Source: Minisyncoccota bacterium (lineage in GTDB: Bacteria > Patescibacteriota > Minisyncoccia > Phycocordibacterales > UBA9973). From it: a stretch of DNA of 64,000 nt. The notes beneath the pieces are model-generated. The model saw only the letters and a program-made list of their open reading frames with translations. It was not told where the DNA came from and did not search any database. Numbering within the stretch: the first letter of the stretch is position 1; each line of letters opens with the position of its first letter. The translations under genes and the position numbers were made by a program. Positions 1-64,000 of the stretch are shown here, one piece after another. The DNA is taken from NCBI GenBank assembly GCA_035714785.1, contig DASTLQ010000008.1, forward strand, positions 1,713 through 65,712, in the 5' to 3' direction.

Positions 1-13
1 ATTTTAATTATAA

Positions 14-1819
14 TTACTGAATATTTGCTTTCGCTCGGCTGGCTGGACCTAGAAGTCCGTCAGCTACGAGACCAGCAGATGCTTGCCATGAGACAGCGGC
101 GGACATAGTACGCTTACCGCACCATCCGTCTACCACAAGTCCTGCATTTCTCTTCACATTGAAGAATGTCTGCCATGCACGACAAGCTTCACCCCTTGTT
201 CCCATTCTTACCAAAGCATTTCCAAATGCATAACCGGAAGCTCCGGGAGCATTTACGTTTGATACAGAATTACACCTTTCTCCTGTAGTAGTATTGAACA
301 GTTGTCCTGGAGGACAAAATACCAAAGCAGTGAAGGTTGTACATCTTTCACCTGTTGAAGTACTAAACATTTGCCCTGGAGGACAAGTTACCGGGGTATT
401 GGTTACTGGGGTAGGTGTTCTTTGTCTACTTCCTCCGCTAGAAGGATTGCTGGTTGCTGGGAATGCAATTGTATAGGTAAGAGTGTTGCCTGATACATTT
501 CCTCCTGCAGTTACACCCGCACTTACTGTACCTCCTGTATTTGTCGCAGGTACTGGTATGCCAGTCGTTGGGAATTTATATCCCGCAGCAGAAGTGAGTA
601 CCACTGTCGCCGTGTATACTTGCCCCGCACCAAAAGTGGTATCAGCAGGCGACCAAGTAATGCTTGTAACTGTGTAGGTAGCAGAACCCGCAGTGAGCGC
701 ACCTAGAGTGATAGGTGATGCATTTCGTTCTGGAACCACAAAACCAGTCACGCTCGGAGTCAATTCCCTAGGAGTTGGGGTAACGGAGTCTCCAATTGTA
801 TTGCCGATCAAGGTGATTTCTTTTTGTCCCAATGCTTTACCAGTCAAGGTCGCACCGTTTTCAAATGCAATCCCCGTTGTAGCGGGACCACCTAAAATCG
901 TTCCCTTAAAAGCCGAAGTGCTTCCGAGAGTGGTAGTTCCTGCCACTGCCCAGAAGACGTTGTCTGCTGAAGCATCACCGGTCAATAGTACATCTGTAGC
1001 TGAAGCGATGCTTAGATTTCCGGAAATTTGGAATATCCATACATCGTCAGCGTCACCACTTAAAGTCAGGTCGGTAGGAATCGTGACACCTGTATTAAAT
1101 GTATACACACCTGCTGGAAGAGTCATACCTCCGAGGTTTCCTGATCCAGCATTTAGAACAGTAGTCGCTGGAACTAGAGCCGCAGTATATGCTGCCTCCA
1201 TATCACCAACCGCTGTAGTCAACATAGATGAAGTGACTCCCCCTCCACCGGATTGATCCGAAGCATAAATTCTTCCTGTAACTAAAGATGAAGTAGCAAA
1301 TGTGCCTGTGGCATCAAGAACCAATCCAAATCCAGTCACATCCGAAGCTGCTGCAGGGCTGATTCCAAGGTCTCCCGTAATTGCAGTTACTCCTGTGCTG
1401 GTAATTCCTGTCTTAGACAAGAGGACGAAATCCCCTGCTGTTCCCAAATTCACAGCCGCTGGAGAAGAAGCCACTAAGTAAGTGAAACCACCCACTAAAG
1501 TATCAGTTCCTGGGCCAGTGGTAGGATTAGTAACCACTACATCCCGCGCTCCAGCTGTGCCCGCGGGAGTCGTAGCTGTGATTGTAGTAGCATTTACCAC
1601 ATTGACAGCTGTAGCTGCAACACCACCGACTGTCACAGTCGCAGTAGCGTCATCAAAACCAGTTCCTGTAATAGTGATAGCTGTGCCCCCCGTGGTTGCA
1701 CCAAAGTTTGGAGCAATGCTAGTGACCTCGGGAGCCGCCAAAACTAAAGAAGGACTTACTACCACCATAAATGCCAGAGCACCGAGACCAAAACCCAAAC
1801 TTTTAAATATATTTTTCAT
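14..1819 (-). CDS. Secreted surface protein: N-terminal signal peptide, IPT/TIG-like domain, ice-binding-like (DUF3494) beta-solenoid region, Thr/Gly-rich linker, CPPGQ..TGERC Cys repeats, C-terminal peptidoglycan-binding-like domain
   Basis: The 601-aa ORF starts with a hydrophobic signal peptide (MKNIFKSLGFGLGALAFMVVVSPSLVLA). A TGTGF..VGG block looks like IPT/TIG. AVNLGTAGDFVLLSKTGITSTG...ITGDLGISP matches the DUF3494 ice-binding-like signature. The C-terminus (..LVVDGWCG..AVSWQASAGLVADGLLGP) resembles PG_binding_1. Confidence 0.6.
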   Translation of the reverse strand: MKNIFKSLGFGLGALAFMVVVSPSLVLAAPEVTSIAPNFGATTGGTAITITGTGFDDATATVTVGGVAATAVNVVNATTITATTPAGTAGARDVVVTNPTTGPGTDTLVGGFTYLVASSPAAVNLGTAGDFVLLSKTGITSTGVTAITGDLGISPAAASDVTGFGLVLDATGTFATSSLVTGRIYASDQSGGGGVTSSMLTTAVGDMEAAYTAALVPATTVLNAGSGNLGGMTLPAGVYTFNTGVTIPTDLTLSGDADDVWIFQISGNLSIASATDVLLTGDASADNVFWAVAGTTTLGSTSAFKGTILGGPATTGIAFENGATLTGKALGQKEITLIGNTIGDSVTPTPRELTPSVTGFVVPERNASPITLGALTAGSATYTVTSITWSPADTTFGAGQVYTATVVLTSAAGYKFPTTGIPVPATNTGGTVSAGVTAGGNVSGNTLTYTIAFPATSNPSSGGSRQRTPTPVTNTPVTCPPGQMFSTSTGERCTTFTALVFCPPGQLFNTTTGERCNSVSNVNAPGASGYAFGNALVRMGTRGEACRAWQTFFNVKRNAGLVVDGWCGKRTMSAAVSWQASAGLVADGLLGPASRAKANIQ

Positions 1820-2077
1820 ATTATTTTATTTTTCGCACAATTAATAATGCCCCAAGGCCGGCTGAACCGCTTGGGGTTGGTTGTTAAGAAAATTATTTAT
1901 AATAAAAAGCTTCTCTAAAAAAATAGAGGAGCGTGAATGAAATTTCGACTTTTCACCCATTTGATTGTGATTGTTCATAACAACACACACGCAGACGTAC
2001 GAATCCTAGTCATATTACAGGTTATATCTATTGACGAGTGACGGGTGGATGTATTACAGTTGTGCGCTTACACACTC

Positions 2078-2131
2078 CAAAAAGCCCTTACGCTATGTAA
2101 GGACTTTTTAGATGAAAACTATGTATGCGCG
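2078..2131. repeat. 55-bp direct repeat, copy 1 (terminator-like hairpin AAAAGCCCTTAC..GTAAGGACTTTTT plus conserved 20-nt tail); second copy at 2770-2822
   Basis: Near-identical copies at 2076-2131 and 2770-2822 flank the histidine-phosphatase gene. Copy 2 abuts the 3' end of tRNA-Asp and shares its last 3-4 nt. Confidence 0.7.
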
Positions 2132-2213
2132 ACTTAGTGAACGAAGTGGGAACTGCTATACGACAACATAAGGGTTATATTTTTATCCCTAATTTAGGCA
2201 AAAGATTTTGAAG

Positions 2214-2741
2214 TTATTTTAGTATCTTATCTAAATCAAAAGCATGGACTGATGCATTGCCGATTTCTTCCATAGCTTCGTTAGTTTCTAAGAATTGAAG
2301 CATCCTCACAATTCCACCATGTGCAACAATCAGGGCTTCTCCATCAGAGTTTTCTGATTTAATTTTTTCTAAAATAGACAGAACTCTTCTCTTTACATCC
2401 TCAACCTTTTCACCCGAAGGACCCCAATCATAATCCTGCTTTTTATGCCTTTCTTTATGTTCTTCCAAAAAAGGCGTTCCTTCTAAGATGCCGAAGTTTA
2501 CTTCCTTTAATTCATCATGGTGGGTCAAATCAACTCCCAGCTTATCATTTAGAACTTGCGCTGTTTGTTTGGCTCTATTTAAAGAAGACGAGTAAATACG
2601 CTTTATGGTGTTTGGTAAGGACAATGCGGCTTGTTTTGCCTGCTCAAATCCCTCAGGAGCTAGAGTGTCGTGCAAACTTCCATTTATAAGACCTTGTTTA
2701 TTCATTTCTGTGAGGCCATGCCTAATTACATATATTTTCAT
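2214..2741 (-). CDS. Histidine phosphatase family protein (phosphoglycerate mutase-like)
   Basis: MKIYVIRHGLTEMN is the RHG catalytic motif. The size (175 aa) and a C-terminal AHGG motif fit the family. Confidence 0.7.
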   Translation of the reverse strand: MKIYVIRHGLTEMNKQGLINGSLHDTLAPEGFEQAKQAALSLPNTIKRIYSSSLNRAKQTAQVLNDKLGVDLTHHDELKEVNFGILEGTPFLEEHKERHKKQDYDWGPSGEKVEDVKRRVLSILEKIKSENSDGEALIVAHGGIVRMLQFLETNEAMEEIGNASVHAFDLDKILK

Positions 2742-2769
2742 AGGTAAATAATATCACACTCGGTTGGAA

Positions 2770-2822
2770 CTAAAAAGCCCTTACTATGCAAGGACTTTTT
2801 AGGTGAAAACTATGTATGCGCG
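2770..2822. repeat. 55-bp direct repeat, copy 2 (terminator-like hairpin downstream of tRNA-Asp)
   Basis: Same sequence as 2078-2131. The hairpin has an A-run before it and a T-run after it. Confidence 0.7.
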
Positions 2823-2893
2823 GCCGACCGGACTTGAACCGGCAACCTCGTCCGTGACAGGGACGCGATCTAACCAAATTGATCTACGGCCGC
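2819..2893 (-). tRNA. tRNA-Asp (GTC)
   Basis: The reverse complement folds as a cloverleaf: acceptor GCGGCCG/CGGCCGC, D-arm, anticodon loop CTGTCAC (GTC), T-loop GGTTCAAGTCC. Confidence 0.8.
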
Positions 2894-3036
2894 ATACTCT
2901 TATATTTTTCAAAAACCTTCCGCTTCCTGTCTAAAAACAGGCCAGAAACGTCTTTTGCCCCCTTATTATACATGAAATCGTATAATTTCAAAGAGAGTGA
3001 AATATGAACAATTTATACCGTAGTTTATGCTTTGTG

Positions 3037-3107
3037 TCGGGGGTGGGGATTGAACCCACGACCTGAGGGTTATGATTCCTCCGCTCTGCCAACTGAGCTA
3101 CCCCGAC
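3037..3107 (-). tRNA. tRNA-Met/Ile2 (CAT anticodon)
   Basis: The reverse complement is GTCGGGGTAGCTCAGTTGGCAGAGCG..ATCATAA..GGTTCAATCC..CCCCGAC. Acceptor, D, anticodon (CAT) and T arms are all identifiable. Confidence 0.75.
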
Positions 3108-3784
3108 AAAATATTCTCTTTCATTGCCCTAATTAAACCTAGCATTTTATATTTTAAGTTCTTTCCTCTTCTTACCACTAACCTACATGTACCATAGTAA
3201 TTATCATAATTAGCGTATACCTTACTAACCTTAGTATTTACATAATAAGGCTTTCTTAATTGACTATTTTGTAAGTTTAGCAGTTTTTTCCAAAAACTCA
3301 AGACCACATTTATTCGTTCTTCATGAATCCTATTAATCTGAATTGAGCACACAATTTCTTCAGAAGGTATCTGTAAAACATCCACTAAAAATAATTTCAT
3401 AATCAAAATCATTTCTGGATCTGAATTCACAAATATAAAACCCGAAGTGCTATCACTTTTTGATCCTTCGCTCCAATATAAAGCTGTAGCAATTAATAAT
3501 AATTCTTTTTTTGAAATTTTTTCAACATGCTGTTTACCCCAGTCATTAGCATTATTAATGGCATCTCGTTTTTTCTTTCTATTTGATTCTGCTCCCATCC
3601 ATCTACCCATAACACTTCCTTTTTGTTTTTTTAATTTTTCTATTTGTTCAGAACTAAGTAATATATCCCTACACCAAAGACTTACAGCACTTTTAGAAAC
3701 CTCGAGGGCTTTTGCAATTACCACAATAGACATCCCATTTGCCCTCATCTTTCGTGCTTCTATTTTCTTGTCATATTTAGCCAT
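3098..3784 (-). CDS. HTH-domain protein with possible LAGLIDADG-like homing-endonuclease fold (free-standing); the 3' end overlaps the tRNA(CAT) gene by about 10 nt
   Basis: The N-terminus carries a resolvase/IS-type HTH (ANGMSIVVIAKALEVSKSAVSLWCRD). The segment LLLIATALYWSEGSKSDSTSGFIFVNSD resembles a LAGLIDADG helix followed by beta strands. The start is probably at MAKYDKK. The assignment is weak. Confidence 0.35.
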   Translation of the reverse strand: MAKYDKKIEARKMRANGMSIVVIAKALEVSKSAVSLWCRDILLSSEQIEKLKKQKGSVMGRWMGAESNRKKKRDAINNANDWGKQHVEKISKKELLLIATALYWSEGSKSDSTSGFIFVNSDPEMILIMKLFLVDVLQIPSEEIVCSIQINRIHEERINVVLSFWKKLLNLQNSQLRKPYYVNTKVSKVYANYDNYYGTCRLVVRRGKNLKYKMLGLIRAMKENILSG

Positions 3785-3859
3785 ACATAAATGGTATAAC
3801 ACAAAATAAAGATATATAAACCTTGCAAAATCAGCAAAAATAAGCTATTATTTCTTACA

Positions 3860-4166
3860 GCGGGGTAGAGAAGTGGTATCTCACAAGGCTCAAATATGGG
3901 CCCCCCAATGAGAAATCATTGAGAGTGCATTTGCCAAATTCGGGGAAATCCTCCCTTTTCTTATGAAAAGAAAGACAATCCCGAGCTAAATCCTATATTT
4001 TTTATAGGTAAATGTGTAGAGACTAGATGGTAAACTCCTGCCTTTTAGGAAGGAGATGGTATAGTCCAGACCACAAATTTATCTTTAGCCTTTGGCTAGA
4101 GAGGAGCAGCGAAAGCTGTAGTGGTAAGCATAACCTTGAGACAGCCGTTCGAATCGGCTCCCCGCA
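3860..4166 (+). tRNA. tRNA (CAT anticodon; Met or Ile2) interrupted by a 238-nt group I intron in the anticodon loop
   Basis: The 5' exon is GCGGGGTAGAGAAGTGGTATCTCACAAGGCT and the 3' exon is CATAACCTTG..AGCCGTTCGAATCGGCTCCCCGCA. Together they give acceptor, D, anticodon (CT|CATAA) and T arms. The exon ends in U and the intron ends in G. Confidence 0.55.
3891..4128 (+). other. Group I intron (no ORF) within tRNA(CAT)
   Basis: The sequence contains an R-like element (TGTAGAGACTAGATGG) and an S-like element (GATGGTATAGTCCAGACC). The 5' splice site follows U and the intron ends in G. Confidence 0.55.
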
Positions 4167-4175
4167 ACACTAAAA

Positions 4176-4215
4176 GAAAAGCCCTTTTCCGGCGACGGAG
4201 TGGGGCTTTTCTTGT
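4176..4215 (+). terminator. Intrinsic terminator hairpin after the intron-containing tRNA
   Basis: The stem is AAAAGCCC..GGGGCTTTT with a T-run after it. Confidence 0.5.
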
Positions 4216-4277
4216 GTCTTCTTGTGCCTTTTTGCGCGCCAATTTTGTGCCTACACTTACGTGTCTTGCGCGCAAAT

Positions 4278-4928
4278 TTATATAAATCCGTACTCGCGGA
4301 AAATCTGCTCGTAGAGAGTCACTATCCTTTTCGCTTCCCTGCTAGTAATCACAAAATCGGATCCTTCGTGTGCTATTTTATTTCGGACTGCATGAGCTTC
4401 CCATGCGATAGACAAACTTCTAAATTTCTTTGGATCTGCTGATTTTAATTTCTCGCCGAGACTTTCTCCCTGAAAGCCAAGCTGGTCCATGAGAGCATCA
4501 AGCATCGTGTCCGCTTCCATGATAGCTATCTTCCATTGCGCAGGATCTGCTGAAGAGAGGCTGTTTATGATACCCACCCAGCGAGGATTGCCGGAGAGCA
4601 TTTCTGCTTTTCGACGAGCCTTTTCTCTTTCAGCTTCATGGTGGGCATATTCTTCTATCTCATGGTGAAGGTGTTCGTGCTCCTTTCTTCTTATTTCAAA
4701 CATGCGGACTGTCGTGTAAACGAGAACAAAGAAACAGAACATTGCGAGCATAGCCATTATTCCCTTTGTGATTTTCCATGTATTCTCATTAAAAATCTGC
4801 GGGAGAAAATCTCCGATAGCGTTCCAAAACTTGTAGAACTGATATTCCCACTGAAGAAACATCGAACCCCCCGGTGAAGTGTTACCGAATACTGGGCTCT
4901 GCTGAATTGATGGTTGTAAGATATCCAT
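4278..4928 (-). CDS. Hypothetical membrane protein (downstream of gatA, same operon)
   Basis: The 216-aa ORF has one TM helix (IMAMLAMFCFFVLVYTTV) and a His/Glu-rich segment. It abuts the gatA stop. Confidence 0.5.
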   Translation of the reverse strand: MDILQPSIQQSPVFGNTSPGGSMFLQWEYQFYKFWNAIGDFLPQIFNENTWKITKGIMAMLAMFCFFVLVYTTVRMFEIRRKEHEHLHHEIEEYAHHEAEREKARRKAEMLSGNPRWVGIINSLSSADPAQWKIAIMEADTMLDALMDQLGFQGESLGEKLKSADPKKFRSLSIAWEAHAVRNKIAHEGSDFVITSREAKRIVTLYEQIFREYGFI

Positions 4929-6386
4929 TTATTTTAAATCTTTTTCTAAGGGAAATAGTGAATAATCCTGGCCCGTAGGGGCGGTGAAAAGCATCCCGAA
5001 AGGTAGCCCTTCTTTAGAAAGACCAGACGGAATAGAGATAGACGGCAGGCCAGCGAGGTTTGCAGAAACTGTAAAAATATCGGAAAGGTACATTTCGACT
5101 GGATCTTTTTTCGCTCCAAATTTGAATGCGGGAGTAGGGGTGGTTGGTGTCATTACAAAATCTACTTCTTTAAAAATGCCATCGTATTCTTTCATGATAG
5201 CACGACGAACTTTCCATGCCTGATTATAGTAAGCGTCGTAATATCCGTGCGAGAGTACATATGTACCGAGCATCACTCTTCTGCGAGTTTCTTGGCCAAA
5301 GCCTAGGGCACGAGTTTTTTTATATGAGTCAGACACACTTTCCCCTTCTTCGCGAAGACCGTATCGAACTCCGTCCAACCGAGAAAGATTTGTAGAAACT
5401 TCTGCTGGCATGATTATATAGTACACGGCCAGAGAATACTTTGAATATGGGAGCGAAATATCTTTTATTTCATATCCTGCCTTTTTGAGCTTTTCTACGG
5501 AGTGCTCGAAATTTTGAAGCACTTCCGGATCTATTCCTTCTTTCAAGAAATCCCTTGGTATACCTATCCTTTTTAGGTGTAAGGGTAAGGGGTCCCCTTG
5601 CATGTTTGCGTGTAAGGGGTCCCCTTGCATGTTAAAGGGTCCGCCTTCGCTCTGCGAAGGTGGACCCTTAGATGTGCCATCCATTTCATCACGTCCCGCG
5701 ATGCATTCAAATACTATCCTTGCATCCTCAGAGGTTTTTGCCATCGGGCCGATTACGTCGAGCGATGAAGACATGGCAGTAAGACCGCTTCGGGAAACGG
5801 CTCCATAGGTAGGCTTCATTCCCACTACTCCGCAAAAACTAGCAGGCTGACGAATAGAACCACCCGTATCAGATCCAAGTGATGCGAGTGCCATTCCTCC
5901 TGCCACCGCAGCAGCCGAACCGCCCGAAGAACCGCCCGGTACTCTGGAGGGATCTAGCGGATTTCTCACTGGGCCATATGCAGAATTTTCGGTAGAAGAT
6001 CCCATGGCAAATTCGTCCATGTTTGTTCTACCGATTAGCACTGCTCCAGCTTCTTTCAATTTCTTTATCACGAAAGCATCATAGCTTGCTCGATAATTTT
6101 CAAGCATTTTTGAACCAGAGCTGTTTATTTTTCCATTCACTAAAATATTATCTTTCACTGCGATTGGAATTCCAGTGAGCGGTCCTCCTTCTCCCCTTTT
6201 TATTTTCTCATCCGCCTTTTTTGCTTCCTCTAGTGCACCTGCAAAAACTTCTAGAAAAATATTTAGCTCCTTGTTTTTTTCTTCTATGCGTGCGAGGCAT
6301 GCAGAAACTAAATCCACCGAGGTTATTTCTCCGGCTTGCATCATCTCTCCCGCTTTTTTAATTGTCAGTGAGTCTATGTCGATCAT
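4929..6386 (-). CDS. gatA: Glu-tRNA(Gln)/Asp-tRNA(Asn) amidotransferase subunit A, carrying an in-frame REP-derived insertion
   Basis: The amidase signature is present (GPLTGIPIAVKDNI, GGSSGGSAAAVA). A repeat at 5576-5670 is translated in frame as GPFNMQGDPLHANMQGDPLPLHL. Confidence 0.9.
   Translation of the reverse strand: MIDIDSLTIKKAGEMMQAGEITSVDLVSACLARIEEKNKELNIFLEVFAGALEEAKKADEKIKRGEGGPLTGIPIAVKDNILVNGKINSSGSKMLENYRASYDAFVIKKLKEAGAVLIGRTNMDEFAMGSSTENSAYGPVRNPLDPSRVPGGSSGGSAAAVAGGMALASLGSDTGGSIRQPASFCGVVGMKPTYGAVSRSGLTAMSSSLDVIGPMAKTSEDARIVFECIAGRDEMDGTSKGPPSQSEGGPFNMQGDPLHANMQGDPLPLHLKRIGIPRDFLKEGIDPEVLQNFEHSVEKLKKAGYEIKDISLPYSKYSLAVYYIIMPAEVSTNLSRLDGVRYGLREEGESVSDSYKKTRALGFGQETRRRVMLGTYVLSHGYYDAYYNQAWKVRRAIMKEYDGIFKEVDFVMTPTTPTPAFKFGAKKDPVEMYLSDIFTVSANLAGLPSISIPSGLSKEGLPFGMLFTAPTGQDYSLFPLEKDLK
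5576..5670. repeat. REP-like palindromic repeat cluster R1 (2 core units plus module-B palindrome) inside the gatA CDS
   Basis: GGTAAGGGGTCCCCTTGCATGTTTGCGTGTAAGGGGTCCCCTTGCATGTTAAAGGGTCCGCCTTCGCTCTGCGAAGGTGGACCCTT. Confidence 0.85.
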
Positions 6387-6664
6387 TAGAGTATCTTTTT
6401 AACTTTCACAAATCCATCTTGGGAATCTGGAAACTGATTTAAAATTTCTTCACGCGAAAACTGGCGGGGACGGGCCTCGTCTTCTCGCCACACATTCTTT
6501 TGCACTGGCTCAGTATCAGCATCAGTTTCATCGATTTTGGCCTCTCGGATTTGCTCAATATAGCCCAAAATCCCCTCTAGGTCTGCGGAAAGGGCGTCCT
6601 TTTCACTGTCTTCTAAATTAAGCTTGGCTAGCTCTGCCAGCTTCTCAATATCCTTTATTTCCAT
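6386..6664 (-). CDS. gatC: Glu-tRNA(Gln) amidotransferase subunit C
   Basis: The 92-aa ORF overlaps the gatA start by 1 nt (ATGA). The motif ..LAKLNLEDSE..ILGYIEQI.. is typical of GatC. Confidence 0.85.
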   Translation of the reverse strand: MEIKDIEKLAELAKLNLEDSEKDALSADLEGILGYIEQIREAKIDETDADTEPVQKNVWREDEARPRQFSREEILNQFPDSQDGFVKVKKIL

Positions 6665-6680
6665 GCTGAAATTATAGCAC

Positions 6681-6855
6681 GTGTAAGGGGTCCCCTTGCA
6701 TGTTATCCACAGGTAAGGGTGGTGGGTGTGGATAAAGTGTAAGGGGTCCCCTTACATGTTGGTGGGAAAGGGTCCACCTTCGCTAAGGGTCCGCCTTCGC
6801 CTCTGGCGAAGGTGGACCCTTAAAGGTGGACCCTTAAAGGGGTTCCTTTACACTT
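6681..6855. repeat. REP-like repeat cluster R2 (2 core units, 2 DnaA-box 9-mers, 2.5 copies of module B)
   Basis: GTGTAAGGGGTCCCCTTGCATGTTATCCACAGG...GTGTGGATAAAGTGTAAGGGGTCCCCTTACATG...AAGGGTCCGCCTTCGCCTCTGGCGAAGGTGGACCCTT. It lies between the htpX stop and the gatC start. Confidence 0.85.
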
Positions 6856-7735
6856 TGCCGAGAAGGGCGCTGATGCGGGCTTCTACAGGAGGGTGGGTGG
6901 CGAAAAGGCCTGTAATTTTCTTCCGGATGGTAGAGCCTTTTGGATCAGAGATATATAGGTGCGCAATCGCCTGACTTTGTCTTTTCATTGGCTGAGAATA
7001 TTGTGAAATTTTTCGCAGGGCGTTTGCCAATCCTTCTGGATACCTTGTGAGAAGTGCACCAGACGCATCAGCAAGAAATTCTCGTCTTCGAGAAATAGCT
7101 AGGCGAATCAGGGAAGCAAAAATTGGGGAAAGAATCACCAGCACTATTCCCACGATCATGAAAACATTTGCTCCACGATTTTCATTGCTTCTACCTGCAC
7201 CAAAAATATGACTGCGTATAAAAACATCTGCAATGATAGTCACAAATCCTACCAGCACTACTGCCACTGTTGAAATCAGCATGTCTCTGTTTCCAATGTG
7301 AGAAAGTTCATGACCAATCACGCCTTCCATTTCATTCTTTTCAAGTATCGCCAAAAGGCCAGTAGTGACCGCAACCACGGCATGATTTTTGTCTCTACCA
7401 GTAGCAAAGGCATTAGGAGCAGGATCATTTATCACATAGAGCTTTGGCATGGGAAGACCTGCCGTAATCGAAAGATTTTCGACAGTGGTGTACAGATCAA
7501 AGTATTCCTCCTTTCTGGCTTCTTTTGCCCCAGAGAGAGACAGCACCACTTTATCTGAAAACCAATAAGAAAATATATTCATCAAGATGCTGAATATTAG
7601 GAAGTAATACAGAATATTAGGATTGCCGTAATAGAAGGAAAAAAACCAGCCGAGTGCTATCACCACTGCCAGGAAGACCGTCATTAGTATCCAAGTCTTA
7701 GTAACATTTTTTGATTGTTCTGTGTATAGTGTCAT
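6848..7735 (-). CDS. htpX: Zinc metalloprotease HtpX (M48 family)
   Basis: HELSHIGNRD is the HExxH motif. There are four TM segments in an M48 architecture. Confidence 0.8.
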   Translation of the reverse strand: MTLYTEQSKNVTKTWILMTVFLAVVIALGWFFSFYYGNPNILYYFLIFSILMNIFSYWFSDKVVLSLSGAKEARKEEYFDLYTTVENLSITAGLPMPKLYVINDPAPNAFATGRDKNHAVVAVTTGLLAILEKNEMEGVIGHELSHIGNRDMLISTVAVVLVGFVTIIADVFIRSHIFGAGRSNENRGANVFMIVGIVLVILSPIFASLIRLAISRRREFLADASGALLTRYPEGLANALRKISQYSQPMKRQSQAIAHLYISDPKGSTIRKKITGLFATHPPVEARISALLGKV

Positions 7736-7763
7736 AGATATTTTATAGCATAAGTATTAAAGT

Positions 7764-9470
7764 CTACCAACTACCTCCCCCGCCCCCGCCGAAACCTCCA
7801 CCAGCAAATCCTCCACCGCCAGTCCCAGATCCACCGGAAGCAGCCGACATGCTACTGCCTATGGTCTCGGAAAATCCAGACATATGATTGGAAAAGGCTG
7901 AGACTGCCAAAGCTCCAGTCAGATGCCCCTGATACCATGACGGAGGAGATATATAAATGTTATCAAACTGCTTGGCCCATTTCTTTTCTACGCCCATGGC
8001 TATTGCATATGGCAGGAATTCCATAAACTGCTCCCCTGTCTTTTCTGGCGCATTATGAAAGGCTAATCTGTCCTTTTCAGTAACTGATAAAAAGAGCTTA
8101 AAGCCGAGAAGTCGGTCCTTTGCTTCTGCCCCAGCTTCTGTTCTTTTGCCCATCAAAAAGGCGAAGACAAGAACAATCAGGAATGAAAGGAAAGCAGAAA
8201 TTGCCCCTATCGGACCTGCAATGCTAGTGAAAAGAAGGAGCCCAGCAAAAAGCGTAACCACCGCGATGATTAGATAAATACCAACTACTTTTTTGGGATT
8301 CTTGTGATAGTATCCACGATCAGCCATTTCTTGGTACATGTCTTTCAAAAATTTTGAAGCATGACTCGAAAATGAAGTATTGTTTTTAAATGAAGAAATT
8401 TTCTTTATATCTCCTGCCTTATGTGGCTCATCAAAAATTAATTTCAAAATATCCTGTTCGATTTTTTCAAGCCCCGAAAAATTGTCGTTCACTAGCTCAA
8501 GCTCGTAGTCCACACTGCCAAACATCCAAGACTTTTCCAATCTTTTTATTTTTAAATATCCTTGTTCGGCCAAATAAATTATACCAGCCGTGATATCTCG
8601 GGTTTCTGGTCGGCCGTCGATCAGTGCACCTACTAATGTAGGTTTCATTTCTCTAGGAGGTTCGTATTCGGCAATGATTGGTTGATATCCCTTTGGATCT
8701 TGGCCATGTTTTTTCCAAATCAATAGCATAGCTAAGAAAATAAATATAGGAAAAGCTAGGATCAGATTGTCGAGCAGAATGGCAAAAGATTTTTCCGTTT
8801 CGCTCGGCTCTCGTACGGTACCTTTTGGAAATGACACAGCAGTGGTAAGTCCTTCACCGGGATATAAAACGGTAGTGGAATTTACAAAAATTACATTGTC
8901 TTTTAGGCTTGCTTGGCAAGTTTCATTTGCTCCATCTTTCCCGTGAAAACAACTTACTTTAATTTCTTTATCTTCGTCAGTTTGGGGAAGTTCGATTCTA
9001 GTGTTCACTTGGGCAATTGATGCGGGCCAGCCAGCGCCAGTCACATTCCAGTAAAATTCATCATAATCTTCAAAGTAACTTATTGCTCCTTTTACTAGAT
9101 AGGTGATTTCATAAAGGTGTTCACCACTGATGGTTTTGTCTTTATCCCCTATCTTTATTTCTACATTTGAGCCTTTATTTGTAACTTCATATGGCTCCAG
9201 AGCTCCGTCGCGAGTGACATTTTGTACCTCTAGTTTTATTGTTTTTTGTCCGAGCTTCGTCTTATATTTCACAGGCACATATCTAAAGATACCGTGCTTT
9301 TCTGCATCAAGGCTGTAAGTTATTTTTTCAACAACCAGAATACTCGCATATTCATTTACTTTTATATCTACAAAAAAACTTTTTATTTCCTCAACAGCAA
9401 AAGACGTTCTTCCTCCTATAGCAAGGAAGGTTAGGAAAACAAAAAGCCCTATGAAAATTTTCTTTTTCAC
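7764..9470 (-). CDS. DUF2207 domain membrane protein with C-terminal poly-Gly tail
   Basis: Signal peptide, large extracellular domain, TM helices, and a GGSGTGGGGFAGGGFGGGGGGSW tail typical of DUF2207. The partner LemA gene is adjacent. Confidence 0.7.
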   Translation of the reverse strand: MKKKIFIGLFVFLTFLAIGGRTSFAVEEIKSFFVDIKVNEYASILVVEKITYSLDAEKHGIFRYVPVKYKTKLGQKTIKLEVQNVTRDGALEPYEVTNKGSNVEIKIGDKDKTISGEHLYEITYLVKGAISYFEDYDEFYWNVTGAGWPASIAQVNTRIELPQTDEDKEIKVSCFHGKDGANETCQASLKDNVIFVNSTTVLYPGEGLTTAVSFPKGTVREPSETEKSFAILLDNLILAFPIFIFLAMLLIWKKHGQDPKGYQPIIAEYEPPREMKPTLVGALIDGRPETRDITAGIIYLAEQGYLKIKRLEKSWMFGSVDYELELVNDNFSGLEKIEQDILKLIFDEPHKAGDIKKISSFKNNTSFSSHASKFLKDMYQEMADRGYYHKNPKKVVGIYLIIAVVTLFAGLLLFTSIAGPIGAISAFLSFLIVLVFAFLMGKRTEAGAEAKDRLLGFKLFLSVTEKDRLAFHNAPEKTGEQFMEFLPYAIAMGVEKKWAKQFDNIYISPPSWYQGHLTGALAVSAFSNHMSGFSETIGSSMSAASGGSGTGGGGFAGGGFGGGGGGSW

Positions 9471-9475
9471 TTCTT

Positions 9476-10096
9476 TTAGAATTTTACTTCTACTGGGTTT
9501 TGAGCAGCGTCGCCGTCTGGTAGATCAAAGAATTGCTTCTTTCCAAATCCAAATACTCCAGCAATCACATTCCCTGGGAAGCTTTCTAGGCTAGTGTTTA
9601 GGTCGCGAACATTTCCGTTGTAAAATCTTCGAGAAGCCTGAATTTTGTTTTCAGTATCGGATAGTTCACGCTGAAGTTCCAAGAAGTTTGTATTCGCTTT
9701 TAGGTCAGGATACGCTTCTGCAAGAGCGAAGATGGATTTTAAAGCTCCGGTAAGCATGTTTTCAGCTTCGGCATGTTGCGCGGTTGGACCTTGTGCACCC
9801 ATCGCCACAGATCGAGCCTTTGTGACATTTTCAAAAGCGCTAGCTTCGTGAGTAGCGTAACCTTTTACAGTATTTACTAGATTTGGGATAAGATCATATC
9901 TTCTCTTTAGCTGTACTTCTATGTCTGCCCATGCTTCTTCGGTTCTGTTGCGAAGAGATATGAAATGGTTGTACATAGTAACCACCCATATCACCAAGAG
10001 GACTCCGATAGCAATCAGGTTAAATTCCCACGGAATTAGATCAAATAATCCGCTGGCTAGTAGTAAAATAATGATAATACCAAAGATAATATTCAT
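9476..10096 (-). CDS. lemA: LemA family protein
   Basis: N-terminal TM helix followed by RRYDLIPNLVNTVKGYATHE, which fits the LemA family. Confidence 0.8.
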   Translation of the reverse strand: MNIIFGIIIILLLASGLFDLIPWEFNLIAIGVLLVIWVVTMYNHFISLRNRTEEAWADIEVQLKRRYDLIPNLVNTVKGYATHEASAFENVTKARSVAMGAQGPTAQHAEAENMLTGALKSIFALAEAYPDLKANTNFLELQRELSDTENKIQASRRFYNGNVRDLNTSLESFPGNVIAGVFGFGKKQFFDLPDGDAAQNPVEVKF

Positions 10097-10143
10097 ATAA
10101 ATAATAAGGAATTAGGGGTAATACTTCTATTATAGCATGCTTA

Positions 10144-10224
10144 GGTGTAAGGGGTCCCCTTACACTTTATCCACACCCACCACCCTTACCTGTGGATAAC
10201 ATGTAAGGGGTCCCCTTGCATGTT
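10144..10224. repeat. REP-like repeat cluster R3 (2 inverted core units, 2 DnaA-box 9-mers)
   Basis: GGTGTAAGGGGTCCCCTTACACTTTATCCACACC...CCTGTGGATAACATGTAAGGGGTCCCCTTGCATG. It lies between the lemA start and the secF stop. Confidence 0.85.
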
Positions 10225-11128
10225 AGGCTTTACGTTTGTGCTCTTCCCACATCACGAGGACTGGGGAGGCGAAGAATATCGATGAATATACGCCGAAGAT
10301 CATACCTGTAGTAAGCATGAATGCAAAGTATTTTGTAGCAGGTGGTCCAAAGAAAAATAGGGACAGCAATACCAATATAGTAGTGAGCGAAGTGAGTATG
10401 GATCGAGCATAAGACTGATCCAAGCTCTTGCCTACAATTTCTTCAAATTTTGAATGATGTTTTATATTGTCTTCGTTTCGAAGATTTTCTCGAATACGAT
10501 CAAAGACCACAATAGTGTCAGCAATAGAAAGACCGACGATGGTAAGCGCAGCTACCACGAATAATGAATCCGCCTCTACTCCAGTAAATTTAGAAAGTAA
10601 TGAAAATACTCCAGCTGCAATGATCACGTCGTGCAAAAGTGCAGCGATAGCGATCAGTCCGTATTTCCATGAAGAAACTGGATTAGAAACTTTTCTGAAA
10701 GCAAATGCGATAAAGCATACCACCGCGAAAGAAGAAAGGATGATGGCGGTAATGGCTTTTCTTGAAAGCTCTCTTCCTGTTGATGGACCGATGGAATTAA
10801 AGCTAGTCTCTACAAGCTCATACTCATCGCCTGCAGACATGACCGAAAGCAATGCTTGGTGTTCATCATCTGTGAGATCGCGAGTCTTTACGATATATCC
10901 TGATTCCCCTGTAGGCTGAAGCACCACGGAACCAAGACCAAGTAGCGCAAGCTCACTGTTTAAATCAACTTGTAGAGGTCTCTCCCCTACATAGGTTACT
11001 TCGGTAAGTGCACCTCCTTTAAAGTCTATCCCCATTTTTATTCCAAATACGGAAATAGAGATGATAGACAAAATCACTAGTATGATAGAGATAGCGACAA
11101 ATATTTTTTTGTGTTTAATTACAAACAT
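10223..11128 (-). CDS. secF: Protein translocase subunit SecF
   Basis: The 301-aa ORF has six TM helices and the conserved FKGG.. N-terminal region. It lies downstream of secD. Confidence 0.85.
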   Translation of the reverse strand: MFVIKHKKIFVAISIILVILSIISISVFGIKMGIDFKGGALTEVTYVGERPLQVDLNSELALLGLGSVVLQPTGESGYIVKTRDLTDDEHQALLSVMSAGDEYELVETSFNSIGPSTGRELSRKAITAIILSSFAVVCFIAFAFRKVSNPVSSWKYGLIAIAALLHDVIIAAGVFSLLSKFTGVEADSLFVVAALTIVGLSIADTIVVFDRIRENLRNEDNIKHHSKFEEIVGKSLDQSYARSILTSLTTILVLLSLFFFGPPATKYFAFMLTTGMIFGVYSSIFFASPVLVMWEEHKRKA

Positions 11129-11130
11129 AA

Positions 11131-12495
11131 TTATTTTTTAAATATTCTTGCATCGAATAAAAATCTAGCAACCTTTCCTTCTCCAATGAATGTCACCCCG
11201 TATAGGAACAATCTTGAAATCACTACGGCAGCAAACATAGAGACCAGCACACCCATTCCAAGCGTCAGAGCAAATCCTTTGATGAGGGAACTTCCAAACC
11301 AGAAAAGGATCACTGATGTAATCAGGGTAGAAATATTTGAATCACGAATAGAAAGCCATGCTCGGGCAAAACCACCATTGATGGAATCAAGAATGCTCTT
11401 TTCTTCTGCAAGCTCTTCTTTCATGCGCTCAAATATAAGGATATTGGCGTCGACGGCTATACCGAGGGAAATAATAAATCCAGCGATGCCAGCTGCCGTC
11501 AAGGTGACTGGAATCAATTTATATAAAGCTAAAATAACTGCCACATATACCGCCAAAGAAATGACGGCTAGTAATCCTGGCAGGCGGTACCAAAGAATCA
11601 AAAAGATTGCGATTGCAAGAAATCCAATTATAGCTGCTTTCACTCCAGCCTCTACTGCATTTTCTCCAAGGATTGCTCCGATGGTCTGCCTAGAAACCAA
11701 AGTAATCGGCACAGGCAAAGCTCCGGAATTTAATCTTCCGACAAGCGTCTTCGCTTCTTCAGGAGTAAACTGTCCAGAAATTTGTGCTACTCCATCTAAG
11801 ATTGGTTCGTTTACTGTTGGTACTGAAATTGGTGCACCATCTAGATAGATTGCGACTGGCTTTCCGACATTTGCTTTTGTAATTTCTGCGAAGAGTTCTT
11901 TTCCTCTTTCATCAAATTCAATTCCAACCAAAGGCTGTCGTGTTGTAGGATCAAATTGTAAATTTGCTCTCTTTAAAAATCTTCCAGTAAGCTCCGTAGA
12001 AACAAATTGAGAATTTGGGTCTATTGTTAGCTCTCCTTCTTCGGTGATAGTGTAGTTTAGTTCTGTTCCCTCTGGGGCTTCAATTTTAAATTCCAAAATA
12101 GGAGTCTCACCGATCATGGCCGCTGCTTGGTCTACGTCAGTCACTCCGGGTAAGTCTACAATAAGTTTTTCTCCACCTCCTTCTACAAATCCGCCTCGCT
12201 GTATTTGAACGAGTGGCTCAGATACTCCAAAAAGATTTACTCGGCGCTCAATCACGTCTCTTAAGGCGTCCATTGATTCGCCAATTTCTCCGGGAGCTAC
12301 TTCTGAAACGTCCGCTTCATAAACAAGATGACTTCCGCCCGAAAGGTCTAGTCCTAAGCGCAAAGGAAAATTGTGAAAGAAAGAAGTCTCATTTTCATAG
12401 TTCGTGTTTGCCCGTGGTTCTGATTTAAATACAAAAAATGCCACTGCGATTCCGAGCAGTAATATGATGAGCGCTCCTAGTCTTTTTTTCCACAT
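11131..12495 (-). CDS. secD: Protein translocase subunit SecD
   Basis: Large periplasmic domain followed by six C-terminal TM helices. The start is trimmed to MWKKRLGALII, because the ORF's N-terminal extension runs into the REP repeat. Confidence 0.85.
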   Translation of the reverse strand: MWKKRLGALIILLLGIAVAFFVFKSEPRANTNYENETSFFHNFPLRLGLDLSGGSHLVYEADVSEVAPGEIGESMDALRDVIERRVNLFGVSEPLVQIQRGGFVEGGGEKLIVDLPGVTDVDQAAAMIGETPILEFKIEAPEGTELNYTITEEGELTIDPNSQFVSTELTGRFLKRANLQFDPTTRQPLVGIEFDERGKELFAEITKANVGKPVAIYLDGAPISVPTVNEPILDGVAQISGQFTPEEAKTLVGRLNSGALPVPITLVSRQTIGAILGENAVEAGVKAAIIGFLAIAIFLILWYRLPGLLAVISLAVYVAVILALYKLIPVTLTAAGIAGFIISLGIAVDANILIFERMKEELAEEKSILDSINGGFARAWLSIRDSNISTLITSVILFWFGSSLIKGFALTLGMGVLVSMFAAVVISRLFLYGVTFIGEGKVARFLFDARIFKK

Positions 12496-12544
12496 ACAGG
12501 TTGATATTACGACATTTTTTAAACGTTCGCAAGTTTTGGGCCAA

Positions 12545-12682
12545 CATGCAAGGGGTCCCCTCCAAGGGTCCACCTTCGCCAGAGGCGAAGGTGGACCCTT
12601 TAACATGCAAGGGGACCCCTTACACTTTATCCACACCCACCCCCCTTACCTGTGGATAACATGCAAGGGGTCCCCTTACACC
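12545..12682. repeat. REP-like repeat cluster R4 (3 core units, module B, 2 DnaA-box 9-mers) in the divergent secD/SIMPL intergenic region
   Basis: CATGCAAGGGGTCCCCTCCAAGGGTCCACCTTCGCCAGAGGCGAAGGTGGACCCTTTAACATGCAAGGGGACCCCTTACACTTTATCCACACC..CCTGTGGATAACATGCAAGGGGTCCCCTTACACC. Confidence 0.85.
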
Positions 12683-12702
12683 TAAAGTGCTATAATATAA
12701 GG

Positions 12703-13428
12703 ATGGAAAATAATACTACACGTACATATACGCTTTTTGCCCTCATTTTGGGACTGTCTTTGGTTTTAAGTGCGATTATTGGCTCAATGACTTTTTATAA
12801 ACTCCGCTCGATGGATTATATTTCTTCTACTGGCTCCGCTAAGAAAGCAGTGGTCTCCGACAAGGTGAAATGGTCTTCAAACATCAGCCGACCAGTTCGA
12901 ACTTCTACTATCAAAAGCGGATACGCAAACATGGAAGCAGATTTAAAGGCGGTGCGCAATTTTCTTACCACTAACGGAATTCCGGCAGAGTCAATCGAAA
13001 TCTCCCCTGTCTTTATGCACGAAGTATATGAACAAAATCCTGGAATAGAAAAAGCCTATACTCTCACTCAGAGTATCGAAGTAAGCTCTACCGATGTTGC
13101 AAAAATTGCAGAGCTTGCAAAAAACACTAGCTCTCTAGCAAACTCGGGCATGATCTTTTCTACAAACTCATTAGAATACTTTTACTCCCAACTTCCTGAA
13201 GCTCGTGTAGAACTCTTGGCTGCAGCAGTGGAAGATGCAAAAAATCGTGCAGGCCAAATAGCTAAGGCAGGAGGAAAGAAAATTGGTACTCTAAAATCTG
13301 CATCATCTGGCGTAGTGCAAGTAATGTCTGAAAACTCTATCGAAGTTTCAGACTACGGTATGTACGATACTTCTAAAATAAACAAAGAAATAATGGTGAC
13401 AGTAAAGGCTAGCTTCGAGATTCGCTAG
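12703..13428 (+). CDS. SIMPL (DUF541) domain protein
   Basis: N-terminal TM helix and a SIMPL-like periplasmic domain. The start is trimmed to MENNTTRTY, because the ORF's 5' extension reads through the repeat. Confidence 0.65.
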   Translation: MENNTTRTYTLFALILGLSLVLSAIIGSMTFYKLRSMDYISSTGSAKKAVVSDKVKWSSNISRPVRTSTIKSGYANMEADLKAVRNFLTTNGIPAESIEISPVFMHEVYEQNPGIEKAYTLTQSIEVSSTDVAKIAELAKNTSSLANSGMIFSTNSLEYFYSQLPEARVELLAAAVEDAKNRAGQIAKAGGKKIGTLKSASSGVVQVMSENSIEVSDYGMYDTSKINKEIMVTVKASFEIR

Positions 13429-13966
13429 ATTCTATAGACTGAAAAGATCTTTTTACTAAGTAGGCTATTATTGCTCCTACCACTAATCCCCCCAAAATAT
13501 CAACTGGAGAATGCACTCCGGCTGATATTCGTGCGAGTCCAATCACTAAAGCAATAATAATAAACACTGTTCCAGCTTTTTTACTTGTCATGTAAATCGC
13601 AACAGCCAGCGCCATAAAGAAAGTGGTGTGCGAAGAAGGAAAACCGTAGCCAGACTCTTCAATAATAGGAGTAATGTCGGTGATGAAATCAAGTGGACGC
13701 GGAGTAGATAATATAATTTTTAAAACATTTGCCACTACCCAAGCGGACACTAGCGAAACTACTATCGGTGCGAATTTTTTCCAATTATTGAAAAAGTTTT
13801 TGAAAGGATTCCCTCTAGGTAACACGTCGTAATGATATGCTAAAAATATCCCCGCCCCCAAGAGGGCGATATACGGTAAGGTATCAGCTAAAAAATAAAT
13901 CAGCTCATCTATCGTCTGTGACTGTCCTGTTAGATTATGAAAATATAAAAATATTTGTTCGTTCAT
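13409..13966 (-). CDS. PAP2 family phosphatase (undecaprenyl-diphosphatase-like)
   Basis: PAP2 motifs are present (PSSHTTFF and SAGVHSPVDILGG), with multiple TM helices. Confidence 0.75.
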   Translation of the reverse strand: MNEQIFLYFHNLTGQSQTIDELIYFLADTLPYIALLGAGIFLAYHYDVLPRGNPFKNFFNNWKKFAPIVVSLVSAWVVANVLKIILSTPRPLDFITDITPIIEESGYGFPSSHTTFFMALAVAIYMTSKKAGTVFIIIALVIGLARISAGVHSPVDILGGLVVGAIIAYLVKRSFQSIESSESRS

Positions 13967-13967
13967 A

Positions 13968-14810
13968 TTATTTACCCCTCTTCTTTGCTACTTTTAATAC
14001 ATTTCCTAGAAGCATAGCCACGGTCACCGGACCAACACCGCCAGGCACTGGGGACACAAAGCTTGCCACCCCGCGCACAGATTCTAAATCTACATCCCCT
14101 ACTATCCCTCCATTTGATTCAGAAGTACCAGCATCTATGATGACAGCTCCCTCTTTTATCATATCACCTGTGATATATTTTCCTCGGCCTATACCGGAGA
14201 TGATCACGTCCGCTTCCTTGATGATTTTCTCTTTATCTTCGGTAGAACTTCGGACAGTCACCGGCTCTAATCCTCTAAAACGGAGGAGTGCCGTCACGGG
14301 CTTTCCCACCAAATCTCCTTGACCTAGCACTGCTATTTTCTTACCCATTAAATCAATATTAATGGAATCCAATATAGCCATACAGGCCAAAGCCGTAGGA
14401 AAACCAACTTCGTTTTTGCCTTCGTAAAATCTTTGGCTAGCTTTTTCTCCCAAACAGTCTACATCTATCTCTTCGGGTACGCTGTTTAATATTTCCTCTC
14501 TGTGCTCCGCCAAACCACTTGGCAATGGAAGCTGGACTATCACCCCGCACATCCCCGGCACGTCCTTTAATTTTTTAATTTCTTCCATTAATACTAGGGC
14601 GGAAATATCTGCGGGAAATTGCGCTCGATGGAAACGTATACCTATCCGCTCCGCAGTCTTTGCTTTCATATCTACATACTGCACGGAAGCAGGATCGCTT
14701 CCTACTAATACATCTGAAAACACGGGCTGAAAAGAAAGTAAAGATATTTCTTCTTTAGTCTTTTCGAGCATCTCCCCTCTCATTTTTTTCCCGTCGATTA
14801 TGATTGTCAT
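13968..14810 (-). CDS. folD: Bifunctional methylenetetrahydrofolate dehydrogenase/cyclohydrolase
   Basis: The 280-aa ORF has GGVGPVTVAMLL and a Rossmann GxGxxG motif, and matches FolD along its full length. Confidence 0.9.
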   Translation of the reverse strand: MTIIIDGKKMRGEMLEKTKEEISLLSFQPVFSDVLVGSDPASVQYVDMKAKTAERIGIRFHRAQFPADISALVLMEEIKKLKDVPGMCGVIVQLPLPSGLAEHREEILNSVPEEIDVDCLGEKASQRFYEGKNEVGFPTALACMAILDSINIDLMGKKIAVLGQGDLVGKPVTALLRFRGLEPVTVRSSTEDKEKIIKEADVIISGIGRGKYITGDMIKEGAVIIDAGTSESNGGIVGDVDLESVRGVASFVSPVPGGVGPVTVAMLLGNVLKVAKKRGK

Positions 14811-14843
14811 ATTTGCGCGTATACTAGATTATTTTCAAAAAAA

Positions 14844-15971
14844 TTATACTCCATAAAATTCATTTTTCATATCGTCTCGATGAGCTGGCCTAGAATATCT
14901 ACGTGCGCTCATCATGATCCCAAGAGCCGCAAACTCGGTGAGCAAGTGTGATCCTCCGTAGCTCATAAAAGGTAGCGGGATTCCCGTCACGGGCATGAGA
15001 CCCAGATTCATACCGATGTTGATAATAATATGACTCATGAGCATGATAGCCACGCCCATTCCAAACAGCATTTCAAAATTTGAAGCACCCAAGGAAGCTG
15101 TATATAAAATCCTCCATATCACCAAGCCGTACAAGAGAATAATAAAGACAGATCCAACAAAACCCCATTCTTCGGCAAAGGCGGCAAAGATAAAGTCGGT
15201 CTGAGGCTCCGGCAAAAACTGCAACCGAGACTGACTTCCATATCCTAGTCCTTTTCCTAGAGCCTGCCCAGAGCCCACGGCCACCGTAGATTGAAATGCG
15301 TTGTATCCAGAGCCGTGAATATCAGCTAGAGGATTTAGGAAAGTAACGATGCGGGCCTTTTGATATGGAGCAAAAACAAACATCCACATAGTCATAAATA
15401 TCAAGGCTCCACCGGCAAATACTAGCAATAAGTGCTTTTTGGAAATACCTGAAACGAGCACCATTCCAAGCCAAATAAAGAAAATAATCATAGCGGATCC
15501 GAAGTCGGGCTGAAGGAGCACGAGTCCCACCGGAATGAGAACATATATAGCGGATATGAAAATATGCTTTATATTTTTGATCTCAACATGGCGACGAGAA
15601 AAATATTTAGCCAAGACCAACACTAACACTAGTTTCATCATGTCTGCCGGCTGAAAAGAAAATCCTGCAAAAGAAAACCAACTCTGTGATCCTTTGATAG
15701 TGCTACCTAAGAAAAATAGAGCCACAAGAAATCCACAAAAAACTAGGAAAAGTCCTACTAATACTTCTGTCCGGCGAAGAAAGCGAAAATCTATAAAAGA
15801 GAATCCAAAAAAGACTGCAAAAGAAATGGCAGCCCAGAGAACCTGTCTTTCAAAAAAATTCCCTCCCCCTTCAGGCGAAAAAGAATTCATGGTGACCAGA
15901 CCTGCCAGTACTATCGGCACAATAAAGAAAACAAGTAGCCAGTCTATCCGTTGTAGAGTCCTCTGTACCAT
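14844..15971 (-). CDS. rodA: Peptidoglycan glycosyltransferase RodA/FtsW (SEDS family)
   Basis: Ten TM helices and conserved SEDS loops (..PEPQTDFIFA..). Confidence 0.85.
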   Translation of the reverse strand: MVQRTLQRIDWLLVFFIVPIVLAGLVTMNSFSPEGGGNFFERQVLWAAISFAVFFGFSFIDFRFLRRTEVLVGLFLVFCGFLVALFFLGSTIKGSQSWFSFAGFSFQPADMMKLVLVLVLAKYFSRRHVEIKNIKHIFISAIYVLIPVGLVLLQPDFGSAMIIFFIWLGMVLVSGISKKHLLLVFAGGALIFMTMWMFVFAPYQKARIVTFLNPLADIHGSGYNAFQSTVAVGSGQALGKGLGYGSQSRLQFLPEPQTDFIFAAFAEEWGFVGSVFIILLYGLVIWRILYTASLGASNFEMLFGMGVAIMLMSHIIINIGMNLGLMPVTGIPLPFMSYGGSHLLTEFAALGIMMSARRYSRPAHRDDMKNEFYGV

Positions 15972-15973
15972 CT

Positions 15974-16762
15974 TTATTTAAGATTCGCCATAAAGATGTC
16001 ATACATCGGTATGATTTCTTTAGCGATTATTGTTTCTTTAAATCCTTGTGGCCATGTAAAGGTTATTTCCTTGCTTTCACCTCTTTTTAATTCTTCTACG
16101 TATGTACGTGAAGCTGAGATTGCATTTCCATTTTCATCATAAAGGAGAGTCACCACATCTATATCAGGAACAATAAATAGTGAGTCATTCTTTATTTTCG
16201 CAGACAGTCTCGGATCTGTAGCTTCATTTTCTAGGGTTACCTCTGACACTAAAATATTTATATCTCTCATCCGATCCTCTGGCGCTTTTACCCAAACTGG
16301 AGTTTCTAAAAATTCAAAAGTGACATATACAGGGGCCGAATTTCCAAAATCGAGAGCAGGCTCAAATACGGCAAACTTTGCGGAAGGTGGGACCAAGGTT
16401 TCCCCTTCTCTCATTCCTATATAAATATTATCTTCATCTGCAAATCGAAATCTGTATTTTATTTTTCTAATTGCGCTAGTAGGGTTGTGATTTTCTAAAT
16501 ATGCGACAGCATTGTATCGGCCAGGAACTACTTCAAAAGCTCTGGACCATAATATTGAAACCTGATCTACTTGATACAGACACACCAAGGCACAAGAGCC
16601 TCCGCAGTCTACTCCTTGCTCGTCTCCATTTTGCCTGCCGTCTTCGCATGTAGGGAGACGATTTACAATCGGAGAAATAACCATATACCCCAAGGTACCA
16701 AGAAAAAGCACAAAAACCCCTATGAACATAAGTTGTCTTTTCAGACTCCACGTAAGTGTCAT
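15974..16762 (-). CDS. Hypothetical membrane-anchored protein with Cys-rich extracytoplasmic domain
   Basis: N-terminal TM helix and CEDGRQNGDEQGVDCGGSCALVC. It is translationally coupled upstream of rodA. Confidence 0.45.
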   Translation of the reverse strand: MTLTWSLKRQLMFIGVFVLFLGTLGYMVISPIVNRLPTCEDGRQNGDEQGVDCGGSCALVCLYQVDQVSILWSRAFEVVPGRYNAVAYLENHNPTSAIRKIKYRFRFADEDNIYIGMREGETLVPPSAKFAVFEPALDFGNSAPVYVTFEFLETPVWVKAPEDRMRDINILVSEVTLENEATDPRLSAKIKNDSLFIVPDIDVVTLLYDENGNAISASRTYVEELKRGESKEITFTWPQGFKETIIAKEIIPMYDIFMANLK

Positions 16763-16790
16763 AGGGTTATTGTATCATAATTTAGAATTT

Positions 16791-16952
16791 CATTACTCTG
16801 TCCAAAAGACTTACGTAGAAGAGGTGTTTAGTTCCCCTACCTCAAAGACTTTTGTATATAGACTTTTCATTACTCTGTCCAAAAGACTTACGTAGGAGAG
16901 GTGTTTAGTTCCCCTACCTCAAAGACTTTTGTATATAGACTTTTCATTACTC
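16791..16952. repeat. 77-bp tandem repeat (2.1 copies) immediately 3' of 5S rRNA
   Basis: The units start at 16791, 16868 and 16945 (partial) and differ by one mismatch. Each unit begins CATTACTCTGTCC, which mimics the boundary at the 3' end of 5S. Confidence 0.8.
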
Positions 16953-17062
<110 letters not shown>

Positions 17063-17422
17063 ACAATAATGAAATTGCGATATATATACTGTCGCTCCCG
17101 CCGTGGCGGACGCGTTATGATTTTCAAATTTCTTAACAGGAATCGAACAATTAGTACTTCTCAGCTCTACACATTACTGTGCTTACACTTAAAGCCTATC
17201 AACCTGATCATCTCTCAGGGTTCTTAACGATTCCTAATCTTGAAGCTGGCTTCCCTCTTAGATGCTTTCAGAGGTTATCCATTCCCGACATAGCTACCGA
17301 GCAATCCACTTGGCAGTAGAGCTCGTACACCAGAGGTCAGTTCACGCCGGTCCTCTCGTACTAAGCGCAAATCTTCTCAAGAATCAACGAGTGCAGTAGA
17401 TAGGAGACCAACCTGTCTCACG

Positions 17423-17748
17423 CATCTACGTCCATAATTACTTATGGGATTGGACTATAGCTTCATCTTTCTTCAGTTTTTACTTGAATAAGACTGCTGA
17501 CGTTTAGTCTCTACGGGTTCCGCCTACTGGCAGATTCCCTCGGTATTGCCCTCACTTTCGTGATCGGGTTTCACCGATACTAGTCAGCTTCACGTCACGC
17601 ATTTCTGTGTGACGCCGCCGTGATGTGCTAAAGCAAATGAATGCCATGCACGTGGTTGTTTTCGATTTATAACAGTCTAATTCGTTCTGAATTATTTTCC
17701 TCTGTAGGGTTCAGATCGTCAAAACCACAAGTTTGTCTTATGATCTCA
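17423..17748 (-). other. Group I intron (ORF-less) in 23S rRNA at the E. coli position ~2593 equivalent
   Basis: Exon junction GGGTTCAGACCGT|intron|CGTGAGACAGG. The intron follows U and ends in G. R-like (GTAGAGACTAAACG) and S-like (GAAGCTATAGTCC) elements are present. Confidence 0.65.
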
Positions 17749-18411
17749 ACGGTCTGAACCCAGCTCGCGTACCTTTTTAATTGGCGAACAGCCAAACGCT
17801 TGGGAGCTTCTCCACCCCCGCGCTAAGGTGAGCCGACATCGAGGTGCCGAACTCCGCCGTCGATATGAACTCTTAGGCGGAACTAGCCTGTTATCCCTAG
17901 AGTAGCTTTTATCCGTTAATCTAAACCCGCATCTAATGCGAAATTTCGGTTCACTTAGTTCTGGTTTCCCACCTGCTCGGGAAGTACCCCTTACAGTCAA
18001 GCCATCTTATGCCTATACACTATCGGCACGGTTTCCATTCGCGCCTAGATGACCTTTAAACCCCTCCTTTACTTTTTAGGAGGGTACAGCCCCAGTAAAA
18101 CTATCCACCAGATACTGTCTCAGTCCGTTTTTTCCGTACTGGTTAGAACATGCCTTCAAAAAGAATGGTATTTCACTGACGAGTAGATAACAGCCGAAAC
18201 CGCTAACATCAGACCTCTCCCATCTATTCTACGCAGTTTAAAAACATGCTCAATATCAAGTTATAGTAAAGCTTCTAGGGTCTTTTCGTCTAACTGCACT
18301 TAACCGGCATCTTCACCGGTATTGTATTTTCACCGAGCTGGTCCCCGAGACAGTTTCCCAGTCATTACACCATTCGTGCGCGTCGGAACTTACCCGACAA
18401 GGTATTTCGCT

Positions 18412-18625
18412 CTTCTATACCCAAGAAGGACTCTATCTTCATCCTCTCCGAAGAGGTGGGATGCTTGACGCTGGTCTCTCGTTAGCCAAGTTTTGACTGT
18501 CTCTACATTACTCTAGAGCAGGTAGCATTCGAATAGTCTAATAATTTTTTAATTTAATTGTTTACTTTTTTCTACAACAGTCCCAGTCATTCCGCGCTCG
18601 TCTGCCATAGGCAAACAAATGCAGA
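18412..18625 (-). other. Group I intron (ORF-less) in 23S rRNA at the E. coli position ~1917 equivalent
   Basis: Exon junction GGTCCTAAGGT|intron|AGCGAAATACCTTGTCGGGTAAG. The intron follows U and ends in G. R-like (TGTAGAGACAGTC) and S-like (GAAGATAGAGTCC) elements are present. Confidence 0.6.
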
Positions 18626-18660
<35 letters not shown>

Positions 18661-19394
18661 CAGGGCTTATATCAGTCTGCATATCTCCATCTTGCGACAA
18701 AGAAACACCGCCGATATTTGACCTTCTGGCATTGGTCAGGTGTCACCCCCTATACATCCTCTTACCGAGTTCGCAGGGAGCTGTGTTTTTGGTAAACAGT
18801 TGCCAGGAATACTTTCGCTGCGGCCGGCATTTCTGCCGGCAAGCCTTATCCCGAAGTTACGGCTGCTTTTTTGCCGAGTTCCTTGGGGACCTCTCACTCG
18901 TTCGTCTTGGTCTACTCGACCTGATCACCTGTGTCGGTTTGCGGTACGGATTCCATATTTTTAAGTTTAGAGATTTTTCTTGGAAGCGTGCTTTGCGAAA
19001 TTGCCCTCGGCCTAAACCGAAAACTTTTCACTTCTCTTGGATTCGCTATTTAAAGCAGCGCGCGGATTTTCCTACGCATCATCCTCAAGAAGCAAACTTA
19101 AATCCATTAATAAGCGACGCATACTACACTCCGTCCTCTCATCACAAAATATGGAAGTGCAGAAATATTAATCTGCTCTTCCATCGGGTGCGGATTTCTC
19201 CATCCCCTTAGGCCCGACTAACCCTTGGCTGATTATCATTACCAAGGAAACCTTGATCTTTCGACGTGATGCGTTCTCAGCATCATTGCGGTTACTTGTG
19301 CCAACATTCTTACTTCCACACGCTCCATAGGCCCTCACGGGTCCTACTTCACAGCAGAGTGGAACACTCTCCTACCACTCGTGAACTTCATAGA

Positions 19395-19705
19395 GGAGCC
19401 GATATTTTTTTATATCGGCTTTCAAACAATTTCGGGGTTCTCCGCAACATCAATCCACACGTTCAGAACACCATATTTAACGTATTGGAGAACCCAAAAG
19501 AACAAATCGTGCCCAGGAAGCGGGATTAAAACCCGACAAAGACCTTCGTCTTTGTATGCTTTGTTTTAACAAAAATTTTTTAAATTAGTTTTTATTTAAA
19601 CATCGCCTGATTGTTACTACTACCGGCTCAATATATCATACACGATATACCAGTACGTAACCCTCCTGGGCTGGCCACCCACCTTGGATGCGAAACTCTT
19701 CCTCT
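19395..19705 (-). other. About 310-nt insertion in 23S rRNA at the helix-45-equivalent region (IVS-like, bounded by a ~16-bp long-range stem)
   Basis: It lies between conserved CCGAA.. and GGTAGGAGAGTGTTC. The flanks GAATTTCATAGAGGA / TCCTCTATGAAGTTC can pair with each other. No group I signatures were seen. Confidence 0.4.
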
Positions 19706-20409
19706 ATGAAATTCACGAATCCTCACATTCGGTACTATGCTTAGCCCCAATTATTTTCGACGCAAAATCTCTGGATGAGTGAGCTGTTACGCTATCTTTA
19801 AAGGATGGCTGCTTCTAAGCCAACCTCCTCATTGTCAGAGAAATTTCACCTTCTTGTCTTGCACTTAGCATAGATTTAGGGACCTTATATTGAGATCCGG
19901 GCTGTTTCCCTTTTCACCAATGGAGCTTAGCCCCCACGGTGTAACTGCCGCATTCTGGCTTCTGGTATTCGGAGTTTGATAGGTTTCGCGAGATTGCTCC
20001 CTGTCGAAACCTTCCAGTGCTCTACCCCCAAAAGAAACATGCGACGCTAGCCCTAAAGCTATTTCGGAGAGAACCAGCTATTACCAGGTTCGATTAGCTT
20101 TTCACTCCTTACCACAAGTCATCCCAACGCGTTGTACGACGAACGGGTTCGGACCTCCATAAGTCTTTCGACCTACTTCATCCTGCTCATGGCAAGCTCA
20201 CCTGGCTTCGGGTCTTATGCATGATATATTTATTTCGCGCTATTAACACTCGGTTTCCCTACGGCTCTGCGGTTCTCCCGCTTAACCTACAACATGCATA
20301 AACTCGTTGGCTCATTCTTCAATAGGCACGCTGTCGCAGATATAAATACCTGCTCCAACTCCTTGTAGACATACGGTTTCAGGTCTATTTCACTGCCCTA
20401 ATCGGGCTT

Positions 20410-20446
<37 letters not shown>

Positions 20447-21202
20447 ATCTGTTAGAGTATTTAGCCTTAGCGGTTAGTTCCGCTGGATTCCCCCCGGCCA
20501 TTCGTGTCCTGGGGTACTCAAGAACGGCAATAAAAGAGATAAATTATTTTCGCTTACGGGCCTATCACCCTCTATGGAACCGCTTTCCAGCAGTTTCAGC
20601 TAATAATTTATTTTTTTACTCTTCTAGTAATCTACATTGCCGCCTTACAACCCCCAAATATTGCTACTTGGGTTTGGGCTCTTTCCTTTTCGCTCGCCGC
20701 TACTTAGGAAATAATTTTTATTCTCTTTTCCACCTGGTACTGAGATGTTTCACTTCCCAGGGTGCGCTCTCTGAATCAAGTTCAGAGTTATTGAGGTTTG
20801 CTCAATAGGGTTTCCCCATTCGGAGATCTCCGGATATATTGGTTGCTAGGCACCTCCCCGGAGCTTATCGCAGCTATGCCACGTCCTTCATCGCCTCTAA
20901 CAGTCTAGGCATCCACCGTACGCCCTTAATTTCCTGTTAAGAAATCTGAAAATCATAATTTTCATTTAGCTTTCTTTTCCGACCGCTCGGCATAAGAAAG
21001 CTGTTCTACCTACCGACATAAAGACCCCTTGGAAAGATTCATATCTTTACAAAAGAAATTGTCGTAGTAGCTTTAAGTTTTCAATCTTCAATCCGTTTCG
21101 GCAAACAAAAAACCGCCTTGTGGGCGGCTAAAAGAAAAAAACTTCTCTTTAGCGCCGCCTTTTGAGTTTCGTGTTTTTCGTTATTGTCATACTGATTGGG
21201 CT

Positions 21203-21231
21203 AGTATATATCAAAGGCTTTTCAATGTCAA
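21203..21231 (-). promoter_or_regulatory. Candidate sigma70-type promoter for the 23S-5S operon
   Basis: On the minus strand: TTGACA, a 17-nt spacer, then TATACT. This lies about 265 nt upstream of the 23S 5' end. Confidence 0.4.
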
Positions 21232-21296
21232 GAAAAAGGCCTAAAACCCCCAGAAACGCCAAAAGCCCAGCATAAACCGGGCTTTTGTAAGGATTT

Positions 21297-21340
21297 GCAA
21301 GGGGTCTAGGTGTAAGGGGTCCCCTTGCATGTTATCCACA
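21297..21340. repeat. REP-like repeat R5 (1 core unit plus DnaA-box 9-mer)
   Basis: GGTGTAAGGGGTCCCCTTGCATGTTATCCACA. Confidence 0.85.
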
Positions 21341-21347
21341 TATTTGA

Positions 21348-22043
21348 TTATTGTCTGTTGGAAACTTCTTCGCCAAGTCGAGAAATCAAACGAGAAGCGT
21401 GATCCTTTCCACCGAGTCCAAATGCTAGTGCTCCAGACAGGGCAAGCATCGCTACGATACCGGTGAACAAAATGCTCATGTATGCTTCAGCCACTCCTAG
21501 TTGTCCAAGAGCGATGATTAGAGCAAAGATCCAAACTGCATACTTTGCGATAGCAGCCAAAGTACGAGCAGATGAAACACTCACTGCTTTAGCGGAAGCT
21601 GATACTGCACCTGATGCAAAGTCAGCAACATATGCTGCGATGATCAAGATGAACGCTGCCACGATTACTCTAGGCAAGAAACCTAGAACATCGTATCTCA
21701 AGAAGGAAGCAAGGTAATCCAATCCAACCAAATTTAATGATGGAAGAAGGAAGATGATTATTACAAACCACTTCACAATCTGTCCCAAAAAGTAACCGGT
21801 ATTCAACTTCATTCCTGCTCTATGAAGCAGATTCTCTAGTCCTAAAGATCTAAAAGCGTTGTCTACTTTAAGTGCACCGAAAACATGCTCGAAAGCTTTT
21901 GCAATCAAGTTACCTAGAACCCAACCGATGATAAACAAGATGATGGCAAGCAACAGTTTAGGAGTAAACTGTATGAAGCCCCACCATAGTTCTTGCAATG
22001 ATGCATTAAACACATCACCCCAAGTAAGCCAAATATTATTCAT
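21348..22043 (-). CDS. Polytopic membrane protein with conserved-TM-helix repeats (mechanosensitive-channel-like N-terminal region)
   Basis: The 231-aa ORF has about five TM helices. A repeated segment (..IIIFLLPSLNLVGLD../..IFALIIALGQLGVAEAY..) resembles the TM_helix (PF05552-like) motif. The assignment is tentative. Confidence 0.45.
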   Translation of the reverse strand: MNNIWLTWGDVFNASLQELWWGFIQFTPKLLLAIILFIIGWVLGNLIAKAFEHVFGALKVDNAFRSLGLENLLHRAGMKLNTGYFLGQIVKWFVIIIFLLPSLNLVGLDYLASFLRYDVLGFLPRVIVAAFILIIAAYVADFASGAVSASAKAVSVSSARTLAAIAKYAVWIFALIIALGQLGVAEAYMSILFTGIVAMLALSGALAFGLGGKDHASRLISRLGEEVSNRQ

Positions 22044-22116
22044 AATCTAATGTTAAAAATACTGATAATTCTTAAGTTCGACCTTAAGATTCTTATGACC
22101 ATATTATATCAATATT

Positions 22117-22698
22117 TCAAGGTCTTTTGAGTGCTTGTGTGGATAACTCTTTGGCGGACCACACGACCTCGTGAGGGAAATCGAGGATATCTCTGACCAA
22201 TTTGTCGTACATATCCAATCTATATACAAATTCTTTAGTATCAAAAACAACGTAAGAAAGCTCAACTCCGATTTCTGCTTCAAGTCTTTTCACACCTTCT
22301 TCCACTTTCTTGGTCTTGATTTTATCTCCTACCACTAAAATATCAGCCCGAGTGTCTTTGTCTTTTATAAATACACCAGACACAATCAAGAGCTTTATCT
22401 TTCCTGATTTTCGGAAACTTTCGATTATGTTTTGCTTGTCGTAGCTTCCGGCATTTATTAATAAATCCTCAAATTCAGTTGTATAAGGGAAAGCTAGATT
22501 GAAGGTCCAACCTGCAGACATCTTTTTTACAAAATTTGCCGACGAAAGAAGAGCGAGCTCTTTGCGGACCACCGAAAGATTCACCCTACTTCTACTTACT
22601 ATATCTTTATTGGTAAAAGCTTTGCTTTTGTTTTGCAAAAAAAGCCTCATCATTTTTACCCTAGACGGGCTTCCTAGTATTTTTCCTAATATTTCCAT
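22117..22698 (-). CDS. Hypothetical winged-HTH-like protein
   Basis: The N-terminal segment ILGSPSRVKMMRLFLQNKSKAFTNKDIVSRSRVNLSVVRKELALL has HTH character. The start is trimmed to MEILGKILG, because the 5' extension reads through repeat R6. Confidence 0.45.
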   Translation of the reverse strand: MEILGKILGSPSRVKMMRLFLQNKSKAFTNKDIVSRSRVNLSVVRKELALLSSANFVKKMSAGWTFNLAFPYTTEFEDLLINAGSYDKQNIIESFRKSGKIKLLIVSGVFIKDKDTRADILVVGDKIKTKKVEEGVKRLEAEIGVELSYVVFDTKEFVYRLDMYDKLVRDILDFPHEVVWSAKELSTQALKRP

Positions 22699-22717
22699 AT
22701 GCTCTATATTATACCTC

Positions 22718-22752
22718 GCATGTAAGGGGTCCCCTTGCATGTTATCCACAGG
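22718..22752. repeat. REP-like repeat R6 (1 core unit plus DnaA-box 9-mer)
   Basis: CGCATGTAAGGGGTCCCCTTGCATGTTATCCACAGG. Confidence 0.85.
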
Positions 22753-22767
22753 TTGCAAAAATTAAAG

Positions 22768-24480
22768 TTAATGCTGGTAAAATCCTCTAGCTTCTGAATC
22801 CGGTATAAGAATAAGTTTTACTTCCCTATTTTTACATAATTCGATTATTTTTTCATCATTTACTGACCCGCTCGTAGAAAAAATCGTCTTTATTCCTCGG
22901 TCTATTAATACTTCTGGAGCATCAGGAAATGGGAAGAAACTGTCGCTGTATGCCGTGGCTCCTGTGAGGTCGGCTGTTTGTGTGCCCTCCTGTGCGCTTT
23001 GGGCGCTTTGGGCGCTCTCTGCGCTTTGGGCCTCTCCCATACTTGCTCGAAATCCGGCTGACTCATCGGCGCGAGAGATTGCAAGCTTTGCCGCTCCCAC
23101 TCTGTCCTGCTGGCCGACTCCGTTTCCTAGTAGCTGTCCATCTTTTACTAGTGTAATGGTGTTGCTGTTTGAAGTACTACCTACTGCCCAAGCGAGCACT
23201 GCATCTTGGGGCAAGGCGTTTAGGGGTAAGGGGTCCCCTTGCATGTTTGCGTGTAAGGGGTCCCCTTGCATGTTATCCACAGGTACGAAGGTGTAGTTTG
23301 GTTGCTCTAAAAATCCACCTCGGACATATCGGAATCTTTTGGCTATATCGAGTGAGTCCTGCCCCGCCTTTTCAATCTTTGGATTTACTACCAAACGGCA
23401 CTTCCCCTTTTTGCGAGAAAGTATTTCGATTGCTTCTTCGCTAAAAGAAGGCGCGGCCACCATGTCGAGCAATCTCCTCCCCTCCGCTACATATTTATGA
23501 ATCAGGTCTTCTGCAATCTTTTCATCAACTGGAAAATTTACCATCACCATCCCGCCAAAGATTGCGCGTAAATCGCCAGTGAGCATTTTTTCCACTGCCA
23601 CTCCGCCATCAGCATCTGACACTCCTGCCCCACATGGATTTCCATGCTTTACTCCAATAGCCACAAACGGAACTTGCGAAAAGTTTTTTTCAAACCCCGC
23701 TCCGATATGGGTGACTGTCTGGATCATCCGATCAAGATCACATATATTGTTGTAGCTCATGGCACTGCCTCCGACCTGCTTCCAATTGTGCACCGCTAGT
23801 GCATCCTTGCTTCCTAGATTTTCAAAGAGAGCCGCCGGCTTCTGATATGCATTTTCCCCGTAAGCACATTCGTAGTTTCTTTTTCCAAAAATTGCTTTGT
23901 ATTCACCTCCACTATGATACTCTCCAGAAATGGAACAGTACCTTCCCACTACCGCTTCTGCCTTGGCAGAAAGTGCGTTTAGAAAATTTTCTTTCTCTGG
24001 TTCACCAGCTTGTAGCCATTCGATTACTCTTGGTCGATCGATAGGGTCGCAAATAGTGATCCTTCCTCCTTTGGCCGAAGCCCTGATCATGGTCGGTCCG
24101 CCAATGTCTGTTTTCTCTATCACTGATTCACGAGTGGCGTCCGGATTTGCAACCTCATCTTCTAAGGGATAGAAATCTACACACACCATATCGATGCGAG
24201 AGATTCCATATTTTTCCAAGTCCGCAATATGTTCCGGAGTATCGAGCGCTAAAAGTCCCCCGTGAATTTTTGGATGCAAGGTCGCTACTCGGTGTCCCAA
24301 TATTGCCGGCATGCCCGTGATCTCCTCAACGTCCGTCACCGCTATTCCATTTTCCGAAAGATATTTTGCCGTCCCTCCCGAAGAGATTATTTTCCAGCCC
24401 ATAGATACTAGGGCCTTGGCAAAATCTTCTAGACCATTTTTATTATAAACAGAAATGAGGGCCGTTTTTTGGTGTTGCAT
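22768..24480 (-). CDS. purH: Bifunctional AICAR transformylase/IMP cyclohydrolase, carrying an in-frame REP-derived insertion and a SAQ nonapeptide-repeat insertion
   Basis: The N-terminal MGS-like domain is MQHQKTALISVYNKNGLEDFAKAL. The C-terminus matches PurH (..SDSFFPFPDA..). Repeat R7 is translated as VDNMQGDPLHANMQGDPLPLNALP. The 9-bp tandem GCGCTTTGG x4 encodes SAESAQSAQSAQ. Confidence 0.9.
   Translation of the reverse strand: MQHQKTALISVYNKNGLEDFAKALVSMGWKIISSGGTAKYLSENGIAVTDVEEITGMPAILGHRVATLHPKIHGGLLALDTPEHIADLEKYGISRIDMVCVDFYPLEDEVANPDATRESVIEKTDIGGPTMIRASAKGGRITICDPIDRPRVIEWLQAGEPEKENFLNALSAKAEAVVGRYCSISGEYHSGGEYKAIFGKRNYECAYGENAYQKPAALFENLGSKDALAVHNWKQVGGSAMSYNNICDLDRMIQTVTHIGAGFEKNFSQVPFVAIGVKHGNPCGAGVSDADGGVAVEKMLTGDLRAIFGGMVMVNFPVDEKIAEDLIHKYVAEGRRLLDMVAAPSFSEEAIEILSRKKGKCRLVVNPKIEKAGQDSLDIAKRFRYVRGGFLEQPNYTFVPVDNMQGDPLHANMQGDPLPLNALPQDAVLAWAVGSTSNSNTITLVKDGQLLGNGVGQQDRVGAAKLAISRADESAGFRASMGEAQSAESAQSAQSAQEGTQTADLTGATAYSDSFFPFPDAPEVLIDRGIKTIFSTSGSVNDEKIIELCKNREVKLILIPDSEARGFYQH
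22990..23035. repeat. 9-bp tandem repeat (about 4.5 copies, GCGCTTTGG / GCGCTCTCT) inside purH
   Basis: The sequence is read directly. It is in frame and encodes an (SAQ)n-like stretch. Confidence 0.75.
23224..23283. repeat. REP-like repeat cluster R7 (2 core units plus DnaA-box 9-mer) inside the purH CDS
   Basis: GGTAAGGGGTCCCCTTGCATGTTTGCGTGTAAGGGGTCCCCTTGCATGTTATCCACAGG. This is the same two-unit variant, in the same strand and frame, as in gatA. Confidence 0.85.
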
Positions 24481-24496
24481 GTACGTATAATAACAC

Positions 24497-24609
24497 AAAA
24501 ACCCCTGAATACTTCTTGAGAAAAGCCTTCGGAGGCGCGACGGCGCCGGAGAGAGAAAATTTTCAGCAGAAAATTTTCGTGCTTTTCAAAAGAAGTATTC
24601 AGGGGTTTT
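24497..24609 (-). terminator. Long structured inverted repeat / intrinsic terminator between rplL and purH
   Basis: An outer stem of about 26 bp (AAAACCCCTGAATACTTCTTGAGAAAAG / CTTTTCAAAAGAAGTATTCAGGGGTTTT) encloses inner hairpins. On the minus strand it is followed by TTTTTGTGTT. Confidence 0.5.
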
Positions 24610-24617
24610 AAGTTTTG

Positions 24618-24983
24618 TTATTTCAATTCCACTTTCGCACCAGCTTCTTCGAGCTTCTTCTTTAGGTCTTCAGCTTCATCTTTCTTCATACCTTCTTTCA
24701 AGGTTACTGGAGCGCCGTCTACTAAATCTTTAGCTTCTTTCAATCCGAGTGCTAGGACTTCTTTTACTACCTTCATCACTCCGATCTTTTGTTCACCAGC
24801 CGAAGCAAGAACTACTGTAAAGGAATCCTTTTCCTCTGCGGCTGCAGCTCCTGCGGCAGGACCAGCGGCAGCAACTGCTGCTGCGGACACTCCAAACTTT
24901 TCTTCAATTTCTTTGACGAGGTCATTCAACTCCATAACAGAAGCTGATTCCAAGTCTTTCATAAATGCGTCGAATTTTGACAT
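24618..24983 (-). CDS. rplL: 50S ribosomal protein L7/L12
   Basis: The 121-aa ORF has an Ala-rich hinge and the C-terminal segment [27 protein letters not shown]. Confidence 0.9.
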
Positions 24984-25008
24984 ATTATTTTAAAATATAA
25001 ATTTATAA

Positions 25009-25491
25009 TTATTTTTTCTTGGCAACTTCGCCGACAGCGATAGCCAATCTCTGCATAGGAGATTTGAGCAAGAATGCAATCTTTGAGAGAAGTACTTCCC
25101 TGCTTGGGATAGTAGCAATCTCGGTCATCTTTTCTGCGTCCACAAACTTTCCTTCAAAAATCCCTCCGAGAATGCTGAGCAATCCGTTGTGACTTTTATG
25201 AAAAGCGTAAACTTCACGTGCGCTTGCGATCGGATCGTTAGAGTAGGCCAATGCCACTTCTCCTGTTAGGGGTGGAAGTTCTCCTTCGGCTTTTCCTTCG
25301 AGGGCTCTTCGCAAAAGGCTTTTGCGAGACACTTTGTATCCCACTTCCTTTTCTCGAAGATCTCGGCGAAGCACAGTCTCGTCGGTCACATTTAATCCGT
25401 GGAAATCCACGAACACTACGGACTTTGAGCTATCGATAGCCTCCCCCAATCCTTTTACTATTTCTTCTTTTTTTGATCTTAATAATGCCAT
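25009..25491 (-). CDS. rplJ: 50S ribosomal protein L10
   Basis: It matches L10 along its full length. The start is taken as MALLRSKKEEIV. The longer ORF 5' extension is unlikely to be real. Confidence 0.85.
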   Translation of the reverse strand: MALLRSKKEEIVKGLGEAIDSSKSVVFVDFHGLNVTDETVLRRDLREKEVGYKVSRKSLLRRALEGKAEGELPPLTGEVALAYSNDPIASAREVYAFHKSHNGLLSILGGIFEGKFVDAEKMTEIATIPSREVLLSKIAFLLKSPMQRLAIAVGEVAKKK

Positions 25492-25826
25492 ATGTATTTT
25501 TTCGCTTTTGCGAATTTTAAACAAAAAAACGGCTCAATGCTAATAAGAGCCGCAAGTGCCGATTTCATGCTCCGCCTTTGGGCAGAAAACGAAAACGGGT
25601 ATCGACCACTCTACAGGACTTATGGATGCCTGTCGTCTTTGCGGTACCTCTACTATATCATAATATCCTTATTCTGCAAACCATTCTACTACCTCTTTTG
25701 CTCGAGGGTCTGCTCCTTCCATCCCACTTATCCAATACAATCCTAATAGGGCTAATAGAATCATAGCCGTAAATAGAAGGACGGTTTTGAAGAAATGCTT
25801 GGTGAGCATGAGTATATAATACCATA

Positions 25827-28697
25827 TTAGGGGGAATATGTCGATTCGTAAACGGGAAGGGGTTTCAGAATCATATTAAATCCGCCGGAATAGGGAGGGA
25901 AAGGAGAATCTTCGATCGAAAACCATTCACCCGAAGGGAAAGTTTGGAAGTGATTTTCTGAACTGTTCCACCCGACCCAAGTATTTTCATCTAAACTTTC
26001 CACCACCACTTCTTCGTAGCCCACGAGCTGTTCCCCTCTTCTAAGATAATACGTATACCCCGTCGCCTTCCAAGTAATCGAAACGCTATATATTTCTCCA
26101 TCCATATTATTTTGAGGATTATTTTTGAGAAGCGAAAGTGTAACATCAGAAGATTCGAATCCTTTTTGCGGATCGCGATTAAAGATACCTCGCTCCAAGA
26201 AATTTTCACTGCCCGTCCCTGATTCTGCAGTTTTTATTTTAAAATCTTGGCGAAGAAAACCATTTCTATAACTATTTTTCCAATCATATACATATGACCC
26301 ATCAAAAGCCCAAATCTGCCAATATCGACCTAACTCATCTACACCAAAGGAATATTTAGGAATATATGTATAGGTCGGAGAAGTGACGGTAAATTTAAAT
26401 TTCGTATCTGTTGTCGGAAAACGAAAAGTCTCGTCATCGTCGGTAGAAGTAAAATAATAATCATATTCTCCCGCTTCAAATGTTCCATCATATCCGTACA
26501 TTTCACCGTTAGAAAAATCTCCGTCACTAAATATACCTTCTCCCGATGTTATTCTTTCCATAGAAAAATCTGAAAGTAGGGATGAATTTAAATTTTCCGT
26601 ATGCAACATTACTTGCTCGGGTTCTCTATTAAGTGGACATGTATAAATCACTCGAAAAGAAAAAATTGTTTGGTTTTCATTTCCTTCCAGAATATTTAAT
26701 CCATCGTTTTCATATGGACCGGAAGTGGTCGTGCTCAAATGTGGCAATAATGGCAGAGGAAGTCCAATGTATACAGCAAAAGGTTCCATCATCATACTAC
26801 CCCCTCCTTCTAAGCCCGGAGAAGCATACGGTATTCCAATCCAATCCCCCGAAGGAAAAAATTTAAACGAATTAAATGACCCGTCCCAACCCACCCACAT
26901 ATTTTCATCAACTCCTGCAATGTCTGTATGTCCTGTAGCATGCACAGTATTATCATCCGACAAATTAGTAATTGTATAGGTGTAGCCAAGAGCATCCCAC
27001 AGAATATCAACTAAGTATGTAGCGTCAATCATGTTATTTTGCGGACTATATTCAAGGGAAGAAATAGTAAGGTCAGTGCGAAGAAAGCCCAGCCTAGGAT
27101 CACCGTTTTTAAATATTCCTCGTTCCAAGCACTGCGAACACCAGAATCCTCTGTATGTTTGAAGTTTGAATTTCTCATTTAAGTATCCATTTATATAAGT
27201 ATCGGACCAGTCATATATATTTGAACCATTAAAAGCCCAGACTTGCCAATCACGTCCGTCTCCGTTCCCTGTTCCAAATTTATATTTATCAATATATTTG
27301 ATCTGTCCCGGAATTGGCGGATCACTTTCCTCCCCGCCGCCATTTCCTCCTTCTTCGTTTCCGTTTTCTTCTTCATTTCCATTGTTCCCCCCTTCTTCAT
27401 TGCTTTCTTCTTCGTTTCCATTTCCTTCGGAATCGTTGTCATCCTCTTCTTCTTCAGAATGGTTGTCCTCCTCATCAGGTGGAATCACGACAGGGTCTAC
27501 GACCTCACTCACAGGTGAAGGAGAAACGTTCCGAGAGCTCCTGTTTCTACTTGGATTCAAAACAACAGAATCTGGTTTCGAAGGATCTATGTTTTCACTT
27601 GTGCTAGAAGTGCTAAGATTTGCGGCTTGATTCCAGATGGGTGCAATTTGAAAAGTTTGAGGAGGTGTGGAGGGAGAGATAGTTTGCTGAGTCGGTTCCG
27701 CCGATTTTTGCTTATCAGTTTGATCAGTAACAAGATTGTCGTATGCAATTACAGCGACCGATTCGTTTGGAATTTTCTCCGCCGTACTAGCTAGCTTGCT
27801 AAAAATCGAGAGCGCACCTTCTGCAATCTTCTGTGACAAATAGTCCGCCCCTTTCACCGCAGTTTTGATTATTGCTTTTCCCGCTAGCGCATATGGATCT
27901 GCAAGAAAAAAGAATCCCTCGAGAATACGATGCCCAAGCGTAGGATCGGGAGGAGCAATGCAATAATTTTCTTTCAATTGAACAGAATTATTGGAAAGTT
28001 CTCCGAGCGAATTATATACACCTCTTATAATGTCTCCTTTTAAATATTTTAGGTAAACATTTCGGAAATTGTGTCCATTAGAATCATCGCCAGGGTCTAA
28101 AGTTACTTTTGCATTTGCAGGCAACACGCTTACGATCTTTCCCGTCCGAATTAGATTTATGACCTTGTCAGTATCTGAAGTAAGATACTTTCCATCTCCG
28201 GCAACTCGACTAGTAGGAGTGGCTATTCCAAACAATCGTATAGACTCAGCGGGGATTCCTCCAGACCGATTGGCCACAGTGTCGTAGAAACTATTAGCAT
28301 AAAAATTCCCTTGAGAATGGCCCACCAATAATACCTTCTGAGTGGTAATTTTTTTACTTGCCTCTTTTAAAATTTCAACTAGGTCAAAATCACGCACCTC
28401 CCTTTCGTCAAAATACTTTTGATATGCGGCAGCAAAAAGATCAGTGACGCCTCCTAAGTGAGTTGGATTATGAAGATAATCAACCTTAATTTCCTCAGTA
28501 TTACGATTAAAAGGCAAAATTTTTCTGAGTCCTTCCATGTTGGCTACCGCTTCCTTTTCAGTAGTAAAAATGCCATTGATAGTGACTACCGTAAAATCAT
28601 CCGGTGAGCAATACTGTGCAAACGCTTCCCCAAATCCAGCTAAAAATAAAAAGATGAAAAACAAAACTGTTATCAAAATTTTATTGAATGTTCTCAT
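25827..28697 (-). CDS. Large secreted protein: N-terminal alpha/beta-hydrolase (lipase/esterase-like, GHSQG nucleophile elbow), poly-acidic E/N/G-rich linker, and two tandem ~190-aa C-terminal repeat domains
   Basis: Signal peptide, then VLLVGHSQGNFYANSFYD. An EEEDDNDSEGNGNEEESNEEGG low-complexity linker follows. Two paralogous domains begin KYKFGTGNGDGRDWQVWAFNGSNIYDW.. and KYSFGVDELGRYWQIWAFDGSYVYDW.. Confidence 0.55.
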   Translation of the reverse strand: MRTFNKILITVLFFIFLFLAGFGEAFAQYCSPDDFTVVTINGIFTTEKEAVANMEGLRKILPFNRNTEEIKVDYLHNPTHLGGVTDLFAAAYQKYFDEREVRDFDLVEILKEASKKITTQKVLLVGHSQGNFYANSFYDTVANRSGGIPAESIRLFGIATPTSRVAGDGKYLTSDTDKVINLIRTGKIVSVLPANAKVTLDPGDDSNGHNFRNVYLKYLKGDIIRGVYNSLGELSNNSVQLKENYCIAPPDPTLGHRILEGFFFLADPYALAGKAIIKTAVKGADYLSQKIAEGALSIFSKLASTAEKIPNESVAVIAYDNLVTDQTDKQKSAEPTQQTISPSTPPQTFQIAPIWNQAANLSTSSTSENIDPSKPDSVVLNPSRNRSSRNVSPSPVSEVVDPVVIPPDEEDNHSEEEEDDNDSEGNGNEEESNEEGGNNGNEEENGNEEGGNGGGEESDPPIPGQIKYIDKYKFGTGNGDGRDWQVWAFNGSNIYDWSDTYINGYLNEKFKLQTYRGFWCSQCLERGIFKNGDPRLGFLRTDLTISSLEYSPQNNMIDATYLVDILWDALGYTYTITNLSDDNTVHATGHTDIAGVDENMWVGWDGSFNSFKFFPSGDWIGIPYASPGLEGGGSMMMEPFAVYIGLPLPLLPHLSTTTSGPYENDGLNILEGNENQTIFSFRVIYTCPLNREPEQVMLHTENLNSSLLSDFSMERITSGEGIFSDGDFSNGEMYGYDGTFEAGEYDYYFTSTDDDETFRFPTTDTKFKFTVTSPTYTYIPKYSFGVDELGRYWQIWAFDGSYVYDWKNSYRNGFLRQDFKIKTAESGTGSENFLERGIFNRDPQKGFESSDVTLSLLKNNPQNNMDGEIYSVSITWKATGYTYYLRRGEQLVGYEEVVVESLDENTWVGWNSSENHFQTFPSGEWFSIEDSPFPPYSGGFNMILKPLPVYESTYSP

Positions 28698-29293
28698 ATC
28701 TTTAGATCACAAAATTCCTTTTGTGTTTGATTAAAGCTGCCAATTTTTTTGTAAAAGTTGTCGTCGGCCTTGATGCGCGCCGGAGTATTAAGCTGTAATT
28801 TTTCTACAAATTGAGCAAGCTCGTCGCTAATCTCCAAAATATTTTCTGTATCTTTCGGTAGATGACTGGCCAAACATTCATATGCTCGACTTTTTTCTTG
28901 AATGACTGCTGTGGCAATATCTTCATTTACATATTTTGTATTTGCCATAGTCTGTAGGGCAAAAGCGTACTGCATTAATTGGGCCCGTGTCACTAGATCA
29001 GGATAGGCATTTAATATTGAAAGCTCCACATCGTCCCTGATGCCGTTATTGTTTTCATCTATACCTTCCACGGTATCCTTTGATTTAGAACCCGTAAAAG
29101 AAGGCATGTTTTCACCTGTTATATCTGCCAAGGAAATCTTCGCCTCATGTATTTCCTTTAATTTTGCTTCTACGTCCTCTTGATGAAACAAAAATGCTAT
29201 ACGAGAAACCAGTCCCGAACCAAAAAGAATCACCGTCAGCCCAAGAACCCAGAGCATCACTTTGAGTGATTTATGATTGAATAGATTTTTCAT
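28694..29293 (-). CDS. Hypothetical membrane-anchored protein (overlaps the start of the downstream large hydrolase by 4 nt)
   Basis: The 199-aa ORF has an N-terminal TM helix and an ATGA overlap with the 25827-28697 gene. Confidence 0.45.
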   Translation of the reverse strand: MKNLFNHKSLKVMLWVLGLTVILFGSGLVSRIAFLFHQEDVEAKLKEIHEAKISLADITGENMPSFTGSKSKDTVEGIDENNNGIRDDVELSILNAYPDLVTRAQLMQYAFALQTMANTKYVNEDIATAVIQEKSRAYECLASHLPKDTENILEISDELAQFVEKLQLNTPARIKADDNFYKKIGSFNQTQKEFCDLKI

Positions 29294-29393
29294 TATTAGA
29301 GAAAATTACTTATAAAATAGAAAAAGACCAGACCTCGGCGGATCTAGTCACTCATCTTTCGATTATATTCTTTGTGTCCCCAACCTGTCAAAA

Positions 29394-29480
29394 CTGTGGA
29401 TAACATGTAAGGGGTCCCCTTACACGCAACATGCAAGGGGACCCCTTACCCCTTGCCGACCCTTACCCTTACCCTTGGCC
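29394..29480. repeat. REP-like repeat cluster R8 (2 core units, DnaA-box 9-mer, CCCTTACC tail) at the 3' flank of the RAYT gene
   Basis: CTGTGGATAACATGTAAGGGGTCCCCTTACACGCAACATGCAAGGGGACCCCTTACCCCTTGCC. Confidence 0.85.
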
Positions 29481-30161
29481 CTCGCCCAAACCCTCATGTG
29501 TATTAAACAAAAGCCATTCTTTTATAAAATCATTAAAGTCATCGACTTTTTCAAAATATTCCGGAAAAGCTCCTTTGTTAATAATTTCTTCTTCTTGATA
29601 ATTTTTCTGCTGGTAAATTAAATAGCTAGAATTTTGATAACTATTTAAATATCTCTCTGTCCTACGAATATCACTAATTCCGCTCTCTTTCCACTCTGGG
29701 TCAATTATTTTTACCGGATTTAAATGAATATAAGCAAATAAATATTTTAAGTATGTATCCGTGTTAACATGCTTCGCTTTAAATGCCCTCTCAAATACTG
29801 GCCCAGTCCTTTTGTGTTTTTTATTAAAATACATCGAATAGCCAGTAAGGAGCTTTAGCATAAATTGAGTTACTCCTCCTGGAATCTTTTCTTTTACTAA
29901 AATATGAAAGTGATTAGGCATGAGACAATATGCCCCTATGTCGACAAGTGTTCTTTTTCTGCGCACGAAAAATAGGTCAGAGAAAGTACGGCCGTTTTTG
30001 AAATGCCGAGCTATGTCTACAGAGTCTGAACTATTACACACATAGAGCAGAGCCTTAAATCTCAAATAATCCTTGGAATCGAGAAAAATCTCGTGCTTAT
30101 CCGTACCACGGTTGTATAAATGATAATATTCGTTGATAGAAAAATTGATCTTCCGCTCCAT
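29469..30161 (-). CDS. REP-associated tyrosine transposase (RAYT; IS200/IS605-like Y1 HUH transposase family)
   Basis: An HUH motif (CLMPNHFHILV) and a C-terminal catalytic-Tyr motif (YLFAYIHLNPVK) are present, and the N-terminus (YHLYNRGTDKHEIF) matches the Y1 family pattern. REP clusters lie immediately on both flanks. Confidence 0.7.
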   Translation of the reverse strand: MERKINFSINEYYHLYNRGTDKHEIFLDSKDYLRFKALLYVCNSSDSVDIARHFKNGRTFSDLFFVRRKRTLVDIGAYCLMPNHFHILVKEKIPGGVTQFMLKLLTGYSMYFNKKHKRTGPVFERAFKAKHVNTDTYLKYLFAYIHLNPVKIIDPEWKESGISDIRRTERYLNSYQNSSYLIYQQKNYQEEEIINKGAFPEYFEKVDDFNDFIKEWLLFNTHEGLGEGQG

Positions 30162-30224
30162 ATTATATGGAAGATCGCGTCTCTCGTATCAAAAATTATA
30201 GCAAAACTAGTAACCAAAAAGAAA

Positions 30225-30313
30225 GGTCCCCTCCACCTGTGGATAACATGCAAGGGGTCCCCTTACACTTTATCCACACCCTGTGGATAACATGCAAGGG
30301 GTCCCCTTACACC
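30225..30313. repeat. REP-like repeat cluster R9 (2 core units, 3 DnaA-box 9-mers) at the 5' flank of the RAYT gene
   Basis: GGTCCCCTCCACCTGTGGATAACATGCAAGGGGTCCCCTTACACTTTATCCACACCCTGTGGATAACATGCAAGGGGTCCCCTTACACC. Confidence 0.85.
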
Positions 30314-30317
30314 TTGA

Positions 30318-31085
30318 TCAAACCTTCGTCAAAATCTCAGGCTCATGGTCGGTGATTAGGACGGTGAGCTCAAAGTGAGCACTAGGCTTTCCGTCCGATG
30401 TACGAAATGTATACCCGTCGTGCTCTAGCACTACGTTTTTCTTGCCCATGTTTAACATCGGCTCAATTGCTATCACCATTCCAGGCACTAGCTTTTCACC
30501 TGTTCCTTTTTTCCCAAAGTTTGGCACAAATGGATCTTCGTGAATATATTTTCCTACTCCATGGCCTGCCAAGACATCTACTATTCCATATTTATGGGGC
30601 TTCACATATTTTTCAATTGCGTGTCCGATATCCCCCACCCTACCTCCGCCCACTGCTGCGTCTATCCCTACATGCATGGCCTCCTCTGTCACCTCCAAAA
30701 GTTTTTTCATAGCAGGACTAATCTTTCCTACTGGTACGGTGATAGCCATATCGGTAAACATCCCTTTGTGTTTTAGTCCGAGATCTATGGTGATATTCTC
30801 TCCCTCTTTCAGTATCCTGTTTTTACTAGGAATCCCATGCACTACTTCTTCTCCCACTGACACACAGAGACTAGCTGGAAAAGCGCTCCTGGCTCCCTCA
30901 GGCTTGTAGTTTAAAAAAGCTGGCTCATCCCCTCCTTTCTTTATTAGCGAGTAGGCATAGTCATCTAGCTCTTTAGTAGAAACTCCAGGCACTACCTTTT
31001 CTTTTACTTTGTGCAAGATGGTCGCCAGTCTCCTGCCTCCCTCGCGAAGTATTTCAATTTCTTCTTTTGTTTTTATATAAATCAT
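30318..31085 (-). CDS. map: Methionine aminopeptidase type I
   Basis: The 255-aa ORF carries the conserved metal ligands (..DLGLKHKGMFTDMAITVPVG.., HGVGKYIHEDP, IAIEPM). Confidence 0.9.
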   Translation of the reverse strand: MIYIKTKEEIEILREGGRRLATILHKVKEKVVPGVSTKELDDYAYSLIKKGGDEPAFLNYKPEGARSAFPASLCVSVGEEVVHGIPSKNRILKEGENITIDLGLKHKGMFTDMAITVPVGKISPAMKKLLEVTEEAMHVGIDAAVGGGRVGDIGHAIEKYVKPHKYGIVDVLAGHGVGKYIHEDPFVPNFGKKGTGEKLVPGMVIAIEPMLNMGKKNVVLEHDGYTFRTSDGKPSAHFELTVLITDHEPEILTKV

Positions 31086-31759
31086 CGTATTACTGTTCCC
31101 GGGAACTCTTTTCCTTCTAGGTAATTTGCAAAATTTTGAATTGGATTGCCGTTCATTATAGCCACTTCTATGCCTTCATTTTCTGCTAGCTCTGATGCTA
31201 TTGGATCAAAGGGGGTAGAAAGTCCAGGATTCCATTCTTTTGGAATGAATGCTCGGTATTCTTGCCAAGAAACTTTCTCAAGCTTTTTCGCATCAGGAAA
31301 CTTTCGTGGATCTTTGTCGTAAGCATAATCAATGTTTGAAAGATTTACTACCTTTTTTGCTCCGAGCTGTTTTGCCAACATCACTGCATCATAATCCGTA
31401 CTCCATCCAGGCTTCCATCCTCCCCCGAGCACTATTGGCCTGTCCATTTTCACAGGCAAAGTTGGATCAAGAATAATATTTTCTTCTACTAAATCTTTGA
31501 AAAGGATTTTGATAAACTCGGCATTAAATCGAGTAGAGTGAATTCCGAGCCAGTCCAATTCTTTTGCGCTCATTTCTTTTACTTCTTTTGCGGCGTCCTG
31601 ATATTTTCTGCAAACTTTTCCTCCGCCGGCAATAATCACAAATCTCTTTCCTTTTTCTACTTCGGAAAGAATGAGCTCTCTAAAGCTTCTAAGGAAAACT
31701 ACATCTACATCATCTGGAACAATGAGCGAACCTCCCAATGAAATGATGATAGTTTCCAT
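31082..31759 (-). CDS. pyrH: Amino-acid-kinase family protein, likely archaeal-type UMP kinase
   Basis: ISLGGSLI, IIAGGGKVCRKY and DWLGIHSTRFNA are present. The gene sits in a cluster with adk and cmk. Confidence 0.6.
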   Translation of the reverse strand: METIIISLGGSLIVPDDVDVVFLRSFRELILSEVEKGKRFVIIAGGGKVCRKYQDAAKEVKEMSAKELDWLGIHSTRFNAEFIKILFKDLVEENIILDPTLPVKMDRPIVLGGGWKPGWSTDYDAVMLAKQLGAKKVVNLSNIDYAYDKDPRKFPDAKKLEKVSWQEYRAFIPKEWNPGLSTPFDPIASELAENEGIEVAIMNGNPIQNFANYLEGKEFPGTVIR

Positions 31760-31764
31760 AATGA

Positions 31765-32352
31765 TTAGAGTCCTAGAGCTTTAATAATATCCTGGTGAAC
31801 ACTTTCGATGCTCTGCTCTCCATTAATGGCAAATATCTCGTACCCTGCTTTTCCTTTAAAATGATCCATTGCAGGAACGACATTGTTTACATACTCTTGG
31901 AACCGTCTTTTTATTCCCTCTTCTGTGTCATCAATTCTTCCGCGCAATAGATTTCTCTTCATCGCTTCTTGCTCAGAAAGTTCGATGTAGATAATCTTTA
32001 TATTGTTACGCTTATAGAATTTCATCATCGACTCAAAACTTTCTGCCTGTCTGATGGTACGAGGATACCCGTCCGCGATAAAATGCTTTTCGTCTGTCAG
32101 TGACTCCATCAATATTCCAGTAAAAATAGAGGTGGTCAAAAAATCTGGTTGTAGCTCACCTCTGCCCACAGAATCCTTTATTAGATTGCCAGTATAGCTT
32201 CCGCTTTCTATGTGTTTGCGATATTCAGCTCCAGGATAGGCGTATGTTATTTCTTTATCGGATTTTCCTTTCAAAAAATCCATTAATAGTTTTACTTGAG
32301 TCCCTTTGCCGGAACCCACTATTCCAAAAAACACGAATGTTTGTGGTTGCAT
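31765..32352 (-). CDS. adk: Adenylate kinase
   Basis: A P-loop (FGIVGSGKGTQ) and the motifs GYPRT and RIDD are present. Confidence 0.85.
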   Translation of the reverse strand: MQPQTFVFFGIVGSGKGTQVKLLMDFLKGKSDKEITYAYPGAEYRKHIESGSYTGNLIKDSVGRGELQPDFLTTSIFTGILMESLTDEKHFIADGYPRTIRQAESFESMMKFYKRNNIKIIYIELSEQEAMKRNLLRGRIDDTEEGIKRRFQEYVNNVVPAMDHFKGKAGYEIFAINGEQSIESVHQDIIKALGL

Positions 32353-32415
32353 ATTGTGTACAGGATACTAGATTTAGCTTGAATAATCAAGGTTTTTGTA
32401 ATATGATGGCTGTAC

Positions 32416-32985
32416 ATGAAAAAAGAAATCATCTCTATCACCGGTACTTTAGGAAGCGGGAAATCTAGCACCGCCGACCGCGTGGCCCAAAATTTAGGAT
32501 ATCAAAGATTTTCTTCTGGGGATTTTATGAGAAAAATCGCTCTCGAAAGGAGGCTTTCCATAAACGAACTATCTGCCCAAGCTGAAAATGACCCGACTAT
32601 AGATGTGAGTATTGACGACGAGGTACGAAAGGTTGGCGAGATGGATAAAATCGTGATTGATTCCCGCCTAGCGTTTCATTTTATTCCCAACTCTTTCAAA
32701 GTATATTTGGACCTCCCCCCTGAAATCGCCAAGGAAAGAATTTTGAACAACATCAAAGAAAATGCTCTCCGCCGACAAAGCGAAAGCTCCGAAAATCCCG
32801 ACGAGATTTTTCATAAAATAAATGAACGTCTTGAGAGTGAAAAGAAAAGGTACAAAGATATATATGGCATCACAAATCACACAGACAAGAGCAATTTTGA
32901 TATAGTAATAGACACAAACAAAAACAACCTCGATGAGGTTGTTAAAATCGTGCTTTCTGAATACCAAAAGTGGCTCAACTCCTAG
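32416..32985 (+). CDS. cmk: Cytidylate kinase (archaeal/short type)
   Basis: A P-loop (ISITGTLGSGKSS) is present, and the size and LID region match short-type CMP kinases. Confidence 0.65.
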   Translation: MKKEIISITGTLGSGKSSTADRVAQNLGYQRFSSGDFMRKIALERRLSINELSAQAENDPTIDVSIDDEVRKVGEMDKIVIDSRLAFHFIPNSFKVYLDLPPEIAKERILNNIKENALRRQSESSENPDEIFHKINERLESEKKRYKDIYGITNHTDKSNFDIVIDTNKNNLDEVVKIVLSEYQKWLNS

Positions 32986-33053
32986 GGTAAGGGGACCCCT
33001 TGCATGTTATCCACAGGTAAGGGTGGTGGGTGTGGAAAGGGTCCCCTTGCATG
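32986..33053. repeat. REP-like repeat cluster R10 (2 core units plus DnaA-box 9-mer) between convergent cmk and secY
   Basis: GGGTAAGGGGACCCCTTGCATGTTATCCACAGGTAAGGGTGGTGGGTGTGGAAAGGGTCCCCTTGCATG. Confidence 0.85.
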
Positions 33054-33058
33054 TGCAC

Positions 33059-34327
33059 CTAGTACTCGCGCATGGAGACTTGCGCGTCCACTTTTTTGAT
33101 GAGGTCTAGGACCACAGAAACTACGATGAGGAGGGCTGTACCGCCGAGGGCAATAGCTGTAATACCAGTCACAGCCTGAGTGACTAAAGGAAGGACTGCG
33201 ATCAATCCCAAGAATACTGCACCGAGCAAGGTGATTCTACCCAACACTTTGGAAATATATTCAGCAGTAGAAGCACCTGGACGAATACCTGGAATGAATG
33301 CACCATTTTTCTGTAGATTTGTAGAAAGGGATTCTGGATCAAAAGTAACAGCGGTATAGAAGTAGGTAAACATAAATACAAGAATGAAGTACAACACTCC
33401 GTACAATAGCGAAGTCTGAGAAAAGGAAGCGAGTGATGTAGCCACTTTTTGCAAAGTAGGATTTGTTGCCCCAGCCAAAAAGTTTCCGATCATTTGAGGG
33501 AACAGAAGAATAGAAAGGGCAAAGATGATTGGGATCACTCCAGCCTGGTTTACGCGAAGAGGAATGTAGGTAGAGCCTCCGCCGTACATTTTCATTCCAC
33601 GCACTCGTTTTGCGTAAGTGACCGGAATCGGTCGCTCAGCTTCCGTCACCACTACCACACCGGCGATTACCAGAATTCCCACCACCACAAAGGCTACCAA
33701 GAGTGGGATCTGCGAAGGTTCAAATGTAAATGCTAGCTGGCTGACTTCAGATGGAAGCACAGATACGATACCAGCAAAGATGAGCAAGGATACTCCGTTT
33801 CCGATTCCGAATTCTGAAATGAGCTCTCCGAGCCACATGGTCAAAAGTGCTCCAGCTACCACGATGATCACATTCATCACGCGATCAAAAGGAGTGAGGC
33901 CAGTCAAAATATTTTGCTGTTCCAAAATAGCGAGCAAGCTGTACCCCTGAATAGCAGCCAATGGCACAGTGAGATATCGAGAGTACTGAGTAAATCGCTT
34001 TCGTCCTGCCTCCCCTTCTTCATGATAAAGCTTCTTCAAAGAAGGCACCATGATAGTGAGGAGTTGCATGATGATGGAGCTCGTAATATATGGTCCTACT
34101 CCAAGCATGATTATAGAAAGGTTTGAAAGTCCACCTCCGGAAAAGATATTCAAAATCCCAAAGAATTGATTGTTGGACAAAAACTGATTTAGCGCCAGAG
34201 TATCGATGCTCGGAATTGGAATAGTAGAAAGCAATCGGAAGACAATCAAGGCGAAAAGCACAAACAGCACCTTCTTTCGGAGAGATGCATCTGTAAAGAT
34301 CAGTTTAATTTTGTGCCAGAAATTCAT
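33059..34327 (-). CDS. secY: Protein translocase subunit SecY
   Basis: The 422-aa ORF has ten TM helices and is the last gene of the spc cluster. Confidence 0.9.
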   Translation of the reverse strand: MNFWHKIKLIFTDASLRKKVLFVLFALIVFRLLSTIPIPSIDTLALNQFLSNNQFFGILNIFSGGGLSNLSIIMLGVGPYITSSIIMQLLTIMVPSLKKLYHEEGEAGRKRFTQYSRYLTVPLAAIQGYSLLAILEQQNILTGLTPFDRVMNVIIVVAGALLTMWLGELISEFGIGNGVSLLIFAGIVSVLPSEVSQLAFTFEPSQIPLLVAFVVVGILVIAGVVVVTEAERPIPVTYAKRVRGMKMYGGGSTYIPLRVNQAGVIPIIFALSILLFPQMIGNFLAGATNPTLQKVATSLASFSQTSLLYGVLYFILVFMFTYFYTAVTFDPESLSTNLQKNGAFIPGIRPGASTAEYISKVLGRITLLGAVFLGLIAVLPLVTQAVTGITAIALGGTALLIVVSVVLDLIKKVDAQVSMREY

Positions 34328-34330
34328 AGC

Positions 34331-34639
34331 TTACTTTATTATTATCTTTCTTCCTTTTATACCAAGCTCTTTTCGGATCTCGGAAAAGGATTTCACTTTG
34401 CCTGCGGTAGATACTTTTTCCTTTACTACTACCTTGTCCTTTCGAGTAGAATTAAACTTGTATCCTCGCTTCTTTGGCAATCTCTTTATGATATCACGAA
34501 GCTCTGGTCGGCGCTTGTTTCCAGCGCGGGCAGTCTGCCCTTTACCTCCACGCCCAGAAGTCTTGGCGTGCTTTCCACCACGACCGACGATTCGGTCCTT
34601 TTTGTTTTTATTTTTTCTTTTTAATTCGTGTATCAACAT
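34331..34639 (-). CDS. rplO: 50S ribosomal protein L15 (short form)
   Basis: GRGGKHAKTSGRGGKGQTARAG is present, and the gene sits between rpsE and secY. There is no L30 gene. Confidence 0.75.
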   Translation of the reverse strand: MLIHELKRKNKNKKDRIVGRGGKHAKTSGRGGKGQTARAGNKRRPELRDIIKRLPKKRGYKFNSTRKDKVVVKEKVSTAGKVKSFSEIRKELGIKGRKIIIK

Positions 34640-34644
34640 AAAAT

Positions 34645-35289
34645 TTATTCTTTAGCCACCTTACTTGCGGGCACTCTATCTTCTCTTGCGGGCGCTGCTT
34701 CCCGATTTCCGGGCCCTCCCTCTTTGGGTTCTGCTTTATCTATAACCTTTGTGTATTTTGAAGAAAGTGGTTCGAGTGCTTTCATCACTGCCTTTGTATT
34801 GTTCAACTTGTTTTTTGTTCCAGAAAATACCTTGCTAGTGATATCTTTTATTCCTGCTAGCTTGGCGATATCACGAATCACTGTTCCGGCTACTAGACCT
34901 CGTCCTTTGTTTGGCATCATCATCACGCTAGCGCTACCAAACTTTGCGGAAAGTTCAAAAGGAATTGAGGAAGATTCGGTAAGTTTCAAGGTCACCATGT
35001 TTTTCTTTGCATTTCGGAGAGCTTTGTTTATGGCAAGCGCAGTATCTCCTGCCTTTCCAAGACCAAGACCTACTGAACCCTTTCGGTCTCCAGCTACCAA
35101 GGATACGCTGAAAGAAAATCGGCGTCCTCCTGCAACCACACGAGTCACTCGGCGAATATCAAGAATCTTCTGATCGAATTCAGGCTTTGGACGTGCCCCA
35201 CCATCTCGGCGTCGGGGTCCCCCTCTACCTCGCGGTGCGCGATTTTCATCTTGTCCCTGTATTCCTTTTTTTTCTTCTTTGTTTTCCAT
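34645..35289 (-). CDS. rpsE: 30S ribosomal protein S5 (with basic N-terminal extension)
   Basis: The sequence ..GGRRFSFSVSLVAGDRKGSVGLGLGKA.. matches S5. Confidence 0.9.
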   Translation of the reverse strand: MENKEEKKGIQGQDENRAPRGRGGPRRRDGGARPKPEFDQKILDIRRVTRVVAGGRRFSFSVSLVAGDRKGSVGLGLGKAGDTALAINKALRNAKKNMVTLKLTESSSIPFELSAKFGSASVMMMPNKGRGLVAGTVIRDIAKLAGIKDITSKVFSGTKNKLNNTKAVMKALEPLSSKYTKVIDKAEPKEGGPGNREAAPAREDRVPASKVAKE

Positions 35290-35297
35290 TTTTTTTA

Positions 35298-35642
35298 TTA
35301 AAATTTAAGTCCACCACTTCTAGCTGCATCTGCTACTAGCTTTACTCGGCCAGTATATTTAAAACCATTACGATCAAATACTACCTTTTCGACTCCTATC
35401 TTTTTACATGCTTCAGCAACCATCTTTCCTACTTCTTGCGCTCTCTCTACCTTGGTTCCCTTTTCTACCTTTGCGTCGTTCGCTTCTGCCAAGGTATTTC
35501 CTAGGTCGTCATTAATGATCTGAGCATAAATAAATTTGTTTGAACGAAAGACCGAAAGACGTGGGCACTCAGAAGTACCATGCATCTTTGATTTGATCTT
35601 TGCCTTCAATCGTATTCTTTTTTCTTCTTTTGTCCTTTTCAT
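35298..35642 (-). CDS. rplR: 50S ribosomal protein L18
   Basis: Full-length match to L18 and the expected position in the spc order. Confidence 0.85.
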   Translation of the reverse strand: MKRTKEEKRIRLKAKIKSKMHGTSECPRLSVFRSNKFIYAQIINDDLGNTLAEANDAKVEKGTKVERAQEVGKMVAEACKKIGVEKVVFDRNGFKYTGRVKLVADAARSGGLKF

Positions 35643-35675
35643 GATTTTTTGAAATTTTCGATCGATCTTTAAAAA

Positions 35676-36209
35676 CTATGTAGTCTTCTTACCTTGTTTT
35701 CGGCGAACTACTTCTCCCTCGTATCTCATTCCCTTTCCTTTATATGGCTCAGCCTTCTTTAGAGCTCGGATAGAAGCTGCGAAGCCTCCTACTAGCTCTT
35801 TGTCTACTCCACTGATAGTGATGTTGTTCTTTTCAGCAGTAGCGGTGATGCCTTCGGGGATTGGTACGATGACTGGGTGAGAAAATCCAAGCGCAAAATG
35901 AAATTCTTTTCCTTTCACTTCTGACTTAAATCCAACTCCTTCAAGAATAATCTTTTTCTGATATGGAGTCTCTACCCCTTCAACCATATTTTTGATAAGG
36001 GATGCGTATGTACCCCAAAGTGCTTTAGAAAACTTGTCGTTTCTCTTTATTTCCAAAGTTACTTTGTCTTCTGCAATATTGATCTTGATATCGTCTCGGA
36101 AAATTTTTGTGATAGACCCTTTGGATCCAGTCACAGTCAAATTGCTGCCGTCGCGTACCAGCTTTACTCCCTTCGGTATTACTAATTCTTGTTTTCCTAT
36201 TCTTGACAT
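35676..36209 (-). CDS. rplF: 50S ribosomal protein L6
   Basis: MSRIGKQELVIPKGVKL plus a duplicated domain. Confidence 0.9.
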   Translation of the reverse strand: MSRIGKQELVIPKGVKLVRDGSNLTVTGSKGSITKIFRDDIKINIAEDKVTLEIKRNDKFSKALWGTYASLIKNMVEGVETPYQKKIILEGVGFKSEVKGKEFHFALGFSHPVIVPIPEGITATAEKNNITISGVDKELVGGFAASIRALKKAEPYKGKGMRYEGEVVRRKQGKKTT

Positions 36210-36219
36210 GACTTTATAT

Positions 36220-36609
36220 TTACCAAACTTTGAAAAGGGCTTCCCCTCCGACTTGTTCTTTCCTAGCTTCTTTTCCTCCTAAAATTCCTTTTGGAGTAGA
36301 AAGGACCAATAGCCCTCTACCTCCACGTACTACATGAATATCCTTTGTTCCAAAATACACTCTCTTTGACTGCTTGGAAATTCTTTCGATATCGCAAACC
36401 TTTGGCTTGTTGTCTTCTCCATAAAGAAGCTCGATTTCCAAAGATGGATGTCCTTTTTTAGCCTTTTTATCAATCGCTCCGATGTATCCTTCTTTGTGAA
36501 GACAATTTGCGATAGCGTGCTTTAATTTTGAATAAGGCATAGAAACACTCTCTTTGCGAGCGAGAGATGCATTCTTTATCATTACGATCATGTTTGAAAT
36601 TGGGTCCAT
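36220..36609 (-). CDS. rpsH: 30S ribosomal protein S8
   Basis: The N-terminus MDPISNMIVMIKNA matches S8. Confidence 0.9.
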   Translation of the reverse strand: MDPISNMIVMIKNASLARKESVSMPYSKLKHAIANCLHKEGYIGAIDKKAKKGHPSLEIELLYGEDNKPKVCDIERISKQSKRVYFGTKDIHVVRGGRGLLVLSTPKGILGGKEARKEQVGGEALFKVW

Positions 36610-36618
36610 ATTATTTTT

Positions 36619-36804
36619 CTACCAAGAAGATTTTCTTACTCCTGGTAATTTTCCTTCATTGGCAAATTCTCGGAAACAGATACGACACATGCCAAAATCT
36701 CGCATAAAACCTTTTCCTCGGCCACAACGAAAACATCGATTCTTTGCTCGAGTGCTAAACTTTGGTTTCTTTTTTGATCTTGCTACTACTGATGTTTTTG
36801 CCAT
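36619..36804 (-). CDS. rpsZ: 30S ribosomal protein S14 type Z (zinc-binding)
   Basis: The 61-aa ORF has CxxC...CxxC. Confidence 0.85.
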
Positions 36805-36989
36805 AACGATATAACGGAACTTGAGCTTCGCAATATCACGTTTTGTTCCTCCAACTCTCTGTAAGTAAATCTACCCAAAGAATTAAAGGAGAAAAACGGA
36901 TTAAACAAAGCATTGCTCCTTGGGGTTCATATTAGCAGAACCCCTAAAAAAGTCAAATTATTAAAAGAAATACGCCTTTCGCCAAAGGA

Positions 36990-37547
36990 TTACTTGCTCT
37001 CCTCTTTCTTGAAAGGAACTCCAAGCAACTCAAAGAAGGCTGTTCCCTCTTTTTTTGTCTTGGCAGTTGAAACTACGGTGATAGCTAGTCCAAAAACGTC
37101 CTTGATATCTTCGTCAGCTGTCTCAGGAAAGATAGTGTGCTCTTTGATACCAATAGTCAGATTTCCAATACTGTCTACTGCCTTTATATTTAGGCCACGG
37201 AAGTCTTTTGTACGAGGAAGTGCCACATTCAAAAGCTTTTCAAGAAATGAGTACATTCTCTTTCCGCGAAGAGTGACCATCACTCCGATTGGATCTCCTT
37301 GTCTTATTTTGAAAGCAGAGACAGATTTTTTAGCTCCGCGCACTGCTCCTTTTTGTCCAGTGATCTTTGAGAATCGATCCAACACATGATTGTTTGCATC
37401 CTTGTTTTTCTTTACTAGGGTTCCGGTGCTTGCGCTTACAATCACTTTCTTTAAGCGAGGAGCCGCCATCATGCCCTTGTATCCGTATTCTCCCTTTAGC
37501 TTCTCATAGCTCTCTGCTTCTTTTTCTTTTACTGTTTGGTGTTTCAT
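36990..37547 (-). CDS. rplE: 50S ribosomal protein L5
   Basis: Full-length match to L5. Confidence 0.9.
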   Translation of the reverse strand: MKHQTVKEKEAESYEKLKGEYGYKGMMAAPRLKKVIVSASTGTLVKKNKDANNHVLDRFSKITGQKGAVRGAKKSVSAFKIRQGDPIGVMVTLRGKRMYSFLEKLLNVALPRTKDFRGLNIKAVDSIGNLTIGIKEHTIFPETADEDIKDVFGLAITVVSTAKTKKEGTAFFELLGVPFKKEESK

Positions 37548-37563
37548 ATATGTATATTAAAAT

Positions 37564-37779
37564 TTACGCCTTCTTCACATTGGAGGCATGTATAGGCATT
37601 GCCATGTCCACAATGGAACCTTTTTCGTTGCTTTTTCGTGGTCGGCGGTGTCTTTTGAGTATATTCATTCCCTCTATCACCACCTTGTTTTTCTTAGGCA
37701 AAGAACGAAGAATTTTTCCCTTCTTTCCTTTATCCTTACCAGCCAAAATTATTACATTGTCTCCTTTTTTTAATTTCAT
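37564..37779 (-). CDS. rplX: 50S ribosomal protein L24
   Basis: A KOW motif is present (KGDNVIILAGKDKGKKG). Confidence 0.85.
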   Translation of the reverse strand: MKLKKGDNVIILAGKDKGKKGKILRSLPKKNKVVIEGMNILKRHRRPRKSNEKGSIVDMAMPIHASNVKKA

Positions 37780-37790
37780 GGTTTTGTTAT

Positions 37791-38162
37791 TTATATTACT
37801 TCCTGTGCTAGAGAGATTATCTTCTGGTAACCCATTTCTGCAAGCTCTCTAGGAATTGGACCGAATACACGTCCTGCCTTTGGATCCATCTTTCCTTTTT
37901 CCAAGATCACTACTGCGTTGTCATCAAATCTGATGTATGAACCATCTTTTCGGCGGTATGCTTCTCGAGTGCGAACTACTACAGCTTCATGGACGTCCTT
38001 TTTCTTTACTGCTTTTCGAGGGCTTGCGATTTTTACGGAAATGATCACTCTCTCCCCTAGGGAAGCGTATCTCTTCTTGGAACTTCCAAGAACCTTGAAG
38101 ACCTTTCCTACGGTACCTCCAGCGTTGTCTGTTATTTTAACTAATGTTTCTGTTTGGATCAT
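37791..38162 (-). CDS. rplN: 50S ribosomal protein L14
   Basis: MIQTETLVKITDNAGG. Confidence 0.9.
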   Translation of the reverse strand: MIQTETLVKITDNAGGTVGKVFKVLGSSKKRYASLGERVIISVKIASPRKAVKKKDVHEAVVVRTREAYRRKDGSYIRFDDNAVVILEKGKMDPKAGRVFGPIPRELAEMGYQKIISLAQEVI

Positions 38163-38166
38163 ATAT

Positions 38167-38400
38167 TTATCCGACTATTTTAAAGCTTTTGTCTTTGGAA
38201 ATTGGTCTGATTGACTCTATCTCTACCTGGTCGCCAGTCTTTGCCTTATTTTCTGGATCGTGCGCCTTGTATTTCTTGTTGATCTTGTAGTATTTTCCGT
38301 ATTTAGGATGCTTCACGAATCGAGAAACAGAAACCACTACGGTCTTGTCCATCTTGTCCGATACTACTACTCCTTTTAAAATTTGTTTTGCTGTTGTCAT
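38167..38400 (-). CDS. rpsQ: 30S ribosomal protein S17
   Basis: The 77-aa ORF matches S17 along its full length. Confidence 0.85.
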
Positions 38401-38401
38401 A

Positions 38402-38605
38402 TTATTTTTCTTTTCTTAACGGGCTATTTAACTCTGTCATTATTCGAGCAATTTCTTTTCGTAGAGTCATACCTTCTTTGACGTTTTTTGACTTGGATCC
38501 TTCTGCCTTGAATTTTATTACTCTCCCCTTTTCTTCAAGTTCGTGCAGTTTCTTTCGAAGGTCCTCCACTTTTACTTCTTTTAAGCTGTTCTTTTTGTCT
38601 TTCAT
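38402..38605 (-). CDS. rpmC: 50S ribosomal protein L29
   Basis: A 67-aa helical protein between rplP and rpsQ. Confidence 0.75.
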
Positions 38606-38606
38606 A

Positions 38607-39026
38607 TTATGCTCTTGAAATTATTCTTGTTTTAACTGGAAGCTTGGTTCCTGCTTTTCGTAGAGCTTCACGGGCAGTCTTTTCATCTACTCCGTCCACT
38701 TCAAAAAGAATACGTCCTGGCATTACCTGCATGCAGTATCCTTGTGGATCTCCTTTTCCCTTTCCCATTCCTACCTCTGCTGCTTTTGCAGTATATGGTC
38801 GATCTGGAAAAACACGAATCCAATATTTTCCGGTCTTGGTCAGGGTTCGAGCTACCACCTTTCGAGCAGATTCAAGCTGGTTGGACTTTACTCGGGCTGC
38901 TGTCTCTGCCTTTAGACCAAATGAGCCAAAGGAAAGACTAATACCGCGAGTATCCGCTGTAATCTTTTTTGGGTTTGTTCTCTGTGTCTGCCACTTTCTG
39001 AATTTTACTTTTTTTGGTATCAACAT
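38607..39026 (-). CDS. rplP: 50S ribosomal protein L16
   Basis: MLIPKKVKFRK. Confidence 0.9.
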   Translation of the reverse strand: MLIPKKVKFRKWQTQRTNPKKITADTRGISLSFGSFGLKAETAARVKSNQLESARKVVARTLTKTGKYWIRVFPDRPYTAKAAEVGMGKGKGDPQGYCMQVMPGRILFEVDGVDEKTAREALRKAGTKLPVKTRIISRA

Positions 39027-39043
39027 GGTAGTAAATTAAATTG

Positions 39044-39712
39044 TTATGCGCTCTTCTTTTCGTTAAAAATCTTTCCTCGGTAAATCCATACTTTTATTCC
39101 GATGGTACCGTATGGCAAGACTGCTCTTTCTCTCTTGAAATCAATGTCCGCGCGGAAAGTCTGAAGCGGAATGGATCCGCGCTTAAGTTCTTCCGTACGA
39201 GCGATTTCTGCTCCTCCCAATCTTCCACCAAGTACTATTCTTGCTCCTTCTACTCCCTGAGTAGCCATCACTTTTTCAATGATTTGCTTCATCACTCGGC
39301 GATATGGCATACGCTTTTCAAGTCCTTCGGCAATCATATATGCCACGATGGATGCATCTGCTTCAGGGTTTCCGATTTCTACGATTTCAAGCTTAAAGTC
39401 TTCGATCTTTGGAAGTTTCAATCTTGCCATCTGCTTTACCATATCAGCCTTAAGCTTGGTTGCTCCTTCTCCGTTTCGTCCGATGATAAGTCCTGGTCGT
39501 GATGTTTTCAAAATAAAGCGGGTAGCTTTTGGGCTTCGCTCGATTTCAATAGAAGAAACGTACATTCCACGCAATCTTTTTTCTAAATATTCTCGCAAAA
39601 GCACATCGCCTTTTAGGTATTCTTTGTATTTATGACCATCAGCAAACCAATGAGATTTCCAGTCTCTTAGGATTGTCAGTCTATGTGCGTATGGATGTAC
39701 TATTTTACTCAT
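39044..39712 (-). CDS. rpsC: 30S ribosomal protein S3
   Basis: KH domain plus the S3 C-terminal domain. Confidence 0.9.
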   Translation of the reverse strand: MSKIVHPYAHRLTILRDWKSHWFADGHKYKEYLKGDVLLREYLEKRLRGMYVSSIEIERSPKATRFILKTSRPGLIIGRNGEGATKLKADMVKQMARLKLPKIEDFKLEIVEIGNPEADASIVAYMIAEGLEKRMPYRRVMKQIIEKVMATQGVEGARIVLGGRLGGAEIARTEELKRGSIPLQTFRADIDFKRERAVLPYGTIGIKVWIYRGKIFNEKKSA

Positions 39713-39713
39713 A

Positions 39714-40130
39714 TTATTTTGCGGTTGTTTTCTTAGCTGGCTTTTTTTCTTTTACTATCTTTACTTCTTTTATCTTTTTTGCAGGTTTTGAAACAGTGGC
39801 AGTGGTGGTCTTGTCTCCTAATACCAAGGTTACATGGCTAGTTCTCTTGTTGATACGAGCGCCTCGTCCCATTGCTCTTGGCATCATTCTCTTCATTACG
39901 ATTCCTTTGTCAACTCGGATTTCTTTTACAAAAAGGTTGGATTTTTCAGCTCCTGTATATAGGGCATTTGAAACTGCTCCAGCAATAAGCTTCTTGATCG
40001 GAAGGGATGCTCTCTTTGGAAGGCTATCCAATATAACCAAAGCGCTTTCGGTCTTCTTTCCACGTACTAGGTCAGCCACAAGGCGAACCTTTCGAGGAGA
40101 CTGTCTGTAATTTTTTAAAAATGCCTTCAT
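39714..40130 (-). CDS. rplV: 50S ribosomal protein L22
   Basis: Full-length match to L22. Confidence 0.85.
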   Translation of the reverse strand: MKAFLKNYRQSPRKVRLVADLVRGKKTESALVILDSLPKRASLPIKKLIAGAVSNALYTGAEKSNLFVKEIRVDKGIVMKRMMPRAMGRGARINKRTSHVTLVLGDKTTTATVSKPAKKIKEVKIVKEKKPAKKTTAK

Positions 40131-40144
40131 GTTGTTGTTAAAAA

Positions 40145-40489
40145 TTATTTCTTCTTGGTGTCGGTAACAGCGGTAGCAGTTTTTGCCTGAGCTATTTCAG
40201 CTTCCTTTTTCTTCTGCTCCATTTCCTTTTGCATCTTTCCTCCATGTTTCGTAAATTTGCGAGTAGGTGAAAATTCTCCTAGTCGGTGCCCTACCATGTC
40301 TTCGGTCACGATCACTTCGACATGCATTTTGCCGTTGTGTACTCCAAAAGTAAAGCCCACCATTTCAGGTGAAATCTGACTTGCTCTTTTCCATGTCTTG
40401 ATGAGAGGAGTGCTCCTAGGATTTTTGCCTTCTATCTTTTTTAGAAGCTTCTCATCCACATATATTCCCTTTTTGATTGATCGTGTCAT
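40145..40489 (-). CDS. rpsS: 30S ribosomal protein S19
   Basis: ..[25 protein letters not shown].. Confidence 0.9.
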
Positions 40490-40574
40490 TTGATTACATA
40501 CAAAAACAAGCTCGATTCCGAGCTTGTTTCATAATAGCAAAATATTAAATAAAGTCAAACTCGTCCTTGTATTA

Positions 40575-41423
40575 TTAGCCCTGCTTCTTTCCCTTGCCTA
40601 CTTTCCTTCGAGAAACAATGAAGATATCGGAGTACTTCTTTGGGTGTCGGGTCTTTCGTCCTCCGGTGACCTTTCCCCATAGTGTTTTCGGTCGCTTGGT
40701 ACCTCTTCCCTGTCTTCCTTCTCCTCCTCCGTATGGGTGATCCACTGGGTTCATGGCTGTTCCTCGTACCGTTGGTCGGATTCCTTTCCATCGGGACCTA
40801 CCGGCCTTACCGTAATTTTCCAAGTGATGTTCTTCGTTGGAAACTGTTCCGATACATGCAAAGCTCTCTTCATTTACTTTTCTAACTTCAGAAGAAGGCA
40901 TCTTTATATTTGTATATCCTTCCGCGTTTGCCACCACCTGAGCAAAAACTCCTGCTCCTCGGGCAATCTTTGATCCACCTCCTGGTTTTAGTTCAATATT
41001 GTATACAAATGTTCCAACTGGAATATTTTTTAGTGGAAGTCGGTTTCCTGGAGCAAGCTCTGCCTTTTCAGAAACCAAAAATGTATCTCCGGGCTTTACG
41101 GACTTTGGCAAGATTACATATCTTTTTTCTCCATCTTTATAAAATGCCAATCCTATGAAAGCAGATCTGTTTGGATCGTACTCTACGCTTTTGATAGTAG
41201 CTGGAATATCTTTCTTGTTATATGAAAAATCAATATCTCGATAAAGACGCTTGTGTCCTGCTCCCTTGTGACGCATAGTGATTCTTCCCTGACTATTTCG
41301 TCCGACGGATCGGCGAAAACCATGGGTCAAAGACTTTTCTGGGGTTGTCTTGGTAAGCACTCCACGATAAGTAACGTTGGTCGCCTGCCTTCGGGATTTT
41401 GTTGTTGGTTTATATTTTTTCAT
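40575..41423 (-). CDS. rplB: 50S ribosomal protein L2
   Basis: 282-aa ORF; ..MNPVDHPYGGGEGR.. Confidence 0.9.
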   Translation of the reverse strand: MKKYKPTTKSRRQATNVTYRGVLTKTTPEKSLTHGFRRSVGRNSQGRITMRHKGAGHKRLYRDIDFSYNKKDIPATIKSVEYDPNRSAFIGLAFYKDGEKRYVILPKSVKPGDTFLVSEKAELAPGNRLPLKNIPVGTFVYNIELKPGGGSKIARGAGVFAQVVANAEGYTNIKMPSSEVRKVNEESFACIGTVSNEEHHLENYGKAGRSRWKGIRPTVRGTAMNPVDHPYGGGEGRQGRGTKRPKTLWGKVTGGRKTRHPKKYSDIFIVSRRKVGKGKKQG

Positions 41424-41432
41424 CGCGATATA

Positions 41433-41711
41433 TTATATAAATTCTATCTTGTCACCATCTTTCAGGTAGACCACAGCCTTTCTTCCACCTCCTTTCATTC
41501 CCTTTTTTCCTTTAGTAAACACTTGCTTTCGAGGAACACCAAGGATATTTACTCGAATTGCCTTCACCTTGTAAAGCTCAAAAATTGCTTTCTTTATTTC
41601 TGTCTTGTTTGCATTTTCTGTCACATCAAAGACATAAGCATTTTTTTCATAGCTCTCTGATGCCTTTTCGGTAATTCTTGGATTTTTAATTATTTTTGTA
41701 ACGGATATCAT
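41433..41711 (-). CDS. rplW: 50S ribosomal protein L23
   Basis: 92-aa ORF in the expected position. Confidence 0.85.
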   Translation of the reverse strand: MISVTKIIKNPRITEKASESYEKNAYVFDVTENANKTEIKKAIFELYKVKAIRVNILGVPRKQVFTKGKKGMKGGGRKAVVYLKDGDKIEFI

Positions 41712-41715
41712 AAAA

Positions 41716-42375
41716 TTATTTTGCTCGGGCCTCTAAGAATTTCACACTTTCGGCAGGATTTTCTATCACCAAATACTGATAATTTAGGGCCTCCAAGGGG
41801 TTCAGATTTTTCAATAGCGAAACCTGCAATTGAGCCAAATTTCGGTATCCTTTTCGGGACTTACTGTTTTCATAGAAAGCAACCAATGCCTTCTTTTTCT
41901 TTGAAGAACCCACTGCTGCAACCCCTGAAACTTTGGAAATGTTTGCCATGACTTCTGCTGCATCCTTTGTCTTTCCGGTTTCTAAATTTAAGGAATCCAC
42001 AAAGATGATTTCTCCATCTTTTAACTTTCGAGAAAGGACTGAGAATAGAGCTTCTGCTCTCATTTTTGTTGAGATCTTTCTCTTGTAGTTTTTGTCTTTA
42101 AGTGGACCATGAGTCACACCTCCTCCAACCCAGATTGGGCTTCGAGAAGATCCGTGTCGGGCTCGTCCAGTTCCTTTTTGTTTCCAAGGCTTCTTTCCTC
42201 CTCCGCGTACTTCTCCGCGATCTTTAGCGTGAGCAGTACCAGATCGGCCGTTGCTTCGCATGCCTTCTACTACTTGGTGAACCAAGTCAGAGCGCCATTT
42301 TGCTCCGAAAACTTTTTCGGGTAGTGCTACTGTGCCGGCTTCTTTTCCTTTTGTGTTGTAAATTTTTGCTTCCAT
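41716..42375 (-). CDS. rplD: 50S ribosomal protein L4
   Basis: 219-aa ORF in the expected position. Confidence 0.85.
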   Translation of the reverse strand: MEAKIYNTKGKEAGTVALPEKVFGAKWRSDLVHQVVEGMRSNGRSGTAHAKDRGEVRGGGKKPWKQKGTGRARHGSSRSPIWVGGGVTHGPLKDKNYKRKISTKMRAEALFSVLSRKLKDGEIIFVDSLNLETGKTKDAAEVMANISKVSGVAAVGSSKKKKALVAFYENSKSRKGYRNLAQLQVSLLKNLNPLEALNYQYLVIENPAESVKFLEARAK

Positions 42376-42383
42376 GTGTGTAT

Positions 42384-42998
42384 TTAATCAGCTCTAATTT
42401 CTACCAAGCTTCCGCGTACTCCCGGTACTGCTCCTTTTACGAGCATGGTGTTGGTATCTTTATCGATAAAGACTATCTCAAGATTCTTTTGGGTGATTCT
42501 GTCGCTTCCCATTCGGCCCGCCATTCTCATTCCTTTTGGAACGTGTGTACGTAGACCTCCTCCGATAGAACCGGCCTCTCTTTCAGAGTGCTTCTGTCCG
42601 TGGGTGCGAGGTCCTCCCCCGAATCCATGACGCTTCACTACTCCTTGGAAACCTTTACCTTTGGATGTTCCGGAAACCCATACTTTGTCTCCTGCTTTAA
42701 ACATTCCGTCCACTGTAAACTGATCTCCTACTTTAAAATCTGGGGCGCTATCTAGACGGTATTCTTTCAGGTAACGGAAATTTCCTAAATCTTTCAAGTG
42801 ACCCTTTTGTGCTTTGGATAGATTTTTTGCACCCTTTTCTCCATATCCAACCTGCACTGCAGTGTATCCATCTGTTTCCTTAGTCTTTAGCTGAGTCACA
42901 ACAGTAGGACCAGCAGTGATGATGGTCACTGGAAATACCTTTCCGTCTTCGGAAAAATACTGGGTCATATTCTCTTTTTTGCCAAGAATGAATTTCAT
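42384..42998 (-). CDS. rplC: 50S ribosomal protein L3
   Basis: 204-aa ORF. Confidence 0.9.
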   Translation of the reverse strand: MKFILGKKENMTQYFSEDGKVFPVTIITAGPTVVTQLKTKETDGYTAVQVGYGEKGAKNLSKAQKGHLKDLGNFRYLKEYRLDSAPDFKVGDQFTVDGMFKAGDKVWVSGTSKGKGFQGVVKRHGFGGGPRTHGQKHSEREAGSIGGGLRTHVPKGMRMAGRMGSDRITQKNLEIVFIDKDTNTMLVKGAVPGVRGSLVEIRAD

Positions 42999-43012
42999 GA
43001 TTTTATCTTCAA

Positions 43013-43381
43013 TTACAGCATCTTTACGTCGATATCCACTCCAGATGGCAATGACATATTTGTCAGAGATTCTACCGTGCTGGCATTCGGATTAATGATG
43101 TCGATCAGACGCTTGTGTACTCGTATTTCAAACTGTTCTCGTGAATTTTTATACACAAAAGAAGCTCGATTGACGGTATACTTTTTTATTTCCGTTGGCA
43201 GTGGCACCGGCCCTACGATTTCTGCATCATAGCGCATAGCGGTGTCGATGATTTGTTTTACTGAAGCATCCAGGATCTTGCTCTCGTATGCTCGAACTCG
43301 GATTCGCAGTATCACCTTTCCTTCCTCTTTTTTTACAACCTTCTTGGAAGGAGCTTTCGGATTTTTTGCTTTTGTAGCCAT
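43013..43381 (-). CDS. rpsJ: 30S ribosomal protein S10
   Basis: 122-aa ORF with an N-terminal extension. Confidence 0.9.
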   Translation of the reverse strand: MATKAKNPKAPSKKVVKKEEGKVILRIRVRAYESKILDASVKQIIDTAMRYDAEIVGPVPLPTEIKKYTVNRASFVYKNSREQFEIRVHKRLIDIINPNASTVESLTNMSLPSGVDIDVKML

Positions 43382-43401
43382 TTGTGTTTTTTATTCCCCA
43401 A

Positions 43402-44595
43402 TTAACCCAATATTTTTGTAACCACTCCTGCACCCACAGTCTTACCTCCTTCACGGATAGCAAATTTCTGTTGTTCTTCAAGAGCGATAGGTGTAACCAA
43501 TTTTACAGTGATGCTCACAGTATCTCCTGGCATAACCATTTCGGTTCCTTCTGCCAAAGTAACATCTCCAGTCACGTCAGTAGTTCGGATGTAGAACTGA
43601 GGCTTGTAACCTTTAAAGAATGGAGTGTGACGTCCACCTTCTTCCTTTTTCAAAACGTAAATTTCAGCTGTGAAATTGTCGTGTGGAGTAACAGTTCCTG
43701 GCTTTACCAAAACCTGTCCACGAGTGATGTCTTCTTTCTTAAGACCTCGCAATAGGACTCCGGCGTTGTCTCCAGCCATACCTTCCTGAAGATTTTTGTT
43801 GAACATTTCGATACCAGTAACAGTAGTCTTTTGATTTGCTTTAATACCAACGATTTCGATTTCTTCACCAACCTTTACGATTCCTCTTTCAATCTTTCCT
43901 GTAACAACAGTTCCTCGTCCTTCGATTGAAAAGATGTCTTCTACTGGCATTAGGAATGGCTTGGTAACATCTCTTTCTGGAACTGGGATGTAAGTATCAA
44001 GTGCGTCTGTAAGTTCCAATACTTTCTTTGACCATTCATCATTTACATCTTGAGATTCAAGAGCCTTAAGAGCGGAACCTCGGATAACTGGAGCATTTGC
44101 GCCGTCAAAGCCTTGTTTTGTAAGGAGTTCACGGATTTCTTCTTCAACCATGTCTAGCATATCCTTGTCATCCACCATGTCGCATTTGTTCATGAAAACG
44201 ATGATTCGAGGCACTCCAACTTGGCGAGCCAAGAGAACGTGTTCACGAGTCTGTGGCATAGCACCGTCAGTTGCAGCAACCACCAAAATAGCACCGTCCA
44301 TTTGAGCGGCACCGGTGATCATGTTTTTAATATAGTCGGCGTGTCCCGGAGCATCGATGTGCGCGTAGTGACGTGCATCGGTAGCGTACTCGTTGTGGGA
44401 GATGTTAATGGTGATTCCACGGGCCTTTTCTTCTGGAGCGTTGTCGATCTGACTAACGTCCTTTAGGCGCACAGTCTTTCCTGCCATCTGGAGCACATGA
44501 AGGATAGCAGCAGTAAGGGTAGTCTTTCCATGGTCAACGTGACCGATGGTACCTACGTTTACGTGCGGCTTGTCTCTTTTAAATTCTTCTGCCAT
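43402..44595 (-). CDS. tuf: Elongation factor Tu
   Basis: [22 protein letters not shown]. Confidence 0.95.
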
Positions 44596-44800
44596 ATGAT
44601 TTTTTTGGCTAATAGCTCTAACTTAACGTACGAGAACCAGTCGCTAAGGCGGAGTTACTAACGCTTAATTAAACTAATAATTTATAATTAAAATCTACTT
44701 ATTTTGTCATTTATTGCCTCTTTTTTTAAAATTAGCAACAAAAAAACCGCGAAAGTGCAGTTGCATCTATATTAACAGATTGCAAATTATTGTCAACATG

Positions 44801-44861
44801 GGTGTAAGGGGTCCCCTTGCATGTTATCCACAGGTTTAGGTGTAAGGGGTCCCCTTACACC
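44801..44861. repeat. REP-like repeat cluster R11 (2 core units plus DnaA-box 9-mer) upstream of tuf
   Basis: GGTGTAAGGGGTCCCCTTGCATGTTATCCACAGGTTTAGGTGTAAGGGGTCCCCTTACACC. Confidence 0.85.
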
Positions 44862-44888
44862 TAAGTTTGCGTGCATTTTAAATCTAAC

Positions 44889-45215
44889 CTATTGCTGGTT
44901 ATTTTCTTCTGAGACTTTCAGGAGAACTCTGGCTAATCTTTCGCTATCTACTTCTTTACCACCATATTGATCATTTTTATAGAGTTCTTCATTCAAGAAA
45001 TTCTTCTGTATTTTTTTAAAAGTATTCAGGAAGCCTAAATTCTCTATACGCTTCATAACTTCAGCATAAGGTAATTCTGACATGCGGTAGCCGGACAAAT
45101 TGTCACTATTTAATGTTGAATCAAGAAAAAGGGGACCTATTTTTCTAAATATTTTTAATTCTTCTGGTGAATACATGACATCTTCCCCCTGATTGAAATT
45201 TGGTTTATTTTCCAT
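44889..45215 (-). CDS. Hypothetical protein (inserted between fusA and tuf)
   Basis: 108-aa ORF with no recognisable motifs. Confidence 0.4.
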   Translation of the reverse strand: MENKPNFNQGEDVMYSPEELKIFRKIGPLFLDSTLNSDNLSGYRMSELPYAEVMKRIENLGFLNTFKKIQKNFLNEELYKNDQYGGKEVDSERLARVLLKVSEENNQQ

Positions 45216-45234
45216 TTGTTTTTATATTTAAATC

Positions 45235-45753
45235 TTATAATCCGCTGTTTTTAGACTGACGAGCTCGTTCAACTAATTCGTCTCTCATTTTCTCAGCATC
45301 TACTGCTGAAAGTCCTTTTAGTCTACCTTCCGACCCCATTCCTCTCATCCCGCGTCCGCCCATCATCCCCCCTCCTGCTGTCTGAATTTGTAAATCCGAA
45401 AGCCCTAGGAGGCGATCGATTATTCCCCTGTAAATATCCACGTTTTGAATTCGGTCATACGGAATGGTCACGTATTTTTTATAAATGACTCCCGATTCTT
45501 TCTTAAAACCATTTTCTGCTAGTTCATATCGATAATACTTATATGTAAGTCTTGCCCAAACATAGGAGACACCCACGACAAATAAGATATAAATGATTAA
45601 CGCTACTGTTAATGGTCCCCATGATACCTGTTGAGGTTCTTCAGTAATCCAAAAAGAAGATAAAATAGCGCCCAGAATCCAAATAATAAAAATAAATCTA
45701 GGAATAAATGCTAAGACGAACAGCCATAATGCTTTTGGGTCAAGATGTTTCAT
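45235..45753 (-). CDS. Bacterial PH-domain (bPH_2/YdbS-like) membrane protein
   Basis: Two N-terminal TM helices and a C-terminal domain (..YDRIQNVDIYRGIIDRLLGLSDLQIQTAGG..). The start is trimmed to MKHLDPK, because the 5' extension reads through repeat R12. Confidence 0.5.
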   Translation of the reverse strand: MKHLDPKALWLFVLAFIPRFIFIIWILGAILSSFWITEEPQQVSWGPLTVALIIYILFVVGVSYVWARLTYKYYRYELAENGFKKESGVIYKKYVTIPYDRIQNVDIYRGIIDRLLGLSDLQIQTAGGGMMGGRGMRGMGSEGRLKGLSAVDAEKMRDELVERARQSKNSGL

Positions 45754-45770
45754 AATTTGATTATACTCCA

Positions 45771-45820
45771 CCTGTGGATAACATGTAAGGGGTCCCCTTG
45801 CATGTTCCCCTTGCATGTTA
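45771..45820. repeat. REP-like repeat R12 (1.5 core units plus DnaA-box 9-mer) abutting the fusA stop
   Basis: CCTGTGGATAACATGTAAGGGGTCCCCTTGCATGTTCCCCTTGCATGTTA. Confidence 0.8.
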
Positions 45821-47968
45821 CTTGCGGGTGGCGATGATAGTTTCGGCTACGTTTTGAGGCACGATGTCGTAGCGAATGAATTCCATAGTGAAAGATGCAC
45901 GACCTTCAGTCATGGATCGTAGGCTGGTCATGTATCCGAACATTTCAGAAAGAGGAACTACGGCATTTACTACTTTGTTCATTCCGCGGTCTTCCATTCC
46001 TTCGATCAATCCTCGTTTTGAAGACAGATTACCTGTCACGTCTCCCATGAATTTATCTGGAGTGACAACTTCTACTTTCATCATAGGTTCCAAGATCACT
46101 GGAGTAGCTCGTCGGCAAGCATCTTGTACAGCCATAGAAGCGGCGATTTTGAAAGCCATTTCGTTTGAGTCCACTTCGTGATAAGAACCGTCCCATAGGT
46201 CTACTGATACGTTTACCATTTTGAATCCTGCCAAGATACCTCGGTCTAGTCCTTCTTTAAATCCTTTTTCACAAGCAGGGATATATTCCTGAGGGATCAC
46301 TCCTCCTTTGATGTTGTTGATGAATTCAAATCCTTCACTTCTCTTTGTATTCTTTGGAAGATCTGACACTTCTTCTTTTGTAAGAGCTTGCATTGGCTTG
46401 ATCTTGATCTTCACATGACCGTAGTTACCGCGACCTCCAGACTGCTTGATGTATTTTCCTTCAGCCTCAGAATTGTTGGTGATAGTTTCTCGATACGCAA
46501 CCTGTGGTTTTCCGACATTTGCTTCAACAGAAAATTCTCGCTTCATGCGGTCAACGATGATTTCTAGGTGAAGCTCTCCCATTCCTGAGATGATAGTCTC
46601 CCCTGCTTCGTTGTCGCTTGAAACTTTAAAGGTAGGATCTTCTTGGGCAAGACGGTTTAGGGCCATTCCCATTTTTTCTTGGTCTGCCTTAGTTTTTGGT
46701 TCGATTCGAAGAGAGATCACTGGTTCAGGGAACACGATCTTATCAAGCTCGATAGGACTATTTTCATCACATAGAGTGTCGGAAGTAATGGTGTCTTTCA
46801 ATCCCACCGCAGCTGCAATTTCTCCAGCAAATACTTTCTTTACTTCTTCTCGGTCGTTTGCATGCATACGTAAGATTCGGCCGATACGTTCTTTGTTTCG
46901 AGTACGAGGATTGTAAACATAAGATCCTGCACTCAGTGTTCCTGAATATACTCGGAAGAAAATAAGCTGTCCGACGAATGGATCAGTAGCCACCTTGAAA
47001 GCAAGAGCGGAAAAAGGTTCGCTATCATCTGCATGTCGAGCAATTTTAACTTCATCGTTTCCAGGATCAGTTCCTTCAATAGCGGGAATATCTAGAGGAG
47101 ATGGAAGATAATCTACCACTCCGTCAAGCACTAACTGAACTCCTTTATTTTTTAGAGCAGTACCTGCATATACTGGGAAAACTTCATTGTTGATTACTCC
47201 TTTTCTCAAAAGCTTCTTTAAAGTTTCTGCATCAGGAATCTTTCCTTCCAAGTATTCACCCATCACTGTATCGTCTTGCTCAACGATTTTTTCGACAAGC
47301 TCATGGTGATACTTTTGGGCTTCTGCTTTTAGTTCTTCTGGAATTTCTTTTTCAACAACCTGACTTCCCATTTCTCCTTCAAAGTAGAATGCCTTCATTT
47401 TCAAAAGGTCCACTACACCTTCGTGCTTTTCTTCCAAGCCGATAGGAATCTGCATGCGAACTGCTTTCTTTGTCAGACGATCCAAAATAGTTGCAAATGA
47501 GCGTTCAAAAGAAGCACCGGTGCGATCAAGTTTATTGATGAAACAAATACGAGGCACTTTTGCTTCGTCGGCATAGCGCCAGTTGGTTTCAGACTGAGGC
47601 TCTACTCCTGCCACTCCGTCGAAAACTACTACAGCTCCGTCGAGTACGCGAAGTGATCGCTTTACTTCTACTGTAAAGTCGATGTGTCCAGGGGTGTCGA
47701 TGATATTAAAACGATGTTTTTTGTTTTTGTCAGCAAGAGCATAGGTTGGAGTCCAGAAACAAGTAACAGCAGCAGAGGTAATAGTAATACCTCTCTCTCT
47801 TTCCTGTTCCATCCAGTCGGTCACAGTCTCCCCTTCATGCACTTCTCCGATCTTATGAGAAACTCCGGTATAAAAAAGCACCCGCTCAGTAGTGGTGGTT
47901 TTTCCTGCGTCGATATGCGCAATAATTCCTATATTCCTTACTTTTTCTAAAGGATAATCTCTTTCCAT
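45818..47968 (-). CDS. fusA: Elongation factor G
   Basis: 716-aa ORF with a GTPase domain ([12 protein letters not shown]) and the EF-G domains II-V. Confidence 0.95.
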
Positions 47969-47978
47969 ATTATTTTAA

Positions 47979-48449
47979 TTACCAGCCGAAGTGGGCAAAA
48001 GCCTTGTTTGATTCGGCCATTTTATGAGTATCGTCTTTCTTTTTAATAGCTGCACCTTCATTCTTGGAAGCGGCAATCAATTCATCAGCGAGTTTCTGAT
48101 GCATTGGTTTTCCCTTTCCTCCTCGAGCAGCATCACGAATCCAACGCATTGCTAGCGCTAGTCGTCGCTCTGGTCGAACTTCACGAGGAACCTGATAGTT
48201 TGCTCCTCCGATTCTCTTGGAGCGAACTTCAGTGATGGGACCTGCGTTCTTCATTGCAAGATCAAAAACTTCCAGCGGATTTGGGTTCCCGGTCTTTTCT
48301 TTTATTATTTCAAAGGCATCGTAAACTACGCTTCTAGCGGTTTCCTTTTTTCCAGACCACATGACGTAGTTGATAAACTTCTCCAATTTCTGAGAATTGT
48401 AAATGAAGTCAGGTGGGGTTACTTTTTTGTTTTTTATTGATCGTCGCAT
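47979..48449 (-). CDS. rpsG: 30S ribosomal protein S7
   Basis: 156-aa ORF. Confidence 0.9.
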   Translation of the reverse strand: MRRSIKNKKVTPPDFIYNSQKLEKFINYVMWSGKKETARSVVYDAFEIIKEKTGNPNPLEVFDLAMKNAGPITEVRSKRIGGANYQVPREVRPERRLALAMRWIRDAARGGKGKPMHQKLADELIAASKNEGAAIKKKDDTHKMAESNKAFAHFGW

Positions 48450-48465
48450 GTATTTCTATTCAAAA

Positions 48466-48882
48466 TTATTTTCCTTTCGGCTTCTTGTTTCCATAAAGGG
48501 ATCGGGATTGTCGGCGCTTTTCTACTCCCTGAGTATCCAAAACTCCACGAACGATATGGTATCGAACTCCGATAAGGTCTTTAACACGTCCTCCTCGAAG
48601 CATTACCACGGAGTGTTCCTGTAGATTGTGTCCTTCTCCTGGGATATATGCGGTCACTTCCATGCCATTAGTCAAACGCACTCTCGCAATCTTTCGGAGA
48701 GCTGAGTTTGGTTTCTTTGGAGTAGTGGTGGTGACTTTAGTGCAAACTCCTCTCTTAAATGGAGATGGGTAAAATACTGGCTTGTTTTTTAGGAAGTTGA
48801 ATCCACGTTCAAGAGCCACAGTCTTTGGTTTGCGGCTTACTTTCTTTCTTTTCTTCTTGATTAATTGGTTTACTGTAGGCAT
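48466..48882 (-). CDS. rpsL: 30S ribosomal protein S12
   Basis: [20 protein letters not shown]. Confidence 0.95.
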
Positions 48883-48947
48883 TTAAATAAAATAGAGCCC
48901 AAGGACTCTTCCCAAGAATATACTATAAGCCTTTAAAAATTGCAAAT

Positions 48948-49568
48948 CTATAGGGCAAAACCGGTGATGAGCTTGTAGAGGAATAGCAAAACAGGATACA
49001 AATATCGAGCAAAATAAAAGATAAAGATGAGAAGAATGAAGATTGAATATTTTTCTAGAAAATCTAGCACAGCATAAGCAGAAGAAGGTAAAAGAGAAAA
49101 CAGCACCTTTGAACCATCAAGTGGTGGAATGGGAATAAGGTTAAAAATCCCTAGACCGATATTGATAAGGACGATTGAGGAGATTATAAAGAATGCATCA
49201 GGTGCTATGCCCGTTCCCGCAATAACTCGCAGAATCATTCCGAAAAATATTGCTAGAAGAAAGTTTGCAAGGACTCCAGCAGACGCAACCCAAAACGTCC
49301 CCCATCGGCGATTTGTAAAGTTGAGCGGATTATAAGGCACTGGTTTTGCCCATCCAAACAAAAATGGAGCTTTTGCTAGTATCAAAACGAGTGGAACAAG
49401 CACAGAACCAAATATGTCTAAATGTTTTAAGGGATTTAGGGTGAGTCTGCCTGCATGTCGAGCCGTCTTGTCGCCAAAATATTCAGCCGCGTATCCATGA
49501 GCTACTTCGTGGATCACTACGGACATGATAAGAATCACTATAAAAAAAATTGTATCTGCTCCTTGCAT
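48948..49568 (-). CDS. Site-2 protease family zinc metallopeptidase (M50)
   Basis: HEVAHGY (HExxH) and NLIPIPPLDGSKV are present. The start is trimmed to MQGADT, to avoid overlap with divergent rpmB. Confidence 0.7.
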   Translation of the reverse strand: MQGADTIFFIVILIMSVVIHEVAHGYAAEYFGDKTARHAGRLTLNPLKHLDIFGSVLVPLVLILAKAPFLFGWAKPVPYNPLNFTNRRWGTFWVASAGVLANFLLAIFFGMILRVIAGTGIAPDAFFIISSIVLINIGLGIFNLIPIPPLDGSKVLFSLLPSSAYAVLDFLEKYSIFILLIFIFYFARYLYPVLLFLYKLITGFAL

Positions 49569-49599
49569 AATGATATTTTTATGATAGCATGAAAGAACT

Positions 49600-49848
49600 A
49601 TGGCGAAAACATGTGCAATCACAAAGAGGGGTTCGATTGTAGGAGGCGGATATTCCAACCGTACTCGTGCAACCAAATTCAACCCTACCGGTAAAGCCCG
49701 AAAATATCTGAATCTTCAGAAAAAGAAGATATTCGTACCCGAACTTGGAAAATCGGTGATTGTTACCATTTCTACAAAAGGCCTACGAACTATAAAGAAA
49801 AACGGTGCCTACGCTACTCTGAAGAAAGCTGGACTAATTAAAGCCTAA
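49600..49848 (+). CDS. rpmB: 50S ribosomal protein L28
   Basis: MAKTCAITKRGSIVGGGYSNRTRATKFNPTG..SVIVTISTKGLRTIKKNG aligns with the L28 family. Confidence 0.75.
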   Translation: MAKTCAITKRGSIVGGGYSNRTRATKFNPTGKARKYLNLQKKKIFVPELGKSVIVTISTKGLRTIKKNGAYATLKKAGLIKA

Positions 49849-49852
49849 CCCG

Positions 49853-49909
49853 CAACATGTAAGGGGTCCCCTTGCATGTTATCCACAGGGTAAGGGGACC
49901 CCTTACACC
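49853..49909. repeat. REP-like repeat cluster R13 (2 core units plus DnaA-box 9-mer)
   Basis: CAACATGTAAGGGGTCCCCTTGCATGTTATCCACAGGGTAAGGGGACCCCTTACACC. Confidence 0.85.
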
Positions 49910-49916
49910 TTGCATA

Positions 49917-49960
49917 TAAAAACCCTGACTGAAATTCAGCCAGGGTTTTGAATGTTTTTA
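49917..49960. terminator. Bidirectional terminator hairpin between convergent rpmB and the 49970 gene
   Basis: AAAACCCTGACTGAAATTCAGCCAGGGTTTTGAATGTTTTT. Confidence 0.55.
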
Positions 49961-49969
49961 CTTACTTTT

Positions 49970-50563
49970 TTAGGTTTTTATGGGGATTTTCGGTGGAATT
50001 ATGCCCACTAGGGCACAGGTCCTATCTATTCCTCCACCGTCATCCCCTATGATTGCATGGCCTTCAAACCACTTGCAGGTTGCCGGGCCACTCGCAGTAT
50101 CCCAAACTGTCATGTTAGGATACAGGCGAGAGAGCCCAGGCTGATCAATATTCAACTGAATCTGCGCAAACGGATTGATCAGTACTTTTCTTCTTTCATA
50201 CTCAAGTTTTCCTGCTTCATGAGTTATCCACTGCGTTGCGGTCTTGATGAATTTTTCTGGTCTAAATACCCCTACCGTTATCTCCCCCTTGGGAATTTCT
50301 ATTTTCCCTAAGGCAGGATTACCGGCTCTGTATTTATCAGCCAATTTAATGTCAATTGTGAGTTGAGTAATAACTAAAAAACTCCTGCTCTTGATAAAGT
50401 TCCAGAACAGGGTTCTTAATTCATTTTTAAATTCATGAGGATATTCCTCAAGAACCCTATTAATATCCTCTTCCTTGCATTCTTCCTCTTTTATTATTTC
50501 TTCAAAAAACTCCACTAAAAGACCTTCGGGGCTTTTTACAATTGGAAGTTCTGTCTCGCTCAT
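49970..50563 (-). CDS. Hypothetical protein, paralog A (shares motif ..LYPNMTVWD.. with the 50678 gene)
   Basis: 197-aa ORF with its own promoter and terminator. Confidence 0.45.
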   Translation of the reverse strand: MSETELPIVKSPEGLLVEFFEEIIKEEECKEEDINRVLEEYPHEFKNELRTLFWNFIKSRSFLVITQLTIDIKLADKYRAGNPALGKIEIPKGEITVGVFRPEKFIKTATQWITHEAGKLEYERRKVLINPFAQIQLNIDQPGLSRLYPNMTVWDTASGPATCKWFEGHAIIGDDGGGIDRTCALVGIIPPKIPIKT

Positions 50564-50611
50564 GCTACTAACTCCTTTTCTTTTTTTATTATTTTTACAA
50601 AATGTTTGCTT

Positions 50612-50641
50612 ATTTTTAGCACTTTAGAATAAATATGTCAA
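50612..50641 (-). promoter_or_regulatory. Candidate promoter for paralog A
   Basis: On the minus strand: TTGACA, 17-nt spacer, TAAAAAT. Confidence 0.45.
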
Positions 50642-50647
50642 AACAAA

Positions 50648-50672
50648 AGCCCTGTCGTGAAGACAGGGCTTA
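50648..50672 (-). terminator. Terminator hairpin after paralog B
   Basis: AAGCCCTGTCGTGAAGACAGGGCTT. Confidence 0.5.
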
Positions 50673-50677
50673 AAAGA

Positions 50678-51169
50678 TTATTTTGCCACGGCGCCAACCC
50701 ATAGGGTTGCGCCCTTCAATTCGGTGGGTAAGTTGCAGAATTCCCCTTCCCAAACGATCCTTTCAGTATAAAAAGCATGAAAGATAATAAGGTAAACCTT
50801 ATCTCCCTCCTTCCACAACGTTCCGTTGGGGTAGGTATCTGAAAAAAATAAATCTTGGATGTTTACTTGAGTTAAGGTAAACGGATCCACAAGTTTTAAT
50901 TTTTTCTCGTTCAACTTTTTCTCAATCTCTCCCAAATCTCCAAGGGTAGAATAATCAAAAGGAAAAAACTTAACTTTTTTTATACCCTTGTTTCCCCTGG
51001 GAATCGATTCATTCAGGGATCTAGTATCAAGGATCATTTTTCTTTCCGTTTGCCATAAAATTGTTAACAGTGGCAGGCTTCGATCTATTTCCCCCTTTAC
51101 TTCGACTTCTTTAACCTCATCCTGAGGTCTTTTGTAAGGTGAAAAAAATATGTTCATTTTGAACTCCAT
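50678..51169 (-). CDS. Hypothetical protein, paralog B (..TYPNGTLWK..)
   Basis: 163-aa ORF with a similar promoter architecture. Confidence 0.45.
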   Translation of the reverse strand: MEFKMNIFFSPYKRPQDEVKEVEVKGEIDRSLPLLTILWQTERKMILDTRSLNESIPRGNKGIKKVKFFPFDYSTLGDLGEIEKKLNEKKLKLVDPFTLTQVNIQDLFFSDTYPNGTLWKEGDKVYLIIFHAFYTERIVWEGEFCNLPTELKGATLWVGAVAK

Positions 51170-51197
51170 AATTTAATTTTTGAAAAGAATTTTTCTT

Positions 51198-51227
51198 GTT
51201 TTTAGCATTTACGGAGGCATAAGTCAA
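51198..51227 (-). promoter_or_regulatory. Candidate promoter for paralog B
   Basis: On the minus strand: TTGACT, 17-nt spacer, TAAAAAC. It resembles the paralog A promoter. Confidence 0.45.
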
Positions 51228-51237
51228 AGCAAACGAC

Positions 51238-51266
51238 CAAGCAGGCAAGGATTGTCCTTGCCTGCT
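51238..51266 (-). terminator. Hairpin downstream of the DEAD-box helicase gene
   Basis: GCAGGCAAGGATTGTCCTTGCCTGC. Confidence 0.45.
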
Positions 51267-51267
51267 G

Positions 51268-51342
51268 CCTGTGGATAAAGTGTAAGGGGTCCCCTTGCAT
51301 GTTATCCACATGTGGATAAAGTGTAAGGGGTCCCCTTACACC
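51268..51342. repeat. REP-like repeat cluster R14 (2 core units, 3 DnaA-box 9-mers)
   Basis: CCTGTGGATAAAGTGTAAGGGGTCCCCTTGCATGTTATCCACATGTGGATAAAGTGTAAGGGGTCCCCTTACACC. Confidence 0.85.
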
Positions 51343-51343
51343 T

Positions 51344-52639
51344 TTAGATGAAAGTCAAAGCTGTGCCTTTCTTTCCGCTTCGACCTGTTCGGCCGATGCG
51401 ATGTACATAGGTATCGTAGCTTTGAGGAATGTCGTAGTTGATCACATGCGTCACATCAGGAATATCCAATCCTCGAGCGGCTACGTCAGTAGCGATCAGG
51501 ACAGTGATATGGTCTTTCTTAAAAGAATCCAATATCCGAATGCGTTCTCGGCTTCGTTTATCGCCGTGAATACCTGCAACTTTAAAACCAGATTTTGTGA
51601 GCTCTCGTGTCAGCTCGTCCACGCTGTGTTTCATCTCGCGAAAGATGAGCACCTTGCTTGAATCCACGTGTGAGAGCACTTCCTGTAGTTTTTCCAATCG
51701 ATCTTCCTTGCTTCGAGTGCGAATGATATCCTGATCAATATTCTTTGCCGTTTCTCCAGCAATCACAGAAATATAAACAGGATTTTTCAAAAAACTCCCT
51801 GATAATTTCTTTATTTCCGGTGAAAGTGTTGCAGAGAAAAACAGAGTCTGTCTGTCGGGCGAACTTTTTCCGATAATAGAAACCATATCATCGCGAAATC
51901 CCATGTCGAGCATGCGATCTGCTTCGTCGAGCACTATTCTCTTGTATGAGGATAGATTTAATACTTTTCTTTTGATGAGGTCCATCACTCGTCCCGGCGT
52001 ACCGATGACAAATGAAACTCCCCTTTCTACTTCGCGTATCTGTTTCATGATTGGAAGCCCCCCGACTACTGCTACTCCGTAGAGTCCTGAGCCAGAAGCG
52101 AGAGAGCGAAGCTCTTCTTCAATCTGGAGAGCAAGTTCCCGAGTAGGAGCAAGCACTAATACTTTTTCTGTACGGTCGTTCATCACCCGATCAAGCAAGG
52201 GTAAAAGAAATGCTGCCGTCTTTCCGGTACCAGTATTTGCCAAGCCAAAAACATCTTTTCCTTCTAGAATACTTGGAATAGCCTGGTCCTGAATAGGACG
52301 AGGATTTGCATATCCTTTCTTGGAAATATTTTTTTGAATTTGAGAATGGAAAGGAAAATCTGCAAAAGTATGTTTTGAAACATATTCCTTTTCTACCACG
52401 AATTGTGCTTTCTTTATGAAACGTGAAAAATCTATTCGCTCTCCACCTTTTCTTGCGAATCTTCCAGTAGATCGCCCTCTTAGAGAGCTACCACTATTTC
52501 TATTATTTCTTGCGCCAGCAAATCTGCTAGCGGGTTTTCCTCCCGCAAAACGAGAAGAAGAGCGTGTCGACCTTTGAGGGGGACGCGCAGAACTGCGTTT
52601 GTTTATCATATTCTTTTTTGTGTCATGGATATCAATCAC
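51344..52639 (-). CDS. DEAD-box ATP-dependent RNA helicase with RG/S-rich N-terminal extension
   Basis: AxTGTGKT, DEAD (VLDEADRM), SAT and HRIGRTGR motifs are present. Confidence 0.85.
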   Translation of the reverse strand: MIDIHDTKKNMINKRSSARPPQRSTRSSSRFAGGKPASRFAGARNNRNSGSSLRGRSTGRFARKGGERIDFSRFIKKAQFVVEKEYVSKHTFADFPFHSQIQKNISKKGYANPRPIQDQAIPSILEGKDVFGLANTGTGKTAAFLLPLLDRVMNDRTEKVLVLAPTRELALQIEEELRSLASGSGLYGVAVVGGLPIMKQIREVERGVSFVIGTPGRVMDLIKRKVLNLSSYKRIVLDEADRMLDMGFRDDMVSIIGKSSPDRQTLFFSATLSPEIKKLSGSFLKNPVYISVIAGETAKNIDQDIIRTRSKEDRLEKLQEVLSHVDSSKVLIFREMKHSVDELTRELTKSGFKVAGIHGDKRSRERIRILDSFKKDHITVLIATDVAARGLDIPDVTHVINYDIPQSYDTYVHRIGRTGRSGKKGTALTFI

Positions 52640-52782
52640 AAGACACTAAAAGTCATAGATGATTTCCACAAACTCAGTCTCGTTTATATTTAATAGTAAT
52701 TAGCCTAAATTGACGATATCGTGGCTAATTCGGTGAGAATGATGTATAGAGTTTAGCATTTCTAGACTTTTTTGTCAATATT

Positions 52783-52811
52783 TTGCTTGCTTATTTTTAA
52801 AAAGCTATAAT
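52783..52811 (+). promoter_or_regulatory. Candidate leaderless promoter for thyA
   Basis: TTGCTT, 17-nt spacer, TATAAT. The -10 ends 6 nt before the ATG. Confidence 0.5.
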
Positions 52812-52817
52812 CAACCC

Positions 52818-53690
52818 ATGAAAGCATATCTAGATATTTTGAAAAAAGTTTTAGACGAAGGGGTAAAAGTAGAGACCCGCACGGGTACTTCTGCCTTTAC
52901 TATTGCAGGAGCAATATTTGAGCACGACATGTCTCTCGGCTTCCCTCTTCTTACTACAAAAAAAGTTCCTTTTCGCCTAGTAGCCAGCGAGCTTGAATTT
53001 TTTATAAATGGAATCACAGACAAGAAATGGCTTCAGGATCGCAACAATCATATCTGGGATGAATGGGCAGCTCCAAAAAAAGCTCCCTACGGACACGACG
53101 AAGAATCTAAAAAAAGAATGCTCGAAGAGCGAGACCTCGGCCCTATCTATGGATTTCAGTGGCGCCACTTCAACGCACCGTATGAAAATTTTGACAGTGA
53201 TTATGCTGGCAAAGGTTTTGATCAACTAAAAAAACTTGTGGAGACTTTGAAAACAAATCCTCGTGATCGACGAATGATTGTAAGCGCATGGAATCCTCTT
53301 CAGTTTGACGAGATGGGTCTGCCTCCATGCCACTATTCTTTTCAAGTGACCGTAGTAGATGGAAAGCTCAATTTACTTTGGAATCAGCGCTCAGTGGATA
53401 CGATGCTTGGTCTTCCTTTCAACATTTCAAGCTATGCCTTACTTTTGCATCTCTTGGCAAAAGAAACGGGGCTGGCGGAAGGAAAACTGGTCGGTTTTCT
53501 CGGAGATGTGCATGTATATGAAAATCACATCGAAGGCGCCAAAGAACAACTCAGCCGAGATCCGAATAAATATCCTTTACCAAAAATTGAGACGGAAAAT
53601 TGGAAATCTATTTTTGACTGGCACTTCGAAGATACTAAAGTTTTGAATTATGAAAGTTATCCGCGGATTCCCTTGCCGATTGCGGTGTAA
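52818..53690 (+). CDS. thyA: Thymidylate synthase (ThyA)
   Basis: 290-aa ORF. The segment ..RRMIVSAWNPLQFDEMGLPPCHYSFQ.. contains the catalytic Cys. Confidence 0.9.
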   Translation: MKAYLDILKKVLDEGVKVETRTGTSAFTIAGAIFEHDMSLGFPLLTTKKVPFRLVASELEFFINGITDKKWLQDRNNHIWDEWAAPKKAPYGHDEESKKRMLEERDLGPIYGFQWRHFNAPYENFDSDYAGKGFDQLKKLVETLKTNPRDRRMIVSAWNPLQFDEMGLPPCHYSFQVTVVDGKLNLLWNQRSVDTMLGLPFNISSYALLLHLLAKETGLAEGKLVGFLGDVHVYENHIEGAKEQLSRDPNKYPLPKIETENWKSIFDWHFEDTKVLNYESYPRIPLPIAV

Positions 53691-53743
53691 AATTCAATAT
53701 TAAAAAGGCATGTCGGATATTTACACCGTACATGCCTTATTTT

Positions 53744-54451
53744 TTAATAATAGCAAAGAAAGCAGACCGCGTCTGTGCTTCCGAGATTTCCTCCATCGTC
53801 AAGCCTAATCTCACCTTTCCTATTTAATTCTCGACTGGCTGGAGTAATTTCAAAGAAAAGGTCGTCATATTTTTCCAGTGGCTCATTCATGAGAAAGAGC
53901 CTACGGAGGTCAAAAACTTGCATTGCCTTTTCAGTCATACACTGTGATAGGAGGAAAGCAATCTGATAACCCATTTTTGCGGGTATAAGCCTTACTCCAC
54001 TAGGTAAAACTAATCTTTTTTTCAGATTTGAAACAGACGGTAGTCTCTTTCTTCTCAGAATTAATATTTTCGAAAAAGAGTGAAAGTAAAAATGATACGC
54101 CTCCTGAAAAGAGAAGAATTTTTTCATAGTAATTATTTTTTCTTCCACTATTATCCCTTGTGACTCAAGAACCGAGAAAGATTCTTCAATCCTTTTTTGT
54201 TGCGCTTCAGAAGAATCAGGGTCTGCTTTTGACCAATCATACTTATAGAGCAGTAATTCTTTATTGCACTCTTTTTCTGCCCCAAATCTAATTCCGTGAA
54301 CATCTGCATTAGGCGCTACCATACTTGCCAAATCCAGATAAATAAGATTACTAACGCTCACCCAATATTGGTGTGGTCCGGACGGTCCCGATGTCCAATA
54401 CCCAAAAGGAATTTGGGGTATTTCCATAATAAGATTATTGCCATCTTCCAT
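53744..54451 (-). CDS. Hypothetical protein (island gene 1)
   Basis: 235-aa ORF preceded by the conserved promoter cassette. Confidence 0.4.
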   Translation of the reverse strand: MEDGNNLIMEIPQIPFGYWTSGPSGPHQYWVSVSNLIYLDLASMVAPNADVHGIRFGAEKECNKELLLYKYDWSKADPDSSEAQQKRIEESFSVLESQGIIVEEKIITMKKFFSFQEAYHFYFHSFSKILILRRKRLPSVSNLKKRLVLPSGVRLIPAKMGYQIAFLLSQCMTEKAMQVFDLRRLFLMNEPLEKYDDLFFEITPASRELNRKGEIRLDDGGNLGSTDAVCFLCYY

Positions 54452-54486
54452 TTCTTTATTCCTTATCTTTATTTGAAATTACATTT

Positions 54487-54603
54487 ATTTAAAATATCAA
54501 TATTTATTCATTACAGCATGTTTCATAACGATTAGTCAATATGGCATAAAAAACGCCCGTAGGTTATACGGGCGGAAGATTTGTGAAATCTTCAAAACTT
54601 TTC
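54487..54603. repeat. ~115-bp conserved intergenic cassette, copy A (terminator hairpin plus promoter)
   Basis: It is about 90% identical to 55280-55392. It contains the hairpin CGCCCGTAGGTTATACGGGCG. On the minus strand it reads TTGACT, 18-nt spacer, TGTAAT. Confidence 0.75.
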
Positions 54604-54655
54604 GCGGACAAAGGGCAAAGTGTCAAAAAGACCACAGTGCCCCAAGTCCAGAGTG

Positions 54656-55288
54656 CTACTTACTGAAGCGGAGAGCGGGGTAGTTGGAGTTCCAGTTGTA
54701 GTCCAGCGAGCTCCAGATCAGCCAAACCTCGTCGCCGCTGACGTAGAGATACGGGACATACAGGTCGCCGTCACGGTTCTGCACGACCGACTTCCAGAGG
54801 TAGACGGCCTTCCCTTGGAAGAGTTCGCGGAATACCATTATCCCTTTCGCCCGAATTGCGAGTCCATCTTGAAGGTTCAGGCAACCCTCAAGAAGATTAT
54901 TAACTTTAAAAGATTCGTAGATAGTGTTTCCACCAACTACTCCATTTTTTTGATCGTCGTGGAGCCACAGCTCCAGACTTGAGAGATCATAATTCTCTGG
55001 ACCAGAATTTTGCAATTCTGGATTTATAATCTCCTCCACCCAGACAGGAAACTTGGCATTTACGGAACGATCAACATTAATGGAAAAATTAAAATCGGGC
55101 TTCGGGATTATGAATCCCCGAGAAATTGCGTTTTTAAGCTCATCGAGATTTCCTTCGTAATACTCGATTTGCTTTTTCGTTAAAATAACGAAGTTTGGGA
55201 CCGCCTTAAGTCCCAAATTATAGGCACGAGCTAGCAAGGGTGTGTCTGTGTCCATGAGACGTTTCCTTTTTTTGTTATAAAATATCAA
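54656..55288 (-). CDS. Hypothetical protein (island gene 2; GC-rich 3' end; C-terminal Trp-rich motif shared with gene 3)
   Basis: 210-aa ORF with the C-terminus ..LWKSVVQNRDGDLYVPYLYVSGDEVWLIWSSLDYNWNSNYPALRFSK. Confidence 0.4.
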   Translation of the reverse strand: MIFYNKKRKRLMDTDTPLLARAYNLGLKAVPNFVILTKKQIEYYEGNLDELKNAISRGFIIPKPDFNFSINVDRSVNAKFPVWVEEIINPELQNSGPENYDLSSLELWLHDDQKNGVVGGNTIYESFKVNNLLEGCLNLQDGLAIRAKGIMVFRELFQGKAVYLWKSVVQNRDGDLYVPYLYVSGDEVWLIWSSLDYNWNSNYPALRFSK

Positions 55289-55392
55289 TATTTATTCATT
55301 ACAGCATGTTACATAGCAATTAGTCAATATGGCATAAAAAACGCCCGTAGGTTATACGGGCGGAGGATTTGTGAAATCTTCAAAACTTTTAA
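55280..55392. repeat. ~115-bp conserved intergenic cassette, copy B
   Basis: Same sequence as copy A. A partial third copy (promoter part) is at 56040-56075. Confidence 0.75.
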
Positions 55393-55397
55393 GCGGC

Positions 55398-55991
55398 CTA
55401 CTTGCGGAGACCGGCAAACCACCAGTCGTCGTCCCAAACAATGTCGCTCTGAAAGACACCGACGCCGCGCCTGCCGCCCCAACGACTGAAGGAGGAGTAA
55501 CACCACCGACCATCAGAATTTTTCCAGTGAGTACAGCTGGGATGGTTATCCCCAAATGTAGGGTCAACAGCATTAACAGCAGCCAAAGAATATGGATCAG
55601 CGGCTTCCAAGCCACGAATTTGATATTCTTTTTCCAAATCGTTGTCGCTTATAAAGCGACCAAGATTAAAGAATACTACCTCCACCTCATCACCTTCGCC
55701 TTTCGGCATTCCGGCGATAACTGAGTTATTCACATGTTGCTCCCGTCCTGTGGCGTCCAACACCTGCTGAGGTGTCAAACTGCGATTTACACGAATAGTC
55801 CTGACAATCAAATTACTCACAGCCTCAACACGGCTGCGAAAAATTGAAAACATATCATCAACGAGCCCACTTTGTCCAAGGGCTGTTTGTACCGCCCGTG
55901 AATCAAAGCTTTTGCTATGCTTTTCCAACATAGCTCGATAAAGACTAACAGCTTTATCAATCTGTCCAGATAGGGTCATGGTTTTTTCCAT
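55398..55991 (-). CDS. Hypothetical protein (island gene 3; higher GC than its surroundings)
   Basis: 197-aa ORF with the C-terminus ..HWKNSDGRWCYSSFSRWGGRRGVGVFQSDIVWDDDWWFAGLRK. Confidence 0.4.
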   Translation of the reverse strand: MEKTMTLSGQIDKAVSLYRAMLEKHSKSFDSRAVQTALGQSGLVDDMFSIFRSRVEAVSNLIVRTIRVNRSLTPQQVLDATGREQHVNNSVIAGMPKGEGDEVEVVFFNLGRFISDNDLEKEYQIRGLEAADPYSLAAVNAVDPTFGDNHPSCTHWKNSDGRWCYSSFSRWGGRRGVGVFQSDIVWDDDWWFAGLRK

Positions 55992-56115
55992 GGCGTTATC
56001 TCCTTATTATGTTATAAAACAACTTGTTACCTTTTTAATTACCGCATATTACATAGCAATTAGTCAATAGTACTATTTTAACACCATTAAAACTCTTATC
56101 TGCTAAAATATATCC

Positions 56116-56601
56116 ATGCTCTCCATGATCGCGGCCATTGGTAAAAATAAAGAACTTGGAAAAGGAAACACACTCCTCTGGGATTTGCCGCTCGACATGA
56201 AGCATTTCCGATCAACTACTTCAGGTCATCCTGTGATCATGGGACAAAGGACATTTGAATCTATCGGTCGTCCCCTACCCAAGCGAAGAAATATAATCTT
56301 GACGAGGGACCGAGAGTATCATCCAGACGGGACCGAAATTGCGCATAGTATAGAAGAAGCTATCGCCCTCCTCGATGCAAGCGAAGAAAATTTCGTAGTA
56401 GGAGGCGGACAAATTTACACCCAATTTTTAGAAAAAGCTGACCGCCTGTATCTGACGGAAGTGGATGCCGACTTTCCTGACGCCGATGCTTTTTTCCCAG
56501 AATTTATTAAAGACGAATGGAAAGTGGTGGCAGAAGAGAAACACGAAAAAGACGCAGAGCACCAATACGATTTCGTTTTTAAAATTTACGAGAGAAAATA
56601 A
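56116..56601 (+). CDS. folA: Dihydrofolate reductase
   Basis: ..MIAAIGKNKELGKGNTLLWDLPLDMKHFRSTTSGHPVIMGQRTFESIG... The -10 element TAAAAT lies 6 nt upstream of the ATG, which suggests a leaderless transcript. Confidence 0.85.
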   Translation: MLSMIAAIGKNKELGKGNTLLWDLPLDMKHFRSTTSGHPVIMGQRTFESIGRPLPKRRNIILTRDREYHPDGTEIAHSIEEAIALLDASEENFVVGGGQIYTQFLEKADRLYLTEVDADFPDADAFFPEFIKDEWKVVAEEKHEKDAEHQYDFVFKIYERK

Positions 56602-56640
56602 ATAACTCTGGTATAAAATACCAGAGTTAAATTTAAATTA
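56601..56640. terminator. Bidirectional terminator hairpin
   Basis: AACTCTGGTATAAAATACCAGAGTT flanked by A-runs and T-runs. Confidence 0.55.
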
Positions 56641-57079
56641 TTATTTGGCAAGGGGGAAAGATCATTTCCTTTTCCTTTGTACCCAACAATATTTTCCCTT
56701 CTTTTGGTTCTAGGAAAATTAACTGCCGGTTGGTGTACCCCACGATTGTAGGATACACTAGCCTCCTACTAAATGTATTTTTATCTTTCTCAAGCTCAAG
56801 ATAAGAATACATTCTTGCCCAAATTTTATTCAACCGAGTTTTCCCCATTTTAAAATCTAGAACGATTTCCTTTGCCATTTTTTCATTAGGACTTTCATAA
56901 ATACTTACAAGATAATCTCCTACCCAGCTCTCATCTCTCATGTTTAGAAAGATTCTGAACTCTAAAGCGACCATAACCTTGTCGCTGTTTAGAATTCTAG
57001 ACTTTACAATTTCTATCTCTTCTTTGGGTTTTTTAATTTTATCGAAACCGACAAAACTATAATCCGTGGGGAATCTCAA
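56633..57079 (-). CDS. Hypothetical protein
   Basis: 148-aa ORF. Confidence 0.4.
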   Translation of the reverse strand: MRFPTDYSFVGFDKIKKPKEEIEIVKSRILNSDKVMVALEFRIFLNMRDESWVGDYLVSIYESPNEKMAKEIVLDFKMGKTRLNKIWARMYSYLELEKDKNTFSRRLVYPTIVGYTNRQLIFLEPKEGKILLGTKEKEMIFPPCQIII

Positions 57080-57191
57080 CTTTCTACCTCCATATTAATA
57101 TTTTAAAAAACAAAAAGGCCTGATAGGCCCTTTACTCTTATGTTGACGATGACATCAGAGAATCCTGTCAAACCAAAATATTATGCTGAAT

Positions 57192-57521
57192 TTACGGGTC
57201 TATGTCAGTTTTAATGCGAATAAAGACATCTTTTCCGTCGGGAGACTTTTCTTTTCTGTATTTTCTGTTTTTATTTATTTCAATCTTGCGGGCCAATTCT
57301 TTTTCCAGATCATAGCCGAGAATCTCTGACATTCCTAAAAGAAAAACTGCCACGTCGGCAAGCTCTTCGGCTACGCCCTCTTCTCTATGAAAATATTTTC
57401 TAAAAGCTTCAGAAAGTTCTTCATGGGCACGGCAAAATTCTTCCGCTACATCAGTGGTATTAAATCCTTTCTCTATTTTATTTCTCATTACTTCTTTCTG
57501 AAGTGCAGTTAAATCAATCAT
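57192..57521 (-). CDS. MazG-like nucleotide pyrophosphohydrolase (small all-alpha NTP-PPase)
   Basis: EEFCRAHEELSEAFRKY and EELADVAVFLLGMSEILGYDLE fit the MazG EExxE/D pattern. Confidence 0.55.
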   Translation of the reverse strand: MIDLTALQKEVMRNKIEKGFNTTDVAEEFCRAHEELSEAFRKYFHREEGVAEELADVAVFLLGMSEILGYDLEKELARKIEINKNRKYRKEKSPDGKDVFIRIKTDIDP

Positions 57522-57523
57522 GA

Positions 57524-58006
57524 TTATTGGTTATCGTATTTTTCAAATTCTCCATTAATTATTTCAAGTTCTACCCCGGCTTCCTTAAATATTTCCTTGC
57601 TTCTCGTTCCTGCATGATAATCTTTCATGGTTACTACTCTTTTTATGCCAGCACTGATGATACCCTTGGCACATGAATAGCATGGAGTCATTTTACAGTA
57701 CAAAGTCGCACCATTTACCGCTATGCCAAATCTGGCTGCCTGAGCAATCGCGTTTTGTTCTGCATGAGCTGTGCGCACGCAATGCATGGACTCCGTTCCG
57801 TCTTCGTTTATTACCTTGTGCATCTCGTGTCCGGCTTCATCGCAGTGAGGAAGACCTGGTGGAGCACCGATATATCCAGTGGATATTACTCTTTTATCAA
57901 GAGTAATCACACATCCGCTCTTTCCCCTATCACACGTAGAGCGAGTACCGACATAATCAATCATTCCTATAAAATATTCATCCCAAGAGGGTCTTTCTAG
58001 AGCCAT
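57524..58006 (-). CDS. comEB: dCMP deaminase (ComEB/cytidine-deoxycytidylate deaminase family)
   Basis: The zinc motif is HAEQNA ... PCYSCAKGI. Confidence 0.85.
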   Translation of the reverse strand: MALERPSWDEYFIGMIDYVGTRSTCDRGKSGCVITLDKRVISTGYIGAPPGLPHCDEAGHEMHKVINEDGTESMHCVRTAHAEQNAIAQAARFGIAVNGATLYCKMTPCYSCAKGIISAGIKRVVTMKDYHAGTRSKEIFKEAGVELEIINGEFEKYDNQ

Positions 58007-58051
58007 GTATTAAATATACTCCCAAATAAAATAAAAACCAACCAGCAAAAC

Positions 58052-58105
58052 AGGGTAAGGGGACCCCTTACCCTGTGGATAACATGCAAGGGGACCCCTT
58101 ACACC
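58052..58105. repeat. REP-like repeat cluster R15 (2 core units plus DnaA-box 9-mer) abutting the rplK stop
   Basis: CAGGGTAAGGGGACCCCTTACCCTGTGGATAACATGCAAGGGGACCCCTTACACC. Confidence 0.85.
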
Positions 58106-58530
58106 TAGTCTTTTACGTCGATTCCCATAGAGCGGGCAGAGCCTGCTACGATGCGGATAGCGCCTTCGATATCTTTTGCGTTTAGATCTGGCATTTTCTT
58201 TTCTGCGATTGCCTGTGCCTGTGCTTTAGTGATTTTTCCAGCCTTGCTGACAGTGTTTTTACCTGATCCCTTTTCGATTCCAGCAGCTTTCAAAATAAGT
58301 CCTGATACTGGAGGAGTCTTAACGACAAAATCGTAGCTTCGGTCTTCGTATACGGAAACATTTACAGATACTGTGTCGCCCATCATCTTAGAAGTGGCAG
58401 CGTTAAACTTGGTGACAAAGTCTCCGATATTGATTCCTGCCTGTCCAAGTGCTGGTCCAAGAGGAGGAGCTGGAGTAGCCTTTCCTGCTGGAATCTGAAG
58501 CTTTATTTTTTTTGTTACTTTTTTAGCCAT
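58105..58530 (-). CDS. rplK: 50S ribosomal protein L11
   Basis: [34 protein letters not shown]. Confidence 0.9.
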
Positions 58531-58581
58531 ATTTTTATATTTCTTTACTTAAAGCGCCCATGTCTCAACTGACAGATTACC

Positions 58582-59127
58582 CTATGTTCTCTTAACTTGC
58601 AAGAAGTCTAATTCTACTGGGGTTTCTCGGCCGAACATTGATACTAATACTTTTACCTTGCCTCTTTCTTGATCTACTGCATCCACTTTTCCTTCTAAAT
58701 CTCTAAATGGACCGTCAGTGATGCGTACCATTTCTCCGATTGCAAGATCAATATTGTGCTTTGCTGGTTCTCCATCCATTTTCTTAAACAGAAAATCAAC
58801 TTCGTCTTTTCGAAGGGGCACAGGATTTATTCCAGCTCCTACGAACCCAGTGACGCGTGGAGTGTTGCGCACTACGTACCATGAATCATCCGTCACTATC
58901 ATATCCACCAATACGTATCCGGGATATATTTTTTCTTCGACTTCTACCCTCTTTCCTCCTTTTACTTTTATTTTCTTTTCTACCGGTACTACTACATTAA
59001 AAATTTTCTCGTGCATCATCAGAGAGTCTATGCGCTGCTTCAAATTGCGCAGAACGACATTTTCGTATCCTGCGTAAGTATGAATGGCGTACCAATTTCT
59101 TGTACCTTGGTTTTCTTGCTTTGACAT
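58582..59127 (-). CDS. nusG: Transcription termination/antitermination factor NusG
   Basis: An NGN domain (NWYAIHTYAGYENVV) and a KOW domain (GEMVRITDGPFRDLEGKV) are present. The start is trimmed to MSKQENQ. Confidence 0.85.
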   Translation of the reverse strand: MSKQENQGTRNWYAIHTYAGYENVVLRNLKQRIDSLMMHEKIFNVVVPVEKKIKVKGGKRVEVEEKIYPGYVLVDMIVTDDSWYVVRNTPRVTGFVGAGINPVPLRKDEVDFLFKKMDGEPAKHNIDLAIGEMVRITDGPFRDLEGKVDAVDQERGKVKVLVSMFGRETPVELDFLQVKRT

Positions 59128-59140
59128 ATTATTTTTATTG

Positions 59141-59319
59141 TTAGAACAATAGCTCCAATGCTCGGAGGAAGATGAAGTCAAAGAGTCCGAGGAAATAAGC
59201 CACGAGGATGGAAAGAACAATAACGATAACAGTGTAATGCACTGTTTGCATCTTGCCTGGCCATACTACATGCCTCAATTCTCCTTTTATTTCTTTGAAA
59301 TATTCGGTTACTTTTGCCA
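59141..59319 (-). CDS. secE: Protein translocase subunit SecE (59 aa, below the ORF-track cutoff)
   Basis: The manual translation is MAKVTEYFKEIKGELRHVVWPGKMQTVHYTVIVIVLSILVAYFLGLFDFIFLRALELLF. It has a single TM helix and lies upstream of nusG. Confidence 0.55.
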
Positions 59320-59387
59320 TATTCTTTTAAAAAAGCCCCTCGTGGGGCTCTTTTAATATACTCCTTTCACAAAAAATGTCAATTTTA

Positions 59388-59467
59388 GGTGTAAGGGGTC
59401 CCCTTACACTTTATCCACACCCTGTGGATAACATGCAAGGGGACCCCTTGCCCCTTGCGCCTTGCGC
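59388..59467. repeat. REP-like repeat cluster R16 (2 core units, 2 DnaA-box 9-mers, CCCCTTGCGCCTTGCGC tail)
   Basis: GGTGTAAGGGGTCCCCTTACACTTTATCCACACCCTGTGGATAACATGCAAGGGGACCCCTTGCCCCTTGCGCC. Confidence 0.85.
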
Positions 59468-60265
59468 TTAGCGGATGCGGTAAGTGATGGTTACGTTTGA
59501 GCTGATGGTATTTTCTCCGGCTGGTAGCTCGGCGGTCATTTTTGCTTCGTTGGCCATAGTTCGTACAGCAGAATCGTACATCATTGGATACATAGCTCCG
59601 TCGTTTTCCTCATAGAAAGATGCTACTCCTACAAGACGGACACCTAGATCCTTTGCTAATGCTTTTGCTTTTTCCCTGGCTTCATCGATTGCCTTCTTGC
59701 GAGCTTCTGCTGAGAGCTCATCTTTTTCATCGATTTCAAAGTTTGGACCTGATAGCTCTGTGACACCTACGGCTGCTAGGTCTTCCATGATTTTTCCAGC
59801 AGTATCAATGCTTCTAACTTTTACGCTAATAGTTTCAAAAGACTGATATCCAGTGATAGTATTTTTGCCTGGTCGAGGAGGACATCCGTATTGATTACAT
59901 GGCAGAGCTGTTCCGTAAACATATTCATACTTTGGATTGAAAGAAGCGCTCACTGTCTTTATATCTTTCTCTTCAATTTCATTTGTTCTAAGAACTTCAA
60001 GAGCTTTTGTTTCGATAGTTGCTACTTGCTCCTGTGCATCAGAGACAGTCTTTGCTTCACCTCTGATGGTAAAAGAAATAGTTGCAATATCTGGTACTGC
60101 ATTTACTTCCCCGCGTCCTGAGACTGTAATAGTATTTTCTAATCCGTCGTTACCTACGAAGCCAAATTCCTGAATGGACTTAATAGCAAAGTATACGGAA
60201 AGGATGATAAGGAAAACAATCGCAGCAAAAAACAGATTCTTTTTATATTGATTAGGTACGTCCAT
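59468..60265 (-). CDS. SIMPL (DUF541) domain protein, second paralog
   Basis: N-terminal TM helix and the SIMPL pattern (..TITVSGRGEVNAVPDIATISFTIRGEAKT..). Confidence 0.65.
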   Translation of the reverse strand: MDVPNQYKKNLFFAAIVFLIILSVYFAIKSIQEFGFVGNDGLENTITVSGRGEVNAVPDIATISFTIRGEAKTVSDAQEQVATIETKALEVLRTNEIEEKDIKTVSASFNPKYEYVYGTALPCNQYGCPPRPGKNTITGYQSFETISVKVRSIDTAGKIMEDLAAVGVTELSGPNFEIDEKDELSAEARKKAIDEAREKAKALAKDLGVRLVGVASFYEENDGAMYPMMYDSAVRTMANEAKMTAELPAGENTISSNVTITYRIR

Positions 60266-60277
60266 TTTAATTATTTA

Positions 60278-60787
60278 TTATTGTATTGCTAATAGTTCAA
60301 CTTCGAAGATAAGTACAGCATTTCCTGGAATCACGCCTGGAATTCCAACTGGTCCATATCCGAATTCTGGAGAAATCTCTAATAGTCTTTTTTCCCCTAC
60401 TTTCATTCCAACCACTCCTTCATCCCATCCCTGTATTACCCGACCTTCGCCAAGAGTAAAGCTAAATGGTTCTACGTGTTGAAACTTTGGATCTACGTTT
60501 GAGTCAAAAACTGTTCCATTTTCAAGCCTTCCTGTGTAATTTACAGAAACTGTATCCCCTGTTTTTGCTTCTGCGCCCTGTCCTTCACTGACGGTGGTTG
60601 TCTTTACCCCAGTGATTTCTTCACTTTCCTCGATTTCATTTTCGTTTGGTGTATTCATAATTTGATCCAGAGAAGTGTCACTTCTGTAATTTTCGACATT
60701 TTTCCCTTTGCCATTAATGGTAATAAAAACTAAAACTGCTAACACTACTAATACTACTATTCCGTATATTATTGTTTTGTTATTCAT
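60278..60787 (-). CDS. FKBP-type peptidyl-prolyl cis-trans isomerase (membrane anchored)
   Basis: GDTVSVNYTGRLENGTVFDSN...FTLGEGRVIQGWDEGVVGMKVGEKR. Confidence 0.8.
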   Translation of the reverse strand: MNNKTIIYGIVVLVVLAVLVFITINGKGKNVENYRSDTSLDQIMNTPNENEIEESEEITGVKTTTVSEGQGAEAKTGDTVSVNYTGRLENGTVFDSNVDPKFQHVEPFSFTLGEGRVIQGWDEGVVGMKVGEKRLLEISPEFGYGPVGIPGVIPGNAVLIFEVELLAIQ

Positions 60788-60790
60788 AAG

Positions 60791-61807
60791 CTACATTATA
60801 TTCACTTCTCGTTCTAAATTCAAGCCGAACTTTTCTTTTACTGAAATTATGATTTTTTGAGACAAATCCATTATTTCCTGTCCAGAGGCGCCTCCGTGAT
60901 TTACTAAAACCAGTGCTTGTTTGTCATGCACCCCAGTACTCCCTATTTTCTTCCCTTTCCAACCACACTGCTCAATCAGCCACCCTGACGGAACCTTTAC
61001 CATATCATCTTCTTCAAAAGAAGGGATCTCGGGATACTGTTTTTTTAATTCTTCCAACTTTTCTCGATCTACAAAAACGTTTTTAAAGAAACTGCCGGCA
61101 TTTCCGGTCACTCGAGGATCCGGAAGTTTACTTTTTCTGATTGCTACCACTGCATCACTTATATCTTTTGGGCTTCGTGCCTCGATTTTATTTAATTCCA
61201 GATATTCCTGCAATACGCGATAGCTTGTATTCATTTTTCCTTTTTTACTGAGTACAAAATTCACCGCGGAAATAAAATATTTACCTTTTAGGCTGGTCTT
61301 GAAAACACTAGTTCGATATCCGAGCTCACATTCTTCTTTATTAAAAATTCTCTTCGCTCCAGTTTCGATTTCAAATGCTTCAACACTTTCCAGTGTTTCT
61401 TTTATTTCCACACCGTAGGCTCCGATATTTTGCATAGGAGCAGCTCCGACAGTACCGGGCACTAGGGATAGGTTTTCTAGCCCCCAATATTCCCGATCAA
61501 CGCTAAACTTTACCAAGTCATGCCAAATCTCTCCACCCATCACCCGCACCACCACTTCTTCATCTGTTTCATTTATTATTTCAATGCCTTTCAAGCTATT
61601 TAAAATCACCAGCCCGTCAAAGTCGCGAGTAAAAAGAATATTACTTCCTCCACCTAAAAAAAGCTTTTGGTTATTTTTAAAAATTGGATCTCTGAAAAGC
61701 TCTGCAATCTCGACTTCCTCTTTTACTTCCACGAAATATTTTGCTTTAGCAGGAACGCCAAAAGTGTTTAGTGCCGACAAATCGTAATTTTCAAAAAATT
61801 TTATCAT
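60791..61807 (-). CDS. murB: UDP-N-acetylenolpyruvoylglucosamine reductase
   Basis: An FAD-binding segment (LGGGSNILF) and full-length similarity to MurB. Confidence 0.85.
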   Translation of the reverse strand: MIKFFENYDLSALNTFGVPAKAKYFVEVKEEVEIAELFRDPIFKNNQKLFLGGGSNILFTRDFDGLVILNSLKGIEIINETDEEVVVRVMGGEIWHDLVKFSVDREYWGLENLSLVPGTVGAAPMQNIGAYGVEIKETLESVEAFEIETGAKRIFNKEECELGYRTSVFKTSLKGKYFISAVNFVLSKKGKMNTSYRVLQEYLELNKIEARSPKDISDAVVAIRKSKLPDPRVTGNAGSFFKNVFVDREKLEELKKQYPEIPSFEEDDMVKVPSGWLIEQCGWKGKKIGSTGVHDKQALVLVNHGGASGQEIMDLSQKIIISVKEKFGLNLEREVNIM

Positions 61808-61868
61808 ATCGTAATGTTGGGGAATTAATTATACACGGAATATTCGCTACGGAAAAAGTTTTTAAAAA

Positions 61869-63137
61869 TTATGGAAGAATCAATGCGGCAAATCCAAGAA
61901 AGGCCAAGAAACCAAGGACGTCGGTAGCGGTAGTAATAAATATGGTAGCAGAAGTCGCAGGATCCTTTCCTATTTTTTTCATTATCAGTGGGACCAGTGT
62001 TCCAAAGAAACCCGCTACAAAAAGCGCCACCACCATGGCCATCGAGAGCACCAGAGCGAGCTTCAAATCGCGGTTTATAATATACACTATCACTGCCACA
62101 GCTATACCATTTATAAATCCATTTATCACCCCGGCCTCCATTTCTCTTTTTAAAACTACCCATGCATTTTTTAGATCAATTTGCTTGAGAGCGATTCCGC
62201 GAACCACTACCGCCAAGGACTGCGTACCCGCATTTCCTCCCATTCCTGCTACTATCGGCATGTATACCGCGAGCAACACGTACTTAGAAATCGTATCTTC
62301 AAAAAGCGACACTGTGAATGCAGCAAAGAAAGCAGTAGCGAGGTTTAAGATCAACCACCTGTATCTATTTTTTACTTTTTGTTTCACTGAATCTCCTACA
62401 CTTTCCTCTGTGTTAACTCCAGCAAAATCGTAAAGAGATGCAGCCGCCTGTTTTTTCTCTATCCTCAAGAGGTCATCTGAATAAATAAATCCGATAATAT
62501 TCTGGTCTTCTCCTATTACTCCTACTTTATTGTGGGGATGGTTACTAAAAATCTTCAAGACTTCCTCGTAGGATGCATCATGTTTTACGATCAATAGTTT
62601 TCGTACATATAAATCAATAGTCTCTTCGGGTTTAGCAAAGCCTAATTCATGAATAGGAAGGTAGCCGGAAATTTTTCCATCTTTCATCACCACCACCACG
62701 GGCAATCTTCCTGTCCTTTTTTCATGAACTTTAAATTGCTTTGCTACTTTGGAAAAAGTATCAGTATTTTCTGCCTTCACGAAATCTAGGTCCATCAGAC
62801 CTGCCGCAGTAAGAGGATCGAATTTTGCCAGAAAAGAAACGCTCTCCCTAAATTCTTCTTTCAAGCGTGCAATTATTGATTTTTGTCTATATTTAGAGAG
62901 AAGCTGTACGATGTCTGTGGCAACATCAGGATCTAGATGTTCTAAAATGGCCACCACTTCTTCGTCCTTTAAATTTTTTAAAATCTCTCTTTTTATATTA
63001 GTACTAAGACGCAGAACAACCATAGCTCTATCCTTTTGAGATAGCCCTAAAAATATCTTCACTCTTTCGTGAGGATAAAAACTAATCCGATGAACCACGG
63101 AAGCAAGATCTGATTGGGGAATTTTTATATCAGGCAT
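61869..63137 (-). CDS. mgtE: Magnesium transporter MgtE
   Basis: An N-terminal domain, CBS pair, and a C-terminal TM domain (GNAGTQSLAVVVRGIAL). Confidence 0.85.
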   Translation of the reverse strand: MPDIKIPQSDLASVVHRISFYPHERVKIFLGLSQKDRAMVVLRLSTNIKREILKNLKDEEVVAILEHLDPDVATDIVQLLSKYRQKSIIARLKEEFRESVSFLAKFDPLTAAGLMDLDFVKAENTDTFSKVAKQFKVHEKRTGRLPVVVVMKDGKISGYLPIHELGFAKPEETIDLYVRKLLIVKHDASYEEVLKIFSNHPHNKVGVIGEDQNIIGFIYSDDLLRIEKKQAAASLYDFAGVNTEESVGDSVKQKVKNRYRWLILNLATAFFAAFTVSLFEDTISKYVLLAVYMPIVAGMGGNAGTQSLAVVVRGIALKQIDLKNAWVVLKREMEAGVINGFINGIAVAVIVYIINRDLKLALVLSMAMVVALFVAGFFGTLVPLIMKKIGKDPATSATIFITTATDVLGFLAFLGFAALILP

Positions 63138-63152
63138 ATATATAGTATAAGC

Positions 63153-63719
63153 TTATGCTCTTATCAAATCCACCGTCCCCTCAGGGTGAAGACGAATCAC
63201 CCGTGAAGCCTTTCCTTCCACAGTTCCAGCGTCCAAGTATAAAGACACTTCATCTCCAAAATATTTTCTAGCTTCCTCGATAGTCAGAGCTGGATCGTGC
63301 CCCTCCCTATTTGCCGAAGGCGCTATCAATGGTCCTACTTTTTCTAACAATTCTCGCAGGTGTTCCGAAGCTGGCAACCGAAAAGCAAGGGATTTGGTTC
63401 CTCGATGTAAATATTTAAAATCCTCCGATGGGCAATCGAAAATAATACTAGTGGGACCAGGCCAATATTCCTCTATTTTTTCTTTTTGCAAAACGGAGAG
63501 CGAAATTTCAAATTTTTCTAACTGGTCAGCATTTCCGATTAGAATTATGCAAGGCTTTTCTTTATTTCTACCTCGCAGTTCATAAATTTTATCCACTGTT
63601 TCTGCATGCAGTGCGCTACCCACAATTCCATACAAAGTATCGGTTGGCATTACCAACACCTCCCCTCTTTTCAACATGTTTTCTAGTTCTTCGTTATTCC
63701 AAATATTATCAGAAGCCAT
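63153..63719 (-). CDS. tsaC: L-threonylcarbamoyladenylate synthase (TsaC/YrdC family)
   Basis: ..VLVMPTDTLYGIVGSALHAETVDKIYELRGRNKEKP.. Confidence 0.8.
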   Translation of the reverse strand: MASDNIWNNEELENMLKRGEVLVMPTDTLYGIVGSALHAETVDKIYELRGRNKEKPCIILIGNADQLEKFEISLSVLQKEKIEEYWPGPTSIIFDCPSEDFKYLHRGTKSLAFRLPASEHLRELLEKVGPLIAPSANREGHDPALTIEEARKYFGDEVSLYLDAGTVEGKASRVIRLHPEGTVDLIRA

Positions 63720-63808
63720 GCATATATCTTAACACGGCTTCATTGCGTCTTTAATATCCTCCGGCAAAAATTAAAAAGACCCTGTCGGTGCAGGGTCTTT
63801 AAGTAGCA

Positions 63809-63958
63809 CTAGATAGGTCTTTGGCCACCAATTACTCGGAGGATGATCGCCACAACGGCGATAACCAAAAGAAGATGGATCAAGCCTCCGAGAGTATAGG
63901 ATGTCAATAATCCAAGCAACCAAAGCACGATGAGCACTACCGCTATTCCGTATAACAT
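63809..63958 (-). CDS. Small hydrophobic membrane protein (lmo0937-like, 49 aa)
   Basis: The manual translation is MLYGIAVVLIVLWLLGLLTSYTLGGLIHLLLVIAVVAIILRVIGGQRPI. A hairpin terminator (AAAGACCCTGTCGGTGCAGGGTCTTT) lies just downstream. Confidence 0.4.
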   Translation of the reverse strand: MLYGIAVVLIVLWLLGLLTSYTLGGLIHLLLVIAVVAIILRVIGGQRPI

Positions 63959-64000
63959 AGTATTTTTTTGATTAACGCTAATAATTATAATGCAACCGGA

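Follow-up and report, generated by a model that had tools for sequence, protein, structure and literature searches.

A Paceibacterota tRNA(CAU) gene, very probably that of the initiator, with an ORF-less group I intron in its anticodon loop

Group I introns interrupt bacterial tRNA genes in four classical settings, Leu.3Ug, Arg.5Ug, fMet.2Ug and Ile2.5Ug, all of subgroup IC3; among 5292 split tRNA genes, the 'unnamed phyla' of metagenomes were second to the cyanobacteria in frequency (bioRxiv 10.1101/2020.01.27.920355). The 655-nt intron of the tRNA-fMet gene of Synechocystis sp. PCC 6803 encodes the endonuclease I-Ssp6803I, a 150-aa protein of the PD-(D/E)XK type (PMC1995217). Here we analysed a split tRNA(CAU) gene in a stretch of 64,000 nt of DNA, which we call the window. 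We regard it as very likely that this locus is a Paceibacterota tRNA-fMet(CAU) gene, divided between U33 and C34 by an ORF-less intron of IC3 type that belongs to the class fMet.2Ug; the subgroup label was taken from the catalogue of split tRNA genes (bioRxiv 10.1101/2020.01.27.920355).

The split tRNA gene and the fold of its intron

The original prediction for this locus was a tRNA(CAT) gene split in the anticodon loop by an ORF-less group I intron, and it named a search with the Rfam covariance model RF00028 and an intron-aware tRNA search as checks. Both came out in its favour. ARAGORN missed the gene in default mode and, with introns allowed, returned a 72-nt cloverleaf with an insert of 238 nt, which is exactly the predicted length. 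The extent originally given, 3860-4166, was right as to the element but one base off on each side (Table 1). RF00028, whose gathering threshold is 50 bits, matched at 3881-4088(+) over the full length of the model (1-253) with 66.4 bits and E=1.2e-14, a value that refers to all 64 kb of the window searched with 4227 families. An ORF scan of the intron found no ORF wholly inside it; those of at least 20 aa that touch it (48-59 aa) cross exon and terminator and were judged spurious.

In intron mode ARAGORN, which puts inserts by its own convention, shifted the insert by one register and so labelled the gene tRNA-Leu(CAA). We tried all loop registers under the rule that a U stands before the 5' splice site and a G is the final base of the intron. 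Only one register has both, with U3890 and G4128 as the two bases, as had been predicted. It places the intron between U33 and C34 of the anticodon loop (setting 2, U(-1), omegaG), and the predicted ligated junction reads CAAGGCU|CAUAACCUUG. The spliced loop is CU|CAUAA; this loop, too, had been foreseen, and it recurs in an uninterrupted ortholog described below. The 5' exon comprises A1, the acceptor 5' strand G2-G7, U8 A9, the D arm (GAGA/AGUGGUA/UCUC), A26, the 5' strand of the anticodon stem (CAAGG), C32 and U33. The 3' exon continues with C34 A35 U36 A37 A38, CCUUG, a 4-nt variable loop (AGAC), the T arm (AGCCG/UUCGAAU/CGGCU), the acceptor 3' strand CCCCGCA, which ends in A72, and the discriminator A73.

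Table 1. Features of the interrupted tRNA gene and its neighbourhood, in window coordinates
Feature	Position	Strand	Details
Uninterrupted tRNA(CAU), elongator-type	3034-3107	-	ARAGORN and Rfam tRNA
Divergent ORF, 228 aa (MAKYD...)	3098-3784	-	N-terminal HTH and alpha/beta C-terminal domain
Putative sigma-70-like promoter	3823-3851	+	TTGCAA 3823-3828, 17-nt spacer, TATTAT 3846-3851; consensus 9/12
Interrupted tRNA(CAU) gene	3859-4167	+	A1 to discriminator A73
Probable tRNA-fMet 5' exon	3859-3890	+	ARAGORN cloverleaf; sole U(-1)/omegaG junction; 70/72 identity to L242
P1	3887-3902	+	exon GGCU and intron C (3887-3891) with GGGCC (3898-3902); L1 3892-3897
ORF-less group I intron	3891-4128	+	238 nt; last base omegaG4128; RF00028, hand-drawn helices, covariation
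P10 guide	3895-3897	+	UAU (and G3898) with 3' exon (C)AUA 4129-4132
P2 hairpin	3906-3921	+	CAAUGA/UCAUUG, GAAA tetraloop 3912-3915
P3 5' strand	3930-3935	+	UUUGCC with GGUAAA 4029-4034; pseudoknot with P7
P4/P5/P5a	3940-3984	+	P4 3940-3945/3979-3984; P5 3949-3950/3974-3975; P5a 3955-3960/3965-3970
P6/P6a	3985-4015	+	P6 GC/GU; P6a hairpin 3992-3997/4003-4008
P7, guanosine-binding helix	4021-4066	+	GACUA 4021-4025 with UAGUC 4062-4066
P9 domain	4070-4125	+	P9 ACCAC/GUGGU 4070-4074/4121-4125; P9a 4082-4090/4094-4102; P9b GCAGC-GAAA-GCUGU 4106-4119
Probable tRNA-fMet 3' exon	4129-4167	+	starts at C34; no encoded CCA
Predicted intrinsic terminator, hairpin and U-rich tract	4174-4217	+	RNA fold -29.3 kcal/mol

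Related introns were collected in two ways. A scan of species-representative genomes with the 17-nt core GTGTAGAGACTAGAYGG gave 120 loci. Where ARAGORN was able to assign a type to the intron-bearing tRNA, the types included tRNA-Leu(UAA) (63), tRNA(CAU) (14) and, in several cases, Arg, Phe, Thr or other tRNAs. Metagenomes were scanned with a 16-mer pattern of 3' junction and exon; most of the 120 matches arose by chance, and about 20 were real interrupted tRNAs. For the covariation analysis, 16 distinct junction-to-junction sequences were aligned and scored on a structure drawn by hand, in which P1, P2, P3, P4, P5/5a, P6/6a, P7, P8, P9/9a/9b and P10 could all be placed and 74 of the 75 pairs are canonical. 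Across the 16 sequences, 88.7% of the cells were paired (versus 36-42% when the partners were slid by 1-3 columns). Compensatory changes occurred in 41 of the 75 pairs, and none of 500 shuffles reached the observed covariation. Covariation of this strength in 16 relatives indicates that the intron fold is selected for in this lineage.

The individual helices give a consistent picture. P1 was paired in 100% of the cells and its wobble at the 5' splice site, U3890.G3899, was kept in 16 of 16 relatives, while P2 showed compensatory changes in six of its six pairs and kept its GNRA loop. In P3, 100% of the cells were paired and four of six pairs carried a compensatory change. P4 was paired in 99% and P5 in 100% of the cells, and P5a covaried in six of six pairs; unconstrained minimum free energy folding recovered this region as well. 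The invariant P6 was fully paired (100%), next to a P6a hairpin with six covarying pairs of six. P7, nearly invariant and paired in 100% of the cells, encloses the 3' strand of P3 (4029-4034) and P8 (4035-4043/4047-4055). Its two strands lie in the elements that had been predicted to be R-like (TGTAGAGACTAG, 4015-4026) and S-like (GATGGTATAGTCC, 4055-4067), respectively. In the P9 domain, P9 was paired in 92.5% of the cells, four of five P9b pairs were compensated and P9a varied by lineage. The weakest helix was P10, with 3-4 bp and 78.7% of the cells paired. Folded without constraints, the 309-nt precursor (z=-5.1) again formed the arms of the tRNA and the majority of the hairpins in the intron. 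The group I intron in the window is well supported and probably functional.

Intron-free relatives and the neighbouring ORF

An exact-sequence look-up of the window's GatA returned no entry; a homology search identified the host, with 100% identity between this GatA and a Candidatus Paceibacterota MAG protein. We took gatA neighbourhoods from relatives with 70-76% GatA identity, which have in common the gene order M48 peptidase, gatC, gatA, a hypothetical protein of about 210 aa and a tRNA cluster. In one of them (L242, GCA_021734995.1), the syntenic tRNA gene is uninterrupted. It agrees with the joined exons of the window at 70 of 72 positions and keeps both A1xA72 and the loop CUCAUAA. This match to the product spliced in silico validates the junction by sequence comparison. 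The intron is likewise missing from L241, L247, L248 and L249, and it is carried by L243 (a Nomurabacteria scaffold), L056, L246 and L250. As the intron is present or absent at one syntenic site, the site is polymorphic. Such presence and absence among close relatives is the pattern expected of a mobile or often-lost element, and the two states at a fixed position offer a clean natural before/after pair for studies of intron gain and loss in CPR bacteria.

Directly upstream of the interrupted gene, the window encodes a divergent ORF (Table 1). A homolog occupies the same place next to the interrupted tRNA-fMet gene in 13 further loci, which had been collected by intron sequence alone. About 175 proteins make up the family of this ORF; every one of them comes from Patescibacteria and is annotated as 'hypothetical'. 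The ORF overlaps its constant partner, the probable elongator tRNA-Met, by 10 nt, and U8-A9-G10 of this tRNA supply its stop codon. In an AF2 model (pLDDT 84.5), the HTH at the N-terminus is accompanied by a long helix and a domain of the alpha/beta type. Searches of Pfam (E<=10) and PHROGs returned weak HTH matches only; sequence and profile searches against PDB gave no match, and Foldseek searches with the model against PDB and BFVD gave nothing significant.

A motif in the ORF (...ALYWSEGSKS...) and a similarly placed LAGLIDADG ORF in L242 had raised the idea that the protein could be a LAGLIDADG enzyme. This candidate was rejected: aligned with the L242 LAGLIDADG ORF by hhalign, it scored a probability of 0.2%, the Pfam, PHROGs, PDB and Foldseek searches were negative in this respect, and LAGLIDADG structures were absent from its top Foldseek PDB matches.

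The ORF might nevertheless act as a free-standing homing endonuclease that mobilises the ORF-less intron in trans, the 'collaborative homing' reportedly described for a cyanophage psbA intron. We hold this unlikely, and it would supplement our main explanation of the locus, not replace it. Homologs of the ORF lie divergently upstream of the tRNA in 14 of the 21 loci found by intron sequence, at a distance of 57-109 nt where the gap could be measured. Among seven loci sampled by gatA, whether or not they carry the intron, two have both ORF and intron and five have neither (Fisher p=0.048, uncorrected for phylogeny). Moreover, the cluster of relatives includes a bona fide LAGLIDADG endonuclease ORF (PF14528 with 31.4 bits, phrog_4645 with E=1.6e-38) immediately upstream of a tRNA-Asp that contains an intron. 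However, profile, PDB, Foldseek and hhalign searches found no nuclease motif or fold in the window ORF. A strict pairing of ORF and intron is further weakened by L245, where the ORF accompanies an uninterrupted tRNA-fMet, by L251/L252, which have the ORF and no tRNA-fMet nearby, and by five loci with the intron and without the ORF (L145, L153, L174, L206 and L229).

In the neighbourhoods compared, introns and endonuclease-like ORFs make the fMet-Met-Asp tRNA cluster a polymorphic hotspot. There is a small chance that in Paceibacterota this hotspot next to gatCA is a place where ORF-less introns are moved in trans by free-standing ORFs between the tRNAs, with the HTH family acting on tRNA-fMet and LAGLIDADG proteins on tRNA-Asp. 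If true, the HTH and alpha/beta ORFs would constitute a new family of homing endonucleases or intron helpers.

Initiator identity, expression and predicted splicing

Elongator tRNAs need a paired 1:72 position for EF-Tu, and they have Y11:R24, A11:U24 being specific to initiators. In the interrupted gene, 1:72 is an A x A mismatch and 11:24 is A11:U24. Together with G2:C71, C3:G70 and A73, the mismatch corresponds to the E. coli formylation determinants; position 1 is A and not the usual C. The anticodon stem pairs are A29:U41, G30:C40 and G31:C39; of the canonical three G:C pairs, two are present. Fmt depends on the mismatch at 1:72 and on 2:71 and 3:70, the pair that is essential is G30:C40, and au/GC/GC occurs naturally as a variant in initiators (PMC5389676). 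The stem in the window is thus compatible with an initiator, if not canonical. With the spliced tRNA and its CAT neighbour as BLAST queries, annotated E. coli genomes yielded no match or weak matches to tRNA-Thr/Phe. As these were uninformative, we named both tRNAs by identity elements and orthologs.

All of the 18 distinct loci compared have A at N72 and N73, and their N1 is C, A or U. Of these loci, 17 have A11:U24; the exception, L174, reads T:A, probably through a numbering offset caused by its longer 5' exon. The exons of L056 are identical to those of the window at 70 of 72 positions and have C1xA72 and an encoded CCA, and those of L151, L136 and L229 form a classic initiator, CGCGGGG...CCCCGCAA.

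The second, uninterrupted CAT tRNA had been correctly noted on the other strand; it lies 752 nt away. Its bases pair at G1:C72 and C11:G24, and there is a mismatch at A31xC39. Of the elongator tRNA-Met genes of bacteria, 27% have an anticodon stem of 4 bp, which is hardly ever seen in tRNA-fMet (PMC13092985). On account of its mismatch and this frequency, the uninterrupted gene is probably an elongator tRNA-Met, and more likely so than Ile2.

The original prediction had guessed that the two CAT tRNAs are a pair of lysidine-modified tRNA-Ile2(CAU) and elongator tRNA-Met, one of which would then be the interrupted gene. This part of it did not hold up against the initiator hallmarks of the interrupted gene, and we consider such an assignment quite improbable. 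Introns of setting 2Ug are indeed catalogued in CAU tRNAs typed as Met and Ile2 (Sba135.Met.2Ug and Gba28.Ile2.2Ug), L095 has a 2Ug intron in a tRNA that resembles Ile2, and the anticodon stem in the window falls short of the full signature of three G:C pairs. Yet the unpaired 1:72 is at odds with the pairing that elongators require, and A11:U24 with their Y11:R24. The acceptor stem GCGGGG/CCCCGC with A72 A73 is of the tRNA-fMet type, orthologs show C1xA72, and Ile2-type loci look clearly different (GGGCCC...GGACUCAUAAUCC). Since the Williams seed set has a Met.2Ug member (Sba135), automated typing of such CPR tRNAs may give Met.

If the interrupted gene, which we read as tRNA-fMet, is the only initiator tRNA gene of the genome, each translation initiation in this reduced CPR bacterium would rely on RNA-catalysed splicing. 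Such a dependence is already believed to exist in some cyanobacteria, and here the known situation would be met in another phylum. As default tRNA finding with ARAGORN misses the gene, a CPR MAG of this kind would seem to have no initiator tRNA.

The surroundings of the gene carry putative expression signals. Between the -10 box of the promoter-like element and tRNA position 1 lie 7 nt. In most related loci, boxes resembling TTGCAA (-35) and TATAAT (-10) recur, and the -10 box ends 5-11 nt (mostly 5-8 nt) before tRNA +1. This distance suggests that the 5' leader of the initiator pre-tRNA is very short or absent, with transcription perhaps starting at A1. Downstream, the hairpin at 4174-4217 (z=-4.29; none of 200 shuffles folded equally well) with its trailing Us makes a convincing candidate terminator; a simple scan for the terminator consensus missed it because its stem is compound.

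From this anatomy and the established group I pathway, the following course can be proposed. The tRNA gene would be transcribed alone, from the sigma-70-like promoter to the intrinsic terminator, which starts 7 nt past A73. In the precursor, P1 would arise from the exon sequence GGCU and the internal guide GGCC, holding U33 in a U.G wobble, and an exogenous guanosine bound in P7 would attack 3' of U3890. The guide UAUG would then pair with CAUA of the 3' exon (P10) and omegaG4128 would enter the guanosine-binding site, whereupon the free 3'-OH of U33 could attack past G4128. Ligation of the exons would give a 71-nt tRNA with the loop CUCAUAA. After trimming of the 3' trailer and addition of CCA, the tRNA would be charged with Met and presumably formylated.

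That the intron is a decayed relic which does not splice, the gene a pseudogene and the working initiator encoded elsewhere, appears very improbable to us. The intron lacks an endonuclease gene, and our view is limited to 64 kb of the genome, outside of which an intron-less initiator copy could lie. Against this stand a set of core helices that are all intact, J6/7-P7, J8/7-P7 and J3/4-P4 strings equal to those of the Ile2.5Ug reference seed (Aol6), and compensatory substitutions over 16 relatives, which point to ongoing selection on the fold. In addition, the exons are fully tRNA-like, with 97% identity to the uninterrupted ortholog, and the putative promoter and terminator of the interrupted gene are intact. 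A protein-spliced bulge-helix-bulge intron of the archaeal or eukaryal kind, as the ARAGORN placement after position 35 and the tRNA-Leu(CAA) label in the shifted register would have it, is practically out of the question, since the CAA register lacks both U(-1) and omegaG, the bacterial host carries a complete group I ribozyme as the insert and the uninterrupted L242 ortholog reads CAU, not CAA.

Comparison with known tRNA introns

Among the catalogued seeds, the nearest to the window intron are Sba135.Met.2Ug (78.4% identity over 204 aligned positions) and Tpc1.fMet.2Ug (77.5% over 200). These two have the 3' architecture of the P9 domain in common with it. Sba135.Met.2Ug, the best-scoring seed, also shares the junction GGCU|CA... 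and the layout of P1, P2 and P9, but its tRNA is typed Met (tRNAscan-SE) and its intron has 214 nt versus 238 nt in the window.

Members of the other classes are less similar. The Ile2.5Ug seed Aol6, which we take to be of the Azoarcus type, likewise sits in a CAU tRNA, and its IC3 core strings CAAAUUCGG-GAAA, GUGUAGAGACUAGA and AUAGUCCAG are identical to those of the window. However, Azoarcus-type introns are inserted after U36 (CAU|AA) instead of U33, their host is an elongator-type Ile2 tRNA, their P9 region differs and 54.5% of the window-intron positions are matched. The core strings CAAAUUCGGGGAAA, GUGUAGAGACUAGA and AUAGUCCAG match other seeds as well (alignment of bioRxiv 10.1101/2020.01.27.920355). 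Leu.3Ug introns, found in cyanobacteria and plastids and in many Proteobacteria and Acidobacteria, belong to the same IC3 family and have a similar P9b hairpin with GAAA, but they reside in tRNA-Leu(UAA) and are inserted one nucleotide more 3', after U34.

The closest agreement is with the cyanobacterial fMet.2Ug intron. Both have an initiator tRNA as the host (in the window, very probably so), the site CU/CAUAA, U(-1) and omegaG, and the same architecture, including the end of the P9 domain, ...GCAGCGAAAGCUGU-AG-UGGUAAG. They differ in that the window intron lives in a CPR bacterium (Paceibacterota) and has no ORF, and the cyanobacterial host tRNA has C1xA72 and three G:C pairs versus A1xA72 and au/GC/GC in the window. 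In a sibling intron of 639 nt from the same sequence family (L151), L1 contains an ORF of 145 aa whose product matches PDB 2OST, the entry of I-Ssp6803I, with E=7.5e-47. Given the setting 2Ug and this endonuclease homolog, the window intron would be an ORF-less member of the classical tRNA-fMet lineage. By its setting and its sequence, it adds one more case to the catalogued fMet.2Ug class, in a CPR host.

Putative promoter and 3′ end of the interrupted tRNA-fMet

A putative promoter (TTGCAA and a TATAAT-like box) lies upstream of the interrupted tRNA-fMet in the window and is conserved in most of our comparison loci, which were retrieved from genomes and metagenomes (L004–L250). Since the −10 box ends 5–11 nt (mostly 5–8 nt) before tRNA position 1 in these loci and the window, the initiator pre-tRNA would be leaderless or nearly so, as judged from this spacing. 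Position 1 of the window tRNA is an A, which is favourable as start nucleotide. CCA is not encoded, as A73 is followed by CAC (4167–4170). CCA is encoded in locus L056, the exons of which are 97% identical to those of the window.

Coordinates of the features, by window or comparison locus
Feature	Locus	Position	Strand	Remarks
Region of tRNA-Asp and LAGLIDADG remnant	window	2890–2994	−
Uninterrupted tRNA(CAU)	window	3034–3107	−	A31×C39 mismatch, leaving a 4-bp anticodon stem
HTH ORF	window	3098–3784	−	228 aa; N-terminal HTH plus unassigned alpha/beta domain
HTH ORF/elongator tRNA-Met overlap	window	3098–3107	−	10 nt
Putative promoter	window	3823–3851	+
Second group I intron, core	window	17431–17640	−	RF00028, 54.9 bits; near 3′ end of 23S rRNA
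23S rRNA	window	17132–20939	−	3808 nt vs 2925-position model
tRNA-Asp(GUC) region	L242	7397–8310
tRNA-Asp(GUC) region	L247	7586–8400
tRNA-Asp(GUC) region	L245	3782–4149
tRNA-Asp(GUC) region	L246	3835–4141

Reading frames beside the tRNA cluster

In 14 of the 21 intron-bearing loci, a divergent HTH ORF lies next to the interrupted tRNA-fMet, at a distance of 57–109 nt where the gap could be measured. The ORF is also found in L245, whose tRNA-fMet has no intron, and in L251 and L252, where no tRNA-fMet lies nearby. Its family comprises about 175 members, without exception from Patescibacteria and annotated throughout as 'hypothetical'; a search of the ORF for a nuclease signature found none. In the window and in all of L243, L245, L246 and L250–L252, the ORF runs with its final codons 10 nt into the 5′ end of elongator tRNA-Met, with the TAG stop formed by the conserved U8-A9-G10 of the tRNA. 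This uninterrupted window tRNA(CAU) has a 4-bp anticodon stem, as do 27% of elongator tRNA-Met genes in bacteria (2026 survey, PMC13092985); it is probably Met rather than Ile2.

Window 14–1819 (−) encodes a protein of 601 aa that combines IPT/TIG with ice-binding-like (PF11999, E=1e-58) domains. In one relative, L249, a Cas1 gene (2742–3767) separates the M48 peptidase gene from gatC in a block that is conserved elsewhere.

Group I introns in tRNA-Asp and 23S rRNA

The tRNA cluster also includes tRNA-Asp(GUC), which in relatives is interrupted by a separate group I intron of about 200–240 nt. Directly upstream of this tRNA, L242 and L247 encode a double-motif LAGLIDADG endonuclease, the ORF of which in L242 overlaps tRNA-Asp just as the HTH ORF overlaps tRNA-Met. 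The window tRNA-Asp is uninterrupted, and just upstream of it lies a 35-aa remnant of this LAGLIDADG ORF (weak match, E=0.022).

The window 23S rRNA gene contains, besides a second group I intron, about 670 nt more inserted sequence that is unassigned, and no ORF of at least 90 aa was found within its limits on its strand. Since no 16S rRNA was detected across the whole window, 16S is not adjacent to 23S rRNA.

Further group I introns in CAU tRNAs

In metagenome contig Ga0136653_10011418 (L151), the P1 loop of a sibling tRNA-fMet intron of 639 nt contains an ORF of 145 aa. Its product matches PDB 2OST (E=7.5e-47), which we take to be I-Ssp6803I, a PD-(D/E)XK homing endonuclease. In addition, genome locus L095 (around 3756) has an Ile2-like tRNA(CAU), GGGCCUGUAGCUCAG...GGACU|CAUAAUCC, whose group I intron is located at the 2Ug position, not at the Ile2.5Ug position. 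This intron corresponds to the 'Ile2.2Ug' class of a preprint (bioRxiv 10.1101/2020.01.27.920355).

Follow-up and report, generated by a model that had tools for sequence, protein, structure and literature searches.

A hairpin repeat family at 16 loci

The window, by which we mean the whole 64-kb stretch of DNA analyzed, from one metagenome-assembled genome (MAG), carries gatA, htpX, secF, secD, purH, cmk, secY, tuf, fusA, rpmB, rplK, and the gene for a Y1 HUH transposase, and a family of palindromic repeats is dispersed among them. The repeat unit is a 21- to 23-bp palindrome, N5-AAGGGG-W-CCCCTT-N5 (the core, P), which is lengthened on one or both sides by an outward-facing 9-mer, TTATCCACA (the box), at a fixed spacing of 5 nt. 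We counted 28 exact AAGGGGWCCCCTT/AAGGGGNCCCCTT cores in the window (0.00 expected in shuffles), and these clustered into 16 loci from 5587 to 59449. A reading made earlier from the sequence alone (the sequence-only reading) had described 16 loci and a core palindrome with two arm variants and hybrids; both descriptions were confirmed, with GTGT, CATGY, and GGGT arms and hybrids seen. Five further cores, degenerate or partial, came from a profile search (6837, 12545, 21296, 33037, and 45806).

The layout of the copies is a mosaic of singlets, tandem doublets, inverted doublets (two units with a linker of 0 to 15 nt), and truncated forms, and many copies have a box on one side only or none. A second module, AAGGGTCCRCCTTCGC, is represented by seven half-sites confined to three loci (5635 to 5669, 6768 to 6821, and 12564 to 12600), exactly those at which it had been reported. 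Approximately 1.2 kb of the window (1.9%) is repeat-derived DNA. On folding, a check that the sequence-only reading had proposed, the units gave stable hairpins and the inverted doublets folded as single long REPIN-like hairpins, with dG between −19 and −44 kcal/mol and z between −5 and −11, a stability that none of 200 shuffles reached. The exact composite was found in none of 185,579 species genomes and 241 million metagenome contigs.

Placement in intergenic spacers

When the loci in the window were sorted as intergenic or genic, as had also been proposed, 14 of the 16 were intergenic and two lay inside genes (gatA and purH). The intergenic copies sit directly 3′ of stop codons and directly 5′ of −10/−35 hexamers. 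The htpX/gatC spacer (6681 to 6821) holds a REPIN-type doublet, P-box-GGTAAGGGTGGTGGG-box'-P, with three half-sites of the second module, and a degenerate core (6837 to 6853) contains the htpX stop codon. In the secF/LemA spacer (10139 to 10225; dG −23.2, z −6.0), the secF stop codon TAA falls within the terminus of a REPIN-type doublet with a 15-nt linker, and the LemA TGCTATAAT abuts the opposite end. The secD/SIMPL spacer (12545 to 12686; dG −43.7, z −11) combines a degenerate core, a perfect 17+17 palindrome of the second module, and a REPIN-type doublet. Simpler copies, each a single P with a box, occur between the MscS-like gene and the promoter region of the 23S rRNA (21296 to 21340, with a partial core) and between the purH stop codon and the following gene's TATAAT (22720 to 22751). 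The convergent cmk/secY spacer (32981 to 33055) contains P-box-linker, a truncated box, and a degenerate core, with the secY stop codon inside the terminus CACCTAG. Upstream of tuf (44802 to 44865; dG −19.2, z −5.7), a P-box-GGTTTAG-P doublet abuts the TTGACA of a promoter-like site. The remaining downstream copies are box'-P with a partial core after fusA (45772 to 45820; the stop codon TAA lies within GCATGTTA), a P-box-GG-P doublet after rpmB (L28, plus strand; 49852 to 49910), a complete super-palindrome box'-P-box directly abutting box'-P, box to box, after the DEAD-box helicase gene (51269 to 51343; dG −22.8, z −6.4), and P-box'-P after rplK (58050 to 58107; the stop codon TAG lies within the terminus ACACCTAG). 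Finally, between a SIMPL-family gene and the secE/nusG region (59383 to 59467), P-box-CC(C)-box'-P with degenerate CCCCTTGC tails abuts TTGACA-N16-TATATT.

This placement, together with the high stability of the hairpins and the influence of REPs elsewhere on mRNA stability and termination, as described in parts of two papers (PMC3733652 and PMC3479197), could be explained if the palindromes were immobile and had been selected as cis-regulatory elements at operon boundaries, whether terminators or attenuators, stabilizers of mRNA 3′ ends, or operators of dimeric regulators. We regard this as clearly unlikely. The orthologous spacers measure 126 to 183 nt here versus 22 to 24 nt in relatives, where they lack any such element (htpX/gatC, 183 nt versus 22 nt in L006; secF/LemA, 24 nt in L004), the arrangement of the copies is mosaic, and in a scan of 5000 to 13500, a T-run or terminator-like call was obtained at 0 of 4 repeat loci. 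The copies in frame within gatA and purH, and a link to a flanked Y1 transposase that is conserved across lineages, argue in the same direction.

Copies in frame inside gatA and purH

The gatA copy (5576 to 5670, minus strand; gene 4929 to 6386) is a tandem P doublet with a second-module palindrome (dG −29.7, z −9.8), which reads in frame as ...SKGPPSQSEGGPFNMQGDPLHANMQGDPLPLH.... The GatA loop is approximately 11 aa long in basal relatives, and here there are 14 aa more than in Aquifex GatA (3h0l). The purH copy (23220 to 23282, minus strand; gene 22768 to 24498) is a tandem P doublet with one box and reads in frame as PVDNMQGDPLHANMQGDPLPL; the PurH loop is 25 aa long, almost all of it repeat encoded, versus 20 aa in the closest homologue. 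Both copies use the same reading frame. The boxless tandem variant alone can be read through in several frames, in line with the two intragenic survivors. Judged from their reading frames, both copies are predicted translated loop insertions, which the sequence-only reading had missed. Its placement of copies at gene boundaries was right for those that it named (htpX/gatC, LemA/secF, secD/SIMPL, cmk/secY, upstream of tuf, downstream of fusA, at L28 and L11, and downstream of NusG) but not for these two loci. Likewise, it had taken repeat-derived peptides of the “MDNMQG..PLH” type for spurious open reading frames; because two loci are in frame within gatA and purH, such peptides are partly real protein sequence and not all spurious.

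A transposase gene flanked by repeats

A RAYT-like Y1 HUH transposase gene encoding 230 aa lies at 29469 to 30161 on the minus strand (Pfam Y1_Tnp, 31.3 bits versus a GA of 23). The protein has the HUH motif NHFHILV, the tyrosine motif AYIHLNPV, and a helical C-terminal extension of approximately 75 aa, and the HUH and YxHxNP-type motifs are invariant in 71 homologues. Its sole NCBIfam match is REP_Tyr_transpos, at 43.3 bits (under the equivalog cutoff of 80), and sequence searches against the PDB gave no match, so that the protein is a distant relative of characterized RAYTs. The top PDB fold match of its AF2 model (pLDDT 85.9) is 4ER8, E. coli TnpA_REP with a REP hairpin (E value = 1.3e-6), which ranks ahead of ISDra2 and IS608 TnpA.

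On the 5′ side, the gene is flanked by a box'-P-box-CC(C)-box'-P doublet (30237 to 30314; dG −24.5 kcal/mol, z −6.2) that holds a complete 41-bp super-palindrome, TGTGGATAA-N5-AAGGGGTCCCCTT-N5-TTATCCACA. On the 3′ side (29394 to 29455), a tandem P doublet is followed, on the minus strand, by a box abutting TTGACA-N18-TATAAT of the next gene, and an orthologous hairpin and box are found in L001, L003, L007, and L009. The cognate RAYT claimed in the sequence-only reading thus exists, with repeats on both flanks and a TnpA_REP-like predicted fold. Another open reading frame beside a repeat (32416 to 32985) is not a transposase but cmk.

Box-hairpin-box units resemble short elements bounded by terminal inverted repeats, and the family might be read as MITEs in which TGTGGATAA...TTATCCACA are the terminal repeats inherited from a classical (DDE) insertion sequence. 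Such an origin is very improbable, since target-site duplications at the repeats did not exceed chance expectation, no DDE transposase was found among the window's open reading frames scanned against Pfam, boxes are one-sided or missing in many copies, and the sole transposase, whose own gene has the repeats on its flanks, belongs to the Y1 HUH class.

Conservation in relatives

We compared the locus with eight Parcubacteria relatives that have an orthologous or homologous transposase. The gene order big protein-Y1_Tnp-...-rplJ-rplL-hyp-MscS is kept in six of the eight, with the protein 57 to 66% identical; in L008 the contig is too short to tell, and in L010 the gene lies in a type IV pilus context. 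Each of the eight transposase genes is flanked by a hairpin specific to its own lineage. Two relatives (L002 and L004) have few copies, near the RAYT only, indicating that the family is not always expanded. The sequence-only reading had called the combination unusual for CPR genomes; this is borne out only insofar as our literature search turned up no account of REP/RAYT in CPR/Patescibacteria. The transposase family as such is very common in that group (>6,800 homologues).

The source being a MAG, collapsed or chimeric reads might have generated the repeats during assembly or binning. This is almost certainly not the case: the units are 30 to 140 bp, below read length, and each has a unique context, long reading frames of conserved enzymes run intact through two copies, and the architecture recurs with other hairpins in independent assemblies.

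The box and its possible relation to DnaA

Perfect TTATCCACA/TGTGGATAA boxes number 24 in the window versus 0.64 expected, and 23 of them adjoin a core, which bears out the flanking motif of the sequence-only reading. Repeat-linked boxes always lie 5 nt from AAGGGG/CCCCTT and always face outward, and boxes are perfect or truncated, never carrying point mutations. The canonical GTAG/CGTC tag is absent from the repeats. A TTATCCACA(G) box is kept beside differing hairpins at six of nine RAYT loci, and L001, L003, L007, L008, and L009 have box-hairpin(-box) composites built on different hairpins. Because it is attached to hairpins that differ wholly between lineages, the box most likely serves this RAYT family as a conserved recognition tag, in which case it would correspond to the GTAG/CGTC tags found in proteobacterial REPs.

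The 9-mer also matches the DnaA-box consensus TT[AT]TNCACA (PMC6006769) exactly in 24 of 24 window copies, a consensus that is taken from the literature and may not be that of the host. The only palindrome-free box in the window (22138 to 22146, minus strand) precedes the MscS-like gene and has stand-alone orthologues in L001 (16602), L003 (17671), and L007 (17861). Among the relatives, perfect boxes without a hairpin are conserved at two orthologous promoters, those of the big-protein gene and the MscS-like gene, co-oriented with the downstream gene and approximately 27 to 32 nt upstream of the −10 hexamer; the box thus also exists apart from the repeats.

The exact consensus, the lack of point mutations, and the conserved promoter boxes, to which the window's sole repeat-free box belongs, would suit genuine DnaA boxes, with the scattering of high-affinity DnaA sites over the chromosome as the family's main effect and the hairpin and RAYT merely as the vehicle. 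If so, the boxes could titrate the initiator, regulate promoters, or aid DNA opening for the hairpins. There is a precedent in kind in the E. coli BIME-1/RIP elements, which have an IHF site between two REPs. A passage of one paper mentions REPs as IHF recruiters (PMC3479197). We nevertheless consider the DnaA explanation rather unlikely. Neither a dnaA gene nor an origin lies within the 64-kb window, the boxes of relatives are not enriched away from the RAYT neighborhood (1 in 59 kb versus 0.45 expected), the fixed 5- to 6-nt spacing to lineage-specific hairpins and the two-sided symmetry suit a transposase tag at least equally well, and the 9-mer may be a coincidence among many known motifs.

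The TIRYT or subclass 2.1 TnpA_REP-like proteins resemble the transposase described here in being longer RAYT relatives with an extra C-terminal domain and inverted-repeat flanks. Two papers (Quentin et al. 2018, PMC6006769; Di Nocera et al. 2013, PMC3733652) assign them a C-terminal Bac_DnaA_C-like HTH, and whether they are linked to DnaA boxes has already been asked in this literature. Here the relation is inverted, in that the repeats carry the DnaA-box consensus whereas the C-terminal domain of the protein does not resemble DnaA domain IV (relaxed Pfam scan; hhalign probability, 1%).

A probable REP/RAYT system in a compact genome

We judge it likely that these repeats are a REP/REPIN-type nonautonomous hairpin family, kept and spread in trans by one domesticated Y1 HUH transposase (RAYT). 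The REP/BIME and RAYT assignment of the sequence-only reading is supported by the hairpin palindromes, their extragenic position, the inverted doublets, the flanked Y1 HUH gene, and the hairpin flanks in every relative. Counting against it are the low REP_Tyr_transpos score, the missing GTAG/CGTC tag, the lack of the exact composite in the other genomes and contigs searched, the sparse copies of L002 and L004, and the hairpin-free promoter boxes. As in proteobacterial REP/REPIN-RAYT systems (E. coli TnpA_REP/YafM and Pseudomonas REPINs), the repeats are short G+C-rich hairpins, mostly extragenic with a few intragenic copies, their inverted doublets form a long hairpin, and a lone Y1 HUH transposase gene with a fold matching 4ER8 lies between its own repeats and is vertically inherited with conserved synteny while the hairpin sequence varies by lineage. 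Unlike those systems, the protein is only distantly related to proteobacterial RAYTs and has its C-terminal extension, the tag is a 9- to 10-nt TTATCCACA(G) possible on both sides of the hairpin rather than GTAG/CGTC, and the host is a CPR/Paceibacterota bacterium. Like E. coli BIME-1/RIP (RIB), the family joins two converging REPs into a mosaic together with a site for a host DNA-binding protein; in E. coli, this is the IHF site in the linker, whereas here the candidate is a DnaA-box-like 9-mer on the outer part of each hairpin arm. Rickettsia palindromic elements (RPEs) are likewise palindromic repeats of a reduced genome, in frame within conserved protein genes, where they add loop peptides, but RPEs are 100 to 150 bp, unrelated in sequence, and without a known cognate transposase, whereas here a candidate is present and only 2 of 16 loci are intragenic.

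The placement of the transposase gene between two repeat clusters is known as a “REPtron” arrangement; REPtrons, REP doublets, and intragenic REPs are documented for other phyla (PMC3733652, PMC3337134, and PMC2817692). Modeling the mechanism on E. coli TnpA_REP and the IS200/IS605 transposases, we infer that the enzyme encoded at 29469 to 30161 mobilizes the repeats as single strands. The probable mobile form would be two inverted units with a 0- to 15-nt linker, forming one long hairpin in single-stranded DNA. The enzyme would recognize the hairpin and the neighboring single-stranded tag, for which the box is the candidate, on DNA exposed by replication, its tyrosine would cleave, and reinsertion would occur without target-site duplication.

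The system is of the known REP/RAYT kind, with an unusual tag, in a phylum for which we found no earlier description. In so compact a genome, copies would persist only at harmless sites, either in the gap from a stop codon to the promoter that follows, where they often provide the stop codon itself, or, as the open-frame tandem variant, in surface loops that are variable in GatA and PurH, and the repeats may have acquired a secondary function.

Repeat family and its unit

We searched the window for the palindromic core AAGGGGNCCCCTT and found 28 perfect copies, with 0.00 expected from shuffles. These group into 16 loci from 5587 to 59449, which is the number of loci that the sequence-only reading had reported, and a profile search added 5 degenerate or partial cores. 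The core arms take a few recurring forms (GTGT, CATGY, and GGGT), freely mixed. On the plus strand, the central base is T 21 times and A 7 times; this mild asymmetry between strands might stem from strand-specific single-strand transposition. A second palindromic module, AAGGGTCCRCCTTCGC, had been placed at three loci, and its 7 half-sites were located exactly there and confined to them.

A 9-mer adjoining the core, TTATCCACA (here, the box), is present in 24 perfect copies (0.64 expected). All but one of these (23/24) adjoin a core, always at a spacing of 5 nt and always oriented outward. The full unit is a 41-bp super-palindrome, TGTGGATAA-N5-AAGGGG-W-CCCCTT-N5-TTATCCACA, complete at 30238-30278 and 51270-51310. 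At six loci (6681, 10139, 12605, 30237, 51269, and 59383), two units form an inverted doublet, core-box-linker-box'-core, with a linker of 15 nt (CCCACCNCCCTTACC), 3 nt, or 0 nt. Folded as single-stranded DNA, each inverted doublet gave one long hairpin (dG of -19 to -44 kcal/mol, z of -5 to -11). Inverted doublets of this form are the REPIN design.

We also evaluated the ends of the repeats. Of 13 outer termini, 8 read (T/C)TAG|GTGT, and TTATCCACA(G) forms the conserved flank; the GTAG or CGTC tag, which is the unpaired hairpin-end tag of proteobacterial REPs, was absent from the window repeats. A MITE derived from a DDE insertion sequence, recognized by terminal inverted repeats together with target-site duplications, is unlikely: direct repeats flanking the copies were no longer than those in 2,000 random controls, a result that speaks against a DDE-type MITE and fits Y1 transposition.

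A probable REP-associated transposase between repeat clusters

The open reading frame at 29469-30161 on the minus strand (230 aa; here, the RAYT) matched Pfam Y1_Tnp above the gathering score, and its sole NCBIfam match was REP_Tyr_transpos (NF047646; 43.3 bits, under the equivalog cutoff of 80). Its HUH motif NHFHILV and tyrosine motif AYIHLNPV were invariant in 71 homologues. A PDB search by sequence only returned just spurious crystallin matches. An AlphaFold model built from the homologue alignment was confident (pLDDT of 85.9). Among solved structures it matched best 4ER8 (4ER8_A), in which the REP-associated tyrosine transposase of E. coli binds its REP hairpin; the ISDra2 and IS608 transposases ranked lower. 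The gene is present in one copy in the window and is flanked on both sides by repeat clusters (30237-30314 and 29394-29455). This corresponds to the "REPtron" arrangement, a transposase between repeats, described for Proteobacteria (PMC3733652). A further RAYT candidate, the open reading frame at 32416-32985, which is on the opposite strand and abuts a repeat, proved to be cytidylate kinase.

Placement of the repeats between genes

The sequence-only reading had placed the repeats at gene and operon boundaries. This held for the 14 of 16 loci that are intergenic; it had missed that the other two, in gatA and purH, lie in frame within the genes. At seven loci, the stop codon of the preceding gene (secF, fusA, rplK, secY, htpX, DEAD, and map) lies within the repeat or directly against it, and at its opposite end the repeat often runs up to the -10 or -35 hexamer of the following gene, as before gatC (repeat-GTGCTATAAT...ATG) and before the gene after the RAYT (TTATCCACAG-TTTTGACA-N18-TATAAT). 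Orthologous spacers are 22 to 24 nt in relatives versus 126 to 183 nt in the window, and the repeats make up the difference. Such placement may reflect survivorship, where a compact genome would keep only those insertions wedged between a stop codon and a promoter. Across 5000-13500, which holds four repeat loci, no intrinsic terminators or canonical -35/-10 promoters formed by the repeats were called.

The window carries a 23S rRNA gene with a group I intron, a 5S rRNA gene, ribosomal-protein operons, secY, tuf, fusA, secDF, and gatCA, and nearly all of its genes are on the minus strand. GC skew was negative in every 2-kb bin except two, so nothing in the window points to an origin or terminus. 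The intron match at 17431-17640 (minus strand) lies inside the 23S rRNA gene (17132-20939), which spans about 3.8 kb and therefore probably holds more than one insertion. A second group I intron match (3881-4088, plus strand) falls in a non-coding-looking stretch between the open reading frames 3098-3802 and 4278-4928, on the strand opposite to the neighboring genes and with no obvious host gene. The protein encoded at the window edge (14-1819, minus strand) has 601 aa and includes IPT/TIG and ice-binding-like domains.

In-frame copies in gatA and purH

The locus at 5576-5670 lies inside gatA, with the in-frame reading ...SKGPPSQSEGGPFNMQGDPLHANMQGDPLPLH.... Within purH, the locus at 23220-23282 reads PVDNMQGDPLHANMQGDPLPL, in the same frame as in gatA. 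Both are of a tandem variant without the full box-linker-box. This variant is open in three to four of six frames, in contrast to the inverted doublets, in which almost every frame is closed. At the GatA site, the shortest relatives have a loop of about 11 residues, and the loop in the window is 14 residues longer than that of Aquifex GatA. The PurH variable loop has 25 residues in the window versus 20 in the closest homologue, and almost all of it is repeat encoded. Intragenic REPs are known from other phyla (PMC3733652), and the copies in gatA and purH are unusual but of a kind already known. They resemble the Rickettsia palindromic elements in behavior only, that is, in inserting in frame into conserved protein genes, and differ from them in sequence and length and in having a transposase present.

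The repeats had also been thought to create spurious open reading frames. This is most likely correct for the plus-strand frames that cross repeats in the mechanical list (6726-6974, 12404-12685, 22955-23296, and 23169-23444), which encode, for example, ...WIKCKGSPCMLKGPPSP... and would be products of the palindromes' open frames; it does not extend to the gatA and purH repeats, which are read in frame.

The GatA loop, between "MDSTS" and "IGVPRDF," was hypervariable in Paceibacterota in an alignment of proteins P0001 to P0080, ranging from 11 to about 40 aa, and the peptide motifs SSGPRFSGAPTPARPFR, RVLDTRIGCPTPD, EGRPFQEGPTFS, and PPYQGGDRKSPRLAKEGVGGG recurred in different relatives. The loop DNA was hairpin-like in gatA of three relatives (L004, 10001-11464; L005, 4891-6357; and L006, 9769-11199), with 18-bp inverted termini in L004, for example. 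When we asked whether each insert was a dispersed REP of the relative itself, no second copy was found within ~20 kb in any of the three. The hairpin-like loop DNA nevertheless suggests that this may be a single site with repeated capture of palindromic elements. In both L005 (2706-4073) and L006 (15802-16842), a reverse transcriptase gene (RVT_1) adjoins the gatCA region, accompanied in L005 by a bAvd accessory gene; these loci are probably diversity-generating retroelements.

Another PurH insertion, about 25 aa long and located at residues ~478-500 (about 22990-23080), is of low complexity (…SMGEAQSAESAQSAQSAQEGTQTA…), absent from all 25 closest homologues aligned, and unrelated to the repeat family. 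The gene itself (22768-24498) sits between rplL and a gene of ~200 aa preceding an MscS-like gene. Relatives with the same synteny have no purH at that position, and so the gene appears to be an insertion specific to this lineage, with the repeat at 22720-22751 at its boundary.

Conserved gene order and hairpin turnover in relatives

Homologues of the RAYT in Parcubacteria gave >6,800 matches at an E value of ≤1e-5, the closest being about 65% identical. We compared eight relatives with DNA. The RAYT neighborhood was as in the window in L001, L002, L003, L007, L009, and the contig encoding protein P0127, with the shared order big protein, Y1_Tnp, further genes, rplJ, rplL, ~200-aa protein, and MscS-like protein. 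L008 is a short contig, the homologue in L010 has a different gene context, and L004, which was chosen by its gatA, has a Y1_Tnp gene about 4 kb downstream. The conserved synteny indicates that the RAYT behaves as a vertically inherited single-copy gene, as reported for RAYTs (PMC5581495).

The hairpin flanking the homologue differed in each of the eight relatives: TTTACTAAGGCCTTAGTAAA in L001, TATCCAAGGGGWCCCCTTGGATA in L002, AGAAAGGACGGTCCTTTCT in L003, ACGGAGGC-NNN-GCCTCCGT in L004, CTGCAGGAGGTCCGACCTCCTGCAG in L007, GAAGGTCCGACCTTC in L008, AGGAAGGCAATTCCTTCCT in L009, and ACCGAGGTTAAACCTCGGT in L010. None of 185,579 species-representative genomes and 241 M metagenome contigs contained the exact window composite, not even when the 5-nt arm was unconstrained, and the family is therefore lineage specific and probably young.

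In L003, the RAYT motif HF(Q/R)xGR(S/T)F (10154-10186) is encoded by sequence identical to that relative's REP (AAAGGACGGTCCTTT), and in L002 the same stretch (10156-10178) is replaced by "IIQGVPLD," the REP of L002 read in frame. The gene thus seems, from these two sequences, to hold an internal copy of its own lineage's hairpin at a fixed position; the window RAYT has only a weak palindrome at that position. L003 also carries a second dispersed palindrome family, AAGGTC(T/C)GACCTT, with at least 12 copies in tandem pairs at 1819-6341, several of them inside called genes (ftsK, 1868-4171, and the open reading frames 4192-4431 and 4532-5446). This palindrome resembles module 2 of the window (AAGGGTCCACCTTCGCC) and the L008 hairpin.

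The box as a recognition tag or a DnaA site

The box, TTATCCACA(G), was still attached to the differing hairpins in L001, L003, L007, L008 (slightly degenerate), and L009, so that box and hairpin were associated in 6 of 9 loci with the window counted. In L007, CTGTGGATAA-hairpin-TTATCCACAG lies directly 5' of the RAYT homologue and again 5 kb away, and in L009 a perfect 51-bp box-hairpin-box palindrome crosses the 3' end of the homologue. Because the box is kept on differing hairpins, the simplest reading is that it would be the conserved recognition tag of this RAYT family, an analogue of the GTAG/CGTC tags.

Perfect boxes also stand alone, about 27 to 32 nt upstream of a -10 hexamer, co-oriented with the downstream gene and often preceded by GAG (L001, 5888 and 16602; L002, 5084; L003, 5633 and 17671; L007, 606 and 17861; L008, 1335; L009, 5532; and L010, 9189). 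Several relatives have them at two orthologous promoters; the sole repeat-free box of the window (22138-22146) is one of these orthologous boxes. The stand-alone box looks like a conserved cis-element of these bacteria that is independent of the repeats, and the box may therefore also, or instead, be a site for a host factor, e.g., a DnaA box.

The 9-mer is a perfect DnaA-box consensus. The consensus quoted in PMC6006769 agrees with it, and the 24 perfect copies of TTATCCACA match the 9-mer TTATNCACA that marks DnaA-box clusters of the datA, DARS, or DBC type. In relatives, box enrichment was found only near the RAYT neighborhood and not at the gatA loci, and the window contains no dnaA gene or oriC. 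Our literature search returned no link between REPINs or RAYTs and DnaA boxes, bar a negative remark in PMC6006769. We also looked for a DnaA-like helix-turn-helix in the C-terminal domain of the RAYT that would read the box. The C-terminal 79 aa had no match in a relaxed Pfam scan (for Bac_DnaA_C, HTH_23, or HTH_28-like domains), a PDB profile search was empty, and hhalign of the C-terminal part against E. coli DnaA domain IV gave a probability of 1%. In this the window RAYT differs from the TIRYTs (subclass 2.1 RAYTs; Quentin et al. 2018), which have a DnaA-C-like helix-turn-helix. We consider it improbable that the box is a functional DnaA box and that, through RAYT-driven repeat expansion, perfect DnaA sites of high affinity have been placed in their hundreds across a sub-megabase genome (about one per 2.8 kb in the window). 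If it were so, a selfish element would be coupled to the control of chromosome replication: DnaA binding could help to melt the DNA, letting hairpins extrude and become available to the transposase; alternatively, the repeats might serve as a distributed DnaA sink or promoter module. The stand-alone promoter boxes of relatives would then be ancestral regulatory sites and the source of the captured tag.

A probable REP/RAYT system in an ultrasmall genome

The initial observation of the repeats and the proposal of REP/BIME-type elements with a cognate RAYT are both sound. Our results support a REP/REPIN-RAYT system, which is of a known kind, in a phylum for which we found no earlier description: searches of the literature for REP, REPIN, or RAYT in CPR, Parcubacteria, or Patescibacteria returned none. 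From these patterns we infer mobilization by the RAYT, a single-strand mechanism, and a role for the box. Three features are noteworthy, namely, the long tag identical to a DnaA box that is conserved while hairpins turn over, the fixed syntenic address of the RAYT across Parcubacteria, and the in-frame repeat copies in two conserved enzymes.

The best example of a "replicator within a genome" that is long-lived and inherited vertically is provided by REP/RAYT systems, which to our knowledge have been studied almost only in Proteobacteria. The present case puts them in ultrasmall CPR genomes, where each intergenic base is under pressure. With the address of the RAYT fixed, the hairpins replaced in each lineage, and a tag of 9 to 10 nt retained, the series of lineages offers a natural means to identify the part of a REP that the transposase reads. 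The case may also account for the hypervariable loops inserted in some conserved CPR proteins, GatA among them, which bear on annotation and phylogenetic alignment, and it suggests a connection, open to testing, between a mobile repeat and the DnaA box.

Follow-up and report, generated by a model that had tools for sequence, protein, structure and literature searches.

How does a palindromic repeat come to lie, in frame and open, within the gene of a core enzyme, and what allows it to stay there? The question is raised by gatA, which codes for the Asp/Glu-tRNA amidotransferase subunit A, in a member of Ca. Paceibacterota. We analysed the gene and its surroundings in a window of 64 kb (64,000 nucleotides) from one MAG, and compared the repeat with other copies in the window, with orthologous genes and with known families of palindromic elements. 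The features discussed are collected in Table 1.

The repeat in gatA and its host gene

The gatA reading frame is intact. Its product matches the Pfam Amidase family over residues 25-477 (E 3.6e-151) and Aquifex GatA (3h0l_A, E 4.7e-134), and an identical NCBI protein (P0001) is annotated as a complete GatA. Residues K78, S153/S154 and S177, which we take from established knowledge of the amidase family to be the Ser-cisSer-Lys catalytic triad, are invariant columns in an alignment of 89 sequences. The gene is preceded by an overlapping gatC, and the syntenic genes in five related loci (L001 and L003-L006) were assigned to Pfam GatC. The full-length amidase domain, the catalytic residues and the gatC-gatA operon context identify the gene as gatA, and no sign of a pseudogene was seen, the frame being open and the invariant columns kept.

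Across the repeat, GatA reads ...DGTS-KGPPSQSEGGPFNMQGDPLHANMQGDPLPLHLK-RIGIP... without interruption, nt 5571-5669 coding for residues 240-272. The original prediction of a stop-free repeat in frame with gatA was borne out, with the boundaries moved from 5576-5670 to about 5572-5670 (99 nt) on comparison with other copies of the family. The composite consists of a head (TTTAGGTGTAAGG), an A unit (5585-5606), a TTTGC linker, a second A unit (5612-5633), TTA and a B hairpin (5635-5669). The 22-mer GTAAGGGGTCCCCTTGCATGTT occurs twice within the gene, at 5585 and 5612, with 0 mismatches. The GC content of the repeat is 54.5%, against 44% in the remainder of gatA.

The linker at this position is 34 aa long in the GatA under study; the mode is 14 aa in the closest Paceibacterota orthologs and 20 aa in other phyla, and the range is 11-39 aa among 120 close orthologs. 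In the ortholog comparison the native linker is absent and the repeat stands in its place, a replacement and not a pure insertion of 32 residues. The figure of about 32 extra residues given at the outset did not hold: net, the protein is longer by about 20 aa than in close relatives and by 14-16 aa than Aquifex and Thermotoga GatA. As for the surface loop into which the repeat was thought to have been inserted, the loop is indeed variable in length and is predicted to be disordered (an AF2 model gives pLDDT 40-52 at the insert, with 87 and 90 in the flanks), but the missing native linker does not fit an insertion pure and simple.

Table 1. Coordinates of genes and repeat clusters in the 64-kb window.
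Feature	Position	Strand	Remarks
gatA (Asp/Glu-tRNA amidotransferase subunit A)	4929..6386	-	intact 485-aa ORF hosting the repeat
gatA repeat composite	5572..5670	+	99 nt = 33 codons; encodes GatA residues about 240-272
gatC	6386..6664	-	92-aa ORF; overlaps gatA start codon (TAATG); operon context
Intergenic cluster (A, C hairpin, A, B)	6680..6848		between gatC and htpX
Intergenic cluster	10140..10226
Intergenic cluster (B hairpin, A, C hairpin, A)	12540..12690		upstream of secD; A-TTA-B junction as in gatA copy
Intergenic cluster	21290..21342
Cluster just 3' of purH stop codon	22718..22752		coding overlap limited to a probably over-extended 5' end (ORF 22117..22758)
purH (AICAR transformylase/IMP cyclohydrolase)	22768..24480	-	intact 570-aa ORF hosting second in-frame copy
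purH repeat composite	23218..23283	+	A, TTTGC linker, A, then TTATCCACA; 66 nt; encodes V401-A422 (VDNMQGDPLHANMQGDPLPLNA)
Cluster A-TTGCG-A (26-nt period) + TTATCCACA	29393..29470		immediately downstream of transposase gene
Y1 (HUH) tyrosine transposase gene, RAYT-like	29469..30161	-	candidate mobiliser of repeats
Cluster A-C-C'-A	30225..30316		immediately upstream of transposase gene
Intergenic cluster	32982..33060
Intergenic cluster	44798..44866
Cluster	45771..45822		at probably over-extended 5' end of ORF 45235..45816
Intergenic cluster	49848..49912
Intergenic cluster	51268..51346
Intergenic cluster	58050..58108
Intergenic cluster	59384..59470

A second copy in purH and the dispersed repeat family

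A second copy lies in frame in purH, whose product carries the Pfam domains MGS and AICARFT_IMPCHas (E 2.8e-47) and is identical to an NCBI protein annotated as complete (P0121). The purH copy is 97% identical over 58 nt to the gatA copy at 5577-5634 and has the same orientation relative to its gene and the same reading frame; the peptide NMQGDPLHANMQGDPLPL is common to both inserts. The two-unit TTTGCG arrangement had been put forward as the one that is free of stops in this frame; it is not specific to gatA, as the same arrangement occurs in purH at 23226-23274. Here the native flanks are kept and the copy resembles a simple insertion, with 27 aa at a site that has 7 aa in the shortest orthologs. 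Among 119 close orthologs the PurH linker ranges from 7 to 42 aa, and 37 of them have the minimal linker of 7 aa. Repeats were rejected as the cause of all variation in linker length, since some PurH variants (xIAxAKEGVPE...) resemble a diverged native segment. In the model of PurH, residues 404-421, within the insert, form the only internal segment with pLDDT below 50. Both inserts are thus predicted to be unstructured surface loops of low confidence, set between confidently modelled flanks in loops of variable length, and on this prediction they would be compatible with the fold. The finding of a palindrome in frame in unrelated protein genes, with a conserved peptide, is RPE-like.

The gatA and purH copies belong to a dispersed, REP-like family, as had been proposed. 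Allowing up to 3 mismatches, GTAAGGGGTCCCCTTGCATGTT has 29 matches in the window, against 0 in 100 shuffles, and the hairpin unit AAGGGTCCRCCTTCGC has 7, against 0.03 expected; together the copies form 17 clusters in 64 kb of this one MAG. Three units can be distinguished, A (GTGTAAGGGG/TCCCCTTGCATG), B (AAGGGTCCRCCTTCGC...GCGAAGGTGGACCCTT) and C (TTATCCACA/TGTGGATAA), and they are combined in BIME-like composite arrays such as A-C-A, A-A-B and B-A-C-A. The C unit is a perfect DnaA-box 9-mer, found 24 times in the window against 0.7 expected. The junctions of the gatA composite (A-TTA-B and A-TTTGC-A) recur in other copies.

Most of the family is extragenic, with 15 of the 17 clusters outside verified coding sequence. 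Three other apparent overlaps, at 5' ends of genes, were rejected as over-extended ORF starts: the SecD ortholog aligns only from residue 48 of the ORF at 11131..12636, which places the true start downstream of the repeat, and ORFs 22117..22758 and 45235..45816 have internal Met codons right after the repeat. A spacing of 27 nt (9 codons) between A units is found in the genic copies only, the others being spaced by 26, 38, 41, 44, 47 or 56 nt. The nearest intergenic relative of the genic copies adjoins the transposase gene, and its spacing of 26 nt would shift the frame.

The units are short, imperfect palindromes of the REP type (about 20-40 bp; the A unit is 22 nt), with hairpin z-scores of -8 to -11. 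On the + strand the gatA composite folds into two long hairpins (-33.7 kcal/mol and z -10.8 as ssDNA; z -10.9 as RNA). Folded as RNA, the same 126 nt give -77.4 kcal/mol for the + strand and -55.5 kcal/mol for the - strand, which is the mRNA sense, with G.T pairs on one strand and A.C mismatches on the other; classical REPs show strand asymmetry through G.T pairs (PMC3733652). Neither an Rfam family nor a terminator-like site was found at the inserts. An intron, an intein or a bypass element was also considered and rejected, because there is no Rfam family, the frame is open, the length is a multiple of three in both genes and an intein would need far more sequence than the insert offers.

In GTDB representative genomes and JGI metagenomes the exact 22-mer has 0 matches. 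The nearest GatA and PurH are about 76% and 71% identical, respectively, and neither a transposition event nor an empty site nor a polymorphism between strains was observed in this material. A recent insertion, as suggested by the original prediction, or a recent homogenisation is plausible from the sequences, as both gatA A units are exact and the gatA and purH copies are nearly identical.

A transposase gene flanked by repeats, and known palindromic elements

The window also contains a gene for a Y1 transposase with repeat clusters on both sides, in direct and not inverted orientation. The protein belongs to the Y1 HUH family (Pfam Y1_Tnp, PF01797, 31.3 bits against a cut-off of 23), and the NHFHIL and YIHLNP motifs are visible in its sequence. 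Its best and only NCBIfam match is to the REP-associated tyrosine transposase NF047646 (E 3e-11), at 43.3 bits, below the RAYT cut-off of 80. A Y1_Tnp gene in a related locus (L001) shares 46% identity with it. No solved structure was related to it by sequence, the only matches being chance ones to crystallins (E >0.2). The cluster at 29393..29470 is nearly identical to the purH copy and supplies the stop codon of the transposase gene. No direct repeats, and hence no target-site duplication, flank either genic copy, so that the combination of terminal inverted repeats and target-site duplication that marks MITEs was not found; transposition of the IS200/IS605 type by Y1 enzymes makes no target-site duplication. 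The Y1 transposase is most likely what mobilises the A, B and C hairpins, and we treat it as a candidate for this role.

The arrangement resembles a REPtron, of which the E. coli TnpA-REP system is an example: a Y1 HUH gene has palindromic repeats of its host genome on both sides, the protein matches RAYT best in NCBIfam, and the HUH-like NHFHIL motif and a YxHxNP motif are present. It differs in the score below cut-off, in the lack of a solved structure related by sequence, in the direct flanks and in a length of 230 aa, against a model of 146 positions.

Similar in general character are the intragenic REPs of the two large superfamilies, GTAG and CGTC, described for example in Opitutus terrae, Thauera and Rickettsia conorii (Di Nocera et al., 2013; PMC3733652). 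These too are short, of high copy number and mostly extragenic, with G.T pairs in their stems and a minority of copies wholly inside known genes; Y1 transposase genes are flanked by repeats (REPtrons), and many spurious N-terminal overlaps were noted, as found here (PMC3733652). In-frame intragenic REPs and RPEs are mostly dimers encoding 20-30 aa and have been proposed to lie in linkers or loops (PMC3733652; PMC10969869). The genic inserts of the superfamilies are likewise mostly dimers or groups of 20-30 aa, compared with 22 and 33 aa here, and the authors propose neutrality from the linker or loop position (PMC3733652). The window family differs in that no GTAG/CGTC tag was found at the stem-loop end, the copies starting with (T)TAGGTGTAAGGGG and having GTAA inside the stem, in its three modules, one of them a DnaA-box palindrome, in its Patescibacteria/CPR host and in that the gatA copy replaces a native linker.

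Rickettsia palindromic elements (RPEs), described by Ogata et al. (2000, 2002) and treated here after the summaries in PMC10969869 and PMC3733652, offer a further parallel. In these accounts they are palindromes that lie in frame in housekeeping genes with no relation to one another, in a genome that is small and reduced; they encode a conserved peptide and are judged compatible with fold and function, and intergenic copies also exist. As described there, they are longer (about 100-150 bp), have no known transposase and show a far larger genic share, nearly half of 44 copies, whereas here 2 of 17 clusters are genic, a candidate transposase is nearby and no relationship in sequence is assumed. 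We draw an analogy only and do not claim membership of the RPEs (RPE-1 to RPE-10) for a family hosted by Ca. Paceibacterota. MITEs (ERIC, BOX, Nezha and Anabaena MITEs; PMC3184786, PMC10969869) are similarly small and non-autonomous, with long stem-loops and sometimes in-frame fusions with ORFs; here there are no IS-derived terminal inverted repeats and no target-site duplication, and the units are much shorter and form BIME-like arrays.

A genic REP had been called unusual. This was overstated for bacteria at large, as in-frame REP or RPE copies occur in several of them (PMC3733652; PMC10969869). For the Patescibacteria, an in-frame genic copy seems to be undescribed; events of this sort are on record for Rickettsia and a small number of other bacteria, and we found no report in the literature of in-frame palindromic repeats in Patescibacteria/CPR.

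Hairpins at the same loops and the origin of the genic copies

In related Paceibacterota, different hairpin inserts occupy the same GatA and PurH loops. Eight long linkers from other Paceibacterota were folded, and every one of them forms a hairpin, with z-scores of -3.5 to -10.2 for six GatA linkers (L001-L006) and of -2.9 and -4.8 for two PurH linkers (L095 and L096). No hairpin was found in the GatA linkers of about 60 non-CPR genes (|z| <2.5); these negative controls were GatA loci of other phyla, returned by peptide patterns that were too conserved in a search of genome contigs. Four patescibacterial loci (L007, L008, L010 and L013) were left out because the motif anchor failed. The inserts at the same loop are unrelated in sequence between genomes. 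In at least one such element, a core of 48-56 nt was found nearly identical across genomes and genes; the flanking arms of 15-25 nt differ at each site and are mutually complementary. Between L001 and L004 the core is identical at 55 of 56 positions, against only 48% identity at the third codon positions of the gene, and an 8-nt block differs in both arms with complementarity kept. An element with a constant core of 48 nt was found in frame in five different genes in a metagenome scan of one core. The inserts of six other GatA loci did not recur within 10 kb on either side (exact 12-mers; 20-mers with up to 3 mismatches), and their status as repeats comes only from that metagenome scan. A homology between the B hairpin of the window and the 48-nt core was considered and rejected, the resemblance (S-x-G-P ... 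P-F) being too weak to claim.

The differing but complementary arms suggest insertion with inverted target duplication, as by outward growth of a palindrome through template switching, or else active maintenance of the stem. Possibly a few permissive loops of housekeeping enzymes serve in Paceibacterota as recurrent landing sites of protein-coding palindromes, for example the linkers that follow D-x-T-S in GatA and QPNYTFVP in PurH, and loops in TrmD-like and IscS-like proteins. We could assign a core of 48-56 nt with complementary arms to no described class, and if it arises by inverted target duplication or stem maintenance it may represent a distinct mode by which selfish DNA spreads within the coding sequence of these streamlined genomes, with the gatA and purH copies as one local instance; we put this forward tentatively.

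For the genic copies themselves, the likely explanation in our judgement is a selfish REP-like family whose genic survivors are the in-frame, stop-free copies in permissive loops, without benefit to the host. A genome-specific, modular family would spread as single-stranded hairpins through the action of the Y1 transposase (29469..30161), recombination between copies being also a possible route. Two copies would in this way have reached coding sequence, in gatA and in purH, with nearly all others remaining intergenic. The repeat would be translated as a disordered surface loop, in gatA in the place of a native linker that was short. The explanation requires no advantage for the host, and the copies may be passengers, sifted by the purifying selection that acts on the two housekeeping enzymes. 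They would persist because their lengths of 99 and 66 nt are multiples of three, the A spacing is 27 nt, the frame ...NMQGDPLHANMQGDPL... is free of stops, the loops are variable in length and the mRNA strand carries the weaker hairpin. Some observations count against parts of this explanation. The loss of the native gatA linker is unexplained by simple insertion; the repeats lack the GTAG or CGTC tag of the large REP superfamilies; neither transposition nor an empty site was observed; the RAYT score below cut-off and the lack of a structure match weigh against the role of the transposase; and the recurrence of hairpins with complementary arms at the same loops weighs against the explanation as a whole, as the hairpin itself could be selected.

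Selection for the hairpin at gatA and purH, with repeats recruited or retained for mRNA stability or processing, for a translational pause between domains or as a DNA site for DnaA, gyrase or recombination, would account for the hairpins in all eight long linkers folded from other Paceibacterota and their absence from the non-CPR ones, for the compensated arms and conserved core of L001 and L004, and for the excess of DnaA-box 9-mers. We nevertheless regard it as unlikely. The inserts are unrelated in sequence from genome to genome and many orthologs have none, as in the minimal PurH linkers and the modal GatA linker; the window hairpins are present in mRNA sense in their weaker version; neither a terminator-like site nor an Rfam family marks the inserts; and the same elements turn up in genes with no relation to each other and in intergenic DNA, the pattern expected of mobile DNA. 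Conservation of the core equally fits recent insertion or concerted evolution with other copies.

Two further explanations concern how the gatA copy came to have its present form. An older palindromic insert in gatA, of the kind that its relatives carry, may have been replaced by sequence from other repeat copies through gene conversion or illegitimate recombination, with no direct part of Y1 in the genic copies. The native linker is wholly replaced and not interrupted, the composite is a mosaic with junctions shared with other copies, its identity with the purH copy is high, and relatives have other hairpins at the exact GatA site. But the purH copy keeps its native flanks and resembles a simple insertion, and with the closest ortholog 76% identical the ancestral state is unavailable; we find this course of events decidedly improbable, and it would in any case be a variant of the passenger explanation that leaves the identity of the element unchanged. 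It is also conceivable that the repeat was mis-joined in the metagenome assembly, or that gatA is a pseudogene open by chance, as repeats are a classic source of misassembly in MAGs, the analysis was made on assembled sequence and one MAG contig (83,675 nt) supplied the whole window. Misassembly is, however, unlikely from the sequences: on both sides of the repeat gatA is collinear with its orthologs (about 75% identity, 100% coverage) and the frame does not change, and purH independently has the same in-frame repeat. Moreover, no catalytic or invariant column is disrupted, gatC and gatA remain coupled with their synteny kept, and analogous in-frame hairpins are present in independent assemblies, with identical P0024 sequences on 11 contigs and with L087, L092 and L094 from different samples. 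An artefact or a dead gene is thus very hard to credit.

Genomes of Patescibacteria/CPR are about 1 Mb in size, with closely packed genes and few repeats. To find in them a REP-like family that has a candidate Y1 transposase of its own and copies in two core enzymes would mean that selfish palindromes colonise even these genomes and lengthen their proteins. Such inserts inflate apparent protein divergence and are potential points of misassembly in MAGs, and as the A unit contains ATG they may seed spurious start codons. Should the same loops prove to be used recurrently across genomes, the inserts would provide a natural chart of where GatA, PurH and other enzymes tolerate insertions, and a tractable system for the insertion of palindromes into coding DNA, parallel to the RPEs of Rickettsia.

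Repeat copies within gatA and purH

The gatA repeat contains the 22-mer GTAAGGGGTCCCCTTGCATGTT twice, each time without a mismatch, and after it a hairpin with a 16-bp stem, AAGGGTCCGCCTTCGC tct GCGAAGGTGGACCCTT. The repeat codes for residues 240-272 of GatA (KGPPSQSEGGPFNMQGDPLHANMQGDPLPLHLK; nt 5571-5669), and its G+C content is 54.5%, against 44% for the gene. Because the 22-mer family has 29 matches in the window and none in shuffled sequences, and the hairpin unit seven matches where 0.03 are expected, the repeat is real and far above chance. The original prediction of a REP element read in frame within gatA was thus confirmed, with 33 stop-free codons in an intact ORF.

Across an alignment of 120 GatA orthologs sharing 68-76% identity with the query, the segment from D-x-T-S to I-G-[VI]-P ranged from 11 to 39 residues and was most often 14 residues long. 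Of the 34 residues in the query linker, 33 derive from the repeat; the native linker has therefore been lost, and relative to these close orthologs the protein has gained about 20 residues net, rather than the 32 or so first proposed. Relative to GatA of Aquifex and Thermotoga, the gain is 14-16 residues.

The two-unit arrangement with a TTTGC(G) linker recurred once, within purH. Over 58 nt this copy shares 97% identity with the one in gatA; its orientation with respect to the gene and its reading frame (VDNMQGDPLHANMQGDPLPLNA) also agree, and in that frame unit C, another module of the family, is open as well (CCT GTG GAT AAC, coding for P-V-D-N). The PurH linker between QPNYTFVP and (I/V)LAWA is 27 residues long in the query; the shortest, of 7 residues, was found in 37 of 119 orthologs. 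The native flanks are kept, and the copy looks like a simple 22-codon insertion.

In AlphaFold2 models built with the ortholog alignments, residues 241-270 of GatA had pLDDT values of 40-52, with flanks at 87 and 90 (pTM 0.83), and residues 404-421 of PurH, exactly the repeat, were alone among internal segments in falling under a pLDDT of 50 (pTM 0.80). Both inserts are predicted to lie in unstructured, low-confidence segments. PurH also carries a short ESAQSAQSAQ repeat at about residues 487-498, in a low-confidence region (pLDDT 54-64) that is variable in length among orthologs.

The repeat family and a Y1 transposase gene

The family is modular, units A, B and C being combined into 17 clusters in the window. 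The palindrome of unit A (GTGTAAGGGG/TCCCCTTGCATG) is imperfect, unit B corresponds to the 16-bp-stem hairpin of the gatA copy, and unit C (TTATCCACA/TGTGGATAA) occurs mostly as an inverted pair. Only in the gatA and purH copies are A units 27 nt (9 codons) apart; the remaining same-strand A-A spacings are 26, 38, 41, 44, 47 or 56 nt. Fifteen of the 17 clusters lie outside verified coding sequence, and in many intergenic composites stop codons close most or all frames.

Three clusters overlapping the first codons of listed ORFs were rejected as genic copies, as these ORF starts are over-extended: the SecD ortholog alignment begins only at residue 48, and Met codons follow shortly beyond the repeat in the remaining two ORFs. 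Because unit A includes an ATG (AACATGCAAGGGG) and stop codons are frequently absent from the repeats, ORFs are lengthened upstream and spurious start codons are possible.

The mismatches of unit A are G.T pairs on the + strand and become A.C on the opposite strand, so that the same 126 nt fold at -77.4 kcal/mol on one strand and at -55.5 on the other. REPs characteristically show such asymmetry (PMC3733652). As the family has neither the GTAG nor the CGTC tag of the two large REP superfamilies, we class it as REP-like, outside those two. Unit C in the form TTATCCACA is a perfect DnaA-box consensus with 24 copies in the window, where about 0.7 are expected; most form a hairpin as an inverted pair, and all but one lie within repeat clusters. 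These units may titrate DnaA or may simply be a palindrome module.

Repeat clusters adjoin a Y1 HUH transposase gene on both sides, as in a REPtron. The 3' flank of the gene, A-TTGCG-A-TTATCCACA, nearly matches the purH copy. Its product is 46% identical to that of a Y1_Tnp gene of a related genome, and its sole NCBIfam match is 'REP-associated tyrosine transposase' (RAYT), at 43 bits, below the cut-off of 80.

Coordinates of the features in the window and in comparison loci (L numbers) from other genomes and metagenomes
Feature	Position	Strand	Remark
gatA	4929..6386	-	unbroken 485-aa ORF; start codon overlaps gatC stop
Repeat in gatA	~5572-5670		99 nt, 33 codons; edges by comparison with other copies
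purH	22768..24480	-	570-aa ORF; Pfam MGS + AICARFT_IMPCHas
Repeat in purH	23218-23283
ESAQSAQSAQ repeat of PurH	~23000-23040
ORFs with over-extended 5' ends at repeats	22117..22758; 45235..45816; 11131..12636		the last is SecD
Y1 HUH transposase gene	29469..30161	-	passes Pfam Y1_Tnp
Repeat at the Y1 ORF end	29469-29490		supplies stop codon and last residues
DnaA-box unit C, examples among 24 sites	6703, 10167, 12627, 21332, 22742, 23273; 30270, 33007, 44824, 49879, 51302, 59411		partners on -
23S rRNA gene	17132-20939	-	3.8 kb vs 2.9-kb model; at least one group I intron
Group I intron in 23S rRNA gene	17431-17640	-	Rfam, 54.9 bits
5S rRNA gene	16955-17060
Two tandem 77-nt units	16788-16941		99% identical; directly downstream of 5S rRNA gene
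Group I intron match	3881-4088	+	66.4 bits; no host tRNA by ARAGORN
ORF near this match	3098..3802	-
tRNA-Met / tRNA-Asp near this match	3034-3107 / 2818-2893	-
113-nt AT-rich repeat	54490-54602; 55278-55390		96% identity; ~790 nt apart
Its third, partial copy	56032-56069
Unrelated hairpins at GatA/PurH loops	L003:2384-2440; L002:5605-5703; L014:6668-6721; L005:9476-9592; L006:10718-10819; L095, L096		L095 and L096: purH linkers
Core copies	L001:10718-10819; L004:10718-10813 (= L090); L087:~5040-5130 (= L092, L094); L088:~4390-4480 (= L091); L089:~3180-3270; L093:~8200-8290
RVT_1 reverse transcriptase + bAvd gene	L002:2706-4888		DGR-like; between htpX and gatC

The copies of the 113-nt AT-rich repeat appear to lie beside consecutive small ORFs and may represent regulatory regions that were duplicated.

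Hairpins in the same loops of other Paceibacterota

The 22-mer of the window was absent from GTDB representative genomes and JGI metagenomes. At six syntenic GatA loci with long linkers from other Paceibacterota (L001-L006), the linker DNA formed a long hairpin in every case (ssDNA z -3.5 to -10.2), with sequences unrelated to the repeats of the window, and two PurH orthologs with long linkers had hairpins too (z -2.9 and -4.8). In about 60 control GatA genes of other phyla the linker was a conserved 20-residue segment, xxxPVPDYxxxLxxxxxGLK, and |z| stayed under 2.5. Linkers of 15-18 residues were present in more distant CPR GatA genes, with a single hairpin exception (L014). Examples of the hairpins are a perfect palindrome with a 21-bp stem coding for CRVLDTRIGCPTPD, and CTCCCCCTTatcAAGGGGGAG, coding for TPPYQGG. 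The hairpins of L001-L006 did not recur elsewhere in their ±10-kb loci, either as exact 12-mers or as 20-mers allowing at most 3 mismatches. A possible recurrent colonisation of the GatA and PurH loops by hairpins across Paceibacterota, among them an element whose core is constant and whose arms differ by site (described below), is, as a lead, more novel than the window copies.

Downstream of the gatA neighbourhood, L003 has an intron match similar to that at 3881-4088 of the window; L004 and L006 have LAGLIDADG ORFs at the equivalent place, and L002 has an additional 136-aa ORF between gatC and gatA.

The hairpins of L001 and L004 have a common core, identical at 55 of 56 nt, whereas the gatA genes of these loci are 73-76% identical and third-codon positions 48%; neutral inheritance along with the gene therefore does not account for the core. 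When metagenomes were scanned with 22 nt of this core, eight contigs were returned, representing five sites, one in gatA and the others in TrmD-like, IscS/NifS-like and GTPase-like genes and a 611-aa ORF. At all five the core is in frame within a long ORF, two different frames being used. The core (48-56 nt; TCAGGTCCTCGGaTCTCCGGGGCCCCAACCCCGGCCAGACCATTC) is nearly identical across genomes, and around it each site has its own mutually complementary arms of 15-25 nt.

Origin of the genic copies

Most probably, the gatA and purH copies are selfish repeats surviving only where harmless. The repeats would spread as single-stranded DNA hairpins via the Y1 enzyme, for which RAYT and IS200/IS605 chemistry is the model, or alternatively by recombination between copies. 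Genic insertions would normally be lethal and purged, the two copies being survivors under every constraint: both are in frame, stop-free, a multiple of three in length and in loops of naturally variable length that are predicted to be disordered, within enzymes otherwise conserved. No target-site duplication is visible at either copy. In the orientation found, the mRNA would bear the hairpin in its weaker form. The replaced linker of gatA may reflect a later deletion, or gene conversion overwriting an older insert.

It seems unlikely that the hairpin itself has a selected function, and somewhat less likely still that the genic copies arose by recombination only. An artefact or a pseudogene is very improbable. 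GatA of this Candidatus Paceibacterota (Patescibacteria/CPR) MAG is identical to an NCBI protein entry from an 83,675-nt contig. Its amidase domain is complete (Pfam E 3.6e-151), and the best agreement with solved structures of GatA has an E-value of 1e-134; the columns of K78, S153/S154 and S177 are invariant in 89 GatA sequences, the query among them.

REPs within known genes were listed for several species by Di Nocera et al. (PMC3733652); these are mostly dimers or groups coding for 20-30 residues, and the authors argue for a possible placement in linkers or loops and caution against spurious N-terminal overlaps. Rickettsia palindromic elements are the classic in-frame genic palindromes (PMC10969869, PMC3733652), and MITE-ORF fusions are reviewed in PMC3184786. 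The original prediction was largely right, but it miscounted the net insertion and overstated the rarity of a genic in-frame REP. A search of full-text literature on Patescibacteria, Parcubacteria or CPR with REP, REPIN or palindromic repeats found nothing relevant; in-frame genic repeats, although already known, seem not to have been described before in this phylum. The case has peculiarities of its own: three modules, including a DnaA-box palindrome, no GTAG/CGTC tag, a replaced gatA linker and two genes that share one frame. As a case of selfish palindromes that code for protein in a CPR genome, the window is clean and well supported, and a plausible mobiliser lies nearby.
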